A stretch of DNA of 64,000 nucleotides from Methanolobus sp. Its GTDB lineage: Archaea; Halobacteriota; Methanosarcinia; Methanosarcinales; Methanosarcinaceae. Below are positions 1 to 64,000 of this stretch, one piece after another. The position numbers were made by a program, and so were the translations under genes. The DNA is taken from positions 8,205 through 72,204 of the forward strand of contig JARVGJ010000004.1 in assembly GCA_029762595.1 (NCBI GenBank). The letters run 5' to 3'. The notes below the pieces were generated by a model, which saw only the letters and a list, made by a program, of their open reading frames with translations, searched no databases and was not told the origin of the DNA. Positions within the stretch are counted from its first letter, which is position 1; each line of letters begins with the position of its first letter.

Positions 1-2444
1 ATAACAGTGTGACGTCCTGCAGTCAGTATTTCATTGCCCACGCCAAGTGAATACAATCCACCAATGCGCTCGGGGTTGGTGTTACCGTTGTAGTAGACCT
101 TTACTGCTACTGAGTCCGGCTGACCGTTCTTGTAGTATATGTCCTCGATCTCTATAATGTGGTCAAGGAACTGCAGTTTATCTCCTGTGTTTATGGAGAA
201 TAGTTCAGAAGCTATGGAGATATCCTTCAGTTTATCACCATTGAAGTCATCCACATCCATGAGATAAACAACATTGTCATTGCCATCGTCATTGATGTCA
301 AAGCTGTCAAGACCTATCTGGTCAAGACGGTCTGCAACCGGGAAGTAGAAGTATGTCCAGTATGCTCCGGTTGGAGACATCACAGTACCTTCTGTTGGCT
401 GGTAGTGTTTGTCCATGAACATGTATGTGAACTCATTGACAACGAATTCCCAGGTGTATTTGTTGGGGCTGTCAAGCCAGACATTTCCGGTTGGCACTAC
501 AAGTTCAGGTACGAACCACTGCCTGAAGAATACTTTCTGCCAGGAGTCCTTGTTGTCCACAACTATACCTGCCTTTATCTTTGCAGGGTTGATGGTTACA
601 AAGTCCTTAATTGGTGCTTCAGGGCTTAGTGGGTCAAATGGTCCTTCTGCAGTCATATATGGGAATGCTGCGCTGTATGCATCCTCACCGTATATTCTAA
701 GGCCGTTGGTGTTCTCGTCGATCTCATTTACATAGATGTCAGTGAAACCTTCTGCCTGGTCGTAGACGAACATGACCCTCTGTGGGAGAACTACATCCCT
801 TGGTGTCTCACATACATCAGAGTTTGGTGCTCTCCATGAACTTGTGAACAGGAAGTCACCATATCCATCATCTATATCCGGCATTTCTGGGTATACGAAG
901 TCCTTATATTCATCCGGCATTGTCCTTATGTGCAGCCACTTCCATGCCTGTGCTTCAACTTCGCCTATACCCTCTTCATCAAGAATCTCCAGCAGGTCGG
1001 TGTGGAATCTTGACTCGAATGCATGGTCAACGAAGTAGATAAGCATTGGGCCAACACCGTATATCTTACGCTCTTCGATAGTATCATAGGCCGAATCAAT
1101 ATAGTTGGATTCGTACCACTCACCATCAGGTGCGTACATGTTAAGATTGTCACCATAGTAGCATGTCAGATCATCAGATGCATAGTCTGGAATGTTTATG
1201 TCATCTATCATTGTGTATTCACGGTTAAATGGTGGCAGCATTGGAACATATTCATTGGCCTTGATGTTCTTCTTAACGACTGAGAGGTCGTTCATGGAAA
1301 CATCTGTGTCCTGTGGTACAGGGTTTCTGATTGTTATGTACTTGACATTATTCCATGAAGAACCAAATATCCTAGCAACATCATATTCTGCACCATCCAC
1401 GAAGAATGTCTCTCTTTCATAGATCTGACGTCCTACATGTACAAGGACCTTGTCCATGCCAGCAGCTGCGCCCTCTACCTTAAGATACCATGGTTCGAAG
1501 AACTGTGGATAATCGTCTGTTACTGTGTGACGTCCGGAACTAAGGATTCCTTTGTCAACCTGTATGACATGTATACCACCTATCTGTTCAGGGTTAGTGT
1601 TACCATTATAGAAGATCTTCACAGCTACGGAATCGAGCTTACCGTTGACGTAATAGATTCCCTCGATCTCTACTATGTGGTCAAGGAACTGTAGTCTGTC
1701 ACCGATATTGACTGCGAACAGCTCGGAACGGATGCTTATATCCTTGTGACCGTCCTTGTTGAAATCGCCAACCCTTCTCAGGGTAACCATGTCGTCCATA
1801 CCATCATCGTTGATGTCAAAGCTGTCAAGACCTATCTGGGCATCGTCACGGTCTGCAACCGGGAAGTAGAAATTGGTCCAGTAGGCGCCTGTTGGGCTCT
1901 TTGCTGTAGCCTCAACTGGCTGATAATGTTTGTCAACGAACATGTAAGTGAATTCAGTCACTACATCATCAGAAAGATATTCATTTCTGTATGGTATCCA
2001 TTCCTTGTATTTGTAACATGAATTCTCTTCGATTTCCAGCATAGTGGATGAATCGCCTTCTACAATTTCAGTAACGTTGTCTTTGGTGCATTCATATTTG
2101 AATTTATCCAGCCAGACCATACCCGTTGGTTCTGTGTAATCTGGTACGAACCACTGCCTTGCAAAGACTTTCTGTTTGGAGTCAACATTGTTGACATAGA
2201 TATTCCCAAAGTCCTCTATTAAGGCCGGGTTAAACGTCACGAAATCTTTCTGTGGCGCTTCAGGGTTCATTGGGTCAAATGGAGCTACAGGATCCATATA
2301 AGGGAACGCTGCGCTATAACCATCCTCACCATAGAGCCGCAATGTATTTACATCATCTTCAGCACTAGCTGCAGCTGCCATTGCGATAATTGCAATAAGA
2401 GCAATAGCAACCACTAAAAGCTCATGCCTCAACTTCACTTTCAT
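1..2444 (-). CDS. Secreted cell-surface (S-layer-like) protein with a large internal tandem duplication; C-terminus lies beyond the window edge
   Basis: Absent from the ORF track because it runs off the window. Reverse-strand ATG at 2444-2442 is preceded by GGAGGA (complement of 2451-2456). Translation starts MKVKLRHELLVVAIALIAIIAMAAAAASAEDDVNTLRLYGEDGYSAAFPYMDPVAPFDPMNPEAPQKDF, a Sec signal peptide plus mature part. No in-frame stop down to position 1, since a closed ORF would have been listed. The + strand ORFs at 405-2021 are short shadow ORFs. Confidence 0.8.
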   Translation of the reverse strand, partial: MKVKLRHELLVVAIALIAIIAMAAAASAEDDVNTLRLYGEDGYSAAFPYMDPVAPFDPMNPEAPQKDFVTFNPALIEDFGNIYVNNVDSKQKVFARQWFVPDYTEPTGMVWLDKFKYECTKDNVTEIVEGDSSTMLEIEENSCYKYKEWIPYRNEYLSDDVVTEFTYMFVDKHYQPVEATAKSPTGAYWTNFYFPVADRDDAQIGLDSFDINDDGMDDMVTLRRVGDFNKDGHKDISIRSELFAVNIGDRLQFLDHIVEIEGIYYVNGKLDSVAVKIFYNGNTNPEQIGGIHVIQVDKGILSSGRHTVTDDYPQFFEPWYLKVEGAAAGMDKVLVHVGRQIYERETFFVDGAEYDVARIFGSSWNNVKYITIRNPVPQDTDVSMNDLSVVKKNIKANEYVPMLPPFNREYTMIDDINIPDYASDDLTCYYGDNLNMYAPDGEWYESNYIDSAYDTIEERKIYGVGPMLIYFVDHAFESRFHTDLLEILDEEGIGEVEAQAWKWLHIRTMPDEYKDFVYPEMPDIDDGYGDFLFTSSWRAPNSDVCETPRDVVLPQRVMFVYDQAEGFTDIYVNEIDENTNGLRIYGEDAYSAAFPYMTAEGPFDPLSPEAPIKDFVTINPAKIKAGIVVDNKDSWQKVFFRQWFVPELVVPTGNVWLDSPNKYTWEFVVNEFTYMFMDKHYQPTEGTVMSPTGAYWTYFYFPVADRLDQIGLDSFDINDDGNDNVVYLMDVDDFNGDKLKDISIASELFSINTGDKLQFLDHIIEIEDIYYKNGQPDSVAVKVYYNGNTNPERIGGLYSLGVGNEILTAGRHTV

Positions 2445-2734
2445 ATTATATCCTCCTTTCTTAAGCAATACCGACTCTTCGATACCATCAAACAAAAAAT
2501 GACTTTATCTCCACTCGTTCAATGATATCCAAGTGAAGTTGCCTTGGACTATCCCACCGACAACCCCAAATATTGATATGGGGTCAGATATTATAAACCG
2601 ATAAGAAATAGATGTTCAGAGCACTGTTTACAAACAAAATTCTGAAATATTGTTTAGAAACAATGTTTCTGTCAATATGAGGACCATGGATGAAAATAGA
2701 TGCTTATAAGTATCAAAATAAAAAAGTAGCAAGA

Positions 2735-3151
2735 TCATTGTGTGCCATTGGCTCTGCCTTGCAATGGAAAAATAACCGTATCATATGTAAATGCCAGCCA
2801 TAAGAGGAACGGAAAAGCTATCCTTCCGATGGCATAGATGTAAAGCAATTGTTCCTGGTAGGAGAAGAAAAGCAATTGCAAAAAAACTATGAACAAATTA
2901 AAAGCAATGGTTAGCAGAAGTCCGGCAAACAAGACCTTCAGAGTCTTCTTCCTTTCAAGTCCAGTGGCAAGTACCAGGGCAACAAAGGGGATGAAATTCA
3001 AAGGCATATAGAACAGGAAGAAATTCTTCAGATCCACTGTTACTACAGAGGCAGAGAAATATTGCCCGCCTACCGGCACCCACATAACAAATAAAAGGGA
3101 AAGATAAAGAAAAAACCTTTTTAGAAAAGGTATCATTCTTATCGTGTTCAT
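2735..3151 (-). CDS. Small polytopic membrane protein (about 4 TM helices), function unknown
   Basis: 138-aa ORF, strongly hydrophobic, starting 28 nt downstream of the stop of the PGF-CTERM protein gene on the same strand. Contains no Cys or His. Confidence 0.6.
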   Translation of the reverse strand: MNTIRMIPFLKRFFLYLSLLFVMWVPVGGQYFSASVVTVDLKNFFLFYMPLNFIPFVALVLATGLERKKTLKVLFAGLLLTIAFNLFIVFLQLLFFSYQEQLLYIYAIGRIAFPFLLWLAFTYDTVIFPLQGRANGTQ

Positions 3152-3179
3152 GGGTCCTTCCTTCTTAATATTCCTGCGT

Positions 3180-4727
3180 TCATGGTTTACGTTTCACGAA
3201 AACTGACTGCATGCAGCATGCAGCAGACAATGCCAGGAGACCAGCAAGGAAAGCAAAACCAGGTGTCTCTTTTGCTTCGCCTTCAGAGAGGGGGATATCC
3301 TCTTCACCAGCTTCTTCTGGCACAGATATCAAACTGTCATCAACCGGACTGGCAAGTCTGAAAACCACCGGGACTTCATTTATACCAATATTAACCGCTT
3401 CCCTGTCAATCAGAGTATATACTTCATCCATCAGTGAATTTCTGTCAACATTAGCACCTTCATTGATCCTTACTTCAAAGTATCCGTCAGGAGATACACC
3501 CATATTCAGGAGCGCACCACTTTGCAAATAGGGCAACAGATCATCCCTGACAGCATCGGAGATTGCATAGGAATCCCTGAAATACCATTGCCAGCATTCT
3601 TTTTCCGTATTTATCTGCGGCATCTTCCCGGCTGTTGCTAAAACAGTGGGATCATATACAGGGCTGTCACTGTCTGTCAGTTGTTCAAGCCCTGCCTCAC
3701 CGGTTGACCGGGCCCTCTGGAGCAGCGATTGCAGTACGTTACTTACCTGCGGTCCGGTACCCTCTCCAAATTCAACCGGCACGCCCGACATGTCTGCTTC
3801 CTGTGCCTTACCGTCCATAATAGTATATATCTCATCCATATATTCCCGATCTGCTGCCAGAGGTTTGTAGAAAACTATTACAAGATAGCCGGCAGAATTG
3901 ACACCTACAGATATGACCTTACCTTTTGAGAAAAGGTAATCATCTTCTAGCTCTTTGATAATGTCACTGGCAAGCGTCTCCATCTTATCAGAAGGAGCAG
4001 TATTATCCTGTTGCACTGTACCGTAACGGTCCATTACGCTATAATCATCAGGATGGAAACCAAATGTATAAGAATAATCAGATTCCTGAGCGGTGCTGGA
4101 CACGGGAGGAATGGGCCCTCCTGATGTGGCGGTCGTCCCTGATGTACCGGACGTGCTTTCACTGGTGCTTCCAAAATCAAGAACATCAGAAGGAGCAGAA
4201 GGTTCAGGCGTCTGGGAACCGACTGTAACCACTGCCCCTGTTGCTGTGCCCGTGATGAGACTGGAATCACTGCCCATAAGCATTACGTCTGTGAAACTAA
4301 TACTATAAACACCATCCTCCGCATTATCGCTCACCTTAAGAACGATACTGATAAGAGTACCGGTGCCAGGAGCGTAATTGTCTTCATAGCTAGCAAAGCC
4401 ATAGGATATAGTGCCATCTCCTTTATCACCACTTCCGGGTTCTAAAAGAAGATCTGCATCAAACAGAGTGCTCTCTGTTATACTTACCACTTCAAAAGCA
4501 GAAGGATCATAGGCCAGTTTGACGTGTGCGGCTTTCAACTGGTCAACACCTGAATCAACAACAACATCAACACCATATGATTCACCAGATAATATACCCG
4601 AATGGGACTGAGGTGATATTTGAACAGATGCTGTTGCAGACGCTACCACAATCCCTGATGAGAAAATAATCACTAAGACCAACATTACCATTAAAGGCAA
4701 TCTAAGATATTTGTTACTACTCCACAT
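3180..4727 (-). CDS. Secreted surface protein: signal peptide, cohesin-like domain, Ser/Thr-rich linker, two copies of an unknown domain, PGF-CTERM sorting tail
   Basis: N-terminal signal MVMLVLVIIFSSGIVVASA. The cohesin-like segment reads VDVVVDSGVDQLKAAHVKLAYDPSAFEVV...GTLISIVLKV. The linker reads GSTSESTSGTSGTTATSGG. The C-terminus ETPGFAFLAGLLALSAACCMQSVFVKRKP is PGF followed by a TM helix and a basic end. Confidence 0.85.
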   Translation of the reverse strand: MWSSNKYLRLPLMVMLVLVIIFSSGIVVASATASVQISPQSHSGILSGESYGVDVVVDSGVDQLKAAHVKLAYDPSAFEVVSITESTLFDADLLLEPGSGDKGDGTISYGFASYEDNYAPGTGTLISIVLKVSDNAEDGVYSISFTDVMLMGSDSSLITGTATGAVVTVGSQTPEPSAPSDVLDFGSTSESTSGTSGTTATSGGPIPPVSSTAQESDYSYTFGFHPDDYSVMDRYGTVQQDNTAPSDKMETLASDIIKELEDDYLFSKGKVISVGVNSAGYLVIVFYKPLAADREYMDEIYTIMDGKAQEADMSGVPVEFGEGTGPQVSNVLQSLLQRARSTGEAGLEQLTDSDSPVYDPTVLATAGKMPQINTEKECWQWYFRDSYAISDAVRDDLLPYLQSGALLNMGVSPDGYFEVRINEGANVDRNSLMDEVYTLIDREAVNIGINEVPVVFRLASPVDDSLISVPEEAGEEDIPLSEGEAKETPGFAFLAGLLALSAACCMQSVFVKRKP

Positions 4728-5351
4728 AATGAAACCCCCGTTGAATATCCATAGGCTTCCGGGCCTAATTGTTCAGTAATTAATATCCGGTTTTACTTCT
4801 CTAGATATATAGGTTCCGATTTGTTCAAAGATCTACAAAAATATCTGCCCAAAAAAGATTTGGAGAAATAAACGACCATAATGAACATTTATTTCCCCGG
4901 TTCTGTGGTGGTACGTGGGGGTATTTCTTAATAAAAGGCTATGCATTCTCACCATTAAATTCTGGAGACAAAGCACAACATACAATTATACATTTTCCTT
5001 CACAGTTAATAAATAATAAGGAAACATTATTTTGGAGGATTATTAAGTATTAAAGCACCTTAATTGATTCCATAGCTACTGAGCAAAATTAAGAAATTGA
5101 TAACATAATTCAAAAGCATACGATTTTGGGCACCGATTTTGCCGACCGGGGTTTGTCAGAATACCATCAGACAGCAGAACAATGCAAAGAAAATATTAAA
5201 ATCCATTGATATTAAAGTTCATTAAAAGGTTTTGCTTTACCAGAAAAGAAATAACCAAAAAATAATCAAAAACAATATAGAATAATATGAAATAAGAGAA
5301 AGGTGCGCAGATTAAAAAACCAACGACCTTTCACCTATTCCTTTTCTTTGT

Positions 5352-5435
5352 TTGGTGGTATCTGCTAAGTGGTACGAAAGATTGTTTCCCCCATCGAGGG
5401 GCTAACGGAGACAATTACGACCACCAAGTACCACT
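5352..5435. other. Pseudoknot-capable structured element in an 820-bp AT-rich spacer (possible small RNA or UTR structure)
   Basis: TTGGTGGT (5352-5359) is complementary to ACCACCAA (5420-5427), and AGTGGTAC (5368-5375) to GTACCACT (5428-5435), in a crossing arrangement. Inside sit ATTGT/ACAAT (5381-5385 / 5411-5415) and a CCCC-ATCGA-GGGG hairpin (about 5389-5401). Confidence 0.25.
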
Positions 5436-5562
5436 CTGTTCTCAAACGAGATAAAGTTTAGAGAAACACTTATGAGTAATATTGTTTAGTACCTAATGTA
5501 AGTAGGGTTCATTGGACAGTGCCGATATTTTCATGAACATGGTCTGCACCTACTGAAAGTTC

Positions 5563-5790
5563 CTATTTCTTCAGTTTTTTTCTGGCAATCAGATTTGAGA
5601 TCGTAGTATATATAAAGATGATTATCCCTATCCAGAGAATAGGTTGTCCTATTGTCTCATGTCCCAGATATGAAAGTGCAAGACCGATACTGAGTATCAG
5701 CACATTGATCTTAAGCAACTGCCTGTTAGTGCGCAGGACAGCTATATTTCTTTGCCTTTCATTCATCATTTTTTTCTTTTCCATTTTCAT
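5563..5790 (-). CDS. Small membrane protein (2 TM helices), unknown function
   Basis: 75-aa ORF directly downstream (7-nt gap) of sua5 on the same strand, with two hydrophobic helices and a basic N-terminus. Confidence 0.5.
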   Translation of the reverse strand: MKMEKKKMMNERQRNIAVLRTNRQLLKINVLILSIGLALSYLGHETIGQPILWIGIIIFIYTTISNLIARKKLKK

Positions 5791-5797
5791 GTAATCA

Positions 5798-6850
5798 CTA
5801 CACCTTAATAATCATATCAGCAGCTTTGCGCAACCTGTTAAAAACAGCTTGTCCTATTCCATCCGGATCAAATGAACCATCCACTATTATTATATCTGCC
5901 TTTTTTTCATCAAGATACCGGAGCCCGAAAAAAAGGTTCTTTGCAGCTTGCTCGGGTTTTTCTTTCTCACCAAGTGAATGAGAAATCTCACATGGAAATA
6001 CTTTTTTGCTTTCTTCGGTAAGCAGCAGCCCTATATTTGCACCCCTGTGATTAAAATCGACAATCATCTCTTTGATCCTGGAAATCACAGACTCATGCTG
6101 CCCCTCTACAAGAATAACAATTGAATCCGGAGAATAGTGAGTATACTTCATCCCCGGAGAGCGAACGGTCTCGCTTTCAGGATGTACCTTGTCATCATAG
6201 GCGATCCTCACATCACCAATACACAGTTCCAGCTCTTCCTTAGTTATTTTGCCGGGCCTCAATATTGCAGGGATATCACCGGTCATATCAACAACAGTAG
6301 ACTCAAGACCAATACTGACCTCACCACCATCCACAACTGCATCTATCCGTCCTGACAGATCACTTAGTACATGCCCTGCAGTGGTCGGGCTTGGCCTTCC
6401 GGAAAGATTTGCACTGGGTGCGGCTATAGGCTTGCCCGACTGTCTTATTAACTCCAGCGCTATCTCATTCCCAGGCATCCTGACAGCTACGGTATCCAAT
6501 CCGCCTGTGGTCACGTCAGGAACTATTGGTTTTCTTTCCATAATAAGCGTAAGCGGACCGGGCCAGAATTCATCCATCAGCAACAATGCCTTTTCCGGTA
6601 CGTTGCGAACCAGATCCATACATCTTTCCTTTGAATCTACATGAACTATGAGAGGATTGTCTGCAGGTCTGCCTTTTGCTTCAAATATCCGGCTTACAGC
6701 TTTTTCATTCAGTGCATCTGCTCCCAGCCCATAAACAGTCTCTGTGGGAAAAGCAACTGTACCGCCTTCTCTCAGTATTCGGGCAGCTTCAATTATCTGC
6801 TCATTCCCGATAATCCCACCTGTACGAAATATCCTTGTATCCTTTTTCAT
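5798..6850 (-). CDS. sua5: L-threonylcarbamoyladenylate synthase (Sua5/YwlC type, YrdC domain plus Sua5 C-terminal domain)
   Basis: Motifs VAFPTETVYGLGADA, KGRPADNPLIVHV and SANLSGRPSPT. The track ORF extends to 6931, but the internal ATG at 6850-6848 (MKKDTRIF...) matches the usual family N-terminus. Confidence 0.9.
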   Translation of the reverse strand: MKKDTRIFRTGGIIGNEQIIEAARILREGGTVAFPTETVYGLGADALNEKAVSRIFEAKGRPADNPLIVHVDSKERCMDLVRNVPEKALLLMDEFWPGPLTLIMERKPIVPDVTTGGLDTVAVRMPGNEIALELIRQSGKPIAAPSANLSGRPSPTTAGHVLSDLSGRIDAVVDGGEVSIGLESTVVDMTGDIPAILRPGKITKEELELCIGDVRIAYDDKVHPESETVRSPGMKYTHYSPDSIVILVEGQHESVISRIKEMIVDFNHRGANIGLLLTEESKKVFPCEISHSLGEKEKPEQAAKNLFFGLRYLDEKKADIIIVDGSFDPDGIGQAVFNRLRKAADMIIKV

Positions 6851-7086
6851 AACTGTTTTTTCATAAATGAAGCCTAATTGAACACCAGAATAAGCACTGG
6901 CTCTTTCCCTGCAAACCGCTGACTCATGCATAATAGCTTATATGCCAGTCACCTGCTATTTCTATTGAGTGCACCATATTGGATGATAAGGGTCATAAAT
7001 TTAATTGTTTGGTCTGTATAAAAAAACCGATGCATCTGCTATTAAACTGAAAAAATATGATTTGTTGTTATGATATTAAAATCAAT

Positions 7087-7689
7087 TTAAATGCCCTTAA
7101 GTATAACCATATCAACAAAGTCACTCAATTCATGTCCTTTTGAACCGATCTTGTGTTCAAATATCCTCGCCTGAGGACTCATCGTCCCAATTATCTCCCT
7201 TAATGCTGCTAACTTTTCAGGAGCCGCTGCATCTGCATCCATGAGTAATATTTCTGACTCCCTTATCTGGTTACTGACAACCCTCGGTATAAGATCGATG
7301 TCACTTTCCAGATTTATTACATCAAAAATATGTATGATCGGTGAAAAGGACATATCCATATTTTTCATATTACCCAGGCCTTCTCTTATTTCACCAGGCA
7401 TGGAATTGAAAGGAAGTTCAACAATGATATGATCAAAGGTATCTTGTTCATTAATGTCCTCTATTTCAGCCATCAGATCAAACAGGAAACTACAGGGAAC
7501 ACACGAGCTTATCATTTTTCTGACAAATACCCCGGAGTCTGCAACAACCGAATTTTCTTTTTCGTTCTCCAGATGTTCGGTAATCAGCACAGCAACCTTC
7601 TTACCCATTGAATTCAGAATATTTCCAATTAAGACAACAGTCTTTTCCTTTTCTGTACCTGCGAATCCACCTGCCATGATAATTTGCAT
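7087..7689 (-). CDS. CobW/HypB/UreG-like (G3E family) protein with degenerate P-loop and degenerate CxCC motif
   Basis: The layout matches CobW. MQIIMAGGFAGTEKEKT stands in place of GFLGSGKTT, SSCVPCS in place of GCICC, and DHIIVELPFNSMP in place of D.I.IETSGLA.P. ESEILLMDADAAAPEKL stands in place of AD.I..NK.DL. The start is taken at the internal ATG (7689) that yields the canonical N-terminus. Confidence 0.5.
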   Translation of the reverse strand: MQIIMAGGFAGTEKEKTVVLIGNILNSMGKKVAVLITEHLENEKENSVVADSGVFVRKMISSCVPCSFLFDLMAEIEDINEQDTFDHIIVELPFNSMPGEIREGLGNMKNMDMSFSPIIHIFDVINLESDIDLIPRVVSNQIRESEILLMDADAAAPEKLAALREIIGTMSPQARIFEHKIGSKGHELSDFVDMVILKGI

Positions 7690-7979
7690 AAAAAACCTCT
7701 TTTTCAAATAGAAGTGCATTGCATATAATCATTCTCTGTAAAATAGTCCATTATCATCATAAAAAACCCGAATTATGGCCATAGAATTATAGTCATAATT
7801 AGTATAATATATTTATCTATAGGGCTTGTTGAATCATTATTTATAGTCTTATTACAGACTATAATTCGGGAGATAATATCTAGAAAAACATTGAAGGGGT
7901 TATTCTTAGCCGTTAGGCTACATGCTTGAAAGGTTATACATGATCGCAAAGAAATTATCAGGGAGAGTGGAATCAAAAG

Positions 7980-8516
7980 ATGATCCGATTAAAGAACATA
8001 CTTCCAAAAGCATTTCTCATTGCCATTGTTGAAATGGTCAACATAGATGGCGTTGAAAAAACCTACCGTTTGCTCAATTCCATTGGCATAGAACTTGCAG
8101 AGATAGAAGGTCCGGGTTTTGAGGGAGCCTGGGAAGATGATATAAATTATCTACCGATTTGTCCTTTTGGTAGCGAATTAATAGATTTCAACAATATCTA
8201 TGGTGAAACACCACATCAGTTCAGCAAACTAATGAATTATGCAAACAAGTTAAAAGACGAATCTGAGGACCCATGGAACTTCCCGGCACTTTCCAGTGTC
8301 CTTGGCATACTTCAACATAGTTACACCCGACGTCGGGCAGAGCTTGCGCAAGCAAAGATATACAATGTAGGAAGCAAGTCTGCAATTAACAACATTAAAG
8401 TGTATAATGAACAAGCTATTGAAAAGGCAGGGATAACACAAGAATATGTAGATGAGTTGCTCGAGCATGTATTTTGTGTATACAAGGTCGAATATAATCA
8501 AAAAAGCAATATCTAA
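7980..8516 (+). CDS. Hypothetical protein, first gene of the alpha-glucan cluster
   Basis: 178-aa ORF ending 6 nt before the GH15 gene. No motif recognised. Confidence 0.55.
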   Translation: MIRLKNILPKAFLIAIVEMVNIDGVEKTYRLLNSIGIELAEIEGPGFEGAWEDDINYLPICPFGSELIDFNNIYGETPHQFSKLMNYANKLKDESEDPWNFPALSSVLGILQHSYTRRRAELAQAKIYNVGSKSAINNIKVYNEQAIEKAGITQEYVDELLEHVFCVYKVEYNQKSNI

Positions 8517-8522
8517 AAAGGG

Positions 8523-9773
8523 GTGAACTTTTTGAATTTACCTGAAGCATCAAAGATCTATGAGAACAGTATCCATATTTTGAAAAAAAACCAGCACGAA
8601 AATGGTGGTTTCTATGCAAGTCCACCCGGAACACGTTATCCATTTATCTATCCAAGGGATCACTCGGTGGATATACTTGGAGCCATAGCTGCCGGCATGC
8701 TGTATGAGGCAAAAAAAGCACTTGAATTTGTTCTCAATGCCCAGAAACCCCTTGGGGAATTTTCCCAGCGTTATGATGTGGATGGTAATGATGCAAGTTA
8801 TAAAGACCTTCAGATCGATGGCAACGGACTTGTGCTCTTTGCGCTTGGAAAATATTTTGAAGCTACGGGTGCATCTTTTTTTGATGAAATGGCAGACAGG
8901 GCTTTCATTGAAAAACACTGGGAAAAGATAGAGAAGGCCGTTCAGTTCATCCTTATGAATAAAAATGAAGAAGTCGACCTTATACATACCATCAACAGCA
9001 TCCACGAATATCCTGCGTATGAACACGGTTTTGAGATATATGCAAATTGCGCCTGTTGTGCCGGAATGATCGCAGCTGTTAAAATGGGTCATGCCATAGG
9101 TAAGGATGTTTCAGACTGGGAGGTTGAAGCAGAGAAGGTCAGACAGTCAATAATGACTCGCCTTTATAGCCCCAGAAGAAGGTCCTTTATCAAGTGCATC
9201 CGGGTCAAAGATCGTAACAGCAAGCCCATTGGTTATGATGCCTTTGCCTCTACGGTAATAGACGTGGATGTAGTTGAATACGCTCCTGCCTACTTTGAAC
9301 TTGTAAGTGACCATGATACAAAGATCAGGTCTACAGTCAAAAGGATACATGAAAATTTATGGGACCATGAGATAGGCGGGCTTAACAGGTATCCCGAGTA
9401 CTGGGGAAGGAACAATGGAGGATATGGACCTTGGTGTCACTTTACATGCCAACTGGCAAACCATTACGCAGAAACCGATAACATGGACATGGCCGAGATG
9501 TACCTTGGATGGGTAGTGGATATGGCGCATAACCATATGCTTCCCGAGCATATTTCTACCATCGACAGATTTGAGCTATGGCTTGAGGATTACACGAATG
9601 CCATGATACTAAGGGACAGCAAGATGACCATGATAGAAAACGTGAGATCGCATACTAAATGGAACGATGGTCTTGCATATGTGACAATACCCCTCATATG
9701 GCCTCATGCTGAATATATCCGTGCCTACAGGAATTTCATTAACAGATTTGATAATGCTTATGCTTTCAAATGA
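8523..9773 (+). CDS. Glycoside hydrolase family 15 (glucoamylase-like catalytic domain)
   Basis: Archaeal GH15 signature GGFYASPPGTRYPFIYPRDHSV near the N-terminus, with an (alpha/alpha)6-type length of 416 aa. GTG start. Confidence 0.8.
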   Translation: MNFLNLPEASKIYENSIHILKKNQHENGGFYASPPGTRYPFIYPRDHSVDILGAIAAGMLYEAKKALEFVLNAQKPLGEFSQRYDVDGNDASYKDLQIDGNGLVLFALGKYFEATGASFFDEMADRAFIEKHWEKIEKAVQFILMNKNEEVDLIHTINSIHEYPAYEHGFEIYANCACCAGMIAAVKMGHAIGKDVSDWEVEAEKVRQSIMTRLYSPRRRSFIKCIRVKDRNSKPIGYDAFASTVIDVDVVEYAPAYFELVSDHDTKIRSTVKRIHENLWDHEIGGLNRYPEYWGRNNGGYGPWCHFTCQLANHYAETDNMDMAEMYLGWVVDMAHNHMLPEHISTIDRFELWLEDYTNAMILRDSKMTMIENVRSHTKWNDGLAYVTIPLIWPHAEYIRAYRNFINRFDNAYAFK

Positions 9774-9843
9774 ATGTCTAAAGCACACAATCAGTATCAA
9801 AATAATAATTAAATAGGAGTAATTTATAAGGGAGTGGCACAGA

Positions 9844-11058
9844 GTGGATTTCTATCAGGAGAAAATAACTACAATACATGATTATTCAAACGATGGCGAG
9901 AAGATCATATACCATTTACAAGAGCTTGCTATCAGCAGACGTTCGGCCTTGATAATTCCAATGTTGTATCAGGAACTAGAAAGTCCAAGCCTTGCAAATA
10001 TAGTATATGAGCTGAACAAATGTAATTTCATATCAGAGGTAATAATTTCACTTGCTGCGGACAGTAAAGACGAATATGAGGATGTTGTACGTTTTTTCCA
10101 CAACCTCAATCTGACCCATATTATAATCTGGTGTAATGGTCCCTCTGTTACCAGCGTAATCAATTGTATGAAAGCAAAGGACCTCGATATTTCCCAGTTC
10201 CGGGGAAAAGGAAAAGATGTCTGGATAGCCATAGGTATCGCAAGCCTGGATGCATACGCTATTGTTCTTCATGATGCGGATATAGTAACCTATTCAAAGG
10301 ACTTCACTGCAAAACTGCTTTACCCGATACTAAACCCAAAGCTTAACTTCCTTTTTAACAAAGGTTATTATGCTCGTATCAATAAGGAAAACAGGATGAT
10401 GTACGGAAGGGTGTTCCGTCTTTTTGTCCGGCCCTTCATTGAAGCCCTGAAGCAGGATGTAGCTGACAGGTCTGAGGTACTTGATTATCTCCAGTCTTTC
10501 AGATATATACTCGCAGGCGAGTTTGCCCTCACATCAGATCTGGCACTTCACCTGAGAATACCTTCAGACTGGGGTCTGGAAGTCGGCCTGCTTGCAGAGG
10601 TCTACAGGAACAGTTCACTGAAACGTACATGCCAGACGGACCTGGGGTTCTATGACCACAAACACAAAGAGACGGGAAAAGATATCAGTGAAGGGCTATC
10701 AAAGATGGTTAGTGATATTGTATTGACATTGCTTAGAATAACCAATGAGACAACAAGCATCCAGATATCCAGTTCCTTCATTCAGGGATTGTATGTGAAA
10801 TATCTACGCTTTGCACAGGATCTTATAAGGCAGCACTATGCTGATGCTGTGTGCAATGACCTGATATACGACAGGCATGTAGAAGAAAAGTATGTGGAAG
10901 TCTTCTCTGAGATCCTTCTTAAAAGTGGCAACATATACCTGGAAGTTCCCCCAAGTATCCAGATGCCCGACTGGAAGCGGGCACTTTCTGCACTACCTGA
11001 CCTGAGAGAACAGCTAAAGAAAGCAGCTTTAAAAGATCTCGAACATATTCAGATCTAA
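9844..11058 (+). CDS. GT-A fold glycosyltransferase resembling glucosyl-3-phosphoglycerate synthase (GpgS-like)
   Basis: Motif series GKGKDVWIAIG, LHDADIV (DxD), KGYYARI and YGRVFRLFVRPFI parallels GKGEA.W / DADL / K.FY.RP / GGRVTEL..RPL as I recall them for GpgS. GTG start 9 nt after AAGGGAG. Confidence 0.55.
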   Translation: MDFYQEKITTIHDYSNDGEKIIYHLQELAISRRSALIIPMLYQELESPSLANIVYELNKCNFISEVIISLAADSKDEYEDVVRFFHNLNLTHIIIWCNGPSVTSVINCMKAKDLDISQFRGKGKDVWIAIGIASLDAYAIVLHDADIVTYSKDFTAKLLYPILNPKLNFLFNKGYYARINKENRMMYGRVFRLFVRPFIEALKQDVADRSEVLDYLQSFRYILAGEFALTSDLALHLRIPSDWGLEVGLLAEVYRNSSLKRTCQTDLGFYDHKHKETGKDISEGLSKMVSDIVLTLLRITNETTSIQISSSFIQGLYVKYLRFAQDLIRQHYADAVCNDLIYDRHVEEKYVEVFSEILLKSGNIYLEVPPSIQMPDWKRALSALPDLREQLKKAALKDLEHIQI

Positions 11059-11160
11059 ACCCTGTAAATCAAAAAGTATATTATCTGCCCAGTATAAGTC
11101 TATTATGATATTTTGAACATCATCATTCATAGGGAGATATTTCACGGGATATGAAGGTGT

Positions 11161-12843
11161 ATGGATACAATCGATAATGTCTTTTCCGTAAAAGGACGTA
11201 AGATCGCTTATTTTTCAATGGAGATAGGTTTGAAGAACGAGATCCCCACATATAGTGGAGGACTGGGAATACTTGCAGGCGATACCATACGTGCAAGTGC
11301 TGATCTGGGTCTTCCGCTCATTGCGGTCACACTTATCAATAAAAGAGGTTACTTCATTCAGAAGCTTGATTATGCTGGAAGGCAGTCGGAGCATCCGCAT
11401 GAATGGTCTCCATCTGACTATATGGAGCTTCTCCCCGAAGAAGTGACCGTACAGATACAAAACCGGGATGTGAAGGTCAGAGCGTGGCTTTATGAACACC
11501 GAAGCCACACTGAAGAGACGGTTCCTGTGATATTCCTGGATACCGATGTTGAGGCAAATACCCCTGAAGACCGGCAGATAACCTACAGCCTCTATGGAGG
11601 AAACAGGAAATACAGGCTGGAACAGGAAATGGTGCTTGGAATTGGTGGTGTCAGGATGTTGAAGACCCTGAGCTGTCCAATAACAAAGTATCATATGAAC
11701 GAAGGTCACTCCAGCCTCCTTGCCCTTGAATTACTACACCTCAACTATATGAACCAGGACAAGGTCAAAGAACTCTGTGTTTTTACTACCCACACACCGG
11801 TAAAAAGCGGGCATGATATATTCTCACATGAGCTTGTACTTGAATTAATAGGTAATAACGATGATATTAATATTCTCAAAAAATATGGCGGAGAGACGGA
11901 ACTTAACATGACCCTGCTTGGCATGAACCTTTCAAACTATGTAAATGGTGTAGCAAAAAGACACAGGCAGATCTCTGAAAAGATGTTTCCCGGCTACAAG
12001 TTCTATTCCATCACAAATGGAGTACATTCCCACACATGGGTTTGCCCGCATTTCAGGAAGCTGTATGATAAGTACCTGCCTGGCTGGGCAAATGAACCGG
12101 AGCTGTTGGTACGCGTCCGGAGCATACCGGATAATGAGATATGGGATGCCCACAGGCTTGCAAAGAAAGAGCTCATCGACCATGTGAACAATGAATGTGG
12201 AACCGACATGGCTTATGACATACTGACCATTGGTTTTGCAAGGCGCATCACAGAATACAAAAGGCCAACCTTCATCTTTTCGGATCTGAACCGCTTAAGA
12301 AAGGTCAATGAAACCGGAAAGATACAACTTGTCTTTGCAGGAAAAGCACATCCCATGGATATTCAGGGGAAGATGTTCATTGAAAAGATATTTGGCTATA
12401 TAAAAGAACTAAAGGGAGAAATAAAGATCGCTTTCCTGGAAAACTATAACATGGACCTTTCCCTGAAAATAGTATCAGGTGTGGATATATGGCTTAACAC
12501 ACCTAAGAAACCACTTGAAGCCTCCGGTACAAGCGGGATGAAAGCAGCCCACAACGGGGTAGTCAATTTCAGTGTGCTTGACGGATGGTGGATAGAAGGA
12601 TGTGTAGAAGGTGTGAATGGTTATTCGATCGGGCCAAAACCGGATGCGGATAAATCTGCGGAGCAGGTTGAAATGATGGAACTGGACGATCTTTACAATA
12701 AACTGGAATATATAATGGTGCCTAAATACTATCACAGAAAGGATGAGTGGATCAATGTTATGAACAATTCCATTGAAATGATAGCATATTACTTCAACAG
12801 CCACCGTATGATGCACCGTTATGTTACGGAAGCCTATCTTTGA
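11161..12843 (+). CDS. Alpha-glucan (glycogen/maltodextrin) phosphorylase, GT35 family, short archaeal type
   Basis: GGLGILAGD near the N-terminus and the PLP-lysine motif EASGTSGMKAAHNG. 560 aa. Confidence 0.9.
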   Translation: MDTIDNVFSVKGRKIAYFSMEIGLKNEIPTYSGGLGILAGDTIRASADLGLPLIAVTLINKRGYFIQKLDYAGRQSEHPHEWSPSDYMELLPEEVTVQIQNRDVKVRAWLYEHRSHTEETVPVIFLDTDVEANTPEDRQITYSLYGGNRKYRLEQEMVLGIGGVRMLKTLSCPITKYHMNEGHSSLLALELLHLNYMNQDKVKELCVFTTHTPVKSGHDIFSHELVLELIGNNDDINILKKYGGETELNMTLLGMNLSNYVNGVAKRHRQISEKMFPGYKFYSITNGVHSHTWVCPHFRKLYDKYLPGWANEPELLVRVRSIPDNEIWDAHRLAKKELIDHVNNECGTDMAYDILTIGFARRITEYKRPTFIFSDLNRLRKVNETGKIQLVFAGKAHPMDIQGKMFIEKIFGYIKELKGEIKIAFLENYNMDLSLKIVSGVDIWLNTPKKPLEASGTSGMKAAHNGVVNFSVLDGWWIEGCVEGVNGYSIGPKPDADKSAEQVEMMELDDLYNKLEYIMVPKYYHRKDEWINVMNNSIEMIAYYFNSHRMMHRYVTEAYL

Positions 12844-12932
12844 TAGGGGGCTTCAAAGTTATTTCCATAAAAACTCTTTGAACAAAGCTTTTTTGATATA
12901 GTTAAGCCTAATGATAAGAGATGACAGCTTCA

Positions 12933-14075
12933 TCATAGTTTCTTTTTGAGTATATCGCATTTGAGGTCTTCGAATATTTTCGCATTTTCACGGATAGCGG
13001 TTTCAGCTTCTATAAAATCCATATCCTTGCATTCATTGTAAAATCCGATGAACCTTGCAAGCCACAGTACCCTGAGAGCGTCTATAAGCATAATATCCTC
13101 TGTCTGTGAATACTCTGAAAAGAGATACCATGCGCATCTGGCCCAGTCATTTGCGTCAAGTGATGCGTTCCCGTCAGGAAAAAAACGTGTTATTCGCAGC
13201 ACATCTTCCGGTAATATCCTTTCAAATATATCGTAATATTCATTGTAGCGTATTGCTACGGTCTCAAGCATTTTTTCTCTGTTAACTTCCACCGGAACAG
13301 GGATGGGGCCATAATAATCGGATACTATAACATCGGTTTTTGCAGGTCTTTGGTTGCGGTGTGAGTAATAGATAGCAAGATCGAACATGGTTGTAACAAC
13401 CTGACGGAACATTGGTATCAGGGAGGATTCGGGATCCAAGTATTTGGTTGTGGACTCATGGAGCTTCAATCCAAGCATTGCTTCCCTGATACGTTTTCTT
13501 TCTGCTGCAGCTACTGTTGTAATGAATATATCAATCCCAAAATCAGAAGGAAAAAGCGGATGGTTAAGCAAAATTATCATCAGTTCCCTTGAAATGCAGA
13601 ACTCTCCCCCGATGGGTTGCCTTATATCACTGCCATAGTAGGCTTTTGTGAAAGGATATGCCAGGTTATTGGTGATCACGCCATCGAATTTATCACGCAC
13701 GTAGAAAGGTACCACAAGGTCCGCTCTTCCGTAAAGTACAGGCCTTGCCATTTCCTGGATCCATTCCTCCTTTATGGATAACAGGTCACCGTCAACAAAT
13801 GCAATTGCTTTTGACCTTACATGATTTGCTATTTCCATGACGGTGTGGATGCCATCTCCTTTCCCGGGAACACCCATTTGCTCCACTACCAGTTTTTGTA
13901 CAGGCTGTATCTGGAACATACCTGCAAGTTCTGCAGTCCGGTCAGTTGAGAAGCCATCTGAAATAACAACCAGGGTCCTGTACTGTGACAGGTATTGCAA
14001 CACACCTTCACGAACAACATTCATTACATGAAGTATAGTAGGTTCTACATTTTTGGTCAGAATACCGATGACCAC
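12933..14075 (-). CDS. GT-A fold (GT2-like) glycosyltransferase
   Basis: VISDGFSTDRT, GKGDG and FVDGDLL (DxD) motifs. GTG start; the frame stays open 123 nt further upstream without any canonical start (see findings). Confidence 0.7.
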   Translation of the reverse strand: MVIGILTKNVEPTILHVMNVVREGVLQYLSQYRTLVVISDGFSTDRTAELAGMFQIQPVQKLVVEQMGVPGKGDGIHTVMEIANHVRSKAIAFVDGDLLSIKEEWIQEMARPVLYGRADLVVPFYVRDKFDGVITNNLAYPFTKAYYGSDIRQPIGGEFCISRELMIILLNHPLFPSDFGIDIFITTVAAAERKRIREAMLGLKLHESTTKYLDPESSLIPMFRQVVTTMFDLAIYYSHRNQRPAKTDVIVSDYYGPIPVPVEVNREKMLETVAIRYNEYYDIFERILPEDVLRITRFFPDGNASLDANDWARCAWYLFSEYSQTEDIMLIDALRVLWLARFIGFYNECKDMDFIEAETAIRENAKIFEDLKCDILKKKL

Positions 14076-14374
14076 ATCTATCTGTCCTATCCCTTCAAGT
14101 TTATTCAGGACGCCCTGGCTAAGTTCCGTATAACTCCCCCTTATAAGAAGCCTTGTGTCCAGTTTTCCGTTTGATTTACATATTATATATTGCTCAAGTT
14201 AATGTTTTATTTGACACTTTAATAGTTTTACCCCCATGCACTCCTCTGCAGAAATTATCTTTTTTAATCCCCATGTGCCTGTGTATAGTATGATATATAT
14301 CAATCCACCATTGTTAAATAGGGGGCCCGATATCTAAACCATACATATGACAATCACATTATTATCCATTTCAG

Positions 14375-15442
14375 GTGACATCTTTGATCGGAAAACTTGC
14401 AGAAGATAGGGTAAAAGCCGGAAAACAGGCTATAAATGAGCTTTACAATACCGGGTATTACGGACGCCCAAAGGGTGATACACTTGAACTCACGCTTGTT
14501 GAGGCTGCATATCTGCTTTACAAGAAGAAGCTTGAGATCACCATTGACGAAAAGACACTTGAGTTTGAGGAGTTTTTCATTGAAGCATCAAAAAGGCAAC
14601 TGTTCTTTGAACTAAAATATATAGTTTACAAGGACCTACGTGAGAGAGGCTACTACGTACAGCCCAGTGTTACGGATTTCAGGGTATACCCCAGAGGCGG
14701 TCATCCTGGAAAGACACAGGCTAAGATGTTTGTTTACGTCAGATCTGAGCGTATACCTATGCTCCTTAAAGATCTCCTTTCTGCCTACAATGCAGCTGCA
14801 AATGTGCACAAACAAATGGTGCTTGCAATTGTTGATGAGGAAAGTGACCTCACCTATTACGAAGTGAAAAAGATTGATATAAATGGGAAGATGGATGCAT
14901 CCCCTTTGAAAGAGGATATCATTCCTGCAACTATGCTGGAGGACCGTGTACTTGTATGGAACAAACAGGCTTCTGACAGCCTTTATGAACGCGGGTTCTA
15001 TGGTAAACCTCTTGATGATGAGCGTCTCCAGTTATCCCTTGTGGAATCCGCATATCTGTTGAAGCAGGGTGTCATTGATATAAAAGATGGCACCGACGGA
15101 CGTATAATTGGGATAGAGCAGTTCTCTGAAATGGCATCTTCCATCGATCCGGATTTTGCACGTAAGTACAACACCTATGTTGATCTGCGCAGCAGAGGAT
15201 CCGTTCCTAAGACTGGTTTTAAGTTCGGTACTCACTTCAGGGTCTATAATGAGGTCATGTCACTGGAAAAACTGACCCACTCCGAATATCTGATCCATGC
15301 AATTCCCCAGGATTATGAGTTCCTGCTTCCTGTCATGTCAAGGGCCGTAAGGCTTGCAAACAGTGTCAGGAAACATATGTTATATGCTGTGGAGTATGCA
15401 GACGGTATAGAGTACATCGATATTGGAAGAATAAAGATGTGA
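14375..15442 (+). CDS. endA: tRNA-splicing endonuclease, long tandem-duplicated (alpha2) form
   Basis: Two repeats of the EndA fold: YGRPKGDTLELTLVEAAYLL...FRVYPRG and FYGKPLDDERLQLSLVESAYLL...GFKFGTHFRVY...HSEYLIHA. The start could instead be TTG at 14384, after AGGTGA. Confidence 0.9.
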   Translation: MTSLIGKLAEDRVKAGKQAINELYNTGYYGRPKGDTLELTLVEAAYLLYKKKLEITIDEKTLEFEEFFIEASKRQLFFELKYIVYKDLRERGYYVQPSVTDFRVYPRGGHPGKTQAKMFVYVRSERIPMLLKDLLSAYNAAANVHKQMVLAIVDEESDLTYYEVKKIDINGKMDASPLKEDIIPATMLEDRVLVWNKQASDSLYERGFYGKPLDDERLQLSLVESAYLLKQGVIDIKDGTDGRIIGIEQFSEMASSIDPDFARKYNTYVDLRSRGSVPKTGFKFGTHFRVYNEVMSLEKLTHSEYLIHAIPQDYEFLLPVMSRAVRLANSVRKHMLYAVEYADGIEYIDIGRIKM

Positions 15443-15527
15443 AATGTGCATTTCGACGTTTGCAGGAATGTAAAGCACATGTAAGAACCGCTCAAACTTA
15501 TATAATATACTGACTTTGCTTTAGAAG

Positions 15528-15920
15528 ATGTTTGACATAATTGCAGTTGATATTTCCGGACGTCACAAGCTACATGAAGAATACCTTATGGTATGTGCAG
15601 CTGTTGCTGCATCCGTTACTGCAGACCACATTGAGAAGGTCAAACAGATAACCATAAGAACATTCAGGAGCAAGGAAGCACCCGATGTTCATGATGTTGT
15701 GAAAATGGTTGAGAACACTGTTTCCGCACTTAAGTTTAAAGGTACGATAGTCACAGAATCCGGGGATATGTACAATAAACCCCAATGGGTTATTGATAGT
15801 ATGTTCTTCCAGGATTTCAAATATCAGGAATCCATGGGAGAGAGAAGATGTATGGAAATTGCACATCATGTCTCGCTTGGTGCAAGGAAGCTCCTTCTTA
15901 AAGAACTGGAAATCCATTAA
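15528..15920 (+). CDS. Conserved-looking hypothetical protein (130 aa)
   Basis: Clean ORF between endA and hflX, ending 17 nt before hflX. No confident family call. Confidence 0.55.
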   Translation: MFDIIAVDISGRHKLHEEYLMVCAAVAASVTADHIEKVKQITIRTFRSKEAPDVHDVVKMVENTVSALKFKGTIVTESGDMYNKPQWVIDSMFFQDFKYQESMGERRCMEIAHHVSLGARKLLLKELEIH

Positions 15921-15937
15921 TATAGTCAGGTCTCCTT

Positions 15938-17188
15938 ATGAAAAGTGCCATTCTTGTAAAAAGAAACGAACCCCGTGAAGAGGATAAAAGGAACCAGAAC
16001 CAGATGAGTGAGCTCAGGGAACTGGCAGAAGCTGCAGGTTATGAGGTCTTGGGAGAGTTGACACAGACCAGGTATCCGGACAGGAAATTCCATCTTGGAC
16101 GGGGTAAACTGGATGAACTTGCACAGATTGTTGCTGACCTTGTTCCGGACAAAGTGATCTTCTATAATCCCCTCACAACGATGCAAATATACAATATATC
16201 AGAAACATGTCGTTGCGAGACTATAGATAAATTCCAGCTCATTCTAGAGATATTTGCTACCCGGGCCACCACGCATCGTTCCAAGTTGCAGGTTGAACTT
16301 GCAAGGCTCGAATATGAACTTCCCCGTGCCAGGGCCGTGATCTCACTTTTGAAAAAGGATGAAAGGCCTGGTTTTATGGGACTTGGTGGTTATGAGGACT
16401 CTTATGCCCAGGATGTAAAGAACCGCATGATACGTATCCGAAAGGAACTGGAGACCATAAAGAAGGACAACGAATCACTCCGCATCCTCAGACATTCACG
16501 GGGGTTTTCATTGCTTGCTCTTGCCGGATACACCAATGCCGGAAAGAGTACTCTGTTCAATTCTCTTGTAGACGAGGAGGTTACAGCCAGGGATATGCTG
16601 TTCACCACGCTGCTGCCCACAACACGCTCACTCAATGTAGGTGGGCGAAGAGTACTGCTTACGGATACTGTTGGATTTATAGAAGATCTGCCTCACTGGA
16701 TGGTAGATGCCTTCAGGTCCACCCTTGAAGAGATATTCCTTGCAGATATTGTGCTTCTTGTAGTTGATGCCTCTGAACCCCTGGAAACTATACGTAACAA
16801 ATTACTTGTATGCCACCAGACCATGTGGGACCAGATGCAGGATGTATCGATTGTGACTGTTTTCAATAAGAAGGACCTTGTCTGTGAAGAAGAACTTCAT
16901 ATGAAAATACAAGAACTTTCTTACCTTGCTCCCGAACCTGTTGCGGTGTCTGCAAGGAATATGGATGGATTCGATGAACTGAAGTCACGGATAGATAACA
17001 TGCTTCCCGTCTGGGAGAGGGTAAGTCTTTCAATCCCCATGTCCGAAGAGGGAATGTCTTTATTAGCATGGATATTTGACGAGGGCCTTGTCCACAGCGT
17101 TGATTATGGGGATAATATCTCTGTTGACTTTGAAGCAAGGGAGAAGATCATAAGTAAAGCCATTTCTATGGTTGAAAAACTATCCTGA
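15938..17188 (+). CDS. hflX: GTPase HflX
   Basis: HflX N-terminal domain followed by a G domain with GYTNAGKSTLFNSL (G1), DTVGFI (G3) and NKKD (G4). Confidence 0.9.
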   Translation: MKSAILVKRNEPREEDKRNQNQMSELRELAEAAGYEVLGELTQTRYPDRKFHLGRGKLDELAQIVADLVPDKVIFYNPLTTMQIYNISETCRCETIDKFQLILEIFATRATTHRSKLQVELARLEYELPRARAVISLLKKDERPGFMGLGGYEDSYAQDVKNRMIRIRKELETIKKDNESLRILRHSRGFSLLALAGYTNAGKSTLFNSLVDEEVTARDMLFTTLLPTTRSLNVGGRRVLLTDTVGFIEDLPHWMVDAFRSTLEEIFLADIVLLVVDASEPLETIRNKLLVCHQTMWDQMQDVSIVTVFNKKDLVCEEELHMKIQELSYLAPEPVAVSARNMDGFDELKSRIDNMLPVWERVSLSIPMSEEGMSLLAWIFDEGLVHSVDYGDNISVDFEAREKIISKAISMVEKLS

Positions 17189-17262
17189 ACTAATACTGTT
17201 TGGTACTAAATTATTTTATCAAGGGCGTTATATATATATGCTAGGAAGTCGTTAGTATGCAT

Positions 17263-17353
17263 GCGAACGGGTGAACTTCTCTAATGTACCACCAATCCTA
17301 TCCAACCACCCAACCACCAAAATTCTATTTTCCCGTTCGCACAACTCCTTTTT
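17263..17353 (+). ncRNA. Candidate small RNA: 9-bp GC-rich stem enclosing a C/A-rich loop with three CCACC motifs
   Basis: GCGAACGGG (17263-17271) pairs with CCCGTTCGC (17332-17340). The loop carries gtaCCACCaatcctatccaaCCACCcaaCCACCaaa. A TATA-like GTTATATATATATG (17227-17240) lies about 25-30 nt upstream, and a T5 run (17349-17353) follows the stem. Confidence 0.3.
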
Positions 17354-17385
17354 AAATATCTTTATAAACACTGAAGAGTTATATT

Positions 17386-18063
17386 ATGCCCATGAAGTTT
17401 GACCTTCACGTCCATTCCTGTTATTCCAAGGATAGTAATGCAAGTCCCGATGATATACTTAAGCATGCAGCCAGAAACGGGCTTCATGGTTTTGCCATAT
17501 GCGACCATGACACCATAGAAGGAGGCATCGCATGTGCCACAAGGGCACAGGAAACCGGTTCAAAGCAACTTGTTATCCCAGGTGTGGAAGTGAGTTCCTC
17601 CAAAGGACATATTCTTGTCCTTGGTGCCAGGGAAAATATAGAACCCGGCCTGAGTCCTGAAGAAACTATCAAAAAAGCACGTCATCAAGGAGCTGTTGTG
17701 ATAATCCCTCATCCATTTAAGGTCACATCCCATGGCATAGGTTATGTGCAGGGCCTGGATACTGATGCTGTTGAGGTCCTCAATTCCCGCTGTATCACAG
17801 ACGGACCCAACAATAAAGCCAGGAAAGCCTCTCTGGAACTGGGACTGCCCATGGTCGGAGGAAGTGATTCCCATGAAGCGGAAATGGTTGGGAGGTCATA
17901 CACGGAGATAGAGGCCGATCACCTGACAATTGAAAGTGTGCTGGATGCCATACGCAAGGGAAATACAAGACCTGGTGGAAGTAAAACACCGGCATCTTTT
18001 GTCGTAAGGCAAATGTTGCTGGGACATATGAACAAGCTTGGAAGGTTTCTTGGAATAAGATAG
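17386..18063 (+). CDS. PHP-domain metal-dependent phosphoesterase
   Basis: DLHVHSCYSKDS and AICDHD motifs. TTTAAATA (17351-17358) lies about 30 nt upstream of the ATG as a TATA box. Confidence 0.85.
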   Translation: MPMKFDLHVHSCYSKDSNASPDDILKHAARNGLHGFAICDHDTIEGGIACATRAQETGSKQLVIPGVEVSSSKGHILVLGARENIEPGLSPEETIKKARHQGAVVIIPHPFKVTSHGIGYVQGLDTDAVEVLNSRCITDGPNNKARKASLELGLPMVGGSDSHEAEMVGRSYTEIEADHLTIESVLDAIRKGNTRPGGSKTPASFVVRQMLLGHMNKLGRFLGIR

Positions 18064-18206
18064 TAAATAGGACAGTAAATAAGGTAAAATAATGCAGTGT
18101 ACTTTTGAAAAATGATGAACGATTCAGATCAGTGGAAGTATTCCCGGGATGTCTTCTGGTCTTTCCAGTATGGTGATACCTTCAAGATCCCTGATGATAT
18201 CGACAT

Positions 18207-18739
18207 TCATGGAATCGATATCCCTACTTTCAACTCCACAGGGCCGCCTTTTATAGCATTTAAAGGGCAGAGTTCCTTACAGATGCCACAGCCACTGCAT
18301 TTGAGCAGGTCTATCTGGTCACTTATGGCATGACAGGGACAACTGTCCGGTGGAGGGCAAAAGTCACATTTCCTGCACAATTCCCTGGCAATAGCAAAGG
18401 GTAATTCCGATATCACAACTCCTGCAATGTCAACGGACACAATACAGACTGGTACACACCTTTAACAGCCTGTGCGACGGCGTTGCTCACCAGGGAATCA
18501 GACGTAGCATGTGCAATCTTTGGCACTGTGTTCGATGTTGCCGGTGTTAAAACGAGTGCGTCGTATTTATCAAGCAGGAAACGTCCTGTCTTTGGCCAGC
18601 TTTTGCCTTGCTGTGTTTCAGGGAATATTTATTCGAGGTATTCACCGCAGGATATGGTTTTCAGTTCGTTCTCAAGTCCATACATCCTGACCACTTCTTC
18701 AGCTGCACCGATTATCCCCCATGATATCGTTTTTGTCAT
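18207..18739 (-). pseudogene. Decayed archaeal flavoprotein gene (AfpA/DmrX-like, flavoprotein domain plus 2x[4Fe-4S] ferredoxin tail)
   Basis: From the ATG at 18739: MTKTISWGIIGAAEEVVRMYGL...GEYLE, then an in-frame TAA (18631-18629). The same frame continues IFPETQQGKSWPKTGRFLLDKYDALVLTPATSNTVPKIAHATSDSLVSNAVAQAVKG. The frame then breaks at AAAGGTGTGTACC (18463-18451). The next frame reads VPVCIVSVDIAGVVISELPF...CRKCDFCPP..CPC...CSGCGICKELCP, which is the 77-aa track ORF at 18207-18440. Confidence 0.6.
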
Positions 18740-18787
18740 GTGGTGAAAATAGTCTTTTTCTTATTATATCTTTTTCATAGGTAAGGG

Positions 18788-19375
18788 TCAAAGATAACTG
18801 TAGAGTAGTTTTATTGCTTCTTTTTCGTTCTCTCCACCGCACTTTTCTACAATATCCCCATATGCTTTGATCAGTTTGAGATACTTCTCATCATTTGTAA
18901 GCCTGTATCTTGTCGCATGGATACATGCTTCTATGATCCCGAAAAGACCACGGTTTGGAGCTCTTATAATGCACTTGTTTATATGGGTCCTTATAGGTAC
19001 CAGTTCAGTGACAAATGATTCTGAAGTCAGTTTTGTGTTAGTACATTCAAAGGCGACCCAGCACTGTGCTTTTTTAAGGGTGGCAAAGGTCCTTGAGTTG
19101 AAATTCACGTTCTGGAATTCTGAATCCTTAAGGTCGCTAAAAGTAGAGTTAACGATTGTAAGGGGGTCCCAGGTAATGTTTGCAACAAGTACCTTCTCGG
19201 AAAGCACATTATTGTAGGTGGTAGAGCCCTTGAAAATGCGTATGAACAATTTGTCCTTGCGGCGGATGATACCCATTGGAGCAGCATTTGTTGCCCACCC
19301 CCTGTTTGTTGTGACAATCGTTTCAGAGATACCTTCATAGATACCAAAATCATCAAGATTTAAATTCCTAAGCAT
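18788..19375 (-). CDS. DUF447-like protein (FMN-binding split-barrel type)
   Basis: GISETIVTTNRGWATNAAPMGII near the N-terminus. Its start overlaps the stop of the upstream CitG-like gene (TAATG at 19377-19373). Confidence 0.6.
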   Translation of the reverse strand: MLRNLNLDDFGIYEGISETIVTTNRGWATNAAPMGIIRRKDKLFIRIFKGSTTYNNVLSEKVLVANITWDPLTIVNSTFSDLKDSEFQNVNFNSRTFATLKKAQCWVAFECTNTKLTSESFVTELVPIRTHINKCIIRAPNRGLFGIIEACIHATRYRLTNDEKYLKLIKAYGDIVEKCGGENEKEAIKLLYSYL

Positions 19376-20331
19376 TAGAATCTGACTCCTGCAAGCAATG
19401 AGATGAACATGCCGGCAATTATTATATCTGCCGTGGACCCGGGATTGATATTTCTTTTTAGAAGCTCATCATCAAGATCCTGTATCAATGATAATATACT
19501 ATTGAAGTCCTTATCTTTTTTATACATTTCTTCAAGTATCATATTAGCTTTGCCCGATACATACAAGGCTGTCTTTGAATCATGTTTTGTACTGATGAAT
19601 GTATCTTCGTTCTCTGACAATATCTTAAGGAATGCATAAACTGTGACGTCATTGATATCAGCTTTTATATTTGGGGCATAGATGCCATGCATGCCATCGA
19701 TAATTATCTCTGCACACAAAGAGCATCTTTTAAAACCAGTGACCCACTCATTGGCTATTATATCGTACCCTCTGGCAATGTCCATGAGTTTGTAAAGGGT
19801 CATGTCCTTTTCATGTATCTGATCAATAGCACCCCTGTCACGCAGGTCGAATTCATCGGCAGGGTTGACCCTGACACCAGCCGCTTCAAAACAACTATAG
19901 AAATGGGCCGAATCAGTTGTGCTGCTGTTCCTGACCATCCTGTATGCACTTTCCACAAGTTGCCGGATGGTGAATGTATCATCTTCCTGGAGGAGCTCCC
20001 CTGCCGCCATTGCAAGGGGCATCATCAGTATGAAAGCCCCGAAATGAGTGTTTCCCCCCTTTTGCCACAGCACACTTTCATTAACAGCCTTGCTTATGAA
20101 ACTCCCCACACCGGTCGTATTTAATGAAGCTTCCTCCACAACCGGAGAGACTGCAGCCGCAGAAGCCAGGAAATGCTCGTAACGTGTATCATCGTAGTCA
20201 CTTTGCCTGTGGACATTACCGGGTTTTGGCGAGGCCGATACTTCAAGGCACATTGCAAGCTGTGCACAACGTGCAATATAGGATGAAAGGGGATAGTTTC
20301 CCCGGCGGATAGTATAAAGTGAATCGTTCAT
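19375..20331 (-). CDS. Triphosphoribosyl-dephospho-CoA synthase (CitG/MdcB) family protein
   Basis: PKPGNVHR motif and the helical length (318 aa) typical of the CitG family as found in methanogens. Confidence 0.75.
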   Translation of the reverse strand: MNDSLYTIRRGNYPLSSYIARCAQLAMCLEVSASPKPGNVHRQSDYDDTRYEHFLASAAAVSPVVEEASLNTTGVGSFISKAVNESVLWQKGGNTHFGAFILMMPLAMAAGELLQEDDTFTIRQLVESAYRMVRNSSTTDSAHFYSCFEAAGVRVNPADEFDLRDRGAIDQIHEKDMTLYKLMDIARGYDIIANEWVTGFKRCSLCAEIIIDGMHGIYAPNIKADINDVTVYAFLKILSENEDTFISTKHDSKTALYVSGKANMILEEMYKKDKDFNSILSLIQDLDDELLKRNINPGSTADIIIAGMFISLLAGVRF

Positions 20332-20360
20332 TGTGATGCTGCTTATTCTTTATGTTGTTT

Positions 20361-21488
20361 TTATCTGTTCTTTGCATGGTTCAAAAGATGATCAGCAAGT
20401 TCCTTTTTAAGACGCATATACTCGGCATCCGTAACACCAAGTGTTTCCAGTACTCCGTCCCTCAGGAAACATGGCTTTGATATCTTGCAGCACCATGCAA
20501 GGCTTCCAAAACACGTGCTGTCACCATATTCAAGCATATTGCCTCTGGCAAATTCCATTTTAATATCAGCAAATTCCTGTGCCGTATAGCCCAGTTTCTT
20601 GATATTATTGTGCACAGGACATGGTTTGACAGGAAGGCAGCAGAAAGCAAGTCCTCTCAGGTCACCTTCCCCTCTGCATACATGCTTGGGGGCATTGTAC
20701 CAGCCCATATCATTCTGCAGTAAGGATATGCTGCGTACAAGATTGCTTATAAGTGCAGGATCACTGACAACTCCCCTGGCAACAGATACCACATCAGCAC
20801 CCCGCGTAAACATATCTTTTGCAGCTTCGATATCAGTTACAGAATTGTTGCATATCAAAAACATCCGTGTGGAATCGCGTATTTCCTTTATGAGCTTAAG
20901 GTCAGCTCCAGCACCCTCCTTCATTGCATCCAGATGAAGTATGTCCGCACCGGCAGCTTCTATACTCTTTACAAGTCCTATATCATCCACAATATTTGCA
21001 CGCACCTTGACAGAAAGTATGACCCCGCTTTCCTTGATTTTTCCAATCCATTCACAAAGTTCCGGGAGTTTGTGAAGAAGTGCCTGACCAGCACCGATGC
21101 CTGTCATCTCCTTCTGCCTGCAGTGAGCATCCAGTTCAAGAATAGCATCATTATTCTTTAGCAGCCTGGCAGCTTCAATTAATGGTTCCAGGGTTGTGCT
21201 CCTGACATTGACACATTTCACAGGGCCTTCGTTCAGTGCTTTTATTTCACTTTCAATGAGATCTAAGGGTTCATCGGACACAAACTCTCCCCTGCCTCTT
21301 TCAACGATTGCCTTTGCAGCCTCCTGTGTTGCTGCATCAAGATTATATCCGCCAATTATTACAAGACCTGCATCTTTTGCGTACTCGTTTGCAAAGCTAC
21401 TGTTGGTCATGCCCCCCATGGGTGCAAGTGCAATCGGATTTCTGAAAGATAGATTTCCTATCTTAATATTAAAAAGATCATTAGACAC
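20361..21488 (-). CDS. FMN-dependent TIM-barrel oxidoreductase (Dus/DHOD-like) with a C-terminal Cys-rich extension
   Basis: LSFRNPIALAPMGGMTNS and later barrel strands. The C-terminal part carries CCLPVKPCPVH and CFGSLAWCCKISKPC. The start is taken at GTG 21488, 6 nt after a perfect GGAGGT (complement of 21495-21500); the track ORF extends to 21560. Confidence 0.65.
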   Translation of the reverse strand: MSNDLFNIKIGNLSFRNPIALAPMGGMTNSSFANEYAKDAGLVIIGGYNLDAATQEAAKAIVERGRGEFVSDEPLDLIESEIKALNEGPVKCVNVRSTTLEPLIEAARLLKNNDAILELDAHCRQKEMTGIGAGQALLHKLPELCEWIGKIKESGVILSVKVRANIVDDIGLVKSIEAAGADILHLDAMKEGAGADLKLIKEIRDSTRMFLICNNSVTDIEAAKDMFTRGADVVSVARGVVSDPALISNLVRSISLLQNDMGWYNAPKHVCRGEGDLRGLAFCCLPVKPCPVHNNIKKLGYTAQEFADIKMEFARGNMLEYGDSTCFGSLAWCCKISKPCFLRDGVLETLGVTDAEYMRLKKELADHLLNHAKNR

Positions 21489-21704
21489 GTTTTTACCTCC
21501 GGCAATTATAATTGAAATAAGACAATTACCACATAGTACAATAATCGTCTTGTTATTCACGTGTGTCGCAGAATAATGGATGATTCTATTATTAATATAA
21601 CGCTTTATCTGTGAGCAGGTACCTCAAAACCTAAATACTAACGATACAAACATTTAAAATAACCATGGATTGAATTCCCTGGAACAAAAAAGTGGAGGTT
21701 TTTT

Positions 21705-21911
21705 ATGAATTGTATCGTTTGTGGCATAGAAAGTGAAACCAGATATTGTGATGAATGTGGTAAGGTAATGGACGAAGTGATAAGAACTATCGGGGAAAAG
21801 AGATGGAGTGCAATAGATGATTGTTCCTTCATTTACCCGATGGTGCTCAGGGTTGCCAGGGGAGAACTTAATGTCCATGATATAATCCAGGCACTTGAAG
21901 TCGAAGACTGA
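21705..21911 (+). CDS. Small zinc-ribbon protein
   Basis: 68 aa with CIVCG...YCDECG (CxxC-N8-CxxC) at the N-terminus. Confidence 0.5.
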   Translation: MNCIVCGIESETRYCDECGKVMDEVIRTIGEKRWSAIDDCSFIYPMVLRVARGELNVHDIIQALEVED

Positions 21912-22198
21912 TAAGAATAGTATTGATTGGAATGAATTGTAAAACATAGATCAGATGAAAATTTGGTCTTAGTGTCTCAGTGATTGTACAATCAGCCAAT
22001 TGCTTGGTCTTATCACCAAAAGATAGGATAAGTACTGATTACCTGGGAATTACGTTCTCAATCCATTGAACAAAAAAAACGGACTCTCTTTTTTTTAAAT
22101 ATTGCTTGTGAAGCCGGATAGAAAACATCTTATACTTAGAAATGGGTTACTAACTACCCGTTATAAAACTATATAAATTGCATGTAAGAGGAAGAGTA

Positions 22199-23446
22199 AT
22201 GACTATAGAAAACCCATTTGAAAATTCAAGGAAACAGTTAGCAAAATGTGCAGAGATCCTTGGACTGGATGAAGGTGTACATGAAATGCTCAGGCACCCA
22301 ATGCGTGAACTTCGTGTCACACTTCCCGTCCGTATGGATGACGGTACTATCAAGGTTTTTGAAGGATTCAGGATACAGTACAATGATGCCAGAGGCCCTA
22401 CAAAAGGCGGAATCAGATTCCATCCTGAAGAGAACATTGACACGGTACGGGCACTGGCTGCCTGGATGACCTGGAAATGTGCTGTCGTGGATATCCCCCT
22501 GGGAGGAGGAAAGGGAGGAATCATCTGTAATCCCAAGGAAATGTCCGAAGGTGAACTTGAGCGCCTAAGCCGCAAGTACATAGCCAGTATCGCTCAGATA
22601 ATCGGCCCCAGAAAGGATGTACCGGCACCGGATGTATACACCAACCCCAAGATAATGGCATGGATGGTTGATGAATTCTCAAAGATATCATCATTCAATC
22701 AGCCGGGTGTCGTTACCGGTAAGCCACTAACGATGGGCGGTTCCCTTGGAAGAGGAGATGCCACTGCAAGAGGCGGCATATACACTATCCGCGAAGCTGC
22801 CGCAGTGCTTGGTATCGAGCTTAAGGATGCAAAAGTAGCAATACAGGGATATGGCAATGCCGGTTACTACGCAGCTAAACTTGCAGCAGAGATCCTGGGA
22901 TGTAAGATAGTTGCTGTAAGTGATAGCAGAGGAGGCGTTGTGAACATGGACGGTATCGACCCTGAGGCTGCAAACCAGCACAAGTTAAAAACCGGATCTG
23001 TACAAGGCCTTGCAAACACAACGCCTGTCAGCAACGAGGATATCCTTGAGCTTAACGTAGACATACTCATTCCTGCGGCTCTTGAAAATGTGATCACCGA
23101 GAAGAACGCACTCAAGGTCAATGCAAAGATTGTCGCAGAACTTGCAAATGGTCCAACAACACCTGCAGCAGATGAGGTACTCTTCCAGAGAGGAGTCCAC
23201 GTTATTCCCGACTTCCTTTGTAATGCTGGTGGTGTGACAGTTTCATACTTTGAAATGGTCCAGAACTTCTATATGTACTACTGGAGTGAAATAAGGGTCC
23301 ACACCCGCCTGGACAGGAAAATGACCGAGGCATACAAGGCCGTTTATGAGGCATCCCAGAAATACAACATTGATATGAGAACAGCTGCTTATGTTGTTTC
23401 CATTGAGCGTGTCGTAGTTGCAATGAAAGACCGTGGATGGATCTGA
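22199..23446 (+). CDS. gdhA: Glutamate dehydrogenase
   Basis: Catalytic motif IPLGGGKGG and the Rossmann motif IQGYGNAGYY. ATG at 22199 follows GAGGAAGAG; the track ORF starts 21 nt earlier at TTG. Confidence 0.95.
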   Translation: MTIENPFENSRKQLAKCAEILGLDEGVHEMLRHPMRELRVTLPVRMDDGTIKVFEGFRIQYNDARGPTKGGIRFHPEENIDTVRALAAWMTWKCAVVDIPLGGGKGGIICNPKEMSEGELERLSRKYIASIAQIIGPRKDVPAPDVYTNPKIMAWMVDEFSKISSFNQPGVVTGKPLTMGGSLGRGDATARGGIYTIREAAAVLGIELKDAKVAIQGYGNAGYYAAKLAAEILGCKIVAVSDSRGGVVNMDGIDPEAANQHKLKTGSVQGLANTTPVSNEDILELNVDILIPAALENVITEKNALKVNAKIVAELANGPTTPAADEVLFQRGVHVIPDFLCNAGGVTVSYFEMVQNFYMYYWSEIRVHTRLDRKMTEAYKAVYEASQKYNIDMRTAAYVVSIERVVVAMKDRGWI

Positions 23447-23536
23447 TCCCACCGGGCACCATCCTGCTTAGCTTCGGGTAACATTTATATGGTCTGGATT
23501 TACAGACCATATAGATCCACCCACATCCGGTGGGAT
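23446..23536 (+). terminator. Nested hairpin immediately after the gdhA stop
   Basis: Outer stem ATCCCACCGG (23446-23455) pairs with CCGGTGGGAT (23527-23536). The inner perfect hairpin is ATATGGTCTG (23487-23496), loop GATTTA, CAGACCATAT (23503-23512). Confidence 0.4.
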
Positions 23537-23546
23537 GGATGACCTG

Positions 23547-23566
23547 AATTAATTAATTAATTAATT
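23547..23566. repeat. (AATT)5 microsatellite just upstream of the npdG ribosome-binding site
   Basis: aattaattaattaattaatt read directly from the sequence. GAGGGG and the ATG at 23581 follow. Confidence 0.9.
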
Positions 23567-23580
23567 TTGAGGGGATTATC

Positions 23581-24306
23581 ATGAAAATTGCAATAATAGG
23601 TGGCACAGGTAGCATCGGAAAAGGTTTTGCTCTCCGGTGGGGCCAGAAACACCAAATAATAGTCGGTTCAAGGGGAGAGGAGAAAGCCCAGGCAAAGGCA
23701 GCAGAGTACACGGGTATACTAAAGGATTACGGTTACGATGCAAACATCACAGGCAACGTCAATTCAAAGGCAGCCTCAGAAGCTGATATAGTAGTCCTTG
23801 CAATCCGTTATGGGCAGATAGCTTCTACCATCGAGCAGATAAAACCTGGGCTTGCAGGAAAAATTGTCATCTCTGTGGTCGTTCCAATGGAAAAGGATCG
23901 TTGTATCATTGTTCCTGAAGGGGTTCCTCTTGAGATATCTACAAATTCACGGGAAGATTACAAAGCTGATTATTTCTGTTATGTAACTCCCCCATCAGGA
24001 AGTGCTGCACAGGAAATAGCCCCTATGTTACCGGAAGGGACTGAACTTGTATCTGCTTTCCACAATGTCCCTGCGGCCAAGCTTGCTAACCTTGACATAG
24101 AGCTTGATTACGATATAGGAGTATGCGGAAACAACATGCACTCAAAGAACATCGTATTTGATCTTGTAAAGGATATTTGCGGAATGCGCCCTCTTGACAT
24201 AGGTCCTCTGGAAGCATCTTCCATGGTGGAATCTATTACACCTCTGCTTGTGAATGTGGCCATACGCAACCATATGAAAGATGTAGGCATCAAATTTGTA
24301 GATTGA
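23581..24306 (+). CDS. npdG: NADPH-dependent F420 reductase
   Basis: N-terminal Rossmann motif MKIAIIGGTGSIGKGFALRW and a length of 241 aa typical of NpdG. Confidence 0.8.
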   Translation: MKIAIIGGTGSIGKGFALRWGQKHQIIVGSRGEEKAQAKAAEYTGILKDYGYDANITGNVNSKAASEADIVVLAIRYGQIASTIEQIKPGLAGKIVISVVVPMEKDRCIIVPEGVPLEISTNSREDYKADYFCYVTPPSGSAAQEIAPMLPEGTELVSAFHNVPAAKLANLDIELDYDIGVCGNNMHSKNIVFDLVKDICGMRPLDIGPLEASSMVESITPLLVNVAIRNHMKDVGIKFVD

Positions 24307-24342
24307 TAAATATTAGACATCTGATTTTATGCCTTTTATTTT

Positions 24343-27048
24343 TTAGTGCCACTGCCCTTTGAGCTTATTTAGTTTCCATGTTCTCCCTATTGTTTTTTTC
24401 TCAAGGTAGCAGACAGCATTTTGTTCATGAAGGTTTGCTATAACAACTGCATTTGAACCTCCTGAAGCCTCGTATACGTTTATTACTTTGATCACGTCGC
24501 TGAACTGCTCATATTCCGGCATCATATCTGTCAGGATGTTCCTGGAATTCCTGAAAAACGCCTCATTGAAATCCGAGTCTTTTGTGCTGGGGTACACCGG
24601 CATGTAGATTATCCCTTCCTCTACTATATCCTGGAAAAAGTGGGTCCCATAGGAAACTTCCGGAGTATGTCCTGCTTTCTCACGCGCGATTTCAACTAGC
24701 AGTGAAGCATGGCCAATCTCACTGTAAGTAATATTGACACCCAGGTCGATGTTGCTGCTGCCCCACCTGCCAGGCCCCATAAGTATGAATTTTGTAGCCA
24801 TTCCGCTGATCATATCATTTATACGGCCCAGAATACGACCAACCGATTTTTTTGTGTCCATGTCCGCTATTTCATATGCCTCCGGATCAACATACACAAT
24901 ATATTCGATATTTTCTACTGTGCCTTCATTAATGAGCATACTTGATCTGAATAGAATATTTTCTTTTTTAATGTTATCAGGTATGAGAATCTCCCCTGTA
25001 CTGCCAGGAGTTGTCATGGGCCTGCATTGTACAATGTTGATCCTGACCTTTCCCCTTTTATCAACAGATGCCGTAAATTCAATATCAACCGGATGCTCAT
25101 ATGCTTGCTCCACTGTCTCAAGGATCTGTCCAATGATATTAACTAACCTGGTATTCTTTATCAAATTATTGAACGTGAGCACCATTGGTTGTGAGCAGTC
25201 TATTGTATTGGTGTAGGGGTCAGTAAGATATCCGTCATTCATGACCGAAACGAATACCCTTAGTCCAGGATAATCACATTCCCTGATGAGTTGCTGAAAT
25301 GGCAAGGTTATAAGTTCGTTTTTATCAAGGTCCAGAACATCAACATCCCACTGCGAATACTTCATCACTTTTAAGCCTGTTTCCGGACGGAGTGTCGGAT
25401 GGCTGACCGCAATCATCCGTGGATAGTCCCTTCCTACACGATCAACGGCCCTGGTACCCATTCCAAAGACAAGCCTGATTACACCTTTGTCAGGATCTAT
25501 GCGTTTTGTCCACCGGAAAAGGTTCTTTGAGAAACAGACACCCGCAAGTGCCGGGAAAAAGTAATTTTTGTAAGGAGCACCTGACACGCGCTGTACAAGT
25601 ATTGCCATCTGTTCATCCTGAGAATCAAGTCCCCTGGTCTTTCTGTAAGCAAGGGCATCCGGATTGAGAGCACTTGCATATACAAGTTTGACAGCATACA
25701 TGAAAGCTTCAAGTCGCTCTTCAGGACTTCCCTGATTCGCACAGAACTCACTCCTGTATTTGCCTGCAAAAGCATTACCATAATTGTCTTCCTGAAGACT
25801 GCTGGACCTTACTATAATAGGAGCTTGTCCGAAGTAATCGATCATATCCCTGAACTGGTCGATAATGTCCTCTGGAAACTTACCTTCCAGAAACTTTTTT
25901 TCTACTTCCTCAAACTCCTCTTTTGTCATACCGGAACTATCTGACAGTTTGATCTTGAGCAGGAAAAGACCATTGTTGATCATGAAAGTAAAAAAGACAT
26001 CTGAACCAATATAGAAGGAGTCATGAGGGTCCATCGTATCTGAAAATTCGTCTATGTTCCCACTGCTCATGATAATACTACGCGATAAAAGCATTCCTAC
26101 GGCTTTTCCCCCGATACGGCCAGATCCTATCATCCGGTCCCTGATACTGAGAAGATCTTCCAGAGTAAGATGATTGTCCGCAAGACGGTTGAACCGAGGA
26201 TGATCACCTATGACCATTCTTGAGAATTCCTGCTTTAGTGCAATTATTTCCGGCTCAGGGATAGAGTCCATAATCCCCATATCGTAATGGAATTTGAGTT
26301 TCCTGTATACCATATCCCATGGAGCCGTTCCCAGAGTACCTGCTTTAAGTACTTTCTTACGGTCGCTGGATGAGATAGTGGCCGCCTGTCCGCTATCTAA
26401 TATTGGATCCCATTTTTGACCGGACACCAGATGTGGTAAAAACATGTTTTGTGAATATCTGTCGTAGACTTTCAGAGGATGGACATATGTCATACCGTTA
26501 ATGTGATAGTAGTCGATAAGTACCTGTGTCGTCTCCCTGATACCTGCAACAGTTGAATGACTGTGTTTTCCACGAGTAAGGCAGAAATATCCGATGGTCT
26601 CAAGATCGAAAAGATAAGGACAGGTGACTTTAAAGAAATTGGCTACAAGTTCATCAGTCGCCCACTCGACCATGAGTGAGGATAGATTATCAAATACATA
26701 GTAAACTTTCACTCCATAAAATTCTATAATCCTATGGACCTGACTGCTGAAAAAATCAAAACCACTTCCCGGATCTACTTTTACTATATCAAGCCCTTCA
26801 ATCGCCTCAAGTATGGGTTCATGGGGAGCGAACCTTACGTAAACGCACCTGAAACCAGATTCTATGGCCTTCTTGATGAATCGGTTGGCAAAATACCTGT
26901 AGTCTTCAAGATCTTCAACTTCCCATACGACATTATCACCCAGACGGAAAAAATGAATTATTTCATCAAGCTGAGGGACACCACTGGTCATTTTCTCTTT
27001 GTCAGCATACTTGATAATACTGTTTTCTGCCTCGGCCACACTGCTCAC
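24343..27048 (-). CDS. PEP/pyruvate-binding (PPDK N-terminal ATP-grasp) domain protein with an N-terminal KaiC/RecA-like domain lacking a Walker A motif
   Basis: The N-terminus SGVPQLDEIIHFFRLGDNVVWEVEDLEDY follows the KaiC-type layout (GIPGLD...G.PGTGKT) but has no GKT. The middle has GGKAVGMLL and VRSSSLQEDNYGNAFAGKYRSE, the PPDK_N signature. No swivel-His (TSHAA) motif is seen. Confidence 0.75.
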   Translation of the reverse strand: MSSVAEAENSIIKYADKEKMTSGVPQLDEIIHFFRLGDNVVWEVEDLEDYRYFANRFIKKAIESGFRCVYVRFAPHEPILEAIEGLDIVKVDPGSGFDFFSSQVHRIIEFYGVKVYYVFDNLSSLMVEWATDELVANFFKVTCPYLFDLETIGYFCLTRGKHSHSTVAGIRETTQVLIDYYHINGMTYVHPLKVYDRYSQNMFLPHLVSGQKWDPILDSGQAATISSSDRKKVLKAGTLGTAPWDMVYRKLKFHYDMGIMDSIPEPEIIALKQEFSRMVIGDHPRFNRLADNHLTLEDLLSIRDRMIGSGRIGGKAVGMLLSRSIIMSSGNIDEFSDTMDPHDSFYIGSDVFFTFMINNGLFLLKIKLSDSSGMTKEEFEEVEKKFLEGKFPEDIIDQFRDMIDYFGQAPIIVRSSSLQEDNYGNAFAGKYRSEFCANQGSPEERLEAFMYAVKLVYASALNPDALAYRKTRGLDSQDEQMAILVQRVSGAPYKNYFFPALAGVCFSKNLFRWTKRIDPDKGVIRLVFGMGTRAVDRVGRDYPRMIAVSHPTLRPETGLKVMKYSQWDVDVLDLDKNELITLPFQQLIRECDYPGLRVFVSVMNDGYLTDPYTNTIDCSQPMVLTFNNLIKNTRLVNIIGQILETVEQAYEHPVDIEFTASVDKRGKVRINIVQCRPMTTPGSTGEILIPDNIKKENILFRSSMLINEGTVENIEYIVYVDPEAYEIADMDTKKSVGRILGRINDMISGMATKFILMGPGRWGSSNIDLGVNITYSEIGHASLLVEIAREKAGHTPEVSYGTHFFQDIVEEGIIYMPVYPSTKDSDFNEAFFRNSRNILTDMMPEYEQFSDVIKVINVYEASGGSNAVVIANLHEQNAVCYLEKKTIGRTWKLNKLKGQWH

Positions 27049-27170
27049 ACTGTTTCCTCCTTCGATCGTAGTTGCATTTTAACCTTATGGGTTATAAATG
27101 CAGCAGTATAAAGGTCTTATAAACAAAAGTGGCTTCCGGGTGGAAGCCATTAAATCATGCATTTGACTTA

Positions 27171-28763
27171 TCAACTGTCAAGGATATCCTCAGCAATATC
27201 CCGGTATGCATCCATTACATAAGCAATACCTGATATCTTTGCAGCTTCCTCGCTGAGTGCCATTACATCATTGCGTGAGATCGTAGACACATTGAATTTA
27301 CGGGAACCTGCCATTAATTGTTGTAATCCTACCTTGATCCTCTCGGCATATGAATAAATACCTACAGCCCCAAGAGGGATGCATTCCATATCTTTGCCAT
27401 ACCTGTCTTTAAGTTCTTCATAATGTACAAAGATCTCTTCCTTGGTATTCCCGAACTCTGAAACTGTCTTTGGAAGGTCATTTTCCTCTAGCCACTTACC
27501 TATGTTCTTCCCCACCATACCAGGAATCATCAGTCCACGACCCATACATACAGCTTTGAAATAAGGAGCACCCATTGCAAGTGCTTTGTAGACTCCATCC
27601 TCACTGGAAAAACCTCCGGCTATTGCCAGGTCAGGTACTCTTTTCCTGCGGTTTGAAAGCCTTTGGGCAAATTCATAGATCATTGCCTGCAAGTAGAAAG
27701 TCGGAACCCCCCATTCCTCCATCATAGGCCATGGACTCATTCCGGTTCCTCCTGGTGCCCCATCATATGTTAGCAGATCGATCCTGGCCTCAGAGCTATA
27801 CTTTATGGCCATTGCGGTCTCTGCCATGGAATATGCTCCTGTCTTAAGTGTGATACGTTTAAAACCGAGATCTCTTAGCCTGTCACATTCTTCGCAGAAC
27901 CCTTCCTCAGTGACAAATCCAAGTCTGGAGTGACGTTCAAATTCCTTGATAGCACCTATTCTGAATGCTTCCTGCACAGAATGAAGCTCCGGATCAGGAG
28001 TTACTATATACCCCCTTCTCTTTAATTCGATGGCACGACCAATATCGTCTACCTTGATCTCACCACCAATGCATTTTGCTCCCTGTCCCCATTTAAGCTC
28101 AATGGTTTCCATCTCATGTTTGCCTGACAGATACTCTGCAACTCCCAGTTTTGTATCTTCTACATTCATCTGGACAAGCATTTCACCATATCCATCGTGG
28201 AACTTATTGTAAAGCCCTATTCTGCGATCCATTTCCGGAGACTCTTTGACAAGGTTATCGCTTCCTAGTTTCAATTCAGGGTCTACTCCACAAACATTCT
28301 CCCCACATACGATGGTAATACCCGAGATAGCAGCTCCGATAGCAAAGTGTTCCCAGTTATTTTTTGCAATATCGGTCGAACCGAGTGCACCGGTGAAAAT
28401 TGGCACCTTCATTTTTACTTTCCGTCTCCATCCATACTCTGTTTCCGTGTTCACATTTGGGAACCTGGCTGTTTCCGGACCGGGGACTATTCCTTCCGGC
28501 ATACCCACCGCACCAACTGCATATCCCTGGATATTAAGATGTGAATAATCTACAGGGTAGTTCTTATCCCCACCAGCAGTAATCTCACCAAAAGGGCCCG
28601 GATATATTACTTCACGGCCCCTGAATGTTGATTTGAATATCTCACAATTTCCCCGGCACCCGTCTACACAACGTGTACAGATACCGGACATAGGTGTTAC
28701 GCTCTTTGAACGATTGAAGGTCCTGGTGGCTTCATTTGCATTTGGTTGTCTAAGGTTGACCAT
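27171..28763 (-). CDS. Glutamate synthase-related FMN-binding protein (GltB domain-2 type) with an N-terminal Cys cluster
   Basis: CTRCVDGCRGNCE at the N-terminus. The FMN barrel region reads DGAPGGTGMSPW...AIAGGFSSEDGVYKALAMGA. Confidence 0.75.
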   Translation of the reverse strand: MVNLRQPNANEATRTFNRSKSVTPMSGICTRCVDGCRGNCEIFKSTFRGREVIYPGPFGEITAGGDKNYPVDYSHLNIQGYAVGAVGMPEGIVPGPETARFPNVNTETEYGWRRKVKMKVPIFTGALGSTDIAKNNWEHFAIGAAISGITIVCGENVCGVDPELKLGSDNLVKESPEMDRRIGLYNKFHDGYGEMLVQMNVEDTKLGVAEYLSGKHEMETIELKWGQGAKCIGGEIKVDDIGRAIELKRRGYIVTPDPELHSVQEAFRIGAIKEFERHSRLGFVTEEGFCEECDRLRDLGFKRITLKTGAYSMAETAMAIKYSSEARIDLLTYDGAPGGTGMSPWPMMEEWGVPTFYLQAMIYEFAQRLSNRRKRVPDLAIAGGFSSEDGVYKALAMGAPYFKAVCMGRGLMIPGMVGKNIGKWLEENDLPKTVSEFGNTKEEIFVHYEELKDRYGKDMECIPLGAVGIYSYAERIKVGLQQLMAGSRKFNVSTISRNDVMALSEEAAKISGIAYVMDAYRDIAEDILDS

Positions 28764-29016
28764 ATTTGCACTTCCTCATTTAATATAGCAGTAGGATGTC
28801 GTTTAGCTAGTACTCGTATATAATTTTTATTATTAGACTATATGTATGAGCTACTAATAAAATCGCAGAGAACTAATCAATTTAAAAATAGTACTAGTAC
28901 ATTTGTACAGGTTTATTTTAGAAATCATGGAGAAACAGGATATAAACTCAATGATTATCGTATTTGTTTACTCCCCGGGAATATGATCATATTATTTTAT
29001 TGAAATACATATAGGA

Positions 29017-29358
29017 TTAGATTAAAATATTAATTAATACTTCCGACCGTATAAGGTACATGTAAAGTATGGTTCCCACAAAAATACTCAGCAAAGCATT
29101 ATTCTTCCATATATGAAGGCCTGCAACAATGAATATGCATAATAGTTCCGTAAGGCCGAAAGGTGCGATATCCCAGGCTACATCCCTAAGGCAATAAAGA
29201 ACAAGAAGTAGCATGATCATGGGTGGGAAATCGCGCTCGATCACTCTGAGATATTTTGGCTGCCTTCTGTTACTGAAGAACAGAAAAGGTAATGCTCTTG
29301 TAAAAGCAGTTATTAAAGCTGTCACCAGGACAACCAGGAGCAGATCATCATCAAGCAT
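29017..29358 (-). CDS. azlD: Branched-chain amino acid exporter small subunit AzlD
   Basis: Hydrophobic, about 113 aa, overlapping the azlC stop. ATG at 29358 follows a GGGGGG run; the track ORF starts at 29376. Confidence 0.75.
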   Translation of the reverse strand: MLDDDLLLVVLVTALITAFTRALPFLFFSNRRQPKYLRVIERDFPPMIMLLLVLYCLRDVAWDIAPFGLTELLCIFIVAGLHIWKNNALLSIFVGTILYMYLIRSEVLINILI

Positions 29359-30070
29359 CTTTTCGCCCCCCTTCATATGACATCAATAGCAAGGACCCTA
29401 TGATTATTGAAATGAGAAGCATGTTCCTGCTCTCTGCGAAGATCATAGCCAGCCCTCCTGCAATAAGGGCTGCAATAAAAGGAAACTTTGTCCTTGCAGT
29501 ACGATACTGCTCAATGCTTAAGACAACAAAAAGTGCTGTCAGTGCAAATTCCAGTCCACTCAGATCAATATCCATGAACTGGCCGATCAAAGCACCGAGA
29601 AGAGAACCAGTTACCCAGTATAGATGATTAAGCCCGGTTATATATCCATAGATCATCGGTGCAGGAGCATTTTCAGATACATGAGTTCCTGTGATCAAGG
29701 CATATGTCTCATCGGTCATACCAAAGATGAGATAAGGTTTTATCTTTCCGGTCCTTGCAAAACGGTTGATAAGTGAAAGGCCGAAAAAAGAGTGGCGCAG
29801 ATTTAAAAAAAGCATTGAAAGGACAATTTCGATCATGCCTGCACCGGCAACGGTTAGTGCAACTGCAAGGAATTGCCCTGCTCCAGAGAATATAAGTAAG
29901 CTCATCAGCACGGAATATCCCCAGTGGAACCCATAATGTGTGACCAGCAATCCAAAGGCTATCCCAAGTGGTATGTATCCGAACATAACCGGAATCGTTT
30001 TTCTGAAAGCTTGCAACATGGAGCTTTTATGTTCATCTTCTATACAAAGTACCTCCTGTTCACCTTCCAT
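29351..30070 (-). CDS. azlC: Branched-chain amino acid exporter AzlC
   Basis: AzlC-type polytopic protein with the FSGAGQFLAV motif. Confidence 0.85.
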   Translation of the reverse strand: MEGEQEVLCIEDEHKSSMLQAFRKTIPVMFGYIPLGIAFGLLVTHYGFHWGYSVLMSLLIFSGAGQFLAVALTVAGAGMIEIVLSMLFLNLRHSFFGLSLINRFARTGKIKPYLIFGMTDETYALITGTHVSENAPAPMIYGYITGLNHLYWVTGSLLGALIGQFMDIDLSGLEFALTALFVVLSIEQYRTARTKFPFIAALIAGGLAMIFAESRNMLLISIIIGSLLLMSYEGGRKDA

Positions 30071-30184
30071 CCCATTAGGTAAAATCGTTTTTGTACTTCA
30101 GGTTTTTTATTCACCCTGGAAAAGACATCAGATTGGATTCTTGTCTCAGTAGAAAACCGATTATGCATAATTTGTGAACCGCAG

Positions 30185-30324
30185 ATACACTCACCTCTTA
30201 CAGAGTTGAGTGCCTGCTAAACCTCCGTTTAGCAGGTAACGCTGATGCACGCGATATTTTTCATCTGCGTTACCTGCTATACGACTGATTAGCAGGCACT
30301 CAACTCCGTAGTAGGTGAGTGTAT
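30185..30324. promoter_or_regulatory. 140-nt nested palindrome (or paired operator sites) in the divergent azlC / GDT1 promoter region
   Basis: Outer arms: 30185-30196 pairs with 30313-30324 (12 bp), and 30204-30220 pairs with 30289-30305 (17 bp), across a 7x7 internal loop. Inner hairpin: 30230-30247 pairs with 30262-30279 (18 bp, one mismatch), with a 14-nt loop. The motif TTAGCAGG/CCTGCTAA occurs four times in alternating orientation. Confidence 0.6.
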
Positions 30325-30414
30325 GCGTATTAATCTGTGGTTTGTTAATAAAGAAAGGATTTCTACAGAGCCGGATTCTTTATAATTTATATATTAGATT
30401 GCTGATTAAGCTAC

Positions 30415-30966
30415 ATGTTCCAGGATATATTTATTCCGTTTTTACTTGTCGGACTTGCAGAGCTTGGTGACAAGACACAACTTGCAGTACTTATCCTTTC
30501 TACCAAGACAAGAAAATATGCATCCCTCCTTGCCGGGGTGATGCTTGCATTTGCCTTGACTGATGGTCTTGCAATACTTTTTGGTAATCTCATAGCGAAT
30601 AGCCTGCCCATGGATTATGTACGCATAGGTGCAGGCATGCTGTTCATTGTCTTTGGACTTGCTACCTTGTTGAATAAAGAAGAAGAGGACATCGATACCT
30701 CTTATGAGTTGAAGAATCCTTTTATGTCAGCTTTTGGCCTTATACTGGTAGCTGAAATGGGCGATAAGACACAGCTTGCATCGGCTCTCTTTGCCACACA
30801 ATATAATCCCCTTCCTGTATTCATAGGTGTGATGCTGGCATTGTTCCTTCTGTCCTGCATGACCGTGTATATAGGAAAGGTGATGATGGAGAGGATCAAT
30901 AAGAAAACTATATCCAATGCTGCAGGAATACTGTTTCTTGTGATAGGCATTTCCTTCTTCTTTTGA
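30415..30966 (+). CDS. UPF0016 / GDT1 / TMEM165-family cation (Ca2+/Mn2+) transporter
   Basis: Two copies of the E-x-G-D-K-T/S motif (AELGDKTQLA and AEMGDKTQLA) in a two-repeat membrane protein. Confidence 0.85.
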   Translation: MFQDIFIPFLLVGLAELGDKTQLAVLILSTKTRKYASLLAGVMLAFALTDGLAILFGNLIANSLPMDYVRIGAGMLFIVFGLATLLNKEEEDIDTSYELKNPFMSAFGLILVAEMGDKTQLASALFATQYNPLPVFIGVMLALFLLSCMTVYIGKVMMERINKKTISNAAGILFLVIGISFFF

Positions 30967-31047
30967 AGGAAAGTGTTATTTTGTTTTTAAAAATATGGGA
31001 TAAATTAATAAGGCAACCACATCAATCTGGAATAGGGAGGTTTTATC

Positions 31048-31266
31048 ATAGTACACATACTACGGTGCAGGGATCTTGGATTCAATGATGATTTCATTGT
31101 CATAGATAATGACGCAAAAAAAGCAAAGGAAAGAATGATAGAACATGTAAAGGTCAAGCATAAGGATGAATTCGAGATACTTTCAGATTTCCATCAGGAA
31201 GAGATCATTTCTAAAATTGACTTTCTGCTTACACGCGGTTGTGGCTGTGGGGTACTTAAACTGTGA
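31048..31266 (+). CDS. DUF1059-like small protein, apparently with a non-canonical start codon
   Basis: Not in the ORF track. The frame reads IVHILRCRDLGFNDDFIVIDNDAKKAKERMIEHVKVKHKDEFE...GCGCGVLKL, then TGA (31264-31266). It is bounded upstream by TAG (31033-31035). GGGAGG (31035-31040) is followed only by ATC (31045) and ATA (31048). The first in-frame ATG would delete the conserved LRCRDLG segment. Confidence 0.5.
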   Translation: MVHILRCRDLGFNDDFIVIDNDAKKAKERMIEHVKVKHKDEFEILSDFHQEEIISKIDFLLTRGCGCGVLKL

Positions 31267-31274
31267 TAATGGTT

Positions 31275-31508
31275 TCACTTATCCTTAGTGTTTTTATCAC
31301 CTCTTGATCTGTAAAAGATGTAGATTGCGGCAAAAACAAGTGGCAAGCCAATTCCAATCAACAGTTTACCGTGCCCATACTGGATCTGATCGAGAGCCTT
31401 GGTCCCAAGCAGCTCATTCCCGGTTTCGGAAACAACCCCAGAGAACAGGAACAACAGCATTATTGTCAGTAAAGTGATACCGATTATGAGGTATCTGTTA
31501 TATTTCAT
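31275..31508 (-). CDS. Small membrane protein (2 TM helices)
   Basis: MKYNRYLIIGITLLTIMLLFLFSG... The ATG at 31508 is preceded by GGGTGGGAT. The track ORF extends to 31583. Confidence 0.5.
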   Translation of the reverse strand: MKYNRYLIIGITLLTIMLLFLFSGVVSETGNELLGTKALDQIQYGHGKLLIGIGLPLVFAAIYIFYRSRGDKNTKDK

Positions 31509-31663
31509 ATCCCACCCTATGTTTGTTATTTCGTATAAGTAATAAATGTTGTGTTTTTTGCCATAATAATTTGGGCAGTTCACACATATTTTTCAGAAAA
31601 AGGGACATTTCCACACTTTAATTACTATAATCGAAAAATCATCCCTGTCTTTTAATCATAAGG

Positions 31664-31670
31664 TTTTTAT
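31664..31670 (+). promoter_or_regulatory. TATA-like box for the RNase P RNA gene
   Basis: TTTTTAT centred about 25 nt upstream of the predicted 5-prime end of the RNA (about 31691). Confidence 0.35.
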
Positions 31671-31690
31671 CACTTGATATCCTGCCTATA

Positions 31691-32080
31691 GCTGAGAGAG
31701 GAAGGACGGCCGCCGGGTCATTTGACCTGAGGAAAGTCTCCCCACCTTCTAAACACACGAATGCCCGTAAAGGGCATCTGGCGAGAGCCTGGGCAGTTGC
31801 TTTGCAACTCGTGCAGTCTTCTGCACGCTGGCACAGAAACGAGACCGTACCATGTTAATGCTGTGATGCTTAACGGCTGAGGTCGCATGGAATACGGATG
31901 GAACGGCGAATCCTCGTGGGTGCAAGTCAGAAGTAGGGGCACAATGGTTGTTTGGACCATGCCCGAAGTTTAATGGACGCGTAGCCGAATGCCGTCAATG
32001 CAGCTCTTATGAGCGCATCATCCTGCCAGACAGGATGAATGTATTGCATCAACAGAAGGGAGCTTACTCTCCTCACTCAT
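31691..32080 (+). ncRNA. rnpB: RNase P RNA, archaeal type A
   Basis: P4 5-prime strand CCTGAGGAAAGTCTCCCC (about 31727-31744) and P4 3-prime strand AACAGAAGGGAGCTTAC (32051-32067). Also GGCACAGAAACGAGACCG, GGAACGGCGAATCC, GGGTGCAAG and GTAGCCGAATGCC. P1 pairs TGAGAGAGGA (31693-31702) with TCCTCACTCA (32070-32079). A T6 run at 32091-32096 is the likely terminator. Ends are accurate to about 10 nt. Confidence 0.88.
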
Positions 32081-32161
32081 TACATTATTCTTTTTTCAAC
32101 TATCTTTAATTAAAATAAGGACCAGAAATTTAATGAGATATTTACAGGTATATGACAGATT

Positions 32162-32782
32162 TTAATCCGAAAGCATTTCCAGTGTTTCAAGAACCAGCCC
32201 ATAATCGACTTCCGTGTTAAAACAGCCATCATTTAGCATAGGAATACCATATGCGACTATACTTTTGCCCTTAAGCCCCATCATTACCTTGTTAAGTTCA
32301 TAGTCACAGGCTATCAGCAAGGCTGCATCATAATATTTTTCTTGTATCGCATGTTTTACGAATGAAGAGCCGGTTACAATGTAGAGGTCATACCCATATT
32401 TAGAGGCATCTTCCTTGAGCCTTGTAAATATACATTTGCCACAGGAAACACATTGAATGCCCGTTCTGGTAGATGATGCAGGGCATTCCATGGAACGCAT
32501 GCAGTGAGGAGCTATGATCATGCGATTGCTTGTTTTCCTGAAAGCGTTCCTGCTTGCGATGTTCTTAAGAGATACCATCCATTTATCAAGTATACGCGGA
32601 TCTGAGAACTTAAAAAAGAAATACTTCAAAGGCATATAGAAAAAGTCCAGTACACCTGCAAAGAATCCTGATAGCCACACATGCCTGTTAAGACTGAGAC
32701 GACTGACAGCAAGTGCAATGAGTGCAAGCAGGAAGGAGATAATAAGGATAAGGGAAACTATTTCCCCGATGAACTCATACAT
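32162..32782 (-). CDS. DUF116-like membrane-anchored Cys-rich protein (paralog 2)
   Basis: N-terminal TM helices followed by APHCMRSMECPASSTRTGIQCVSCGKC. It overlaps its upstream paralog by 8 nt. Confidence 0.6.
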   Translation of the reverse strand: MYEFIGEIVSLILIISFLLALIALAVSRLSLNRHVWLSGFFAGVLDFFYMPLKYFFFKFSDPRILDKWMVSLKNIASRNAFRKTSNRMIIAPHCMRSMECPASSTRTGIQCVSCGKCIFTRLKEDASKYGYDLYIVTGSSFVKHAIQEKYYDAALLIACDYELNKVMMGLKGKSIVAYGIPMLNDGCFNTEVDYGLVLETLEMLSD

Positions 32783-33413
32783 TACATTCCTCCATTTTAC
32801 GGATCACTTCATCAACATCAACTTTTGTGTTATAACAGCCATCCTGTAAAAGTGATACTCCCTGTACTATCATAAATGGTGATGCACCCTGCATCGACTC
32901 TGCAAGTTCCGGATAACATGCCACCCCTATGCAGCTTTCAGGCCTGTGTGCTTTGATGATCTTCTTTACAAAACTCCCACCGGGAATAACATAAACCTCA
33001 AAACCTCTCTCTTCTGCAGCTTCACAGATAGCTCCTATATCACAGAGCCCGCATCTTTTACATTCATACCCTATAACAGGATCGCAGCGGGCCTTACAAT
33101 TGGGATCCCTCAGGCACTGCGGCAGGAATATGACCTTCCCGTTCTTAATTTCCCTGAAACCTTCAATCATCACTGCGTTGCGGACCTCTACAAGGATCTC
33201 ATCGACTATCGTGTCTTTGATACCGAATATTCTGCATATCCATTTTGCAGGACCGTAGAAAAGATAGAGAATGAAAAGAATGAAATTTGGGAACAATATC
33301 CGTTGTTTCCTGAAAGTATATGCTCCCAGCAATAATGCCAGCCCCACCACTATAAGCGCAGCTATTGCAATTACTACAAATACCTTACCAAGCAATTCAT
33401 AGGGGATTTGCAT
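32775..33413 (-). CDS. DUF116-like membrane-anchored Cys-rich protein (paralog 1)
   Basis: Same architecture as the neighbour: LPQCLRDPNCKARCDPVIGYECKRCGLCDI, and a shared C-terminal ...DGC(Y/F)NT(K/E)VD motif. Confidence 0.6.
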   Translation of the reverse strand: MQIPYELLGKVFVVIAIAALIVVGLALLLGAYTFRKQRILFPNFILFILYLFYGPAKWICRIFGIKDTIVDEILVEVRNAVMIEGFREIKNGKVIFLPQCLRDPNCKARCDPVIGYECKRCGLCDIGAICEAAEERGFEVYVIPGGSFVKKIIKAHRPESCIGVACYPELAESMQGASPFMIVQGVSLLQDGCYNTKVDVDEVIRKMEECNV

Positions 33414-33484
33414 GAGAAGATAGATAGTACTGATAAGTATATTCGACTTGCCCTGAAAAATAAAGAAATATCAGAGTGAATTGA

Positions 33485-34732
33485 TCACTCTGCTGGTGTG
33501 TCACTAAGATCGATGCCCATCGCTTCTGCAACCAGAACAATGACATCCTCTACGTCAAGTTCCTTTGCACCAATTGCATCCCTTCCATCACTGAGGTTCC
33601 TCTTACAGAAAGGACATGCACTTGAAAGGATATCAGCATTTGTTGCCAGTGCATCTTCAACACGTGTTGATGCGACACCAAGTGCAAGATCAGGAATACC
33701 TGCCTTCACACCACCGCCAGCTCCGCAGCAGCGCTGGTTATCTTCTATTCTTTCCATCTCTATGAACTCTATCCCAGGGATGGATTCAAGGACAGCTCTG
33801 GGAGGTTCGAAAACACCTACGTGGCGGCCAAGATGGCATGGGTCATGGTATGTGACCTTCTTGTCAATTGATTTTTCCCATTTGATCTCACCTTTTTCTA
33901 TGAGCTCCTGAAGGAATTGTGTGATATGGACGACCTTGAAAGGAAGTTCCTGTCCTGTGAGCCTTGGCCAGTCTACAAGTGATGCCCTGTAACATCCAGC
34001 ACATGCATAGAGCACTGTCTTTGCACCTTTTGCCTTGATGTTATCAATGTTCTTCTGTGCATTGACCTTTGCAGTATCGTTTATGAAATACTGGCCTGTC
34101 CTTATAAGTGCAGATCCGCAGCATATCTCATCCTCTCCAAGCATTGTGAACTTGATACCAAGCTTGTTGAGTACACGTGCAGTCGCAAGTGCAAGCTTCC
34201 TCTGCCTGAGTTCAGCAGTACAGCCTCCAAAATAGAGTACTTCTGCCTTGTCTTCGATCTTGACATCTTCAGGGAACCAGTTGGTCCTGTCCTTATTATC
34301 TGCCATGTATGGATTCTTGTATTCGCCTATTAGCTTAAGGAAAGCCCCTTGTTTACCGAAGGGACCGTTGCCGCGTTTTACAAGGTTTGCACGCATGGAT
34401 TCCCAGAGTTCGACTGTGTTAATAGCGGATTCACAAACCGTGGCACACATTCCGCAGGTGGTACAGCCGTATACATCATTCTTAAACTGCTCTATCTCTT
34501 CCTCAGGTATTGCTTTTGGCCCAAATAACTTTGCACGAAGACCATAGGACTTATTGATGTATTCTCTCCACCTGAGGATCTTATCCCTTGGTGCAAGTCC
34601 CGGATCTCTGCCAGATGCATCGTACGTGGGACACCAGTCCACACATTCACCGCAGCGACTGCATGAATCAAGTTCCATGAGCTGGACCGCTGTAAAGTTC
34701 TCCGTATTAATAGAAGGTTCACGTTTTGCCAT
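33485..34732 (-). CDS. hdrD: Heterodisulfide reductase subunit D (methanophenazine-dependent HdrED)
   Basis: Two ferredoxin-type motifs ([24 protein letters not shown]) and two CCG domains ([19 protein letters not shown]). ATG at 34732 follows GGAGGAG; the track ORF starts at 34765. Confidence 0.9.
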
Positions 34733-34733
34733 T

Positions 34734-35525
34734 TTATTCTCCTCCTTTGTTTGCAAGGAGTGCAAGTGGTATTGCTATCATATGTATGTATTTACTGAAA
34801 GGGATGTATGCGATACAGAACAGCAGTGAGATAATAACATGGAAAAGAGCTGCTGGTGGTGCCCATTCAAATGGTAAACCGAATCCCCAGAACCTGCCTG
34901 TCCTGATACCATCTGCAACGAACCCTGTAATTACGATGAGGGTAAGTCCTGAAAGGAGAATTGAGTCGTATGCTATAGTGGCTTCCCTGACCTTTGCAAC
35001 GAACAGTCTTCTGTAAATGGCAATGATTATGCCTGTGAGCAGTATATAACTGAAGATATCGTTGGGTACAGCGAGCATCTCTCTGAACAAGGATGGATCA
35101 AGAGTGTGAATCCCGAACTGACCGGCTATCATATATGTCATCTCTACTGCAAACATCAGAAGTGACAATAAGAACAAGGTCATCCAGCCTACAAAAATAG
35201 TGAAATGCATGAACCATCTAAGTGGACTCCTTCTCAGTATCCTCCTCTGGAAGATTATGTCAAGAACAAAAGTTTCAAGCACCGACTGGTTATGAACATG
35301 TGCATGTTCATTCATCTGGTACATAAGCATCTTTGGGAATGCCAAGATGCTTTTTGAGGGTGACTGACCATACCCGGTGGAGCCCATACCCCACTTCTTC
35401 AAGTTCATATACATTCCTATTAAAAAGATACCTATAGCCAGGTTTGCCAAGATCATTATCTGTACAAAAGTAATCCGTAATATATCGCCATTCACAGGCA
35501 GACCTGAAAAATACTCCATAGCCAT
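34734..35525 (-). CDS. hdrE: Heterodisulfide reductase subunit E (b-type cytochrome membrane anchor)
   Basis: NarI-like polytopic protein immediately upstream of hdrD, with 1 nt between its stop and the hdrD start. ATG at 35525 (MAMEYFSG...) follows GGAGA; the track ORF extends to 35621. Confidence 0.85.
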
Positions 35526-35787
35526 TTGATTTTCTCCTGATATCAATATAAGCTTATAATTAATACTAGAACTGTAATCATTTTTCGCGTGTTTACTTAT
35601 AAGTAACCGGTTTGGTTGCATGACTGTAGTGTCTATTATATTTAAAGATTTTCATCAAGGAAACTCTATCGGTAGCCATAATGCCCCACACACTACCAAC
35701 CAGGAAATGTATGAGATAATTAAACTTATATGCAGTTACACTAAAGTAGTGCAAATATCACAAGAAACGATAGGTCGTATAGGTCAT

Positions 35788-36519
35788 ATGGATATCAGAA
35801 TAGTACTTGTCGAACCCCTGTACCAGGGAAATGTTGGCTCTGTCGCAAGGGCGATGAAGAATTTTGATTTCTCAGATCTTGTACTTGTGAATCCATGCAA
35901 GCTTGAAGGGGAAGCAAGAGCCATGTCCTCACATGCAAGGGACATCCTTGAGAATGCAAAGATAGTCTCAACCCTTGAAGAGGCCATAGATGATCGCAGT
36001 ATTTTAATAGGCACCACAGGCATCGCAGGCTCCAGATATGATTTTCACCTGCGTGTACCGGGATATTCCCCTGCAGAGGTAAAAGAGCGCCTCACGGGAA
36101 GGGATGGAAAAGTGGCAATTCTGTTTGGGCGTGAGGATAATGGTTTCACAAAAGAGGAACTGAAAAAATGTGATATGATAATGACAATCCCGACATCAGA
36201 GATATATCCTGTAATGAATCTTTCCCACGCTGTAGCTGTTATCCTTTACGAGTTCAGTGACCTTACAGGAGGAGACGCGCCCTTGGCAGATGCCTTGGAT
36301 ATGAGAGTATTCTACGAGCATCTTGAAGAACTTCTTGATGATATCGATTATCCGGAACATAAAAAAGAAAAGACAAAACTGATGCTCAAAAGGATATTTG
36401 GCAGATCTTGCCTCCTTTCCAGGGAAGTGCACACACTGCACGGCATACTAAACCGTGCTCAAAGGCACTATATCAGAGAAGGACAGCATGATAATGACCT
36501 GATTGATGAGCATGCCTGA
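35788..36519 (+). CDS. SpoU/TrmH-class RNA 2-prime-O-methyltransferase (TrmJ-like)
   Basis: MDIRIVLVEPLYQGNVGSVARAMKNFDF and LFGREDNGF...IPT...MNLSHAVAVILYE motifs. The true start is taken at ATG 35788; the track ORF starts at 35620. Confidence 0.8.
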   Translation: MDIRIVLVEPLYQGNVGSVARAMKNFDFSDLVLVNPCKLEGEARAMSSHARDILENAKIVSTLEEAIDDRSILIGTTGIAGSRYDFHLRVPGYSPAEVKERLTGRDGKVAILFGREDNGFTKEELKKCDMIMTIPTSEIYPVMNLSHAVAVILYEFSDLTGGDAPLADALDMRVFYEHLEELLDDIDYPEHKKEKTKLMLKRIFGRSCLLSREVHTLHGILNRAQRHYIREGQHDNDLIDEHA

Positions 36520-36599
36520 GATAAGCTTCGAAATATTCATATCATTTGAAGCCCATGTTGGATTCCTTAAATGACTTTTAACTAATTGTTTGTGTAAAA

Positions 36600-38690
36600 A
36601 TGACTGAAGGTAAGTGGAACGAGAAATTAGTAGTGTTCCTTAAGAAATATTATTGGGATAGTATTCTGCAACTTGCGAACAACTACCCTGATCAGCGTAG
36701 TCTGGTAATCGATTTCTCAGACCTTGATATATTTAACAGGGAACTTGCCAGTGAACTTCTATTAAACCCGGATGAGGTGCTCCCTGCTGCAGATAATGCA
36801 CTCCAGCAGATAGACCTGCCTGTAGAAAAAAGCCTGGATGATGCAAGGATCCGCTTCATAAAGATACCAAATAAGATACCTAACAGGGACCTCCGCAGTA
36901 AACATCTCCTGCAGTTTGTTGCCATAGAAGGCATGATACGCAAGGCAACCGAAGTACGCCCAAAGGTCATCAATGCTGCTTTCCAGTGCATGCGTTGTGA
37001 GCATGTAACTATGATCCCACAGAATGATGTCAAATTTGCAGAACCCCACGAATGTGAGAACGAGACGTGTGGCAGGAAAGGGCCATTTAAGATACTTGTG
37101 AACCAGTCTGTTTTCGTTGATGCCCAGAAGCTTCAGGTACAGGAGTCCCCGGAGAACCTTAAGGGAGGCGCACAGCCCCAGAGCCTTGATGTGGATGCTG
37201 AGGACGACCTTGCAGGTATTGTGAAACCCGGTGATCGTGTCATCATAAATGGAGTCCTGCGTTCCCACCAGAGGACAACAAGGGAAGGCAAGTCTCCCTT
37301 CTATGACCTGGTCGTGCATGCTAATTCCATAGAATACATGGATCAGGAGTTCGATGAACTTGAGATAAGCCCCCAGGAAGAAGAAGAGATACTGGCCATG
37401 AGCCGTGACCCGGAGATATATAAAAAGGTAATCGGGTCCATTGCCCCATCAATTTATGGCTACGAAGACGTCAAGGAAGCACTTTCACTTCAGTTGTTCT
37501 CAGGAGTTGCCAAACACCTGCCAGATGGTTCAAGGGTTCGCGGTGACATACACATGCTTTTTGTGGGTGACCCTGGTGTTGCAAAGAGCCAGATGCTACG
37601 TTATATGGTAAAGCTCTCCCCCAGAGGTGTGTTCGCCTCTGGAAAAAGTGCTTCATCAAGTGGACTTACTGCTGCGGCAGTACGTGATGACCTGGGAGAT
37701 GGGCGGTGGACACTTGAAGCAGGCGCCCTTGTCATGGCAGACATGGGTATTGCCGCAGTAGATGAAATGGATAAGATGAGCACCGAGGATAAGAGTGCAC
37801 TGCACGAAGCAATGGAACAACAGACCATAAGTGTTGCAAAGGCCGGTATCATCGCCACACTGAAATCCCGATGTGCCCTCCTTGGTGCTGCAAATCCCAA
37901 ATATGGCCGGTTTGACCGTTATGAAGGCATAGCCCAACAGATAAACATGCCCCCAGCTCTTGTCTCAAGATTTGATATGATATTTGTGCTCCTGGACACA
38001 CCCAACGAAGACATGGACTCCCGGATTGCAAAGCACATCCTAAAATCCCATTATGCAGGTGAGCTTTCAGAGCAGCGCAAGAACGTTGCATCAAGTACCA
38101 TCACCCAGGAGCAGGTGGACGATCATATGGAGATCATCAGGCCTGTTATCGACCCCGACCTGCTGAGAAAGTATATTGCCTATTCCAGAAGGAACATCTT
38201 TCCTGTAATGGAGGAAGAGGCACGTGATCACCTTGTGAAATTCTACATGGACCTTCGAAGGATGGGAGATGGAAAGGATGCACCAGTGCCCGTCACTGCC
38301 CGTCAGCTAGAGGCACTTGTAAGACTTGCAGAGGCGAGTGCACGTCTGAGGCTTAGCAATGTTGCAAGCATGGAAGATGCAAAGAGAACCACACGAATAG
38401 TTTATTCCTGTTTGAGGCAGGTGGGCGTCGATCCTGACACCGGGGCATTTGATGTGGATGTCATAGCTTCCGGTACAAGCAAAAGCCAGCGTGACAAGAT
38501 AAAGGTGATCAAAGAGATAATCAAAATGGTCGGGGAAAAACATCCAGGCGGTAAAGCACCTCTTGAAGAGGTCTATGCGGAAGCTCAGAACCAACAGATA
38601 GACAGGCAGCATGCAGAGGAACTTATATCCAAGATGCGCCGCTCCGGAGACCTTATAAAACCCGACAAGGAACACGTGAAAGTAGTTTGA
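36600..38690 (+). CDS. mcm: Replicative helicase MCM
   Basis: Zn-finger CMRCEH...CENETCG, Walker A GDPGVAKSQ, Walker B AAVDEMDKM, arginine finger SRFDMIF. No intein. Confidence 0.95.
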   Translation: MTEGKWNEKLVVFLKKYYWDSILQLANNYPDQRSLVIDFSDLDIFNRELASELLLNPDEVLPAADNALQQIDLPVEKSLDDARIRFIKIPNKIPNRDLRSKHLLQFVAIEGMIRKATEVRPKVINAAFQCMRCEHVTMIPQNDVKFAEPHECENETCGRKGPFKILVNQSVFVDAQKLQVQESPENLKGGAQPQSLDVDAEDDLAGIVKPGDRVIINGVLRSHQRTTREGKSPFYDLVVHANSIEYMDQEFDELEISPQEEEEILAMSRDPEIYKKVIGSIAPSIYGYEDVKEALSLQLFSGVAKHLPDGSRVRGDIHMLFVGDPGVAKSQMLRYMVKLSPRGVFASGKSASSSGLTAAAVRDDLGDGRWTLEAGALVMADMGIAAVDEMDKMSTEDKSALHEAMEQQTISVAKAGIIATLKSRCALLGAANPKYGRFDRYEGIAQQINMPPALVSRFDMIFVLLDTPNEDMDSRIAKHILKSHYAGELSEQRKNVASSTITQEQVDDHMEIIRPVIDPDLLRKYIAYSRRNIFPVMEEEARDHLVKFYMDLRRMGDGKDAPVPVTARQLEALVRLAEASARLRLSNVASMEDAKRTTRIVYSCLRQVGVDPDTGAFDVDVIASGTSKSQRDKIKVIKEIIKMVGEKHPGGKAPLEEVYAEAQNQQIDRQHAEELISKMRRSGDLIKPDKEHVKVV

Positions 38691-38702
38691 GGAAGTGACC
38701 AC

Positions 38703-38993
38703 ATGTATCTCAAGATCCACAAATCCGGCGCTAGCACCATCGTTGCCCTGTGTGACAGGGAATTGATAGGAAAGACTCTTAAAGAAGGCAATATTACTGT
38801 AACTATAACAGAAGAATTTTACAAAGGGGACATCATATCAGAGCAAGAAGCCATTGATATTATCTCAAAAGCCTCAAATGTCAACATATTTGGTGAAAAG
38901 GCAGTTTTATGTGCCGTCAAATGTGGGCTTGTAGATAAAAGCAAAATAAAGATCATTGATGAAGTAGCACATGCCCAGATATTCAGGATATAA
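38703..38993 (+). CDS. DUF424-like small archaeal protein
   Basis: MYLKIHKSGASTIVALCDRELIGKTL... Starts 12 nt after the mcm stop. Confidence 0.55.
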   Translation: MYLKIHKSGASTIVALCDRELIGKTLKEGNITVTITEEFYKGDIISEQEAIDIISKASNVNIFGEKAVLCAVKCGLVDKSKIKIIDEVAHAQIFRI

Positions 38994-39010
38994 TGCTACG
39001 AGGTTTAACT

Positions 39011-39703
39011 ATGAATAACGAAATAAAAATTTCGGGCGCAGAGAATAATGTGCTAAATACCTTTGATAGAAAAGAGCTTATTGAAGGGGTTGTGCGGAAG
39101 CATAAAAAGTTCTTGGATGAATATAAGTCAGAATTCAATGAACTTACTGGCAAAATCAGAACACTTGAGGAAAACATCGGATCCTTGCAAAAGAGCAGAG
39201 CAGATATCCTGGAAAAAATAGAGATACTGGCTGAAAAAAGACAATTGTTCTATCACCAGGCAGAAAAACTGCTGGATGATTTACAAGACTCGGTCTCTGA
39301 CAATAATGATCTTTACAAAGGAATATCGCTTGTCAAAGGACGCCTGTCAAAGTTGAAGGGATCCCTCACACCAGAGGAAGAGCAAAATCAGGTCAGTTCT
39401 ATAATGGAAGACATCTCTGCCCTGGATATAGGAAGCCGGGGAGTTGAAGACCGTCTTAATGCTGTAAAAGAGAGGATAAAGGAAGCACTTAGTTCAAAAA
39501 TGGAATTAAGTTCTATCGATAGTTCAGAGGAGACATATAATAATAGCATAGCTTCCTTTGAAGAAGAAATAAAAGAAATAGCCCCAAGACACAAATGGCT
39601 GGAGAACAGGATACAAAGTCACCAGGAGGCATTAGAACACTGGGACAAGGTGCCCCTTGAAGACAATGTTCATGCAGATGAGGCTAAAGAGGTTAAAGCA
39701 TGA
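39011..39703 (+). CDS. Coiled-coil protein 1
   Basis: Heptad-rich, E/K/L-rich sequence. ATG at 39011 lies 6 nt after GAGGT. An alternative ATG at 38993 overlaps the DUF424 stop (TAATG). Confidence 0.7.
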   Translation: MNNEIKISGAENNVLNTFDRKELIEGVVRKHKKFLDEYKSEFNELTGKIRTLEENIGSLQKSRADILEKIEILAEKRQLFYHQAEKLLDDLQDSVSDNNDLYKGISLVKGRLSKLKGSLTPEEEQNQVSSIMEDISALDIGSRGVEDRLNAVKERIKEALSSKMELSSIDSSEETYNNSIASFEEEIKEIAPRHKWLENRIQSHQEALEHWDKVPLEDNVHADEAKEVKA

Positions 39704-40623
39704 CAGATATAGATGTTTCCTCAATGAGTGAGAAGGACCTGAAGAACAAAGTGAATGACCTGAGGACCCAGATCGGTCACCATGAGCGTGAACTCAAGGC
39801 AATATACAGAGAGCTCAAACTTCATCGTACAAACACTGATGAGCTAAAAGAAAAGCGTGACAGCCTGAATTCCCAGGTAAGGGAAATTACAACAAAGGCA
39901 AAAGGCATCAGGTCCAAACGCGATTCCATAAATGCAAAGATCGCATCCCTGAAGGCCTCAAGGAATGAAGTAAATGAAAAGACCCGTCAATTCTCAGATA
40001 ATATCAGCGATCTTAAAACAAAAAGAGATGGCCTGAACAAATTATCAAAGGGAAGTGTGGAAACATTATCAAAAGCCTATGCTGCCGATATTGATCTTTT
40101 CCTGAATGCAGACATACCGCTAAAACATGAGGCGGACCTTTTTGAAAGATTGCTGGACCTAAAGGAGCGGCTTGGAGCAGCATTCGATGCGAATGATATC
40201 CACCAGAAACTGGTAGAAACATTTGAAGCATCAAAAGAGGTTTTTGAATCAAGGGAAGACTTTGGAGATGAGATAAGCAAACTTGCAGAGGAGTCACAAA
40301 AATATCACCTTGAAATGATAGATCTCTATAACCAGGCAGATGAGTTGAGAAAAGCTGCTGATACCGCACATACGCAGATATCTGAAAAGTATTCCGTGAC
40401 GTCCCCCATCAGGGAAAAGATCGATCCCCTTAAGAAAAAGATTACACTGTTACGGGATGAGCTTGGCATATATCTTGAGAAGCTCAATGACATCCAGGTT
40501 GAAAAGGACGGAAAAAAACAGGAGGAACATCTCGTTATTGCAAAAGAGAAACTTGAGAAGAGCGGCCGACTGAGTCTTGAGGATCTAAAGTTATTGATGG
40601 ATAAAGGAGATCTGAAGTTCTGA
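39700..40623 (+). CDS. Coiled-coil protein 2 (archaeal COG1340-like)
   Basis: 307 aa, almost entirely coiled coil. ATGA overlap with the upstream gene. Confidence 0.7.
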   Translation: MTDIDVSSMSEKDLKNKVNDLRTQIGHHERELKAIYRELKLHRTNTDELKEKRDSLNSQVREITTKAKGIRSKRDSINAKIASLKASRNEVNEKTRQFSDNISDLKTKRDGLNKLSKGSVETLSKAYAADIDLFLNADIPLKHEADLFERLLDLKERLGAAFDANDIHQKLVETFEASKEVFESREDFGDEISKLAEESQKYHLEMIDLYNQADELRKAADTAHTQISEKYSVTSPIREKIDPLKKKITLLRDELGIYLEKLNDIQVEKDGKKQEEHLVIAKEKLEKSGRLSLEDLKLLMDKGDLKF

Positions 40624-40629
40624 TCCCTT

Positions 40630-41232
40630 TTAACCTTTTTTATTTTTCATAACTGTTAGCCTGCATATCACAATAGCTGAAATGCATGCAAATGCCATAA
40701 GAATTGTGAAACCATCTGTTGTTACAGAATTATCATCATCGGGAACATTGCCTTCATTGTCCTGCCCTGTGTTTTGGGAAGCCCCCTCATCAATGACAGG
40801 TTTGGGAAGATCGGCATCGAGATACTGGTACACAGGCCCGAAGGTAATAAGCTCCCCTTCAGGACTTACGTATATGGTATCCACAGTGATATTCAGTATT
40901 TCATTGTCTTTTGAGTAAACAAAAACATCACCTTCAGAGAGGATCTCTTCCTTTAGCAGATCATTTTCATGAAACAGACGAAGCCAAACCTGTTTTTGCT
41001 CAAGATTAACACTTCTTAAAGTCAGAACATAACCCTGATAGAAATTCCATGAACCTCCTGTGGTCAGGAATATCCCGGTTCCGTTTATAAGTGAAATATC
41101 CTTTTGATCATTTGCAATTAAAGGATCTGCATATGTTTTTATAAACAATGGTTCAGAGTATACAGGAAATGCCATTGAGAGAAAAATAAGGATTGCAATG
41201 ATGGTAGTGCAGGTTCCCTTTAAACTTGTCAT
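40630..41232 (-). CDS. Secreted protein with a C-terminal TM anchor; single beta-rich domain, possibly S-layer-related
   Basis: Signal peptide TTIIAILIFLSMAFPVYS and C-terminal TDGFTILMAFACISAIVICRLTVMKNKKG. The core GYVLTLRSVNLEQKQVWLRLFHENDLL resembles S-layer duplication domains only loosely. Confidence 0.6.
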   Translation of the reverse strand: MTSLKGTCTTIIAILIFLSMAFPVYSEPLFIKTYADPLIANDQKDISLINGTGIFLTTGGSWNFYQGYVLTLRSVNLEQKQVWLRLFHENDLLKEEILSEGDVFVYSKDNEILNITVDTIYVSPEGELITFGPVYQYLDADLPKPVIDEGASQNTGQDNEGNVPDDDNSVTTDGFTILMAFACISAIVICRLTVMKNKKG

Positions 41233-41251
41233 TTAACATCACTTCATCGAT

Positions 41252-42223
41252 TCAATCACTGTATCGACAGTTCCCTGAAATAATCTCATGTCTTTTTCTG
41301 TTGCTGTCAAGAACCACAAGTGCCCCTTTTTCAGTAATCCCTACAGCTTTGCCTTCGATTATCTTGCTTGGCGTGGTAACTTTTACTTCTTTTCCTATTG
41401 TGTCGGAGAGATTGACCCATTCATCAATGATATCAGTAAATTGTTTTGTCTTAAACCTTATATATTGCTGTTCAAACTCATAAAAGAGCTCTGCAACAAA
41501 AGCAGTCCTGTCAATAACTTTTCCCAGTTCATTGGCAATACTTGTGGAGTTGTGCCTTATCTCTTCTTTAAGGTCTGCAATCCTGACGTTAGCATTGATA
41601 CCAATTCCAAGTATAACATAGTCTACCTTTTCAACCTCTGCACTAACCTCTGTAAGTATGCCGCATATCTTCTTTCCCCTGACCAGAACATCATTGGGCC
41701 ACTTGATATGCGCATCGATCCCATTTTTCCTCAAAGAACCAGCTACGGCTATACCAGCCACAAGAGTGATCTTTGACACGTTCTCAAGAGGAATTGAAGG
41801 CTTTAATATAATAGACAGCCATATACCGCCAGGTATCGATTGCCATTCAGTGCCCATTCTCCCCCGGCCCTTTTTCTGTGTTTCTGCAATCACTACAGTT
41901 CCTTCACAAACCTTTGCTGCAATATCCCGGGCAGTAATATTGGTGGATTCAAGTTCATCATAGTACCTGATATCACCACCTATGAGGGTTGTCCTCAATA
42001 GCTGCCTTAATTCATCCGGGTCGATACGGTCCGGGTATGCATCCAGAATGTATCCGGTCTTTGGCGAGGAGCGGACATGGTATCCCTCCTTTCTGAGGGC
42101 TTTTACATATTTCCAGACCATAGCCCTTGTTATTCCTAGTTTTTCCCCTATCTCCTGGCCAGAGACAGATTCCCCTTCAGATACCCTCAGCAATCTAATG
42201 ATCTCTTTTTTGTTGTCATTCAA
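41252..42223 (-). CDS. birA: Bifunctional biotin-protein ligase / biotin operon repressor
   Basis: N-terminal wHTH (ISGQEIGEKLGITRAMVWKYVKALRKEGY) and the ligase motif KKGRGRMGTEWQS. Confidence 0.9.
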   Translation of the reverse strand: MNDNKKEIIRLLRVSEGESVSGQEIGEKLGITRAMVWKYVKALRKEGYHVRSSPKTGYILDAYPDRIDPDELRQLLRTTLIGGDIRYYDELESTNITARDIAAKVCEGTVVIAETQKKGRGRMGTEWQSIPGGIWLSIILKPSIPLENVSKITLVAGIAVAGSLRKNGIDAHIKWPNDVLVRGKKICGILTEVSAEVEKVDYVILGIGINANVRIADLKEEIRHNSTSIANELGKVIDRTAFVAELFYEFEQQYIRFKTKQFTDIIDEWVNLSDTIGKEVKVTTPSKIIEGKAVGITEKGALVVLDSNRKRHEIISGNCRYSD

Positions 42224-42307
42224 AGGTATTCCACCATACGAATGTGTAGTATTTCATATAACCCACAATTATACACCCACATATCATATATTGTTGCCAA
42301 GGGTTTA

Positions 42308-43789
42308 TTACTTTGTCTGTTTTTGGGCCGCACTAATGTAAGAGCCCACAGCAGCAGTAGCTGCAGCCAGCTTATGATCTTTGGTATCAAGTGCTGATGC
42401 CAGTGTAGCGCCTTTGGCAGAATCTTCCTGAACAACCTTCTTCACATCTTCTATGATATTATAATCCTGTATAAAATGGGTTGTGAGTTTCCCTTCCCTG
42501 AAAGCAGGATGCCTGAGAACCGCCTTATGGAAGGGGATATTTGTTGTAACGCCAATGATAACATACTCATAAAGTGCTCGTTGCATCCTGTCAATAGCTT
42601 CGTCCCTGTCACTTCCCCAGGCACATAGTTTTGAGATCATCGAATCGTAGTAGGGTGAGATAGTATATCCCATGTGAACTCCACTGTCAACCCTTATACC
42701 CGGGCCTCCTGCAGAACGATATCTTTTAATCTTGCCAGGGCACGGTGCAAAGTCGTTCAGAGGGTCCTCGGCATTGAGGCGACATTCTATTGCCCAACCC
42801 CTTATACTAATATCTTCCTGCCTGAATGGTAACCTCTCACCACAGGCAATATGCAACTGTTGTTTTGCCAGATCTATACCTGTGATCATCTCACTTATAG
42901 TGTGTTCCACCTGCAACCTGGTGTTGACCTCAAGGAAATAGAAATCTCCCTTTGAATACAGAAACTCGACGGTTCCTGCATTCTCGTACCCGATGGCCTT
43001 TGCGGCCTTTACAGCAGTATCTCCCATCTTTTTACGAAGTTCCGGGGTCATCACGGGGGAAGGTGCCTCTTCGATCAGTTTCTGGTGCCTGCGTTGTATG
43101 GAACATTCCCTCTCCATGACATATACTGCATCACCGTATTTATCAGCGAGTATCTGGAATTCAATATGCCTTGGTTCTTCAACATACTTTTCGATAAATA
43201 CAGTGGGATCTCCAAAAGCAGATTCTGCGACCGACTGTATGGAATGGAGTGCGTTGTTGAAATCCTTCCTTGAATGCACGATCTTCATACCTATGCCGCC
43301 GCCACCGGCAGAAGCCTTTATTATCACAGGATAGCCGATGCCATCCGCAAGATCAGCTGCTTTTTCAGGGTCCGATATAGCCTCATTGGTCCCGGGAACC
43401 ACAGGAACACCTGCTTCTACCATGGTATTCCTGGCAGCTATCTTGCTTCCCATCTGCTCAATTGCCCTGCTGGAAGGTCCGATGAATGTAATGCCTGCTT
43501 CTTCGCACTTGCGGGCAAACTTGCTGTTCTCGGACAGGAATCCGTATCCTGGATGGATAGCCTCAGCCCCGCTTTCAAGTGCAACCTCCAGGATCTTATC
43601 ACCATTCAGGTAACTCTGGCTTGAAGGAGCAGGGCCTATATAGTATGCTTCGTCAGCATATTTTGTAAAAAGGGCATTCCTGTCAGCTTCTGAGTACACC
43701 GCTACAGTCTGGACACCCAGTTCCCGACATGCACGCATTGCACGGATGGCTATTTCACCTCTGTTAGCTACAAGTACTTTCTTGAACAT
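42308..43789 (-). CDS. pycA: Pyruvate carboxylase subunit A (biotin carboxylase)
   Basis: [25 protein letters not shown] and the ATP-grasp motifs of biotin carboxylase. 493 aa, adjacent to pycB. Confidence 0.93.
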
Positions 43790-43799
43790 GCCAGTTCAC

Positions 43800-45527
43800 C
43801 TACTCTATACCCATCAGAACATCACCGGACTTTACAGCATCGCCCTCTGCTACCATAATAACCTTGACGGTGCCTGCATGTGGTGCATGGATCGCATTTT
43901 CCATTTTCATGGCCTCTATTACACAGACCGTGTCACCCTCTTCAATGCGATCACCTATCTTCACCTTTACGGAAAGCACCATACCCTGCATGTGGCTTGT
44001 TACAGCACCAGACACCGGATCATCAGTGTTTCCCTCATCAGTAGCCACTACTTTCAAAGCCCCTCCTACAGGATTTACTCTCACCGTAAAGATATCTCCG
44101 TCAACTTCAACCTGGTATTCGGTTGGTATGCCTGAGAAGTCTTTTGTGGCACATGGGTTCTTATTCTGGATCATTGGTGCGAGGTCTTCCTCTTCAAGTT
44201 CCCCTTTCAGGAAAGCCGGTGCAATGGCCGGATAGAGTATGTAGGTGAGGATATCCTCTTCCTTCTTGACAATACCCATCTCTTCGGCTTCCTTTTTCAA
44301 TCTATCGTATTCGGGCTGGAGTAGGTCTGCTGGCCTGCAGGTGATGGGTTCATCTTCACCGATTATCTTTGCGATTATCTCATCGCTTATCTTCTGTGGG
44401 GGCCTGCCGTAAAGACCGCGTACATAATCCTTGACCTCCTTAGGAATTACCTTATACCTCTCACCCATCAGCACATTCAGCACTGCCTGGGTACCAACTA
44501 TCTGACTTGTAGGTGTGACAAGTGGCGGGTATCCAAGGTCCTCACGTACCTTCGGCATTTCTTTGAGCACTTCATTGAACTTGTCCAGTGCATTTTGTTC
44601 CTTAAGCTGGGATACAAGGTTTGAAAGCATACCGCCTGGTATCTGGTAAAGCAATACATTCGTGTCGATCTGCTCTGATATAGGATCGAGTATACAGCGA
44701 TACTGCTCCTTTATTTCCTTGAAGTACTCGGATATCTCCGATATCAACCCAAGGTCCAGTCCTGTGGCCCTCTTTGTTTCGGCCAGCGCTGCAACAATGG
44801 ATTCTGTGGGTGGCTGGGATGTTCCCCATGCAAATGGAGAGAGTGCGGTGTCGAGTATATCAACGCCTGCCCTGCATGCTGCAGTATAGCTCATGGGCGC
44901 CATTCCTGAAGTGCAATGAGAGTGAAGGTCGACTGGAAGGTTCACCTGTGACTTGAGTGCCTTGACAAGGTCGTATGACTGCTGGGGAGATATGAGCCCG
45001 GCCATGTCTTTGATACAGATGGAGTCACATCCAAGCTCTGCAAGACCGGTCGCAAGCTCTACATATTTGTCAATAGTATGAACAGGACTGATGGTGTATG
45101 CTATGGCTCCCTGCACATGAGCTCCTTCCTTTTTAGCTACAGTGATAGCCTTTTCCATATTCCGGATATCATTTACAGCATCAAATACCCTGAAAATGTC
45201 AATACCGTTCTCATAGGCTTTTTGAACGAACTTCTCCACGACATCATCAGAGTAGTGCCTGTACCCTACCAGATTCTGTCCTCTGAGAAGCATCTGGGCA
45301 GGAGTCTCCTTCATGTGCTTTTTGAGTTCCTTCAGTCTATCCCAGGGATCTTCATTGAGATATCTGATAGAACTGTCAAATGTTGCTCCACCCCACATCT
45401 CTAGTGAATAATATCCTACCTCATCAAGCTTGTCCACAATTGGAAGCATGTTTCGGGTACGCATCCTGGTTGCAATGAGTGATTGATGCGCATCTCGAAG
45501 AATGGTTTCAGTTATTTTTACTTTCAT
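43800..45527 (-). CDS. pycB: Pyruvate carboxylase subunit B (carboxyltransferase plus biotinyl carrier domain)
   Basis: N-terminal TIM-barrel carboxyltransferase (ITETILRDAHQSL) and the C-terminal biotinylation motif VIEAMKMEN. Confidence 0.93.
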   Translation of the reverse strand: MKVKITETILRDAHQSLIATRMRTRNMLPIVDKLDEVGYYSLEMWGGATFDSSIRYLNEDPWDRLKELKKHMKETPAQMLLRGQNLVGYRHYSDDVVEKFVQKAYENGIDIFRVFDAVNDIRNMEKAITVAKKEGAHVQGAIAYTISPVHTIDKYVELATGLAELGCDSICIKDMAGLISPQQSYDLVKALKSQVNLPVDLHSHCTSGMAPMSYTAACRAGVDILDTALSPFAWGTSQPPTESIVAALAETKRATGLDLGLISEISEYFKEIKEQYRCILDPISEQIDTNVLLYQIPGGMLSNLVSQLKEQNALDKFNEVLKEMPKVREDLGYPPLVTPTSQIVGTQAVLNVLMGERYKVIPKEVKDYVRGLYGRPPQKISDEIIAKIIGEDEPITCRPADLLQPEYDRLKKEAEEMGIVKKEEDILTYILYPAIAPAFLKGELEEEDLAPMIQNKNPCATKDFSGIPTEYQVEVDGDIFTVRVNPVGGALKVVATDEGNTDDPVSGAVTSHMQGMVLSVKVKIGDRIEEGDTVCVIEAMKMENAIHAPHAGTVKVIMVAEGDAVKSGDVLMGIE

Positions 45528-46013
45528 GGGAATCCTCCGGGAATTTTTACAATCGTATTAGTGATTATTATAATAGAGAATCATCTAACTTCACGTAAGA
45601 TGAAATTGTATCTTATATATCATGTTCTTTTATGTAGTTTCTGGTAACCATTTATAAAGGCTTGCGTGATATGTGTATGAATAATAAAAAAAAACATACT
45701 ATACCAAATATTCATTATTAATATCCAAAATAGATTGTGGAAAAATATAGATATAATAATTTTGTATATTATATCTTATATCAGGACTCAAAGTGGATAA
45801 TAGGATAAAAATGGAATAAAAATAAGACAAATATGCATAGATACGTGAATATATAGATGTATATTGATTAAAATTTGAGACTGTGCCATGTATCCGAAGC
45901 CTTATTCAATGGCAATGTCTTCACGGGCAATATCCTTAATAGAATGTGAGCATGGAAGTATAAATTTGCCCGAGAATAGAACTCTTTTAAGCTAGGACAG
46001 CTTATAGTTTCAT

Positions 46014-47264
46014 ATGGAAATTGAAGCTAAGTTCATTGTAAAGGACCGTGCCACCTTCGAGAGGTTAATGAGCACAAAGTCTATAGAAGATTTCACTGTT
46101 TCTGAAGCTGTTGATAGTGAATTCATGGATACATATCTTGATACACTGGATATGGCCATATATTCTTCAGGCTTCTCTTTCCGCTGCAGGGAAAAGAAAG
46201 ACAAAGTTGTATATACGTTAAAATCATTGAAAGGAACCGGTTCTCTAATCCATACACGGGAAGAAATAGAATTTTCAATGAAAGAGAAGAGCCCTGTGGA
46301 TAAATGGAACGATTGTCTGCTCAAGGATCGTGTCCTGGAAATTATAGGCCAGGGAAGCCTTTACCCCCTGTTTCTGGTGGAGCACAAAAGAGCGGATCTT
46401 CAGGTATCAGATGAACAAAGGCACATCGCAGAATTGAGTTTTGATGATGTTATCATTATTTGTGACAACAACAGCAAAAGCTATCTTGAGCTGGAGGCGG
46501 AACTTATGGGCGATGGTACTGAATCCCAGCTTCAACGGATAGTTTTATTCTTCAGGGACGAAGCGGGACTTGTTCCAGGCAGCAGTTCAAAATTTGACAA
46601 TGGACTTGAGCTTTTCATTGAAAACATACGAAAAGATGCTATGAGCATTGACTATGGAACAGATTTTAGCAACGAAGGGATCTCATTCTCACCTGTGAAG
46701 GAAATGTTTGAGGAATATGGCATCGAACAGGAACATGCACGCAGGGTTGCCGAGAATGCACTACAGCTATTCGATGCCCTGAAAACGATCCATCTCCTTG
46801 ATGATAAGTTGCACCAGACATTGAGGTTCGCAGCGCTTGTCCATGACATAGGGGTCATGACCGACATAAGCAAGCACCATAAGGTCGGAAGGGATATACT
46901 GCTTAGCTCCTGCCCGGAGGAACTCCCCTGCCCTTTATGCCTTTTCCTGCCATGGACAACCTTCCTGCACAAGAAGAGTATCAACCCCATAAAACTGCAA
47001 AAACTCTCAATGAAAAAAAAATATGCCGGGTTACCTGTGAAAATGCAGGACGATATACTTAAGATGTCAGCTATTTTACGGATCGCAGATGCCCTGGACT
47101 ATAGCAGGATGAACAGCAAGATAACAAATATAGACCTGCTGAAAGAAGACATAGTTATCAAAGTCAAAGGACCGGGAGCGGACATAGACGCTGATAGAGC
47201 GGATACAAAAGCAGACATGTGGCGCCTGCTGTTTGAAAGGGACCTCTACTTCCGGGAAGATTAA
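46014..47264 (+). CDS. CYTH (triphosphate tunnel) domain fused to a Ppx/GppA C-terminal HD-like module
   Basis: N-terminus MEIEAKFIV (ExExK). The C-terminal half, EHARRVAENALQLFDAL...LRFAALVHDIGVMTDISKHHKVGRDILL...ILRIADALDYSR, matches domains III-IV of long exopolyphosphatases. Confidence 0.8.
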   Translation: MEIEAKFIVKDRATFERLMSTKSIEDFTVSEAVDSEFMDTYLDTLDMAIYSSGFSFRCREKKDKVVYTLKSLKGTGSLIHTREEIEFSMKEKSPVDKWNDCLLKDRVLEIIGQGSLYPLFLVEHKRADLQVSDEQRHIAELSFDDVIIICDNNSKSYLELEAELMGDGTESQLQRIVLFFRDEAGLVPGSSSKFDNGLELFIENIRKDAMSIDYGTDFSNEGISFSPVKEMFEEYGIEQEHARRVAENALQLFDALKTIHLLDDKLHQTLRFAALVHDIGVMTDISKHHKVGRDILLSSCPEELPCPLCLFLPWTTFLHKKSINPIKLQKLSMKKKYAGLPVKMQDDILKMSAILRIADALDYSRMNSKITNIDLLKEDIVIKVKGPGADIDADRADTKADMWRLLFERDLYFRED

Positions 47265-48763
47265 CGCACTCCTCTTTCCACAAGTTCCTTCTCTATGCAT
47301 TTGACGACAGTATCCAATATCTTGATCCTTGCATAATATTTATCGTTTGACCCTACAATGGTCCATGGTGCCCATGAAGTACTGGTCTTCTGGAGCATCT
47401 CATCGGCAGCACTCATATAAAGGTCCCATTTCTCCCTGTTGCGCCAGTCATCGGATGTGATCTTCCATTGCTTATGGGGAGTGTCCTCCCTTTGTTTGAA
47501 CCGGTTCAGTTGTTCTTCCTTGTCCATGTGCATCCAGAACTTTATGACAATCGTGCCGTAATTTGTCAATACCTCCTCAAATTCGTTTATTTCCCTGTAG
47601 GCACGCTTCCATTCCTGGATGCTACAAAGACCCTCCACACGTTCTACAAGCACCCTGCCATACCAGCTCCTGTCATATATCCTTATATGACCTGCTTCAG
47701 GGATCTCATTGTAGAATCGCCAGAGATAATGATGTGAAAGCTCTGTTGTTGTGGGCACCCCTACAGGAATTACCTGATACAGCCGGGGATTGAGTTTCTG
47801 AACGAGCCTTCTTATACTACCGCCCTTTCCGGAGGCGTCCCATCCTTCAAATACAATGATCAAAGGTATGCGGTGCTTAAAAAGCTCATATTGAAGTGAT
47901 GACAACTTTTTAAGATATTTCTTCTTCTCTTTTTTGTATTCCTTATGTGTGATACTCTTGTCAAGGTCTGTACTTTGAAGAATGGAAGAATCTATATTAG
48001 GAACGATGCAATCTTCATTGTTGTTGTTTTGTCCTTTAGATACCTCTTTCCCGATATCCTCGATTTTGTTCTCAATTGACTGGACCACTTTTGCGATGAT
48101 CTTTACAGTTGCAAAGTTCAGGTCATCAGATTCCACTATAGTCCACGGAGCGTAACTTCTGTCAGTCCTTTCCAGAATGTTTTCGATCACAGGCAGGTAC
48201 ATACCATAATCATTCAGGTATTCCTGCTCCTCTTCTTCCACTATAAAAAGAGGTATTTCCTGTTTCTTCAGCTTTCTGTATCTTTTTTCCTGTTCTTCTT
48301 TGCTTACATGAAGGAAGAATTTCACTATAAGATATCCCTCATCTGCCAATTGCCTTTCAAAATATGTGATTTCATTGAGACATGTGGGCATCTCACTGCC
48401 TGGTTTACACTTTCCGTCATGCTCGATAATGACCCTGCGATACCAGCTTCTGTCAAAAATTGCAATCCTGCCCTTCTTTGGTATCCTCGTCCAGAATCGC
48501 CACAATAATGGTTTTTGTTCCTCCTGGTAACAGGGCTTTCCAGTTGTGTAAAAATCAAACCCCATGGGATTGAGTGTCAGTATGAAACGGTTGATAATAT
48601 CAGTCATTCCTGATGCATGCCATCCTTCAAAGACGATAATGACAGGTATATCCATTTTCCATGCTTTTCTCTGCAACTCCCCAATCCGTATCTTCAGATC
48701 TTCGATTAATTTAACATATTCATCTTTACTGATACTTTTTGAAAGATCCACATTTTCAAGCAT
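47261..48763 (-). CDS. ppk2: Two-domain polyphosphate kinase 2 (PAP-like, polyP:AMP/NMP phosphotransferase type)
   Basis: Two PPK2 repeats. The N-terminal repeat has a degenerate Walker A (VFEGWHASGMTD), and the C-terminal repeat has an intact one (VFEGWDASGKGGSIRRL). Confidence 0.9.
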   Translation of the reverse strand: MLENVDLSKSISKDEYVKLIEDLKIRIGELQRKAWKMDIPVIIVFEGWHASGMTDIINRFILTLNPMGFDFYTTGKPCYQEEQKPLLWRFWTRIPKKGRIAIFDRSWYRRVIIEHDGKCKPGSEMPTCLNEITYFERQLADEGYLIVKFFLHVSKEEQEKRYRKLKKQEIPLFIVEEEEQEYLNDYGMYLPVIENILERTDRSYAPWTIVESDDLNFATVKIIAKVVQSIENKIEDIGKEVSKGQNNNNEDCIVPNIDSSILQSTDLDKSITHKEYKKEKKKYLKKLSSLQYELFKHRIPLIIVFEGWDASGKGGSIRRLVQKLNPRLYQVIPVGVPTTTELSHHYLWRFYNEIPEAGHIRIYDRSWYGRVLVERVEGLCSIQEWKRAYREINEFEEVLTNYGTIVIKFWMHMDKEEQLNRFKQREDTPHKQWKITSDDWRNREKWDLYMSAADEMLQKTSTSWAPWTIVGSNDKYYARIKILDTVVKCIEKELVERGVR

Positions 48764-48812
48764 TGTTATCGATTAAGATACTACAAATTTGTATATATAG
48801 TTATAGAGAAAA

Positions 48813-50108
48813 TCATAGGAAGTGTGCCCTTATATAATAACTCCATATTATCATTGCAATAGTTCCCGATACCACGATTATCATAAATGAAAAGAAGGAT
48901 ATCCTGAATAATTCAGCTGAACCGGTTATTTTGATGTATAAGGGCTTGCTTATAGTGCTCACAAGCCCTGCAAGGATAGCTGTTTCAGCAGCTACGTGCG
49001 GCGAAAGGTTTCCTGTGAATGCAAGTGCTGCTACTGAAGCAGTAACTGCAGAGCTGCTGACTACTCCACCAATGGCTATCGCATAGGCACCACCATCTCC
49101 TGCATATTCGTTTGCGAAGTTGGCAATTATCAGCAGTACAGTAAAAATTGCACCAAACTTGAATGCCGGGCCAAGGGCAAAAGGCGACCCTATATCGATA
49201 CTCTCCTCCAGGTTCAGTGTATTCTTCCATTTCATGGCAACGAATATAATAGCTATCACACCCATAACTATAAAAGGTGGGGCCATCAGTGACGCTGTCT
49301 TGCCACTAGGGTCGGCTATCAATGCTATTATGATATTACTTATTATCATCGATATCACAGAAAGTATTGCGCCTATGAGGATGGAATCCTTTAGTATCGG
49401 TCTTTTTATTGATATATTCGAAAGTGCAGCTATTGTAGCTTCACTGCTAATGAAACCACCAAATAGACCTGAATACGGTATACCACCATGAGAGCCCATT
49501 TTCCTGAGGGACAGGTAACTTACAAAGCTGATGAAGGACACCAATACCACTATCATTATCGATGATTTGAGATTAATGATACCATAGATGGGTTCTTCGG
49601 GAACTATCGGATAAAGTATAAAGGCAACTGCAAGGAATTTAAGGGCGCTGCCGATATCACCTTCAGAAAGATTCTCCGCAAAGGAATGCAAAGGCTTTTT
49701 TTCTATTAGAAGGAAGGTCAGCAGGAGTGCGGTCACAATGGCTATCATGTAAAATCCCAGTGCAACGACAATACCTAATAGGTAGGTACAGAATAATGCT
49801 ACTGAAGTTGTAAGCCCTGATTTGCCTTTGAGGATATTGAGCATGTATATCAAAGATGCCGACGCAAAGATAACAAGCAGGCTCGTAAGAATGATTATCC
49901 ACATGCCAAGGTTATCTGCAAGGAACATGGCAAGAGTACCTGTGATACAGGTGATGGAAAAAGTCCTGACCCCGGCAAATATCTTTTTGTCCGCCCGCCA
50001 GTGCTCCCTTTCCAGACCCACAAGTATCCCTATCATCAGTGAAAGGAATATCTTCCCAAGAATATCCATGGATACGGGGTCGATGCCCCACTGGATCGTC
50101 TGCATCAT
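48813..50108 (-). CDS. MgtC/SapB-family N-terminal domain plus DUF4010-type polytopic membrane protein
   Basis: IGILVGLEREHWRADKKIFAGVRTFSI (MgtC-type GLERE motif) followed by about 10 further TM helices. Confidence 0.7.
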   Translation of the reverse strand: MMQTIQWGIDPVSMDILGKIFLSLMIGILVGLEREHWRADKKIFAGVRTFSITCITGTLAMFLADNLGMWIIILTSLLVIFASASLIYMLNILKGKSGLTTSVALFCTYLLGIVVALGFYMIAIVTALLLTFLLIEKKPLHSFAENLSEGDIGSALKFLAVAFILYPIVPEEPIYGIINLKSSIMIVVLVSFISFVSYLSLRKMGSHGGIPYSGLFGGFISSEATIAALSNISIKRPILKDSILIGAILSVISMIISNIIIALIADPSGKTASLMAPPFIVMGVIAIIFVAMKWKNTLNLEESIDIGSPFALGPAFKFGAIFTVLLIIANFANEYAGDGGAYAIAIGGVVSSSAVTASVAALAFTGNLSPHVAAETAILAGLVSTISKPLYIKITGSAELFRISFFSFMIIVVSGTIAMIIWSYYIRAHFL

Positions 50109-50297
50109 GTGTCACCTTCTTTTATACAATAATTACCATTGTCACATAAAAATAAAGGTGATGATTCTGGCAACAATTTATAATTAAATATATTTCAGCA
50201 CTTTGTAGTATATATCTTTACTGGACATATAAAGGACAAAACATTGAGATAAATCTATATGCTGACTCGAACATAATAATCATAGGGGAGGATTAAA

Positions 50298-50660
50298 ATG
50301 AAGCCTAACATAGAAGCAACAGAATTTGGAAGTATAAATGTAGAGGGGATAACATTTGAAAAGGATATCATAATAAGACTTGATGGAGATATATCAAAAC
50401 GTAAGAAGAAGCTATCCAAGAAGATCTACGGCACATCTCACAAGATATCCGTAGGAGAAGCAAAACATGTCTATCAAAAAGGAGCTGAAAAACTCATCAT
50501 CGGCTCCGGCCATGAAGGAATGGTGAAGCTTTCCAAAAAGGCAGATGCATATTTCAGGAAAAAGGATTGTGATGTGGAACTTCTGCCAACACCTGAAGCA
50601 ATCAAGAAATGGAATGAGATCGAAGGAAAGATAATCGGACTCTTTCACCTGACATGCTGA
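50298..50660 (+). CDS. Mth938-domain (DUF498) protein
   Basis: 120 aa ending in ...GKIIGLFHLTC, with LIIGSGHEGMVKL in the middle; this is the characteristic Mth938 layout. Confidence 0.7.
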   Translation: MKPNIEATEFGSINVEGITFEKDIIIRLDGDISKRKKKLSKKIYGTSHKISVGEAKHVYQKGAEKLIIGSGHEGMVKLSKKADAYFRKKDCDVELLPTPEAIKKWNEIEGKIIGLFHLTC

Positions 50661-50974
50661 GGATTCCATCAGGAAAATACAAGAGGAAGATTAAAAAAAG
50701 TAATAATGAGAAATGAAGAAGGGATATGAAAAAGCTTTCAAAAGAATAATTGCTTTCCTTGAAAATTCCCTGAATAATTAATTCATGCTCATTAAAAAAA
50801 AGCATATTTTTCAGACCATACCTATCTGGTTCAAGGAAGGATTTCTTTTTCTCAGCAATATCCATTGAAGATATGTATTTTGAATGACTTCCTTCTTGAT
50901 CATAATAAAAGTACTTTCAAGTATCTAATACATTGAGCCGATAATCAGGTTAAAATTCAATCGACAAGTAAATT

Positions 50975-52594
50975 TTATGATTTACCGTCCTTATTTTTTT
51001 TAGATGGCAGGGTTTCCCATTCCTTGATTCTTGAGAGAAGCTCTGTTGGCCTTTCAATCTTTATTTTGACCTTTCCTTCATATATATAACCGGTGTTGCC
51101 ATCAATACTGATAGTATCGCCTTCAAACAGCTGTTGATTATCAATAATGCATTTTCCAGCATCAATATCTATATTGATATCTGTGCAGTTGACAATGCAT
51201 ACCTTACCCATCTGACGGGCAACAACTGCTGCATGTGCAGTCCTTGCACCCTTTGCAGTCAGATAGCCGACAGATGCCCTGATTCCTTTAATATCCTCAG
51301 AAGATGGGCTGTTTCTTATGAGTATCACATGTCCGTCTTTTGAGAAAAGTTCTGCCTTAGCATTTGACAGAGCTATCCTTCCACATGTGATACCTGATGA
51401 TGCGGAATCGCCTCTGCCTATTATATTATTATTTGAGACTATTTCCTGAGTAACAATGTTGTTCAGATCTATAGTTTTAAGTCTTTCAAGAGCTGTTTCA
51501 GAATCGATAATTCCTTCGTCAAACATATCTGATGCTATTCTGAGGGCTGCAAATGGTGCTCTTTTGCCATCTCTGCTTTGCAGTATGTAAATTTTTCCCT
51601 GTTGAACTGTAAATTCTATGTCTTGCATATCCCGGTAGTGTGTCTCAAGTAATTTGCTTAGATAGACAAGGTCTTTGTGAATATCCGGCAAAACCTCGAT
51701 CAAATTCATTCTCTTTGTACCTGCCCGGTATCCTGAAACGAGGTCTTCTCCCTGGACACAGAACTTAAAATCTATAACACAGCTATTTTCTCCCGACCAC
51801 GGATTACGTGTGAAAAGGATACCTGACCCGGAATTCATATCGCTGTTACCAAATACCATAGTCTGTATTGTCACTGCTGTTCCCCGGGCCTTTTCATGAA
51901 ATTCCATCCTGCGGAATTCCTGTGCTTTAGGACTCATCCAGGAATCAAGCACTCCAATTACAGCCAGTTCGAGCTGTTCATAAACATTATCAGGAAATCT
52001 TTTTCCACTAATATCCAGGAATAAATCTTCATAATTCCTTATAAGTTCTTTTATGGAAAAAGAGTCAAGCTCACTTTCTTCGAAGATTCCTTCTTTCAAC
52101 TTTATGTCCTCAAGAAAAGAAAAATAATCATCAATATTATGAGAAAAAACAGTCTTTGCAAAACTTTCAAATAGCCTCCTGTAACAATCCCATGCAAACC
52201 GTGGGTTACCTGTCTGGAATATCAGACCTTTTAGAGTGTCCTGGTTCAGTCCAACATTAAGCACTGTTTCCATAGCACCCGGCATTGAGATTGCCGAACC
52301 GGATCTCACGGAAACAAGCAATGGTTTACGTTCGTTTCCAAAGATGTTTCCTGTTGCCTTTTCAAGAAAAGAGATACCGTTCTTTAGCAAATCAGGAACA
52401 TACGGAGGCATTTCCCTGGAGTTCCTGAAATAATCTACACATATAGAAATATTCAAAACAAAACCAGGAGGGACCGGTATACCCAAAGATGCCATCTCAG
52501 CAAGGTTAGATGCTTTCCTGCCAAATTCTTCTACTGGTGCATCTGTCCTGTATATGTGACCAAACGTGATCATTCTGCCAGTATCATCCGACAT
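50975..52594 (-). CDS. Truncated PPDK/PEP synthase-like dikinase: ATP-grasp nucleotide domain plus phosphohistidine swivel domain, no acceptor (TIM-barrel) domain
   Basis: GRKASNLAEMASLGIPVPPGF and VSVRSGSAISMPGAMETVLNVG (PPDK_N). Swivel motif GYLTAKGARTAHAAVVARQMGKVCIV with the catalytic His. The protein ends about 70 aa later. Start is taken at ATG 52594 (TAATG overlap with the upstream stop); the track uses GTG 52609. Confidence 0.8.
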   Translation of the reverse strand: MSDDTGRMITFGHIYRTDAPVEEFGRKASNLAEMASLGIPVPPGFVLNISICVDYFRNSREMPPYVPDLLKNGISFLEKATGNIFGNERKPLLVSVRSGSAISMPGAMETVLNVGLNQDTLKGLIFQTGNPRFAWDCYRRLFESFAKTVFSHNIDDYFSFLEDIKLKEGIFEESELDSFSIKELIRNYEDLFLDISGKRFPDNVYEQLELAVIGVLDSWMSPKAQEFRRMEFHEKARGTAVTIQTMVFGNSDMNSGSGILFTRNPWSGENSCVIDFKFCVQGEDLVSGYRAGTKRMNLIEVLPDIHKDLVYLSKLLETHYRDMQDIEFTVQQGKIYILQSRDGKRAPFAALRIASDMFDEGIIDSETALERLKTIDLNNIVTQEIVSNNNIIGRGDSASSGITCGRIALSNAKAELFSKDGHVILIRNSPSSEDIKGIRASVGYLTAKGARTAHAAVVARQMGKVCIVNCTDINIDIDAGKCIIDNQQLFEGDTISIDGNTGYIYEGKVKIKIERPTELLSRIKEWETLPSKKNKDGKS

Positions 52595-54531
52595 TATCTT
52601 GTACCCCACATATTGAGACTTTCAAAAACATTGTCCCTTATCGTAAAAGAGGCTTTCATTAATGAGTTTGTGGCCTCTTCCAGATTTGCAGCTATCTCTG
52701 TGGCAACATGGAACTCCCTGTAGTCTGCACTCTCTTTCAGAATTGTGATGTGTGCTTTTCGCAAAGCATCATCACACTTTTCTTCCATATCGAATATCAG
52801 ATTTACTGATTTCAGGAATAACTGCATTTCATCCTGAGTAAAACCATGGGTCACATACTGTGATGCATACAGAGCTTTCAGGAACTCCTGACTTCCCTTT
52901 AATGATAATTCAGCTATTGAGCTCAGGCACCTGAAAATATTCGGGGATTTTATAGTATCACATGCAACAGTTGTCATGAAAGCAGCTTCCTCAAAGTAGT
53001 CTACAACATCATCTGCAATCATTATCAGAGTTGAGAAAAATTCTGCAACCTCTATCCTGCCAGATAGAGATCTGACCCTATTTACAACATCATCGGCTTG
53101 TTTTTCCCATTTTTTAGCTCTTAATGCATTTCTTTTGACAAGGCCTTCATCTACTCCGTGCCTTATGTTCAAAAGAGTATCATTGACCGTGATTGCCATC
53201 TCCACCATTAAGGATGCGTGTTCAGAGCAGAGGTCCATAAGATCCTCATGTGCAGAATGGAAATAACGGAGAAGTTCGGCTTTTATCTCATCCTTTATGA
53301 ACAACTGACTCTGTTTTTCCAACAGGCCGGTAGCAGATCTGTCCAGGACAAATGTGAAAAAATCTATTGTCTTTTCACTTCCAATTATCTGGTACAATGG
53401 TTCACCATATCTCATTGGGACTCGGGATGCAACTTCCAATGAATCAAAAACAAGCTGTTTTCCACCAAGGACCAGAAAACCCCTGTGGCCTTTTTCATGG
53501 TCTGCAGCCCACTTGAGTAACTGGATACAATATCTGTTCCTCATGAAATTACGTAATTGCTTGCGTGCCCTGTTCCAGTCAATAAGAAAAACAATCCTTG
53601 ACCCAAGATATTCAAGGAAAAAACTCAATTTATCCGGGTCCTGAGCAGAATATTTTCCTGAGGAAAGATGATAAATATTATCCTCAAATCTGCTAACCCC
53701 ACTTTTAGATAAAGTATCATTCCATTCCACTCCGTATGAATCAAAGAGACTCTGGAAAAAAAGCACCCGGGACAAGTGGACATCAGTATAGGTTATTGAG
53801 ACCTCTTTTTCCTGAACATTTATTACCAGAACATGAGCATCTGTTTCTCCTATATCGTTTTGTATCATTAGTTTCTGACCACTGCGTGTAGCCGTTGTTC
53901 CCAGGCCAGGGTGACCGAACTTTAGAGGTGCAGTTCTATTCAATCCTTTCATGAAAGCTTTTACAAGGAACTTATCATTTTCAGTTAGCATGTATGTGTT
54001 TGCACCATCTATTATCTCTCCGGATATCGTTTCCTGTAATTTATTAAGGGATTTGTGTATGTCCATTACAAGTATATGCAGACTATCTCCGTGTTCCCGG
54101 TCTCCAGACGTAATCCTTGCTATGTCATCTTCCGAAATAACGTTTGAAACGGGTTCAGGAAGGAACGTGGAGAGTTCATAGAATCTATTGGTAAAAACCT
54201 CTTCTTCACCTTCACCTGAAATGGCAAAAGGAAGGATTATTTCTTCGATACAATTGCAAATTGAACCGATTATCCTACCTGATTGAGGAATCATAAAAGT
54301 ACCATTATGAAGTTTAGTAGAAGATGAAACAATATTATCCAGTTCAGCATCTTTTTCTCCGGTTGTGATCCTTTCGATACTCAGGTCAGGAAACTCCAGA
54401 TACGGATGCTCTGCTCTTGCCTTTGCGGTTTGAAGTAAGGTAAAGTAATATTTGACCCTGTCATTCGCAAGTAATGCAGCGTTGACGTGACTTGGCAGAA
54501 GCAGCTCATCTTCACCAAGCTCTTGTATCAT
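52594..54531 (-). CDS. Large hypothetical protein with a C-terminal DUF47/PhoU-like helical module
   Basis: 645 aa. The C-terminal third (ALRAKKWEKQADDVVNRVRSLSG...IADDVVDYFEEAAF...MEEKCDDALRKAH...EEATNSLMKA) follows the repeated E-x-x-x-D helical pattern of DUF47/PhoU. The N-terminal 400 aa were not recognised. Confidence 0.7.
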   Translation of the reverse strand: MIQELGEDELLLPSHVNAALLANDRVKYYFTLLQTAKARAEHPYLEFPDLSIERITTGEKDAELDNIVSSSTKLHNGTFMIPQSGRIIGSICNCIEEIILPFAISGEGEEEVFTNRFYELSTFLPEPVSNVISEDDIARITSGDREHGDSLHILVMDIHKSLNKLQETISGEIIDGANTYMLTENDKFLVKAFMKGLNRTAPLKFGHPGLGTTATRSGQKLMIQNDIGETDAHVLVINVQEKEVSITYTDVHLSRVLFFQSLFDSYGVEWNDTLSKSGVSRFEDNIYHLSSGKYSAQDPDKLSFFLEYLGSRIVFLIDWNRARKQLRNFMRNRYCIQLLKWAADHEKGHRGFLVLGGKQLVFDSLEVASRVPMRYGEPLYQIIGSEKTIDFFTFVLDRSATGLLEKQSQLFIKDEIKAELLRYFHSAHEDLMDLCSEHASLMVEMAITVNDTLLNIRHGVDEGLVKRNALRAKKWEKQADDVVNRVRSLSGRIEVAEFFSTLIMIADDVVDYFEEAAFMTTVACDTIKSPNIFRCLSSIAELSLKGSQEFLKALYASQYVTHGFTQDEMQLFLKSVNLIFDMEEKCDDALRKAHITILKESADYREFHVATEIAANLEEATNSLMKASFTIRDNVFESLNMWGTR

Positions 54532-54970
54532 TGATTTCTTGTTTATCGTTCTTGCTCCCCCATGCTTAAAGCACCCATTTCTAAAAATCCGTTAATTGAT
54601 GCAACTAAGCGATGTAATGAATTGTAAAAAACCGATCCTTGTTTGACATATAGGCTCTTTTACTGCCATTCGGATCTAAAATCGTTTCTAGAAAAGAACC
54701 TTCCCTGTTCATAAGACAATTTTGCCCCGAACTATAATTGATGTCCCCATTTAGACTTATATCTTAATAGAATATAGCTTTTGTCTATATAGAAAAGTAC
54801 CAGGATTCTCACTCATACGTAAATAAATCGGCCTACTTCGCATATCTGAAACCTATTGTATCGTGGTTTCAAAACACATGGTTTGTGAAAGATTAAAGAT
54901 ATTTATGCAAAAATATTTGACTATATACTTTTATACTTGCTTCACCCATTATTAATGAGAGGACTGGAAT

Positions 54971-55312
54971 ATGCCATGGGTCAATAAAAAGAAGTGTGTG
55001 TCGTGTAAGAAATGTGTAAAGAGATGTCCTGTGGATGCCATAGATATGGTAAAAGGTAAAGCTCTTATCACAGACGATAAATGTATCTACTGCGGAAAAT
55101 GTGTAAAGGTCTGTCCTGTTAAAGCCATACTTAAAGACAGGGATTTTGTGGAATTAAGAATCAGTGACAATCTTAAAGCATTAAAAGGTCCTCTTTCCAG
55201 GAACAAAGGCAAGAATGCAAGGAAAAGAATGATCAAAAGTCGTATCAGACAATTGAGGAATCAACAGAAGATCATTCGGGGAACCATACAGGAACTTAAA
55301 CAAATCAAATAA
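54971..55312 (+). CDS. 2x[4Fe-4S] ferredoxin-domain protein with a long Lys/Arg-rich C-terminal tail
   Basis: CVSCKKCVKRCP and CIYCGKCVKVCP motifs. The tail reads LSRNKGKNARKRMIKSRIRQLRNQQKIIRG. Confidence 0.8.
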   Translation: MPWVNKKKCVSCKKCVKRCPVDAIDMVKGKALITDDKCIYCGKCVKVCPVKAILKDRDFVELRISDNLKALKGPLSRNKGKNARKRMIKSRIRQLRNQQKIIRGTIQELKQIK

Positions 55313-55387
55313 AAGGTCACATCGGCCTGTACTTGCATCATTCATGACAAAATAGTCAGCAGGTGAGTTGCAGCCGGAGGAGAATCA

Positions 55388-57355
55388 GTGCCATCAGATA
55401 TTTTTTTGAGGAAATACTCGTTAATAGCATCTCTTAGCTTCCTTTTAGGCCTGGTATCATGCATGACAGGACTGCTGTTTGCCATGGTCAGCAGGCTCAG
55501 CCGCAGTTCTGATCCGGAGGTGATACTTGTTGTCTGCTCACTCCTTGGAGCCGGGATATTACTGATACTTGCCGGAATAAATATTGCAGGTATCCGCAGA
55601 AAACTTTCCGGGAACTATTCATTCATAGCAGCTCTGGTACTATCGGCCCTAGGACTAACTGTATTTACATTCTCCTTCCCAGGGAACTGGTTCTATCCAA
55701 GGGTATCATATGTGATAGTTTCATATTCATTGGGCATTTTCCTGCTATTGATAAATATATTTGTCAATTATTTCCTGTATACATCCAAAACCTCTTCGGG
55801 AAGGACAATTGATCCACATGAAAGTTTCACATGTACAGGTGCCAGCGACTCCACAAATGTGCCCGGGCAACATAACGATTGTTCAGTGCTTGCAACGTTT
55901 GCAGGCATATTGGTGACAAATATAACATCAATAGCATCAGCTTCATATGAACCATATTTTGTGGACAATGACAGTGATGAAAATGATATGTTTGTTGTTA
56001 TGGAAAATGAACCTGCACAAAGCAGGTTGCAGTCAGGAAATATGACCGATAATGGGAAGATCAAGGATCAGAATGATAAAATCGACGAAGGTATGGAAGA
56101 AAACATGGAAAACAGTACGGATAAAAACATAGACGAAACAGCAAATGAAAAAGAGGCTAGCAATGATGGGTACACCGAACCCACGGCTCTGGAGACCACA
56201 CAGTTTCCGGAAGTAGTGGACGTTGCGGTAACAGAAATAGACACACATTATGAAGAAAATGTCACTGAAGAGTGTGGTCTGTCACCGGAGTTAAAGGAAT
56301 ATGAAGACCTGACTACCTCTAAAACCGCAATACCTGTACCGTTCTCTGAGTTCAGAACAATGAAAAAGACCGATATCAGAGCAGACGATACAATGCGTGC
56401 TGCTGCACGTAAGATACTTATGTTCCATTTCGGGGCAATGATCGAGCATGAAAGGGGTACCAAAGTTGGCAAGGACATCGAAGAACTCCATGACATGCGG
56501 GTTGCTGCAATGCGGATGCGCTCAGCTGTAGAGGTACTGGAAGGCTATCTTGATATGGATGAGATGTCACCATATCGCAAGAACATCAAATCCGTAAGAA
56601 AGGTACTTGGTTCCGTGCGTGACCTTGATGTTTTCCTGGAGAAGATCGACCATTACCTTGCAGACCAGCCACCTGAAAGGAGGGCGCAGATGGACCCTCT
56701 GACAGATTCCATTTTAATAGAAAAGGCAAAGAACCGTGGTACTATGCTTGTGTACCTTGATGACTCAAAGTACAATAAATTCAAAAAGAACTTTGCTGAC
56801 TACCTCTTACATAAGAAGTCCTGGAAAATGCGGTCCGTTAAAAAGAATGGTGAGCCCGTCCCATACAAGGTAATGGATGTACTGCCAGTGCTTCTGTACA
56901 CGCAGTTTGCAGCTGTAAGAGCTTATGACAATGTGGTATCTGATGAGGCAATCGATGACCCCTCCCTTGAAAAGTATCATCAGTTGAGGATAGATGTTAA
57001 AATTTTGCGTTATACACTTGAATTCTTCCGTGAGGTACTTGGACCGGAATCAAAAGAACTCATAAAATATTTGAAAGCTTTACAGGACAATCTTGGGGAC
57101 ATGCATGATACAGTAGTTGCACTGGAGCTGCTTAAGAAATTTGAAGAACGTGGCAGCTGGGGTGAAAGCAGGAAAGAAGGAAAAAACATGTCCGGTGAAC
57201 TGCAAAAATATCCGGGTGTTGATGCTTATATTGAGTACAGGAAACAGGAACTTGAAAGCCTTCTTGAAACATTCCCTGATGTGTGGTCCAATGTAATTGA
57301 CCCGGATTTCAGCGTCAGTTTCTCAAAGGCCATATCAGGAATTTACACGTCCTGA
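55388..57355 (+). CDS. Membrane-anchored CHAD-domain protein (4 N-terminal TM helices, acidic linker, C-terminal CHAD)
   Basis: Hydrophobic N-terminal 130 aa. The D/E/N-rich linker reads DNDSDENDMF...EGMEENMENSTDKNIDETANEKE. CHAD motifs are LHDMRVAAMRMRSAVEV and YHQLRIDVKILRYTLEFF. GTG start. Confidence 0.85.
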   Translation: MPSDIFLRKYSLIASLSFLLGLVSCMTGLLFAMVSRLSRSSDPEVILVVCSLLGAGILLILAGINIAGIRRKLSGNYSFIAALVLSALGLTVFTFSFPGNWFYPRVSYVIVSYSLGIFLLLINIFVNYFLYTSKTSSGRTIDPHESFTCTGASDSTNVPGQHNDCSVLATFAGILVTNITSIASASYEPYFVDNDSDENDMFVVMENEPAQSRLQSGNMTDNGKIKDQNDKIDEGMEENMENSTDKNIDETANEKEASNDGYTEPTALETTQFPEVVDVAVTEIDTHYEENVTEECGLSPELKEYEDLTTSKTAIPVPFSEFRTMKKTDIRADDTMRAAARKILMFHFGAMIEHERGTKVGKDIEELHDMRVAAMRMRSAVEVLEGYLDMDEMSPYRKNIKSVRKVLGSVRDLDVFLEKIDHYLADQPPERRAQMDPLTDSILIEKAKNRGTMLVYLDDSKYNKFKKNFADYLLHKKSWKMRSVKKNGEPVPYKVMDVLPVLLYTQFAAVRAYDNVVSDEAIDDPSLEKYHQLRIDVKILRYTLEFFREVLGPESKELIKYLKALQDNLGDMHDTVVALELLKKFEERGSWGESRKEGKNMSGELQKYPGVDAYIEYRKQELESLLETFPDVWSNVIDPDFSVSFSKAISGIYTS

Positions 57356-57510
57356 AAGAGCCTTTAAAATTGTATCGATCATATGAGACTATGTTGCACT
57401 ATATATGACTATATATGAATCTATATGAAGTGTTATATAATAGGATAGCCTTACTTTTATCAAGATACGATACCATTTTGACGTTTTTTAGACTGAGGAA
57501 CATGAACTTT

Positions 57511-59583
57511 ATGTCAGGTGAAGTAAAAGATTACATTAACAGGGAGATAAGCTGGCTTTCATTCAATGAAAGGGTGCTTCAGGAAGCAAAGGATCCGGAA
57601 GTCCCTTTGCTTGAGCGTCTGAAGTTCCTTGGGATCTTCTCCTCAAACCTCGACGAATTCTTCAGCGTAAGGGTTGGAACACTGCAGCGCATGATAGATG
57701 CAGGAGTGAAGTCCAATGCCATGGTTGGTGTTTCTCCTAAAAGGGTCATGAAACAGGTGCATGATATCGTACTGCAACTACGTGATGATTTCGACAGGGT
57801 ATTTGTTGAACTAACAAAGGAACTGGAACAACATAATATTTTCATAGTAGATGAAACTCAGCTGGATGAAGTCCAGAAGTCCTTTGTTGAAGATTATTTC
57901 CATGAAAAAGTAAGACCACGCCTTATACCGGTAATGCTTAAAGACATTAACCATTTCCCTTACCTTAAGAACCAGGTCATTTATCTGGTAGTGGATGTCA
58001 GGAAAAAATGGGACCCACATGGTTCCAAATTTGCCCTTATAGAAGTTCCTGCAGACGTACTCCCCCGCTTTATCATGCTTCCTGACTCAGGAGACAGGAA
58101 ATGTGTCATAATGCTGGATGATGTTATACGCTTTGGACTTGATGATATATTCTCAACCTTTAAATATGATTCCATAGGTGCATATACTATCAAGCTTACA
58201 AGGGATGCGGAGCTGGAAATAGACGACGATGTAACAAGAAGTTTCTTTGAGAAGGTATCCGAGAGCCTGGAAGAAAGAAAAAAAGGACAACCAGTACGTT
58301 TTGTCTATGACAGGGAAATGCCCTACTACCTTCTTGATTTTACGCTTAAAGGATTGAAGATCCAGAAATTTGAAAACCTGGTCCCTGGTGGTAAATATCA
58401 TAATGCAAAAGATTTCATGGGCTTTCCACAGATATGGCCTGATGCATTCTATTATCAAAAAAAGGATCCTTTGCCCCATAAAGACCTGATCCGTCATAAG
58501 AGCATATTAGCTGCAATAAGGGAAAGGGACATCCTCCTCCATTATCCATACCAGTCGTTTGATTATTTCATAGACCTTTTAAGGGAGGCTGCAATTGACC
58601 CATATGTTTCAAGCATAAAAATCACCCTTTACAGAGTCGCCCGCAATTCCAATGTCATAAACGCGCTGATCAATGCAATAAAGAACGGGAAAAAGGTCAC
58701 GGTTGTTATTGAGCTTCAAGCAAGGTTTGATGAGGAATCCAATATTTACTGGACCCAGAAACTTGAGGAAGAAGGTGCAAGGATCATCGACGGTGTACCG
58801 GGTTTGAAAGTACACTCTAAATTGTGCCATATCACAAGGATAGAGGAAAATGTCCCTGTTCATTATTCTTGTATCGGGACCGGCAATTTCAACGAATCCA
58901 CTGCCACATTATATTGTGATCACATGTTAATGACAACTGATATGCAAATAACCTATGAGGTAGAGAAGGTTTTTGATTTCTTTGAGCATAATTATAAAAC
59001 CTATGGATATGAGCATCTTCTTGTTGCCCCCCTTTATATGAGAAATGCGTTTGAAGGATTCATCGACAATGAGATCGCAAATGCAAAGGCAGGATATCCT
59101 GCCTACATTCATGCAAAGATGAACAGTCTTGTGGACAGGGATATGATCAATAAGCTTTATGAGGCAAGTAAAGCAGGTGTGAGTATCAAATTGGTCATCA
59201 GAGGGATCTGTTCACTTGTTCCCGGTGTTGCAGGTCAGAGTGAAAAAATAGAGGTCATCAGTATAGTTGACAAATATCTTGAACATTCACGTATTTTTAT
59301 ATTCTGCAACAATGGTGAGGAAAGATATTTCATCTCATCGGCCGACTGGATGGTCAGGAACCTTGACAGGCGTGTGGAAGTTGCAGTGCCTTTGTATGAT
59401 CCTGCTCTTCAAAAGGAGCTGAAAGAATACATGAACTTGCAGTTCACAGATAATACCAAGGCCCGGATAATCAATGAGCTCCAGGATAACAGATACAGGA
59501 AAAGTGGAGACATCCCTTGTCGTGCCCAGGAAGACATATATCATTTCCTTGAACGTAAATTGAAAAACGAGGACACACAATGA
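57511..59583 (+). CDS. ppk: Polyphosphate kinase 1
   Basis: YINREISWLSFNERVLQEA N-terminal signature and two PLD-like HKD regions (VHSKLCHI...). The ATG at 57511 is about 10 nt after TGAGGAA; the track ORF begins at 57415. Confidence 0.9.
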   Translation: MSGEVKDYINREISWLSFNERVLQEAKDPEVPLLERLKFLGIFSSNLDEFFSVRVGTLQRMIDAGVKSNAMVGVSPKRVMKQVHDIVLQLRDDFDRVFVELTKELEQHNIFIVDETQLDEVQKSFVEDYFHEKVRPRLIPVMLKDINHFPYLKNQVIYLVVDVRKKWDPHGSKFALIEVPADVLPRFIMLPDSGDRKCVIMLDDVIRFGLDDIFSTFKYDSIGAYTIKLTRDAELEIDDDVTRSFFEKVSESLEERKKGQPVRFVYDREMPYYLLDFTLKGLKIQKFENLVPGGKYHNAKDFMGFPQIWPDAFYYQKKDPLPHKDLIRHKSILAAIRERDILLHYPYQSFDYFIDLLREAAIDPYVSSIKITLYRVARNSNVINALINAIKNGKKVTVVIELQARFDEESNIYWTQKLEEEGARIIDGVPGLKVHSKLCHITRIEENVPVHYSCIGTGNFNESTATLYCDHMLMTTDMQITYEVEKVFDFFEHNYKTYGYEHLLVAPLYMRNAFEGFIDNEIANAKAGYPAYIHAKMNSLVDRDMINKLYEASKAGVSIKLVIRGICSLVPGVAGQSEKIEVISIVDKYLEHSRIFIFCNNGEERYFISSADWMVRNLDRRVEVAVPLYDPALQKELKEYMNLQFTDNTKARIINELQDNRYRKSGDIPCRAQEDIYHFLERKLKNEDTQ

Positions 59584-60470
59584 GATTTGCTGCCATAGAT
59601 GTTGGCTCCAATGCGGTTCGTCTGCTCCTTTCAAAGGTTGATTCTGAAGGAATAGAGCCCATATATGAAAAGATATCTTTTATACGCATGCCTATCCGCC
59701 TTGGTGAGGATGCATTCGTCCATAATAATATCTCGCAGGAAAAGATATCCCGTCTTGTGGATACAATGACAGGGTTCAGATACCTTATGGATGCCTATGA
59801 ACCCATAGACTACATGGCATGTGCAACTTCAGCTATGAGGGAAGCTGATAACAGAGATATGATCATTTCCATGGTAAAGGAAAGAAGCGGCATTGATCTT
59901 AAAGTTATCAGCGGCAGGAAAGAAGCAAAAATTATCTATTCAAACCGTATAGAAAAGTTACTGGGAAGCAGTGACTCCATCTATCTTCATATTGATGTTG
60001 GTGGTGGCAGTACGGAACTTATACTTTTTAAGGGAAAGGAAGTTTTTGCGTACAGATCTTTCAATATCGGAACTATCCGTATGCTGGAAGGCATTGTGAC
60101 AAAAGATGACTGGAAAGAGATGAAAGAATGGGTAAAAAGTGTGACCCGTAAGCACATGCCGGATTATGCTATTGGAAGTGGCGGAAATATAAGCAAACTC
60201 TTTAGGATGGCCGGTAAAAAAGATGGTACACTCATAAATGACACCGATATCAAAGACCTGAATACATATCTTAAGGGCTTCACATTAGAACAGCGCATAG
60301 CAAAGCTGGGCCTGCGTCCTGACAGGGCAGATGTGATAGTTCCCGCTTCCAGGATATATTACTCTGTTATGAAATGGGGCAATATCAATACTATGCATGT
60401 CCCGCAACTTGGTCTTGCAGATGGGATCATACATGTCCTGTACAACAAACATAAAAAAGATTATATATAA
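59580..60470 (+). CDS. ppx: Exopolyphosphatase, short form (Ppx/GppA N-terminal ASKHA domains I-II only)
   Basis: MRFAAIDVGSNAVRLLL and HIDVGGGSTEL motifs. 296 aa, with an ATGA overlap with ppk. Confidence 0.9.
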   Translation: MRFAAIDVGSNAVRLLLSKVDSEGIEPIYEKISFIRMPIRLGEDAFVHNNISQEKISRLVDTMTGFRYLMDAYEPIDYMACATSAMREADNRDMIISMVKERSGIDLKVISGRKEAKIIYSNRIEKLLGSSDSIYLHIDVGGGSTELILFKGKEVFAYRSFNIGTIRMLEGIVTKDDWKEMKEWVKSVTRKHMPDYAIGSGGNISKLFRMAGKKDGTLINDTDIKDLNTYLKGFTLEQRIAKLGLRPDRADVIVPASRIYYSVMKWGNINTMHVPQLGLADGIIHVLYNKHKKDYI

Positions 60471-60707
60471 ACAATGTTAATGAATGTTGCATTGCTTGTC
60501 CACAGGATAAAATTTGAATTGTACGTTTGTAACATGCTTTTTTTAATTTAATTGTCTTCCAGGTTTGCTAACCTATAGCCATAAATGAGAATCCTATGTT
60601 CATAATATATAAATACTGATTTGCCAGACAACTCTTCATAGAATATATTCCAGTCCACGTTTGCCGGAATTCCCGGCAGACCTGAATAAAAACCAATAGT
60701 TGATCTT

Positions 60708-61736
60708 ATGGATTATCCTGGCAGTAGAAACGGTTGCCTGTATCTTGGAATAGATGCGGGCATGTTCAAAACATCTGTTTGCACCAGTGAAGGAAAGAGA
60801 TTCTCTGAGCGAAGTGTTGTAATTCTCCATGAAAACAGTGCTGACTCTGATGGAAGAATATTATCCGGAACACAAGCCCTGGAAGCGACAGATGGGAACG
60901 TAAAAGAAGCCCTGAAAAACGGGTTAAAAGATGAGGATGATGTTCTTATTTTCAAGGAGTACCTTACAGATTTACTTGAAAAACATGATATTGAAGTTAA
61001 AAACAGAAATATATATGCAATACTTGGCGTTCCATCTACTGCAAACATGGAATACAAAAAAAATCTTCTTTCCCTTGCAATGGAACTGTTCTCCGGTGCA
61101 ATGCTGGTTGATGAGCTTTTTTGTATAGCCTATAAAAAAGATATTCTTGAAACATCAATGATACTGGATCTTGGGTTCAGCAAAACAGACATTGCCATAA
61201 TAAACGGTGGTATCCCACAGGAAAATGATTTTCATTGTCTTTCGTGTTCCGGAAAAGATATTGACAGTGAAATAGTCAAGCTCATAAAAGAAAGATGGTA
61301 CGACTCAATAGTAACAGAAGAGCTTGCAAGGGAATGGAAAGAGGAATACGGACACCTTGTTTCTGCTCCCGGAGCATGTACTGTCAATATTCCCCTTGAA
61401 AGCGGGACTGTAAATGAATCAATAGATGAAGAGATACAGATAGCATGTGAGTTTGTTGTCACAGATATCGTTTCAGGTATTACCCGGCTCCTGTCGGAGG
61501 TAGAAACGGAAATAAGGGAATCATTAAGGAATAATATCCATATCTTTGGCGGCACCAGTCGCCTGCTCAATATTGGCACCTTTATAGAGAATGAGCTAAA
61601 AGAGCTGGGAGGAGCCAGAGTTTCCCTTGATATTGACCCGGTTTTTGGTGTTGCTGAAGGTGCACTGGAGTTATGCAGGAATATGCCGGCGGAATTCTGG
61701 GAACAAATCATTGCTCAAAACAGAATCAGGATCTGA
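60708..61736 (+). CDS. Actin-fold (ASKHA) ATPase resembling MreB/MamK/ParM-type cytomotive proteins
   Basis: Phosphate-1 LYLGIDAGMFKTSV, phosphate-2 MILDLGFSKTDIAII, adenosine motif IHIFGGTSRL, connect-2 DPVFGVAEGAL. 342 aa. Confidence 0.7.
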   Translation: MDYPGSRNGCLYLGIDAGMFKTSVCTSEGKRFSERSVVILHENSADSDGRILSGTQALEATDGNVKEALKNGLKDEDDVLIFKEYLTDLLEKHDIEVKNRNIYAILGVPSTANMEYKKNLLSLAMELFSGAMLVDELFCIAYKKDILETSMILDLGFSKTDIAIINGGIPQENDFHCLSCSGKDIDSEIVKLIKERWYDSIVTEELAREWKEEYGHLVSAPGACTVNIPLESGTVNESIDEEIQIACEFVVTDIVSGITRLLSEVETEIRESLRNNIHIFGGTSRLLNIGTFIENELKELGGARVSLDIDPVFGVAEGALELCRNMPAEFWEQIIAQNRIRI

Positions 61737-61740
61737 TAAT

Positions 61741-63204
61741 ATGAATTCATTGAACTTCTCAGGCGACTATAAAAAAGATGAAAAAACACCTAAGCTCTTT
61801 ACTCCTAATATTTACAGAAAACCTATCACATCAAATGAACATGAAAAGGAAGGAAAAAGAACCGCATCTCATTCTGGCCCACATAACTATGTTCCAGAGA
61901 ATGCTGGGGAACCTTGCGATGATGAAAAGGAGACAATTTACAGGATTCCGGCATCTGATATAGATGAGCTTGTACAGAAAGAGGCATTACTTTCTGAAAT
62001 AAAGAAACGTTATGAATCAGAGATAAGTGAATATGAAGAAAAGCAAAAAGAGATCAGTGAACTGAAAAACAAATTCGCCCAGCAGGAGAAAGAGCTTCGG
62101 GAGAAATGTGCCATCCTCAAGGCTGCAACTGAAAAAACAAAAAAGTCCATACCCAGGGAGCAGACAGAGAAACTTGAAAAAGAGATATCTGCATTTGAAG
62201 AGAGACGCCTTGAATATGAAAAGCGCTTAAAGGAGTTTGAAGCATCCAGAAGCGAATATGAAAAAGAGCTTTCGAATCATAAAATACGTATGGAGGAACT
62301 TGAACAGAAGAAAGCGGCATATGAGAACGATCTTGAACAGCATACAAAGAAGAGATCAGAGCTGGATGAAAAACGCAGATCATTGGAGGAAATGATAAGC
62401 TCCGGTGAACAATTCACCATAGAACTGAATGATATAAGCTATCCGGCAGTTATCGAGGAAATAAAGTCCGGTTACTATGAACAATTGCAGGCCCTGAACC
62501 GAAAGCGAGCAGACATTGAAACCCTAAAGTCTGAATTAGAGGATGAGGAGGAATTCCTTGCACAAAAGCGCTTTTCAATTGAAAAAGCAAAAGAGAATAT
62601 CCATAAGGAACTCCTTGAACTTGGACCAAAGACCGTTGAGCTTGATGCAGCAATTGTCATTTATGAAGAAAGTGTAAAGAACCATCAGGAAAAAGAGCTT
62701 GCTTTTGAGGAAAAGATAAAGGCCTTTGAAAAGAAGAAAATCGAACTCAATGCTGAGGCTGAGAATCTTGAGCTGCAGCATCTTCAGACCTTAAAGTCGC
62801 ATGAAGAAAAAGAAATGGTTTTGCAGCAACGTATGAAAGATCTGGAGCAGAAGAAAGCTGAACTTGAAGGTGAAGAGGAAAATATCCGTTCAAGGCGGGA
62901 AGATAATTCAAGAAAGGAAGAGGATATCAAGCAATCACTTTCAGAAATGGAAGCCAGAAGAAGTGAGCTTGAAAGGATGATCGGGAAGACAAATGAGGAA
63001 ATAGGTGTGCATGTGACCATCCACCGCCAGCATCTTGATATCAAAAAACTTAACAACAAGCTGGAACAACAGCTTATTTATATACAGAGCCTTGAAAGTT
63101 CAGTGGCAGATCTTAAACGCAGCCTCGAAGAAGCAAAGTGTGATGTTAAAAAGAATGAGGTATTCTCACAGATCCTCAAGCAGAATATTGAGCTTATAGG
63201 ATGA
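61741..63204 (+). CDS. 487-aa coiled-coil protein (E/K-rich, SMC/arcadin-like in composition only)
   Basis: The ATG at 61741 lies 4 nt after the actin-like gene stop. After an 80-aa basic, low-complexity N-terminus, the rest is continuous heptad-like E/K/L sequence. The track ORF start (61627) lies inside the upstream gene. Confidence 0.75.
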   Translation: MNSLNFSGDYKKDEKTPKLFTPNIYRKPITSNEHEKEGKRTASHSGPHNYVPENAGEPCDDEKETIYRIPASDIDELVQKEALLSEIKKRYESEISEYEEKQKEISELKNKFAQQEKELREKCAILKAATEKTKKSIPREQTEKLEKEISAFEERRLEYEKRLKEFEASRSEYEKELSNHKIRMEELEQKKAAYENDLEQHTKKRSELDEKRRSLEEMISSGEQFTIELNDISYPAVIEEIKSGYYEQLQALNRKRADIETLKSELEDEEEFLAQKRFSIEKAKENIHKELLELGPKTVELDAAIVIYEESVKNHQEKELAFEEKIKAFEKKKIELNAEAENLELQHLQTLKSHEEKEMVLQQRMKDLEQKKAELEGEEENIRSRREDNSRKEEDIKQSLSEMEARRSELERMIGKTNEEIGVHVTIHRQHLDIKKLNNKLEQQLIYIQSLESSVADLKRSLEEAKCDVKKNEVFSQILKQNIELIG

Positions 63205-63429
63205 TTTGTGATTGGGTACATATTGGGTACAAACTAACAAAAAATACAAAGAAATCCGTTAGATAATGAAGAAAAACAAGCAAATCGGACAAACTATCAG
63301 ATAGATCAAGTTAAAATGTGTGCCTCAGAACTCATAGGGTTCATCATGTATCAGATTGTATTTTGTCATCATCGGCACACATATAAATTTTAATACAAGA
63401 GCAGAAGATAATAGTGAACTATAAAATGT

Positions 63430-64000
63430 TCATAACACTTCTTTGATCTCATCAACTATTTTTCTTGCTGCTGCTCCAGGCTCATCTGACTGGTAGATAC
63501 TCCTTCCAACGATAACCCAGTCTGCTCCGGCTTTTATCACGTCCGAAGCGCTGCCTCCCTGGGCACCAACACCAGGTGATATTATGGAGAGATCATTGCC
63601 TATTATCTTTCTTATCTCTGCAACCCTCCCAGGCCGGGTGGCAGGTGCGACCACACCGGAGGCTTTTGCCCCTGCTGCCATCTTTGCGATACCTTCCCCA
63701 GCCTGTTGCATGAAATCAAGAGCTCCAGGATGGCTCATCTCGGTTACAACATAGATGTCTTTTTCCTTCTCTTTTGCAAGTCTCACAGCTGCTTCCAGGC
63801 TGTCATGTCCTGTGAACCCCTGGACGATAACAGCATCTGCTCCTGCCTTGAACACCTGTTCACATATAAGGCGGTTCGTATTTGGAATATCAGCTACCTT
63901 GAAATCCGCAATTATGGGAGCATATTTCGATAGCTCTCCGATGATATTCATTCCTGTTGCAAGGACAAGAGGATAACCTATCTTGATGGCATCCACGTAT
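63430..64000 (-). CDS. pyrF: Orotidine 5-prime-phosphate decarboxylase; N-terminus lies beyond the window edge
   Basis: [11 protein letters not shown] (K-x-D-I-x-x-T) and [11 protein letters not shown] motifs. The frame is still open at position 64000. Confidence 0.85.

Follow-up and report, generated by a model that had tools for sequence, protein, structure and literature searches.

A conserved polyphosphate gene block in Methanolobus combines synthesis, degradation and binding genes with uncharacterised accessory candidates

The analysed window is a stretch of 64,000 nucleotides; its source organism is Methanolobus, of the family Methanosarcinaceae, and not Methanosarcina. At positions 46014–63204 it holds twelve genes, whose coordinates and domains, as given in the original prediction, were confirmed by profile searches and translations. 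Nine of them, encoding a CYTH-HD protein, a two-domain PPK2, an MgtC/DUF4010 protein, a basic-tailed ferredoxin, a four-transmembrane (4-TM) CHAD protein, PPK1, PPX, an actin-fold ATPase and a coiled-coil protein, are syntenic, with their order kept, in 18 other genomes or loci of the Methanolobus lineage, the one lineage within which this core is documented. This conserved polyphosphate block spans 12–17 kb and brings together genes for making, degrading and binding the polymer and several uncharacterised ones. The remaining three genes (DUF498, a truncated dikinase and a 645-aa protein) stand at this position in this genome only, and the synteny envisaged for the whole set holds for the nine and not for these. 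The literature records PPK1, PPK2 and PPX for Methanolobus (PMC6864096).

The ferredoxin (54971–55312, + strand; Pfam) has two 4Fe-4S clusters and a basic C-terminal tail, which comprises 56 residues with 17 K/R vs. 4 D/E in the window and 56–65 residues across orthologues, with 20–23 K/R in 15 of 16 and 18 in the last (L004), and which carries the conserved motif KKAKKRLIKSQ.RQLK. A conserved TATA block lies upstream of its gene. In all relatives this gene stands first in the CHAD-ppk1-ppx unit, 75 nt ahead of CHAD. The membrane-anchored CHAD protein (55388–57355, +; Pfam CHAD, 175.8 bits) is composed of four hydrophobic (transmembrane) helices, an acidic linker of about 200 residues (44 D/E vs. 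13 K/R) and the CHAD domain (residues 343–582), an architecture kept in 13 orthologues. Polyphosphate binding by CHAD is established, and CHAD genes are known within polyphosphate operons (PMC6537752). PPK1 follows with all four domains (57415–59583, +; Pfam) and shares 73–92% identity with Methanolobus-lineage loci, 60–63% with Calditrichota/KSB1 bacteria and 36–37% with the Methanoculleus type. It is joined by a short PPX with domains I and II only (296 aa, 59580–60470, +; Pfam Ppx-GppA; TIGR03706, 207.7 bits), and the overlap of the two genes as ATGA, which had been proposed to couple them, is seen at the junction.

On the other strand, a polytopic MgtC + DUF4010 membrane protein with about ten hydrophobic segments (48813–50108, −; Pfam) is encoded 49 nt upstream of a two-domain, PAP-like PPK2 (47261–48763, −; Pfam PPK2 twice, 454 bits), with which it probably forms an operon. 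The Walker A motif of PPK2 is degenerate in the N-terminal copy (GWHASGMT) and canonical in the C-terminal one (GWDASGKG), and the internal duplication is visible in the DNA as an 84-nt repeat of 70% identity (repeat family D1). From its architecture and what is known of the family, we take this enzyme to be of the PAP type, using polyphosphate to phosphorylate AMP. Convergent with PPK2 and overlapping it by 4 nt is the gene of a 416-aa protein (46014–47264, +), in which a CYTH (triphosphate-tunnel) domain is fused to a PPX domain III/HD-type module (Pfam: CYTH, E 4e-11; Ppx-GppA domain III, E 3.6e-14; plus HD) and whose translation contains an ExExK motif (MEIEAK) and an HD dyad. The same architecture recurs beside PPK2 in Methanomethylovorans (L170) and fused to CHAD in Methanosarcina (L085). 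PPK2 is present in 16 of the 18 related loci, the other two beginning downstream of it, MgtC/DUF4010 in 15 (absent in L002 and L018, while L012 starts downstream) and a full-length CYTH-HD orthologue in 13. Since L002 and L018 lack MgtC, and CYTH-HD is absent or out of place in three loci (L006, L008 and L015), neither is obligatory.

The three genes outside the core lie on a 4,813-bp segment (50109–54921). By blastn against the closest relative (L014) and the 18 loci, it occurs at this site in 1 of 19 genomes and takes the place of 118 bp that in L014 belong to the divergent promoter region between MgtC and the ferredoxin. Its G+C content is 0.38–0.40, and no repeats were found flanking it. 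The segment is not junk; it carries a conserved pair of dikinase and 645-aa protein, next to a DUF498 protein (Mth938-like family, 120 aa, 50298–50660, +; Pfam E 7.5e-12). The truncated dikinase (about 539 aa, 50975–52594, −; Pfam PPDK_N and PEP-utilizers mobile domain) combines a PPDK-type ATP-grasp with a phosphohistidine swivel domain and keeps the catalytic His motif TAHAAVVAR; its match to TIGR01828 covers model positions 17–522 of 865, and the profile search found no PEP/pyruvate TIM-barrel domain. The reading frame was first called as 50975–52609 (−); translation probably begins with the ATG at 52594, whose overlap with the stop codon of the upstream 645-aa gene (TAATG) appears to couple the dikinase translationally to that gene. 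The uncharacterised 645-aa protein (52594–54531, −) comprises a conserved N-terminal alpha/beta region with many invariant His, Asp, Thr and Arg residues, and a C-terminal bundle. It has no Pfam or NCBIfam match even at E = 10 and no PDB sequence match; its family includes more than 3,140 homologues at 50–75% identity, with a mean column identity of 64% in the alignment. AlphaFold (mean pLDDT 82) models the C-terminus as a six-helix PhoU-like bundle, with 3L39 as the best Foldseek match (target TM-score 0.85). The description of the dikinase partner as PhoU/DUF47-like consequently applies to the last third of the protein and to its predicted fold, and extends neither to the rest nor to the sequence.

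Elsewhere, about 80 of 84 loci show the dikinase together with a member of the 645-aa family, and the pair is statistically linked to polyphosphate metabolism: its flanks (mean 7.5 kb) contain 24 polyphosphate or phosphate genes vs. about 1.5–3.7 expected, with at least one such gene at 14 of 83 loci and no polyphosphate neighbour within the sequenced flank at 69 of these 83 metagenomic loci. Far above chance, it adjoins ppk1, ppx, CHAD, CYTH, PPK2 or PhoU in other methanogens and in bacteria, e.g., on long contigs, beside ppx, CHAD and ppk1 in Methanoculleus, beside CYTH-PpxIII-CHAD in Methanosarcina (PhoU and PstS being close by), 6 kb from ppk1-CHAD-ppx in Methanoregula and contiguous with CYTH-HD, PPK2 and DUF498 in Methanomethylovorans (L170), where DUF498 belongs to the cluster too, on the far side of CYTH-HD and PPK2. 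DUF498 directly adjoins the pair in L105, L109, L114, L117 and L172. Altogether, there are five independent arrangements, across two methanogen orders and bacteria, in which the pair and DUF498 are again associated with polyphosphate genes; the pair lies apart from the ppk1 cluster in Methanolobus sp. ZRKC2 and M. psychrotolerans. The proposal that the neighbourhood goes beyond a ppk-ppx operon is thus borne out, both by the nine genes syntenic in 18 genomes and by the independent linkage of the dikinase, PhoU-like and DUF498 genes to polyphosphate or phosphate genes in methanogens and metagenomic loci.

Downstream of ppx follow an actin-fold ATPase (342 aa, 60708–61736, +) and, with its ATG 4 nt past the actin stop codon, a 487-aa coiled-coil protein (61741–63204, +), which confirms the coupled pair that had been predicted. 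The actin is specifically MamK-like. The actin matches the NCBIfam MamK family at E 1.1e-60 with 205.5 bits, half the family cut-off of 400, and the MamK entries 5LJW, 5JYG and 5LJV of the PDB at E ~1e-37, as compared to 1e-4 for MreB; MamK is its closest characterised relative. In the coiled-coil protein, a long coil of variable sequence separates a conserved N-terminal peptide (LFTPNIYRKP) from a C-terminal region of about 70 residues that is again conserved; its only profile matches are weak, composition-driven ones of SMC type. All 18 related loci contain both genes, behind ppx. The gap from ppx to the actin measures 205–325 bp, and no insertion ever separates these genes; insertions do occur elsewhere in the cluster. 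The alignment of 19 loci revealed signals in this gap (60537–60622, +), namely an oligo-T run after ppx (60538–60544) and the invariant block TGTTCATAATATATAAATACTGATTT (60597–60622), which occurs once in the window, where 0 chance matches are expected. We read TGTTCATAATATATAAATACTGATTT as the promoter of the actin operon, which would make the actin and coiled-coil genes a separate transcription unit; the block has no recognisable sharing with the ferredoxin-CHAD-ppk1 promoter, and no promoter motif shared among the transcription units was found.

The run from the ferredoxin to the coiled-coil gene is unbroken in every locus spanning the whole stretch, that from CHAD onwards is intact in 18 of 18, and the block holds together although its left flank is rearranged in most related genomes. 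The unrelated pyrF is likewise kept beside it in 17 of 18 loci, an insertion between the coiled-coil gene and pyrF being seen once (L012), and as pyrF is equally conserved, a shared gene order among genomes this closely related does not by itself indicate function. With ppk1 and ppx of bacterial type (60–63% identity to Calditrichota/KSB1) and CHAD and CYTH of methanogen type, the cluster is an evolutionary mosaic and not one unit acquired as a whole. A search of the window revealed neither a tRNA nor flanking repeats as mobile-element hallmarks at the block, and its G+C content of 0.38–0.43 compares to 0.39–0.47 in the rest of the window. These features do not support the “island” of the original prediction.

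The region is genuinely a supercluster of polyphosphate metabolism and adds new accessory candidates, and we consider it likely that it serves polyphosphate metabolism and phosphate homeostasis through several transcription units, being neither one operon nor a mobile island. Apart from those of PPK1, PPX, PPK2 and CHAD, the biochemical and cell-biological roles in this scheme are ones that we infer. In the first unit, PPK1 would make polyphosphate from ATP, CHAD would bind the polymer while its four-helix anchor could tether the surface of the granule to the cytoplasmic membrane, and the short PPX would degrade the chain from its end. The basic-tailed ferredoxin, for which a role is suggested by its co-operonic position with CHAD-ppk1-ppx in all relatives, might couple the system to the redox state or dock on the polyanion. 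Adaptation to O2 raises polyphosphate 2–5-fold in Methanosarcina acetivorans (PMC4338226). In the divergent second unit, the MgtC/DUF4010 protein may handle Mg2+/phosphate balance and PPK2 would phosphorylate AMP from polyphosphate; the convergent CYTH-PPX domain III/HD protein, as third unit, is probably a short-chain or triphosphate hydrolase. The fourth unit, DUF498 with the 645-aa protein and the dikinase, is present at this position in this genome only. Here, ATP could charge the swivel histidine of the dikinase, from which the phosphoryl group would pass to a site on the 645-aa partner, which might replace the missing pyruvate-binding domain; the substrate may be phosphate-related, e.g., polyphosphate, pyrophosphate or the partner protein itself. 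The fifth unit would comprise the MamK-like actin and its coiled-coil adaptor under their own promoter, with a link to polyphosphate that is positional only.

An alternative that we hold to be doubtful assigns this actin pair a central function: the 4-TM CHAD protein and PPK1 would nucleate granules at the membrane, a MamK-like filament would position or segregate them, and the coiled-coil protein would be the filament–granule adaptor, in parallel to MamK/MamJ/MamY. An organelle island positioned by a cytoskeleton in this way is a plausible hypothesis, supported by gene adjacency in a single lineage. The relation to MamK, the invariable place behind ppx, the adaptor-like layout of the coiled-coil protein and the membrane-anchored CHAD protein as plausible scaffold are consistent with it. 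Moreover, the actins of Methanolobus form an isolated clade (identity of at least 34% within it by tblastn and at most 32% to any other sequence), so that its distribution matches that of the polyphosphate cluster, and the niche is open, since no energy-using positioning system is known for polyphosphate granules according to a 2025 review (PMC13052382). However, the putative promoter and oligo-T terminator part the pair from ppx with no regulatory motif in common with the ppk1 operon, the actin score is half of the MamK cut-off, and the polyphosphate clusters of Methanoculleus, Methanoregula, Methanosarcina and Methanomethylovorans contain no actin. Around the actin relatives in the five bacteria examined, polyphosphate neighbours were absent, and these relatives share a different, conserved upstream partner. 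The likeness to a magnetosome island drawn originally has gained concrete ground in the proximity to MamK; the separate transcription unit and the bacterial relatives speak against such an organelle island. That only ppk1-ppx, CHAD, PPK2 and CYTH-HD are functionally related, all others being neighbours by recent common ancestry or chance rearrangement, would suit the retention of pyrF, the single occurrence of the 4.8-kb segment and the dispensability of MgtC in two loci, but is highly improbable given a block that outlasts rearrangement of its flank, a ferredoxin that leads its unit in all relatives and a dikinase pair that, with DUF498, repeatedly rejoins polyphosphate genes.

Compared with known systems, the supercluster of several transcription units shares with the magnetosome MamK/MamJ/MamY and the coiled-coil Mad proteins of deep-branching magnetotactic bacteria (PMC13052382) a MamK-branch actin beside a coiled-coil or adaptor-type protein, near the genes of a putatively associated intracellular inclusion and of a membrane-anchored binding protein. 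It differs in having no mam, mad or magnetite genes, an actin far below the family cut-off (205 vs. 400 bits), a partner unrelated to MamJ and an archaeal host. A further parallel is AlgP of Pseudomonas aeruginosa, a histone-H1-like protein that spaces polyphosphate granules (cited in PMC13052382) and tethers them to the nucleoid. The ferredoxin tail and the CHAD domain are Methanolobus candidates for such a highly basic segment encoded with or acting on granules; AlgP has no Fe-S domain, shows no sequence resemblance to anything in the cluster and uses the nucleoid, whereas the scaffold suggested here is membrane or filament.

PPDK, PEP synthase and rifampin phosphotransferase are ATP-grasp and swivel-histidine enzymes (PMC4844700), and the 539-aa dikinase resembles them in its PPDK ATP-grasp, swivel domain and intact catalytic His motif. 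Instead of a fused acceptor (TIM barrel or rifampin-binding domain), it has a coupled, separate 645-aa PhoU-like partner, of a family without Pfam/NCBIfam model or solved structure. The last ~210 residues of this partner, a predicted six-helix bundle, resemble PhoU/DUF47 proteins (PhoU_div; PDB 3L39, 4Q25, 2IIU) at target TM-scores of 0.65–0.85, but sequence identity is 9–14% with no Pfam match, the bundle is appended to a conserved domain of ~400 residues, and the partner is a dikinase and not a Pst or PiT transporter.

Another close counterpart of the locus is the pattern of the E. coli ppk-ppx operon and of the CHAD “phosins” on Ralstonia granules. CHAD and TTM gene neighbourhoods were reportedly described by Iyer and Aravind in 2002, and have been described by Lorenzo-Orts et al. 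(2019; PMC6537752). The overlapping ppk1 and ppx genes, with CHAD in the unit and CYTH (TTM) and PPK2 alongside, represent this already known pattern. In contrast to such clusters, the CHAD protein of Methanolobus is extended by a long acidic linker and a 4-TM anchor, PPX is short with the PPX domain III/HD module fused to CYTH instead, a basic-tailed ferredoxin heads the operon, and the cluster as a whole is a mosaic of bacterial-type ppk1/ppx and methanogen-type CHAD/CYTH.

Gene content was read from the ORF list and its translations together with Pfam and NCBIfam scans, and every gene that the original prediction had assigned to a polyphosphate island at window positions 46014-63204 was recovered. 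The block lies between housekeeping genes, with birA, pycA and pycB upstream and pyrF downstream, and no further phosphate genes were found elsewhere in the 64-kb window. PPK1 (57415-59583, plus strand) carries all four Pfam domains (N, middle, C1 and C2) at 127-232 bits, and the PPX gene (59580-60470, plus) follows directly on the same strand with an ATGA overlap read from the sequence. With 127 bits against PF02541 and 207.7 bits against TIGR03706, the latter under the cut-off of 307, this PPX is a short form consisting of domains I-II; the PPX domain III/HD module is a recurrent fusion partner of CYTH or CHAD in methanogens. The window encodes such a CYTH-HD fusion at 46014-47264 (plus), in which PF01928 scores 43.5 bits and the N-terminal ExExK motif is present as MEIEAK (residues 1-6). 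PPK2 (47261-48763, minus) contains two PF03976 stretches, i.e., two fused domains, with an intact Walker A motif GWDASGKG in the C-terminal domain as opposed to GWHASGMT in the N-terminal one. By architecture it matches class II (two-domain, PAP-type), and phosphorylation of AMP is its predicted activity. The N-terminus of PPK1 (57415-57530) features an extension of about 30-40 aa, starting with MNLYEVLYNRIALLLSRYDTILTFFRL, which is conserved among the Methanolobus loci and missing from bacterial relatives, whose matches begin at query residues 14-42.

Upstream of ppk1, a ferredoxin with two 4Fe-4S clusters and a basic tail (54971-55312, plus) opens the CHAD-ppk1-ppx unit everywhere. Its tail of 65 aa holds 20-23 K/R residues in 15 of 16 orthologues (18 in the remaining one, L004) as well as a conserved motif. 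Oxygen-adapted Methanosarcina acetivorans raises its polyphosphate 2-5-fold, which provides a rationale for a redox protein in this operon (PMC4338226). The adjacent gene (55388-57355, plus) encodes a CHAD domain at residues 343-582 (PF05235, 175.8 bits against a cut-off of 25.6), preceded by four hydrophobic N-terminal helices and an acidic linker, both kept in 13 orthologues. Because of the even number of helices and the basic N-terminus, we infer that the CHAD domain faces the cytoplasm. CHAD and CYTH genes are textbook members of polyphosphate operons, and both polyphosphate binding and granule localisation were demonstrated for other CHAD proteins (PMC6537752). PPK1, PPK2 and PPX have been recorded in Methanolobus as well, without an analysis of their neighbourhood (PMC6864096).

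A PPK1-anchored genome scan placed the window in Methanolobus, with Methanolobus sp. WCC5 as closest match (92% identity), and its synteny with 18 loci from Methanolobus or Methanosarcinaceae was assessed by tblastn and blastn. Throughout these loci the order CYTH-HD, PPK2, MgtC/DUF4010 (48813-50108, minus, in the window), ferredoxin, transmembrane CHAD protein, PPK1, PPX, actin, coiled-coil protein and pyrF is kept, and the stretch from the ferredoxin to the coiled-coil gene is not interrupted in any of them. MgtC is missing from two of the 18. The left end is plastic: pycB adjoins the block in no more than two of the other loci, and the closest relative has chemotaxis genes there instead. 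On the right side, pyrF, which is unrelated to polyphosphate, is found in 17 of 18 loci; since it is equally conserved, gene order at such phylogenetic depth is no proof of function. The CYTH/PPK2 junction is an insertion hot spot, and some genomes carry a PAS/GAF histidine kinase or PAS-HTH genes there. In M. vulcani (L008:219-4160) a PAS/GAF histidine kinase of 1,313 aa is located there, and in strain ZRKC3 (L015:1542-2987) PAS and HTH-PAS genes lie upstream of PPK2, at the position of CYTH-HD in other genomes. These genes are possible local regulators of the cluster.

In the window, the MgtC/ferredoxin divergent promoter region is the site of a further peculiarity: a 4.8-kb segment (50109-54921) stands in for 118 bp of the closest relative, extending from the MgtC start codon on the left to immediately 5' of the ferredoxin TATA block on the right. 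At this site, it occurs in none of the 18 related loci. It encodes a DUF498 (Mth938-like) protein (50298-50660, plus), a PPDK-type protein with ATP-grasp and swivel-His domains and without TIM barrel (50975-52594, minus) and a 645-aa protein (52594-54531, minus), whose stop codon overlaps the start of the dikinase gene as TAATG. An explanation as strain-specific junk or foreign DNA was dismissed, because orthologues with 72-75% identity reside elsewhere in other Methanolobus genomes. Their presence suggests that a module with its own linkage to polyphosphate genes was relocated within the lineage. The same three-gene unit is surrounded by housekeeping genes in M. psychrotolerans, and the dikinase pair of strain ZRKC2 adjoins psiE at a distance of 1.8 Mb from the ppk1 cluster. 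In the M. psychrotolerans locus (L172:8001-11981), the 645-aa and dikinase genes are followed by a convergent DUF498 gene.

Over 3,140 homologues, about 647 aa long, make up the family of the 645-aa protein; they share 50-55% identity across Methanosarcinales and Methanomicrobiales and align with 64% mean column identity, with numerous His, Asp, Thr and Arg positions invariant. Searches of Pfam (E up to 10, including PF01895 and PF01865), NCBIfam and PDB sequences returned no match to the window's protein, and PF01865 was recorded in 2 of 120 among the homologues listed. Its AlphaFold model (mean pLDDT 82) nevertheless bears out the PhoU/DUF47-like character proposed in the original prediction: Foldseek retrieved 3L39 as best hit (target TM-score 0.85, rmsd 2.1) along with further PhoU structures (target TM-score 0.55-0.81), so that the last ~210 residues are modelled as a six-helix PhoU/DUF47-type bundle built of two three-helix repeats. 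For the N-terminal ~400 residues, the folds of YbjN and of type III secretion chaperones were weak Foldseek matches, and no confident structural relative was found.

The partner dikinase combines PPDK_N and PEP-utilizers domains and keeps the swivel catalytic His motif TAHAAVVAR. It covers only positions 17-522 of the 865 of TIGR01828 (526 bits against a cut-off of 843), and the PEP-utilizers_C domain, i.e., the C-terminal PEP/pyruvate-binding TIM barrel, was not found by Pfam or NCBIfam. Across 84 loci, the truncated dikinase follows the 645-aa gene in essentially every case the contig allows. The 645-aa protein could supply the acceptor site in trans, in place of the TIM barrel missing from the dikinase, and the substrate would presumably be phosphate-related. 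The pair may represent a new phosphotransferase handling polyphosphate or pyrophosphate, which would be compatible with granule positioning by the actin; alternatively, it may act as phosphorelay regulator. A full-text literature search found no paper joining DUF47, dikinase and polyphosphate. A second dikinase-like protein of 901 aa is encoded at 24343-27048 (minus), with PPDK_N (residues 311-683) as sole domain; swivel and TIM-barrel domains were not recognised in it.

Several long contigs connect the pair to polyphosphate genes outside the window's own arrangement. In Methanoculleus it adjoins ppx, an HD protein, a CHAD-metallophosphatase and ppk1, and in Methanosarcina sp. Ant1 a CYTH-PpxIII-CHAD fusion, with PhoU and PstS close by, while in Methanoregula ppk1-CHAD-ppx is located 6 kb away. 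In Methanomethylovorans (L170:10001-16802), an unbroken array of the 645-aa gene, dikinase, CYTH-PpxIII, two-domain PPK2 and DUF498 equals the window's left half minus MgtC. A PhoU-domain gene lies 2 kb beyond this array. Of 83 non-redundant loci of the pair, whose flanks average 7.5 kb, 14 have one or more polyphosphate or phosphate genes nearby; 24 such genes were observed in total, where about 1.5-3.7 would be expected on generous assumptions. This linkage reaches high-G+C bacterial contigs, with PPK2 and PhoU as neighbours. When genes near the 645-aa family were clustered without bias, spurious high-G+C ORFs polluted the result, but CHAD, PhoU, PPK2 and PstS-like proteins were the commonest specific neighbours among real families. 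The notion of a polyphosphate supercluster is supported, and for the dikinase, PhoU-like and DUF498 genes it is strengthened by their re-association elsewhere. Apart from any organelle, these data describe a large, uncharacterised two-gene module linked to polyphosphate and phosphate genes in methanogens and bacteria. The module counts over 3,000 homologues, lacks a model in both Pfam and NCBIfam, and offers a concrete biochemical target, namely what its phosphohistidine phosphorylates.

The original prediction had furthermore compared the block to an organelle island. Its core is indeed co-inherited in the 18 loci, within one lineage only, while the dikinase module moves independently and the parts differ in evolutionary origin. 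PPK1 shares 60-63% identity with proteins from Calditrichota and KSB1 and only 36-37% with the Methanoculleus-type PPK1; for PPX, the figures are 49% with a Planctomycetota protein and 27-30% with the methanomicrobial type. The CHAD and CYTH domains share 44% and 36% identity, respectively, with a Methanosarcina fusion protein, whereas bacterial CHAD proteins reach 27-30%. Judged by these mixed identities, the cluster is a mosaic assembled in the Methanolobus lineage, with a bacterial-type ppk1-ppx pair and an actin whose only relatives are bacterial. No tRNA, Rfam element or compositional break was found, and neither the block nor the 4.8-kb segment is bounded by terminal repeats, direct or inverted.

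The actin-fold ATPase (60708-61736, plus) has MamK as its best NCBIfam family (NF040964, 205.5 bits, E 1.1e-60, positions 1-331 of 335), yet stays under the family cut-off of 400 bits; BeeR, salactin and MreB rank next. Likewise, its PDB matches are led by the MamK structures 5LJW, 5JYG and 5LJV (E ~1e-37), followed by 8R2N (3e-11) and MreB (1e-4), which places it by sequence nearer to MamK than to MreB, ParM, FtsA, salactin or crenactin-type actins. The window and the 18 related loci are devoid of mam genes; the actin's neighbours are ppx and the coiled-coil gene. A single-sequence search returned only 24 relatives, nearly all from Methanolobus, and a profile search at least 1,263 MamK-like proteins, all at 26-31% identity and clearly set apart from the Methanolobus clade; the few with a named source are from Planctomycetota. 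In five bacterial loci examined, no polyphosphate genes were found near the MamK-like actin, and these actins have a common conserved upstream partner, unlike the downstream coiled-coil protein of Methanolobus. Upstream of each of them (L081:8858-9952, L082:1166-1999, L167:7036-7914, L168:7347-7976 and L169:7112-7951; the two named records are Planctomycetota) lies the gene of a protein of 209-364 aa without annotation, whose C-terminal ~80 residues are conserved at 40-55% identity. Such pairs appear to form an uncharacterised actin system of two genes, with no connection to either magnetosomes or polyphosphate.

The 487-aa coiled-coil protein of the window (61741-63204, plus), whose ATG lies 4 nt past the actin stop, combines an invariant N-terminal peptide, LFTPNIYRKP, with a variable coil and a conserved C-terminus of ~70 residues, a layout that appears adaptor-like. 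Another coiled-coil gene pair is present at 38993-40623, formed by an unannotated ORF of 236 aa and, overlapping it by 4 nt, the gene of a coiled-coil protein (307 aa, archaeal DUF7121 family); a link to the polyphosphate cluster is not evident. A further storage or solute polymer theme is represented by carbohydrate genes at 8523-14075 (GH15-like, an unannotated 404-aa ORF, phosphorylase-like and GT2/mannosylglycerate-synthase-like).

With regard to expression, the ppx-to-actin spacer measures 205-325 bp in all loci and contains an oligo-T run after ppx and a 26-nt block, TGTTCATAATATATAAATACTGATTT, which hardly varies across all 19 loci, while coding DNA is only ~70% identical. The block is unique within the window and unlike the ferredoxin promoter. 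Together, the own promoter block and the oligo-T run argue that the actin pair constitutes a separate and strongly constrained transcription unit. Further predicted units are MgtC-PPK2, ferredoxin-CHAD-ppk1-ppx and the 645-aa gene with the dikinase. A second conserved element, TTGTNCATG, is located upstream of the actin block, ~95 nt before ATGTTCAT, in the spacer (60470-60622) and its orthologues in the 18 related loci (L001-L018); both elements could represent repeated TGTNCAT half-sites for a regulator. The search for shared motifs by 10-mer matching of intergenic regions and by alignment of the regions upstream of actin and ferredoxin from 19 loci gave nothing convincing, as common words were only AT-rich and TATA-like. 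The promoters upstream of actin and ferredoxin are each conserved separately, and no sequence evidence was found that ties regulation of the actin pair to ppk1.

Polyphosphate granules are universal and, to our knowledge, it is largely obscure how cells nucleate, anchor and position them. Here, the locus provides a short list of candidates, comprising a membrane-anchored CHAD protein, a ferredoxin with polycationic tail and a MamK-type actin with its adaptor-like coiled-coil protein. An organelle island with cytoskeletal positioning makes an appealing hypothesis, for which the evidence is gene adjacency within a single lineage, and we regard it as rather unlikely. In its specific form, the 4-TM CHAD protein and PPK1 would tether the granules to the membrane, and a dedicated MamK-like filament and its coiled-coil adaptor, both encoded directly downstream of ppx, would position or partition them; this we consider quite improbable. 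Full-text searches found no paper tying MamK to Methanolobus. Among known systems, AlgP of Pseudomonas is the only positioning factor reviewed, and archaeal polyphosphate biology has barely been studied (PMC13052382, PMC6864096). The 2025 review in fact names AlgP alone for the spacing of polyphosphate granules and asks if energy-using systems exist (PMC13052382). Next to AlgP, the Methanolobus locus would, if the positioning reading is true, be the first system in which a cytoskeleton positions polyphosphate granules, and likewise the first of its kind for organelles in Archaea.

What the first reader, a model, noticed from the sequence alone, without database searches (positions are those of the whole stretch)
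60708..63204. Actin-fold ATPase plus long coiled-coil partner directly downstream of ppk1-ppx: a candidate filament system
The 342-aa protein shows all five actin/ASKHA signature segments: LGIDAGMFKTS, the connect-1 region, ILDLGFSKTDIAII, IHIFGGTSRL and DPVFGVAEGAL. Its size is that of MreB/MamK/ParM-type polymerising proteins rather than of kinases or Hsp70. Its stop is 4 nt from the start of a 487-aa protein that is continuous coiled coil after a basic N-terminal region. This recalls actin-partner pairs such as crenactin-arcadin or MamK-MamJ. Methanosarcinales are not known for MreB-type cytoskeletons. The position at the end of the polyP island, co-directional with ppk-ppx, suggests a positioning or segregation apparatus for polyP granules, or otherwise a new archaeal cytomotive pair.
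Basis: partly seen in the sequence, partly recalled or inferred. Interest (0 to 1): 0.65.

Follow-up and report, generated by a model that had tools for sequence, protein, structure and literature searches.

The report
Archaeal MamK-like actin with coiled-coil tether
A methanogen (Methanolobus) carries a fast-evolving relative of the bacterial filament protein MamK next to a long rod-shaped partner; the same undescribed gene pair occurs across related methane-cycling archaea, and its proposed role in moving polyphosphate granules rests only on gene position within one genus.

Summary
Both genes are real. They are under purifying selection and have their own promoter, which is conserved across the genus.

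- **The actin.** The 342-aa protein belongs to the MamK lineage of polymerising actins. The MamK HMM gives 205 bits (next best is BeeR at 90, MreB at 40). Foldseek's top hits are MamK filament structures. It falls below NCBI's MamK cut-off of 400 bits.
- **Its origin.** It is the divergent Methanolobus branch of a large MamK-like family in ANME-2 and Ca. Methanoperedens. I found no paper describing that family.
- **The partner.** In those archaea the actin gene is also followed directly by a partner gene. All these partners share a ~70-aa C-terminal domain with the window's 487-aa protein. Their coiled-coil length ranges from about 200 to 1,940 aa. Most carry an ArlD/E-like N-terminal domain. 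Methanolobus has an invariant FTPNIYRKP peptide instead.
- **Best reading.** A cytomotive filament plus a dimeric tether: the C-terminal domain binds the filament and the N-terminus binds a cargo.
- **The polyphosphate link is weak.** Adjacency to ppk1-ppx holds in all 15 Methanolobus-type loci, but the whole region is syntenic there. A T-run and a separate promoter lie between ppx and the actin gene. No related archaeal or bacterial locus sits near polyP genes. Methanomethylovorans has the polyP island without the pair.

The parts
60538..60544 (+). Run of seven T, 68 nt after the ppx stop codon. It looks like an archaeal oligo-T terminator for the ppk1-ppx unit.
   Evidence: Sequence read. 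T79-T82 of the alignment are invariant or nearly so in 12 Methanolobus loci. Its function as a terminator is inferred.
60578..60622 (+). Conserved promoter-like block GCCAT...TATGTTCATAATATATAAATACTGATTT, containing a TATA-box-like element about 90 nt upstream of the actin ATG.
   Evidence: The core 27 nt are invariant in 11 of 12 Methanolobus loci, while the flanking sequence averages 61% identity. The block is still conserved in R15, ZRKC2 and L081, where the proteins are only 42-45% identical. It is unique in the 64-kb window. Its promoter function is inferred.
60708..61736 (+). Gene for the MamK-lineage actin-like ATPase (342 aa).
   Evidence: NCBIfam MamK 205.5 bits, E 1e-60, full length. 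PDB MamK E 1.6e-37. AlphaFold2 pLDDT 85.7, pTM 0.84. Foldseek top hits are MamK 5ljw/5ljv, E 1.7e-30 to 2.9e-29, TM up to 0.84-0.88. dN/dS 0.10-0.16.
60744..60776 (+). Phosphate-1 loop LGIDAGMFKTS (D16, G18). It is a GMFK variant of the usual G-T-S-x-T.
   Evidence: Aligned to MamK GVDLGTSHTAV. D16 and G18 are invariant in alignment A1. Deep-branching Methanolobus keep the canonical DLGTS.
61101..61121 (+). Segment MLVDELF containing E136, the equivalent of MamK catalytic E143.
   Evidence: Alignment. This column is Gly in P0008, P0016 and P0020, and Asp in P0019.
61161..61202 (+). Phosphate-2 loop ILDLGFSKTDIAII (D154, G156).
   Evidence: Aligned to MamK IIVDIGAGTTDICAL. D154 and G156 are invariant, while positions 157-159 vary.
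61536..61565 (+). Adenosine-binding motif IHIFGGTSRL (G281, G282).
   Evidence: Aligned to MamK IVFAGGGSRI. G281 and G282 are invariant.
61635..61709 (+). Connect-2 helix DPVFGVAEGAL and the MamK-family C-terminal NMPxEFWxQ tail.
   Evidence: M326, P327, F330 and W331 are invariant in A1, including the planctomycete relatives. MamK has ELPPQYWRQL at this position.
61741..63204 (+). Gene for the partner (487 aa): a disordered N-terminus, a helical rod, and a conserved C-terminal domain.
   Evidence: 4 nt after the actin stop codon. An orthologue follows the actin gene in all 15 Methanolobus-type loci. dN/dS 0.14-0.23. AlphaFold2: aa 1-70 disordered, helices at 71-136, 139-220 and 235-486.
61798..61824 (+). 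Invariant short linear motif FTPNIYRKP (aa 20-28) inside the disordered N-terminus. Proposed cargo- or anchor-docking peptide.
   Evidence: Invariant in the 12 aligned orthologues, in R15 and ZRKC2 at 34-38% overall identity, and in A4 except the first two residues. Minor variants are FIPNIYRKP in L081 and FSPNIYRKP in P0268. Its function is inferred.
62398..62526 (+). Break in the rod (aa 220-235), followed by the conserved segment IKSGYYEQLQALNRKRADIETL (aa 241-262).
   Evidence: pLDDT below 50 at aa 223-233. The motif is conserved in all orthologues.
62983..63201 (+). C-terminal domain (aa 415-487): ...IG.HVTIHRQ.LDIKKLN.KLEQQ.IYIQSLE...KKNEVFSQILKQN.EL. Proposed filament-binding element.
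   Evidence: It is the most conserved part of the protein. Profiles containing it (the full-length partner profile, then a C-terminal-domain profile) hit the C-termini of partners next to MamK-like genes in Methanoperedens (E 7e-10 and 2e-9), in the 206-aa L091 protein (6e-13), in the 1,940-aa L092 protein (8e-13), and in L012. Its function is inferred.
54971..60470 (+). Context only: fdx (54971-55312), TM-CHAD (55388-57355), ppk1 (57415-59583) and ppx (59580-60470). This is the polyphosphate island upstream of the pair.
   Evidence: Pfam and NCBIfam results. The gene order is conserved in Methanolobus.

Best explanation
The two genes form a self-contained module with its own promoter. It encodes a nucleotide-dependent, filament-forming actin of the MamK lineage and a dedicated rod-shaped tether.

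Proposed mechanism:
1. The actin polymerises as MamK does.
2. The partner dimerises through its long helices.
3. The partner's conserved C-terminal ~70 residues hold it on the filament.
4. Its N-terminal end docks on whatever is being positioned. In ANME-2 and Methanoperedens this end is an ArlD/E-like domain. In Methanolobus it is a disordered arm carrying the invariant peptide FTPNIYRKP.

The Methanolobus version is a fast-evolving offshoot of this archaeal system. It changed its N-terminal docking module and sits at the edge of the polyphosphate island. Its cargo is not established. PolyP granules are the one concrete candidate (about 1 in 5).

Shown here: the family placement, the conserved gene pairing, the shared C-terminal domain, purifying selection, and the conserved separate promoter-like block (that it acts as a promoter is inferred).

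Inferred: polymerisation, which end of the partner binds what, and the cargo.
For: Family placement.
- The MamK HMM is by far the best match: 205.5 bits, against BeeR 89.6, salactin 47.8 and MreB 40.3.
- The AlphaFold2 model (pLDDT 85.7) is closest to MamK filament and monomer structures (E 1.7e-30 to 2.9e-29, TM up to 0.84-0.88). BeeR, MreB and actin follow. All are polymerising proteins.
- MamK HMM scores fall in steps: planctomycete 406, Methanoperedens 395-401, ANME-2 370, M. psychrophilus R15 260, window 205.
- BLAST means place Methanolobus nearer the archaeal clade (35-40% identity) than the bacterial clade (29-34%) or MamK itself (28-31%).

Pairing.
- The partner gene follows the actin gene in 15 of 15 Methanolobus-type loci.
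- A protein ending in the same C-terminal domain follows the actin gene in L012, L082, L084, L091 and L092. The gaps are 0-40 nt, and the genomic contexts differ from one another.
- Partner length runs from 196 to 1,940 aa with the C-terminal domain always at the extreme end. That fits a spacer or tether.

Bacterial parallel.
- 56 of 68 MamK-like loci, mostly Planctomycetota, have a conserved ~260-aa coiled-coil gene directly upstream.
- Its last ~25 residues resemble the archaeal C-terminal domain. hhalign gives P 0.0014. 44 of the top 46 non-training hits among 7,311 ORFs are these proteins.
- A planctomycete-related MamK-like protein, saltatorellin, forms filaments in E. coli and Magnetospirillum (bioRxiv 10.1101/817700).
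- MamK working with coiled-coil proteins has a precedent in Desulfovibrio magneticus RS-1 (PMC12748827).

The genes are functional and separately controlled.
- dN/dS is 0.10-0.16 for the actin and 0.14-0.23 for the partner.
- A 45-nt promoter-like block is conserved across the whole genus, with a T-run before it.
Against: - No polymerisation, binding or localisation data exist for any member of the archaeal family.
- The window protein scores only half of NCBI's MamK cut-off.
- Both phosphate loops are non-canonical (GMFK and GFSK). The catalytic Glu is Gly or Asp in 4 of the 20 Methanolobus-type sequences in the alignment. Nucleotide turnover may therefore be slow or altered.
- MamK position 278, where the A278D mutation blocks polymerisation, is Glu here. 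Relatives also carry polar residues there: Asp in P0024 and His in P0022 and P0023. The saltatorellin sequence was not examined, so this position says little either way.
- The roles assigned to the C-terminal domain (filament) and N-terminus (cargo) rest on conservation patterns and analogy only. The reverse assignment, or a bundling or regulatory role, is possible.
- The similarity to the bacterial partner is weak (hhalign probability 17%).
- The NJ tree has no outgroup and no support values. The Methanolobus clade sits on a long branch.
Confidence: 0.65

Rival explanations
1. One reading: the pair is a positioning or segregation apparatus for polyphosphate granules. The filament moves or spaces granules. 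The tether's N-terminal FTPNIYRKP arm docks on a granule-surface protein such as the membrane-anchored CHAD protein or PPK1.
For: - The pair lies immediately after ppk1-ppx, on the same strand, in all 15 Methanolobus-type loci. This includes M. psychrophilus R15, where the fdx-CHAD part of the island has been replaced but ppk1-ppx-actin-partner stayed together.
- In Methanolobus, three changes go together: the new genomic position, the ArlD/E-like domain replaced by a new invariant peptide, and accelerated evolution of both proteins. That pattern fits a change of cargo.
- No ATP-driven positioning system for polyP granules is known (review PMC13052382), so the niche is open.
Against: - The linkage arose once. 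Within Methanolobus the entire region from CYTH to deoxyhypusine synthase is syntenic, so adjacency carries little independent weight.
- A T-run and a separate, strongly conserved promoter separate the pair from ppx.
- The homologous pairs in ANME-2 and Methanoperedens (7 loci) and 68 bacterial loci have no ppk1, ppx or CHAD nearby.
- Methanomethylovorans has the full CYTH-PPK2-fdx-CHAD-ppk1-ppx island without the pair. Methanohalobium likewise lacks it.
- The N-terminal arm is not strongly basic, so direct binding to polyP is not suggested.
Confidence: 0.2
2. The pair is a general cytoskeletal element of Methanosarcinales, for example organising the cell envelope, the division site, the nucleoid, or the archaellum and chemosensory machinery. 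Its place beside the polyP genes in Methanolobus is an accident of insertion between ppx and pyrF.
For: - The module sits in unrelated genomic contexts in every other lineage examined.
- Most non-Methanolobus partners carry a Pfam Arch_fla_DE domain, a domain of archaellum motor proteins ArlD/E.
- Chemotaxis genes (MCP-CheW-CheR) flank the island in R15 and ZRKC2.
- The pair has its own promoter.
Against: - Methanolobus has lost the ArlD/E-like domain.
- No specific structure can be named.
- Methanolobus cells are irregular cocci (my own knowledge, not tested here), so a rod-shape role is unlikely.
- I did not examine how the module's presence relates to archaellum genes.
Confidence: 0.4
3. 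The protein is a decaying or non-polymerising actin-fold ATPase (chaperone- or kinase-like), and the downstream gene is an unrelated SMC-like coiled-coil protein.
For: - The phosphate loops are non-canonical, and the catalytic Glu is replaced in 4 orthologues.
- The partner gives weak SMC, JetC and ASRP hits.
- The protein is far below the MamK cut-off.
Against: - At the thresholds used, no Hsp70, sugar-kinase or EutJ family matched the window protein, and all top structural matches are filament formers.
- Both genes show clear purifying selection.
- The SMC-type hits cover only coiled-coil segments at 12-36 bits, far below their cut-offs. The partner has no ATPase head.
- The pairing and the shared C-terminal domain span deep divergence.
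Confidence: 0.07
4. A ParM/Alp-type DNA segregation system (actin, adaptor and centromere) that has become resident on the chromosome.
For: It is a two-gene actin-plus-partner operon with an unusually conserved upstream DNA block.
Against: - There are no iterated centromere-like repeats upstream.
- The partner has no recognisable DNA-binding fold and is a 487-aa rod rather than a small RHH or HTH adaptor.
- The position is chromosomal and syntenic in all genomes.
- No ParM or Alp family appeared among the matches; MamK was far the best.
Confidence: 0.03

Closest known systems
MamK (with MamJ/MamY) of Magnetospirillum, the magnetosome-positioning actin
   Same: It is the best sequence and structure match. 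The protein has the same size, the same C-terminal PxxFW tail, and a catalytic Glu at the equivalent position. It works with an adaptor protein encoded next to it.
   Different: - Only 27-29% identity, and half the family cut-off score.
- No magnetosome genes nearby, and the host is an archaeon.
- The partner is a coiled-coil rod with its own conserved C-terminal domain, not an acidic repetitive MamJ.
- The phosphate loops are altered.
MamK-like actins of Methanosarcinales (ANME-2, Ca. Methanoperedens). Database entries only; no publication found.
   Same: They are the closest relatives (35-40% identity). The operon layout is the same, with the actin gene followed by a partner ending in the same C-terminal domain.
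   Different: - Those actins keep canonical DxGTS and DIGAGTTD loops and reach about 370-400 bits on the MamK HMM.
- Their partners usually start with an ArlD/E-like domain.
- They are never near polyP genes.
Saltatorellin, a planctomycete-type MamK-like actin (bioRxiv 10.1101/817700)
   Same: It belongs to the same MamK lineage, is found outside magnetotactic bacteria, and has been shown to form filaments in heterologous hosts. In my loci the family has a conserved coiled-coil neighbour whose C-terminal motif resembles the archaeal one.
   Different: It is bacterial. The partner gene lies upstream and is about 260 aa. Homology between the partners is only suggestive.
MamK/Mad28 plus coiled-coil Mad20/23/25/26 network of Desulfovibrio magneticus RS-1 (PMC12748827)
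   Same: Actin-like proteins act together with coiled-coil proteins to organise an intracellular inclusion.
   Different: I detected and tested no sequence relationship to the Mad proteins. That system is specific to magnetosomes.
ParM-ParR-parC and Alp7A-Alp7R
   Same: A two-gene actin-plus-adaptor module.
   Different: There are no centromere repeats, no DNA-binding adaptor, and the module is not on a mobile element.
Crenactin-arcadin and salactin/volactin (archaeal actins)
   Same: Archaeal actin-fold proteins, some with neighbouring partner genes.
   Different: These are different actin lineages: salactin HMM 47.8 bits and Pfam Actin 34.7 bits, against MamK 205. No arcadin-like genes were seen.
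AlgP / nucleoid tethering of polyP granules (Pseudomonas; PMC9239181, PMC13052382)
   Same: It would serve the same purpose if the polyP reading were true.
   Different: AlgP is a histone-like DNA binder. No cytoskeletal or ATP-driven component is known for polyP granules.

Membership tests
MamK family (NCBIfam NF040964) | Full-length match to the family HMM at or above the curated cut-off (400 bits) | tested here: not met
   205.5 bits, E 1e-60, profile positions 1-331 of 335. It is the best family by a wide margin but below the cut-off. Relatives score 260 (R15), 370 (L012), 395-401 (Methanoperedens) and 406 (planctomycete).
MamK family | Fold closest to MamK among actin-superfamily structures | tested here: met
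   Foldseek against PDB: MamK 5ljw/5ljv E 1.7e-30 to 2.9e-29, TM up to 0.84-0.88; BeeR 2.5e-23; MreB about 1e-18; actin about 1e-17. The model has pLDDT 85.7.
MamK family | Intact nucleotide-binding and hydrolysis residues (phosphate-1 Asp, catalytic Glu143, phosphate-2 Asp161, adenosine GG) | tested here: met
   D16, E136, D154, G156 and G281-G282 align to the MamK residues. However, the loops are GMFK and GFSK variants, and E136 is Gly or Asp in 4 orthologues.
MamK family | Encoded within a magnetosome gene cluster and acting on magnetosomes | tested here: not met
   The neighbours are ferredoxin, CHAD, PPK1, PPX and pyrF. No Pfam hit to Mam proteins appears among the flanking genes.
MamK family | ATP-dependent polymerisation into double-stranded filaments | not testable with these tools
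   This needs protein biochemistry or imaging. Only a single-chain prediction was available.
MreB (the databases' own name for Methanolobus orthologues: 'rod shape-determining protein') | Match to MreB HMMs above the cut-off | tested here: not met
   TIGR00904 gives 31.8 bits (cut-off 365.75) and PRK13927 gives 40.3 bits (cut-off 293). The Pfam MreB_Mbl domain match (53 bits) is generic to bacterial actins.
MreB | Linkage to mreC/mreD or cell-wall elongation genes | tested here: not met
   None is present among the neighbours in the window or in 15 related loci.
ParM/Alp segregation systems | Adaptor with a DNA-binding fold, plus a centromere of repeated sites upstream | tested here: not met
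   No iterons in 60300-63500. The partner is a disordered arm plus helical rod with no DNA-binding Pfam domain.
Non-polymerising ASKHA families (Hsp70/DnaK, EutJ, sugar kinases, Ppx/GppA) | Better match to those families than to filament-forming actins | tested here: not met
   No such family is listed for the window protein at E <= 0.01 in Pfam or NCBIfam. The top 50 Foldseek matches are all MamK, BeeR, MreB, actin or Arp.
Salactin / BeeR / crenactin | Match to the family HMM above the cut-off | tested here: not met
   Salactin 47.8 bits (cut-off 400), BeeR 89.6 bits (cut-off 530), Pfam Actin 34.7 bits covering only aa 50-196.
Archaeal MamK-like actin plus CTD-partner module (defined here) | Partner gene directly downstream, ending in the conserved ~70-aa C-terminal domain | tested here: met
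   The window partner's C-terminal domain matches those of L082, L084, L091, L092 and L012 with E from 2e-9 to 6e-13. The adjacency gaps are 0-40 nt.
Archaeal MamK-like actin plus CTD-partner module (defined here) | N-terminal ArlD/E-like (Pfam Arch_fla_DE) domain in the partner | tested here: not met
   Pfam finds none in the window partner. A local profile of the domain gives E >= 0.35 on all Methanolobus partners. The 206-aa L091 partner also lacks it, so this domain is optional in the family.

The most novel reading that the evidence does not exclude
The Methanolobus pair is the first cytoskeleton-based, nucleotide-driven system for positioning or partitioning polyphosphate granules. A MamK-lineage filament would have been re-targeted from its ancestral cargo to polyP granules by exchanging the tether's ArlD/E-like head for the FTPNIYRKP docking peptide. 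More broadly, MamK-type actins with C-terminal-domain-bearing tethers of adjustable length would be an ancient, general organelle-positioning toolkit shared by Methanosarcinales and Planctomycetota.
Probability: 0.18. Interest if true: 0.85.

Novelty: new variant of a known kind. Interest (0 to 1): 0.6.

Why it matters
Archaeal cytoskeletons are known from only a few systems: crenactin, salactin/volactin, Asgard actins, and MreB in some methanogens.

Here a MamK-lineage actin has a dedicated partner of a previously undescribed type. The partner combines a conserved C-terminal domain, a rod of 200 to 1,940 aa, and exchangeable N-terminal heads. The pair appears throughout environmentally important methane-cycling archaea (ANME-2, Methanoperedens, Methanolobus), and possibly in Planctomycetota. 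I found no publication on it.

This gives experimentalists three things:
- a defined two-protein system to test for filament formation;
- two candidate interaction elements (the C-terminal domain and the FTPNIYRKP peptide);
- a natural experiment in cargo switching.

If the Methanolobus version does act on polyphosphate granules, it would answer an open question raised in a recent review (PMC13052382): whether polyP granule positioning uses energy-consuming machinery.

It also corrects the automatic annotation 'rod shape-determining protein MreB' carried by these archaeal proteins.

Tried and rejected
1. **Transcript evidence.** Only DNA metagenome runs hold this sequence (one mud metagenome at 100% of sampled words), and no RNA runs exist. 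Co-transcription could not be tested.
2. **Conserved RNA structure in the 5' leader.** RNAalifold found none (-0.41 kcal/mol). A hand-specified inverted repeat is 87% paired with modest covariation, and 4 of 500 shuffles reach its score. I recorded it as a minor observation only.
3. **Regulon search with the invariant promoter block.** It is unique in the window. It occurs only upstream of the actin gene in the loci. It has a single exact match in metagenome contigs, on a contig whose length equals that of the contig carrying an actin orthologue. I learned nothing about co-regulated genes.
4. **Homology of the archaeal C-terminal domain with the bacterial upstream partner.** hhalign probability is only 17% (P 0.0014). 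The enrichment test is striking, but the bacterial proteins are one family, so it counts as one observation. I kept it as 'suggestive'.
5. **phmmer of the C-terminal domain against 1.84 billion representatives.** This gave only 10 hits, mostly Methanolobus-type. A single sequence is too weak to define the family's breadth.
6. **Defence-system models (PADLOC).** Nothing for the actin, and only coiled-coil noise for the partner.
7. **Centromere-like repeats.** None found. The ParMRC reading was rejected.
8. **SMC/ASRP hits of the partner.** These were rejected as coiled-coil composition matches (12-36 bits, against cut-offs of 300-729).
9. **MamK A278 position as a polymerisation indicator.** I rejected it because relatives also carry polar residues there.
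10. **NJ tree.** It separates three groups but cannot root them. I used HMM-score and BLAST-score gradients instead.

Full report
**1. The observation**

The window has a 342-aa ORF at 60708-61736 (+). Four nucleotides after its stop codon, an ATG opens a 487-aa ORF at 61741-63204. Upstream on the same strand lie:
- a ferredoxin (54971-55312)
- a protein with a transmembrane N-terminus and a CHAD domain (55388-57355)
- ppk1 (57415-59583)
- ppx (59580-60470)

Their positions are, and the alignment pairs the query with MamK continuously through these regions. E136 corresponds to the MamK catalytic Glu143, and D154 to D161. The match is far beyond chance: NCBIfam MamK E 1e-60 over the full length and PDB MamK E 1.6e-37.

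Four details need correcting:
- The partner's N-terminus is hardly basic, at +3 over 40 residues and -1 over 70.
- The rod has a break at aa 221-234.
- The actin gene is separated from ppx by 237 nt.
- The polyP island is larger than described. It also contains a CYTH-HD protein, a two-domain PPK2 and an MgtC/DUF4010 protein.

**2. What kind of actin-fold protein it is**

- *HMM scores.* Among curated family models MamK is far ahead at 205.5 bits. BeeR scores 89.6, salactin 47.8 and MreB 40.3. The MamK score is still half of NCBI's cut-off of 400.
- *Structure.* An AlphaFold2 model built on 23 homologues is confident (pLDDT 85.7, pTM 0.84). Foldseek against the PDB ranks MamK first (5ljw/5ljv, E 1.7e-30 to 2.9e-29, TM up to 0.84-0.88). 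BeeR follows at 2.5e-23, MreB at about 1e-18 and eukaryotic actin at about 1e-17.
- *No non-polymerising family.* No Hsp70, EutJ or sugar-kinase family appears for the window protein at the thresholds used.
- *Database name.* The name 'rod shape-determining protein MreB' carried by the Methanolobus orthologues is a generic mis-annotation.

**3. Where it comes from**

Close homologues (52-88% identity) are confined to Methanolobus. The nearest genome is Methanolobus sp. WCC5 at 88%.

A Methanosarcinales MAG (L012) carries a 35%-identical protein. Using it as a query revealed a MamK-like family whose best 120 hits (46-95% identity) mostly carry no source name. Every hit that is named comes from ANME-2, Ca. 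Methanoperedens or an 'uncultured archaeon'. NCBI names one of them 'MamK family actin-like protein'.

MamK-HMM scores fall stepwise:

| Protein | MamK HMM bits |
|---|---|
| Planctomycete (L013) | 406 |
| Ca. Methanoperedens | 395-401 |
| ANME-2-type (L012) | 370 |
| M. psychrophilus R15 | 260 |
| Window | 205 |
| P0020 | 150 |

BLAST means place the Methanolobus proteins nearer the archaeal clade (35-40% identity) than the bacterial clade (29-34%) or MamK proper (28-31%). An NJ tree shows three groups, with Methanolobus on a long branch. It has no outgroup and no support values, so I use it only descriptively.

I conclude that the window protein is a fast-evolving Methanolobus offshoot of an archaeal MamK-like family.
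- Deep-branching Methanolobus (R15, ZRKC2) still have canonical DLGTS and DxGASK loops.
- The window clade has GMFK and GFSK.
- Four of its 20 members in the alignment replace the catalytic Glu by Gly or Asp.
- Both genes are nevertheless under purifying selection: dN/dS is 0.10-0.16 for the actin and 0.14-0.23 for the partner, against 0.04-0.10 for ppk1 and ppx.

**4. The partner**

Alignment of 12 orthologues, and later R15 and ZRKC2, shows four conserved features set in a variable helical rod of 447-604 aa:
- an invariant FTPNIYRKP peptide at aa 20-28, inside a region AlphaFold2 predicts as disordered (aa 1-70)
- a break in the rod at aa 221-234
- a conserved IKSGYY..L..LNRKRADI segment
- a highly conserved C-terminal ~70 residues

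The C-terminal domain (CTD) is the link to the wider family.

| Locus | Protein directly downstream of the actin gene | CTD match |
|---|---|---|
| L082, L084 (Ca. Methanoperedens genome, and a related assembly) | 196-203 aa; Pfam Arch_fla_DE (ArlD/E) N-terminal domain | C-terminal ~60 residues hit the window-partner profile at E 2e-9 and 7e-10 |
| L012 | ArlD/E-like domain, a ~600-aa coil and the CTD fused in one 755-aa protein | matches the partner profile |
| L092 | 1,940 aa | CTD at the extreme end, E 8e-13 |
| L091 | 206-aa coil plus CTD, no ArlD/E domain | E 6e-13 |
| L090 | 384 aa | Only a weak C-terminal motif |
| L083 | ArlD/E protein followed by a separate 636-aa coiled-coil gene | No CTD detected |

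The conserved unit is therefore: actin gene, then a partner with an optional N-terminal head, a rod of very variable length, and the CTD. Methanolobus replaced the ArlD/E-like head with the FTPNIYRKP arm. A local profile of the ArlD/E-like domain gives no signal on any Methanolobus partner (E >= 0.35).

**5. A bacterial parallel**

Of 68 bacterial MamK-like loci, mostly Planctomycetota, 56 have a conserved coiled-coil gene of about 260 aa directly upstream of the actin gene. Its most conserved part is again the C-terminal ~75 residues, ending KKKELMAxIFxANLxLQK. The archaeal partners end KKNEVFSQILKQNIEL.
- Profile-profile comparison is only suggestive (P 0.0014, probability 17%).
- When the archaeal CTD profile is run against all 7,311 six-frame ORFs of the loci, 44 of the top 46 non-training hits are these bacterial partners, each matched through its last ~25 residues.
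- These proteins form one family, so this counts as one weak but well-placed match.

A planctomycete-related MamK-like protein, saltatorellin, forms filaments in E. coli and Magnetospirillum (bioRxiv 10.1101/817700). Its published reverse primer encodes ...YWEQLK, similar to the C-terminal EFWEQ.K / EFWEKLK tails of the planctomycete-type relatives found here. In Desulfovibrio magneticus RS-1, MamK and Mad28 work with coiled-coil Mad proteins (PMC12748827).

**6. The link to polyphosphate**

*For the link.* The order ppk1-ppx-actin-partner-pyrF holds in the window and in L001-L011, L085 (R15) and L086 (ZRKC2). L081 keeps a partial ppx followed by actin-partner-pyrF. That makes 15 of 15 Methanolobus-type loci. 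In R15 the fdx-CHAD part has been replaced by MCP-CheW-CheR, yet ppk1-ppx-actin-partner stayed together.

*Against the link.*
- The whole region from CYTH to deoxyhypusine synthase is syntenic in the genus, so adjacency is not independent evidence.
- After ppx comes a 7-T run. It is followed by a 45-nt block (60578-60622) containing a TATA-like element. The block's core is invariant in 11 of 12 loci and is conserved even in R15, ZRKC2 and L081, where the proteins are about 42-45% identical. The pair therefore very probably has its own, tightly conserved promoter.
- None of the seven other archaeal loci and none of the 68 bacterial loci has ppk1, ppx or CHAD within the fetched flanks.
- Methanomethylovorans has CYTH-PPK2-fdx-CHAD-ppk1-ppx followed by an unrelated secreted protein. 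Methanohalobium has ppk1-ppx without the pair.

The linkage is thus one evolutionary event. One point does fit re-targeting to a new cargo: the move next to the polyP island coincides with the exchange of the partner's N-terminal head and with accelerated evolution. I put the polyP-granule reading at about 0.2.

**7. Mechanism I commit to**

A MamK-type filament plus a dimeric rod-shaped tether. The CTD is the only element shared by all partners, so it most likely contacts the actin. The exchangeable N-terminal head most likely contacts the cargo or anchor. The rod sets the distance.

- Shown: family placement, pairing, the shared CTD, selection, and the conserved separate promoter-like block.
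- Inferred: polymerisation, which end binds what, and the cargo.

No parC-like repeats and no DNA-binding fold support a ParMRC-like reading. The SMC and JetC hits of the partner are coiled-coil noise.

**8. Literature and novelty**

Full-text searches found no paper combining MamK with Methanolobus or with Methanoperedens. The five papers combining MamK with Methanosarcin*/archaea and the one with ANME do not, from their titles, abstracts and the passages I read, describe such a family.

A 2025 review lists only nucleoid tethering (AlgP) for polyP granules and asks whether energy is used (PMC13052382).

I therefore rate this a new variant of a known kind: a MamK-lineage actin with a new type of partner, in archaea. 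The specific polyP claim remains an open, testable minority reading.

Noticed in passing
window 50100-54970: A stretch of about 4.8 kb is absent from the 11 other Methanolobus loci, where the MgtC-like gene is followed directly by the ferredoxin gene. It carries a DUF498 protein (50298-50660, +). It also carries a 544-aa protein with PPDK_N and PEP-utilizers mobile domains but no C-terminal catalytic domain (50975-52609, -). Overlapping that gene is a 645-aa protein with no Pfam or PADLOC match (52594-54531, -).
   Followed up: partly
window 46014-60470: The polyphosphate island is larger than the finding states. It runs CYTH-HD (46014-47264), two-domain PPK2 (47261-48763, -), MgtC/DUF4010 (48813-50108, -), ferredoxin, TM-CHAD, PPK1, PPX. 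The same island, without the actin pair, is present in a Methanomethylovorans contig (L087).
   Followed up: partly
window 55388-57355: The CHAD protein is membrane-anchored. Its N-terminal multi-pass region weakly resembles DUF7139/CdpA_N (21 bits, below the cut-off). An acidic low-complexity linker joins it to the CHAD domain. This suggests membrane-tethered polyP granules.
   Followed up: no
window 60578-60622: A promoter-like block is more conserved than the coding sequences it precedes. It shows at most 2 changes in about 30 nt across the genus, including species whose proteins are only 42-45% identical. That suggests a conserved regulator binding at or over the TATA region. It is unique in the window, and only one exact match exists in metagenome contigs.
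   Followed up: partly
window 60655-60690 (5' leader of the actin gene): An inverted repeat lies in the leader: GCCGGAATTCCCGGC in the window and GGATCCCATG...CATGTGGGTC in most other species. It is 87% paired across 12 species with modest covariation. RNAalifold does not call it.
   Followed up: partly
L013-L080 (bacterial loci), directly upstream of the MamK-like gene: 56 of 68 mostly planctomycete loci encode a conserved ~260-aa coiled-coil protein just upstream of the MamK-like (saltatorellin-type) actin. It has no informative Pfam domain. Its C-terminal KKKELMAxIFxANLxLQK motif resembles the archaeal partner's C-terminus.
   Followed up: partly
L092 7103-12925; L083 1321-5255: In one ANME-2-type contig the partner is a 1,940-aa giant: an ArlD/E-like head, about 1,700 aa of coil, and the C-terminal domain. 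In an ANME-2 cluster genome the head (173 aa) and a 636-aa coil are separate genes, and no C-terminal domain was detected.
   Followed up: partly
alignment A1, column of window residue E136: The catalytic glutamate (MamK E143 equivalent) is Gly in three Methanolobus-type orthologues (P0008, P0016, P0020) and Asp in one (P0019). This hints at slow or lost hydrolysis in part of the clade.
   Followed up: no
L085 1659-5636; L086 1-462: In M. psychrophilus R15 an MCP-CheW-CheR cluster lies directly upstream of ppk1, where the other genomes have fdx-CHAD. ZRKC2 has CheR upstream of the CYTH gene. This is curious, because the related partners carry an archaellum ArlD/E-like domain.
   Followed up: no
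window 31694-32078: An archaeal RNase P RNA (Rfam RF00373, 156.6 bits). ARAGORN finds no tRNA genes in the 64-kb window.
   Followed up: no
window 62013-62324: Internal direct repeats lie within the partner's first coil (about 32 nt, 72-75% identity, encoding SE[IY]xE[YF]E-type segments). Orthologues differ by whole-segment insertions and deletions (447-604 aa). The rod length therefore evolves by repeat gain and loss.
   Followed up: partly
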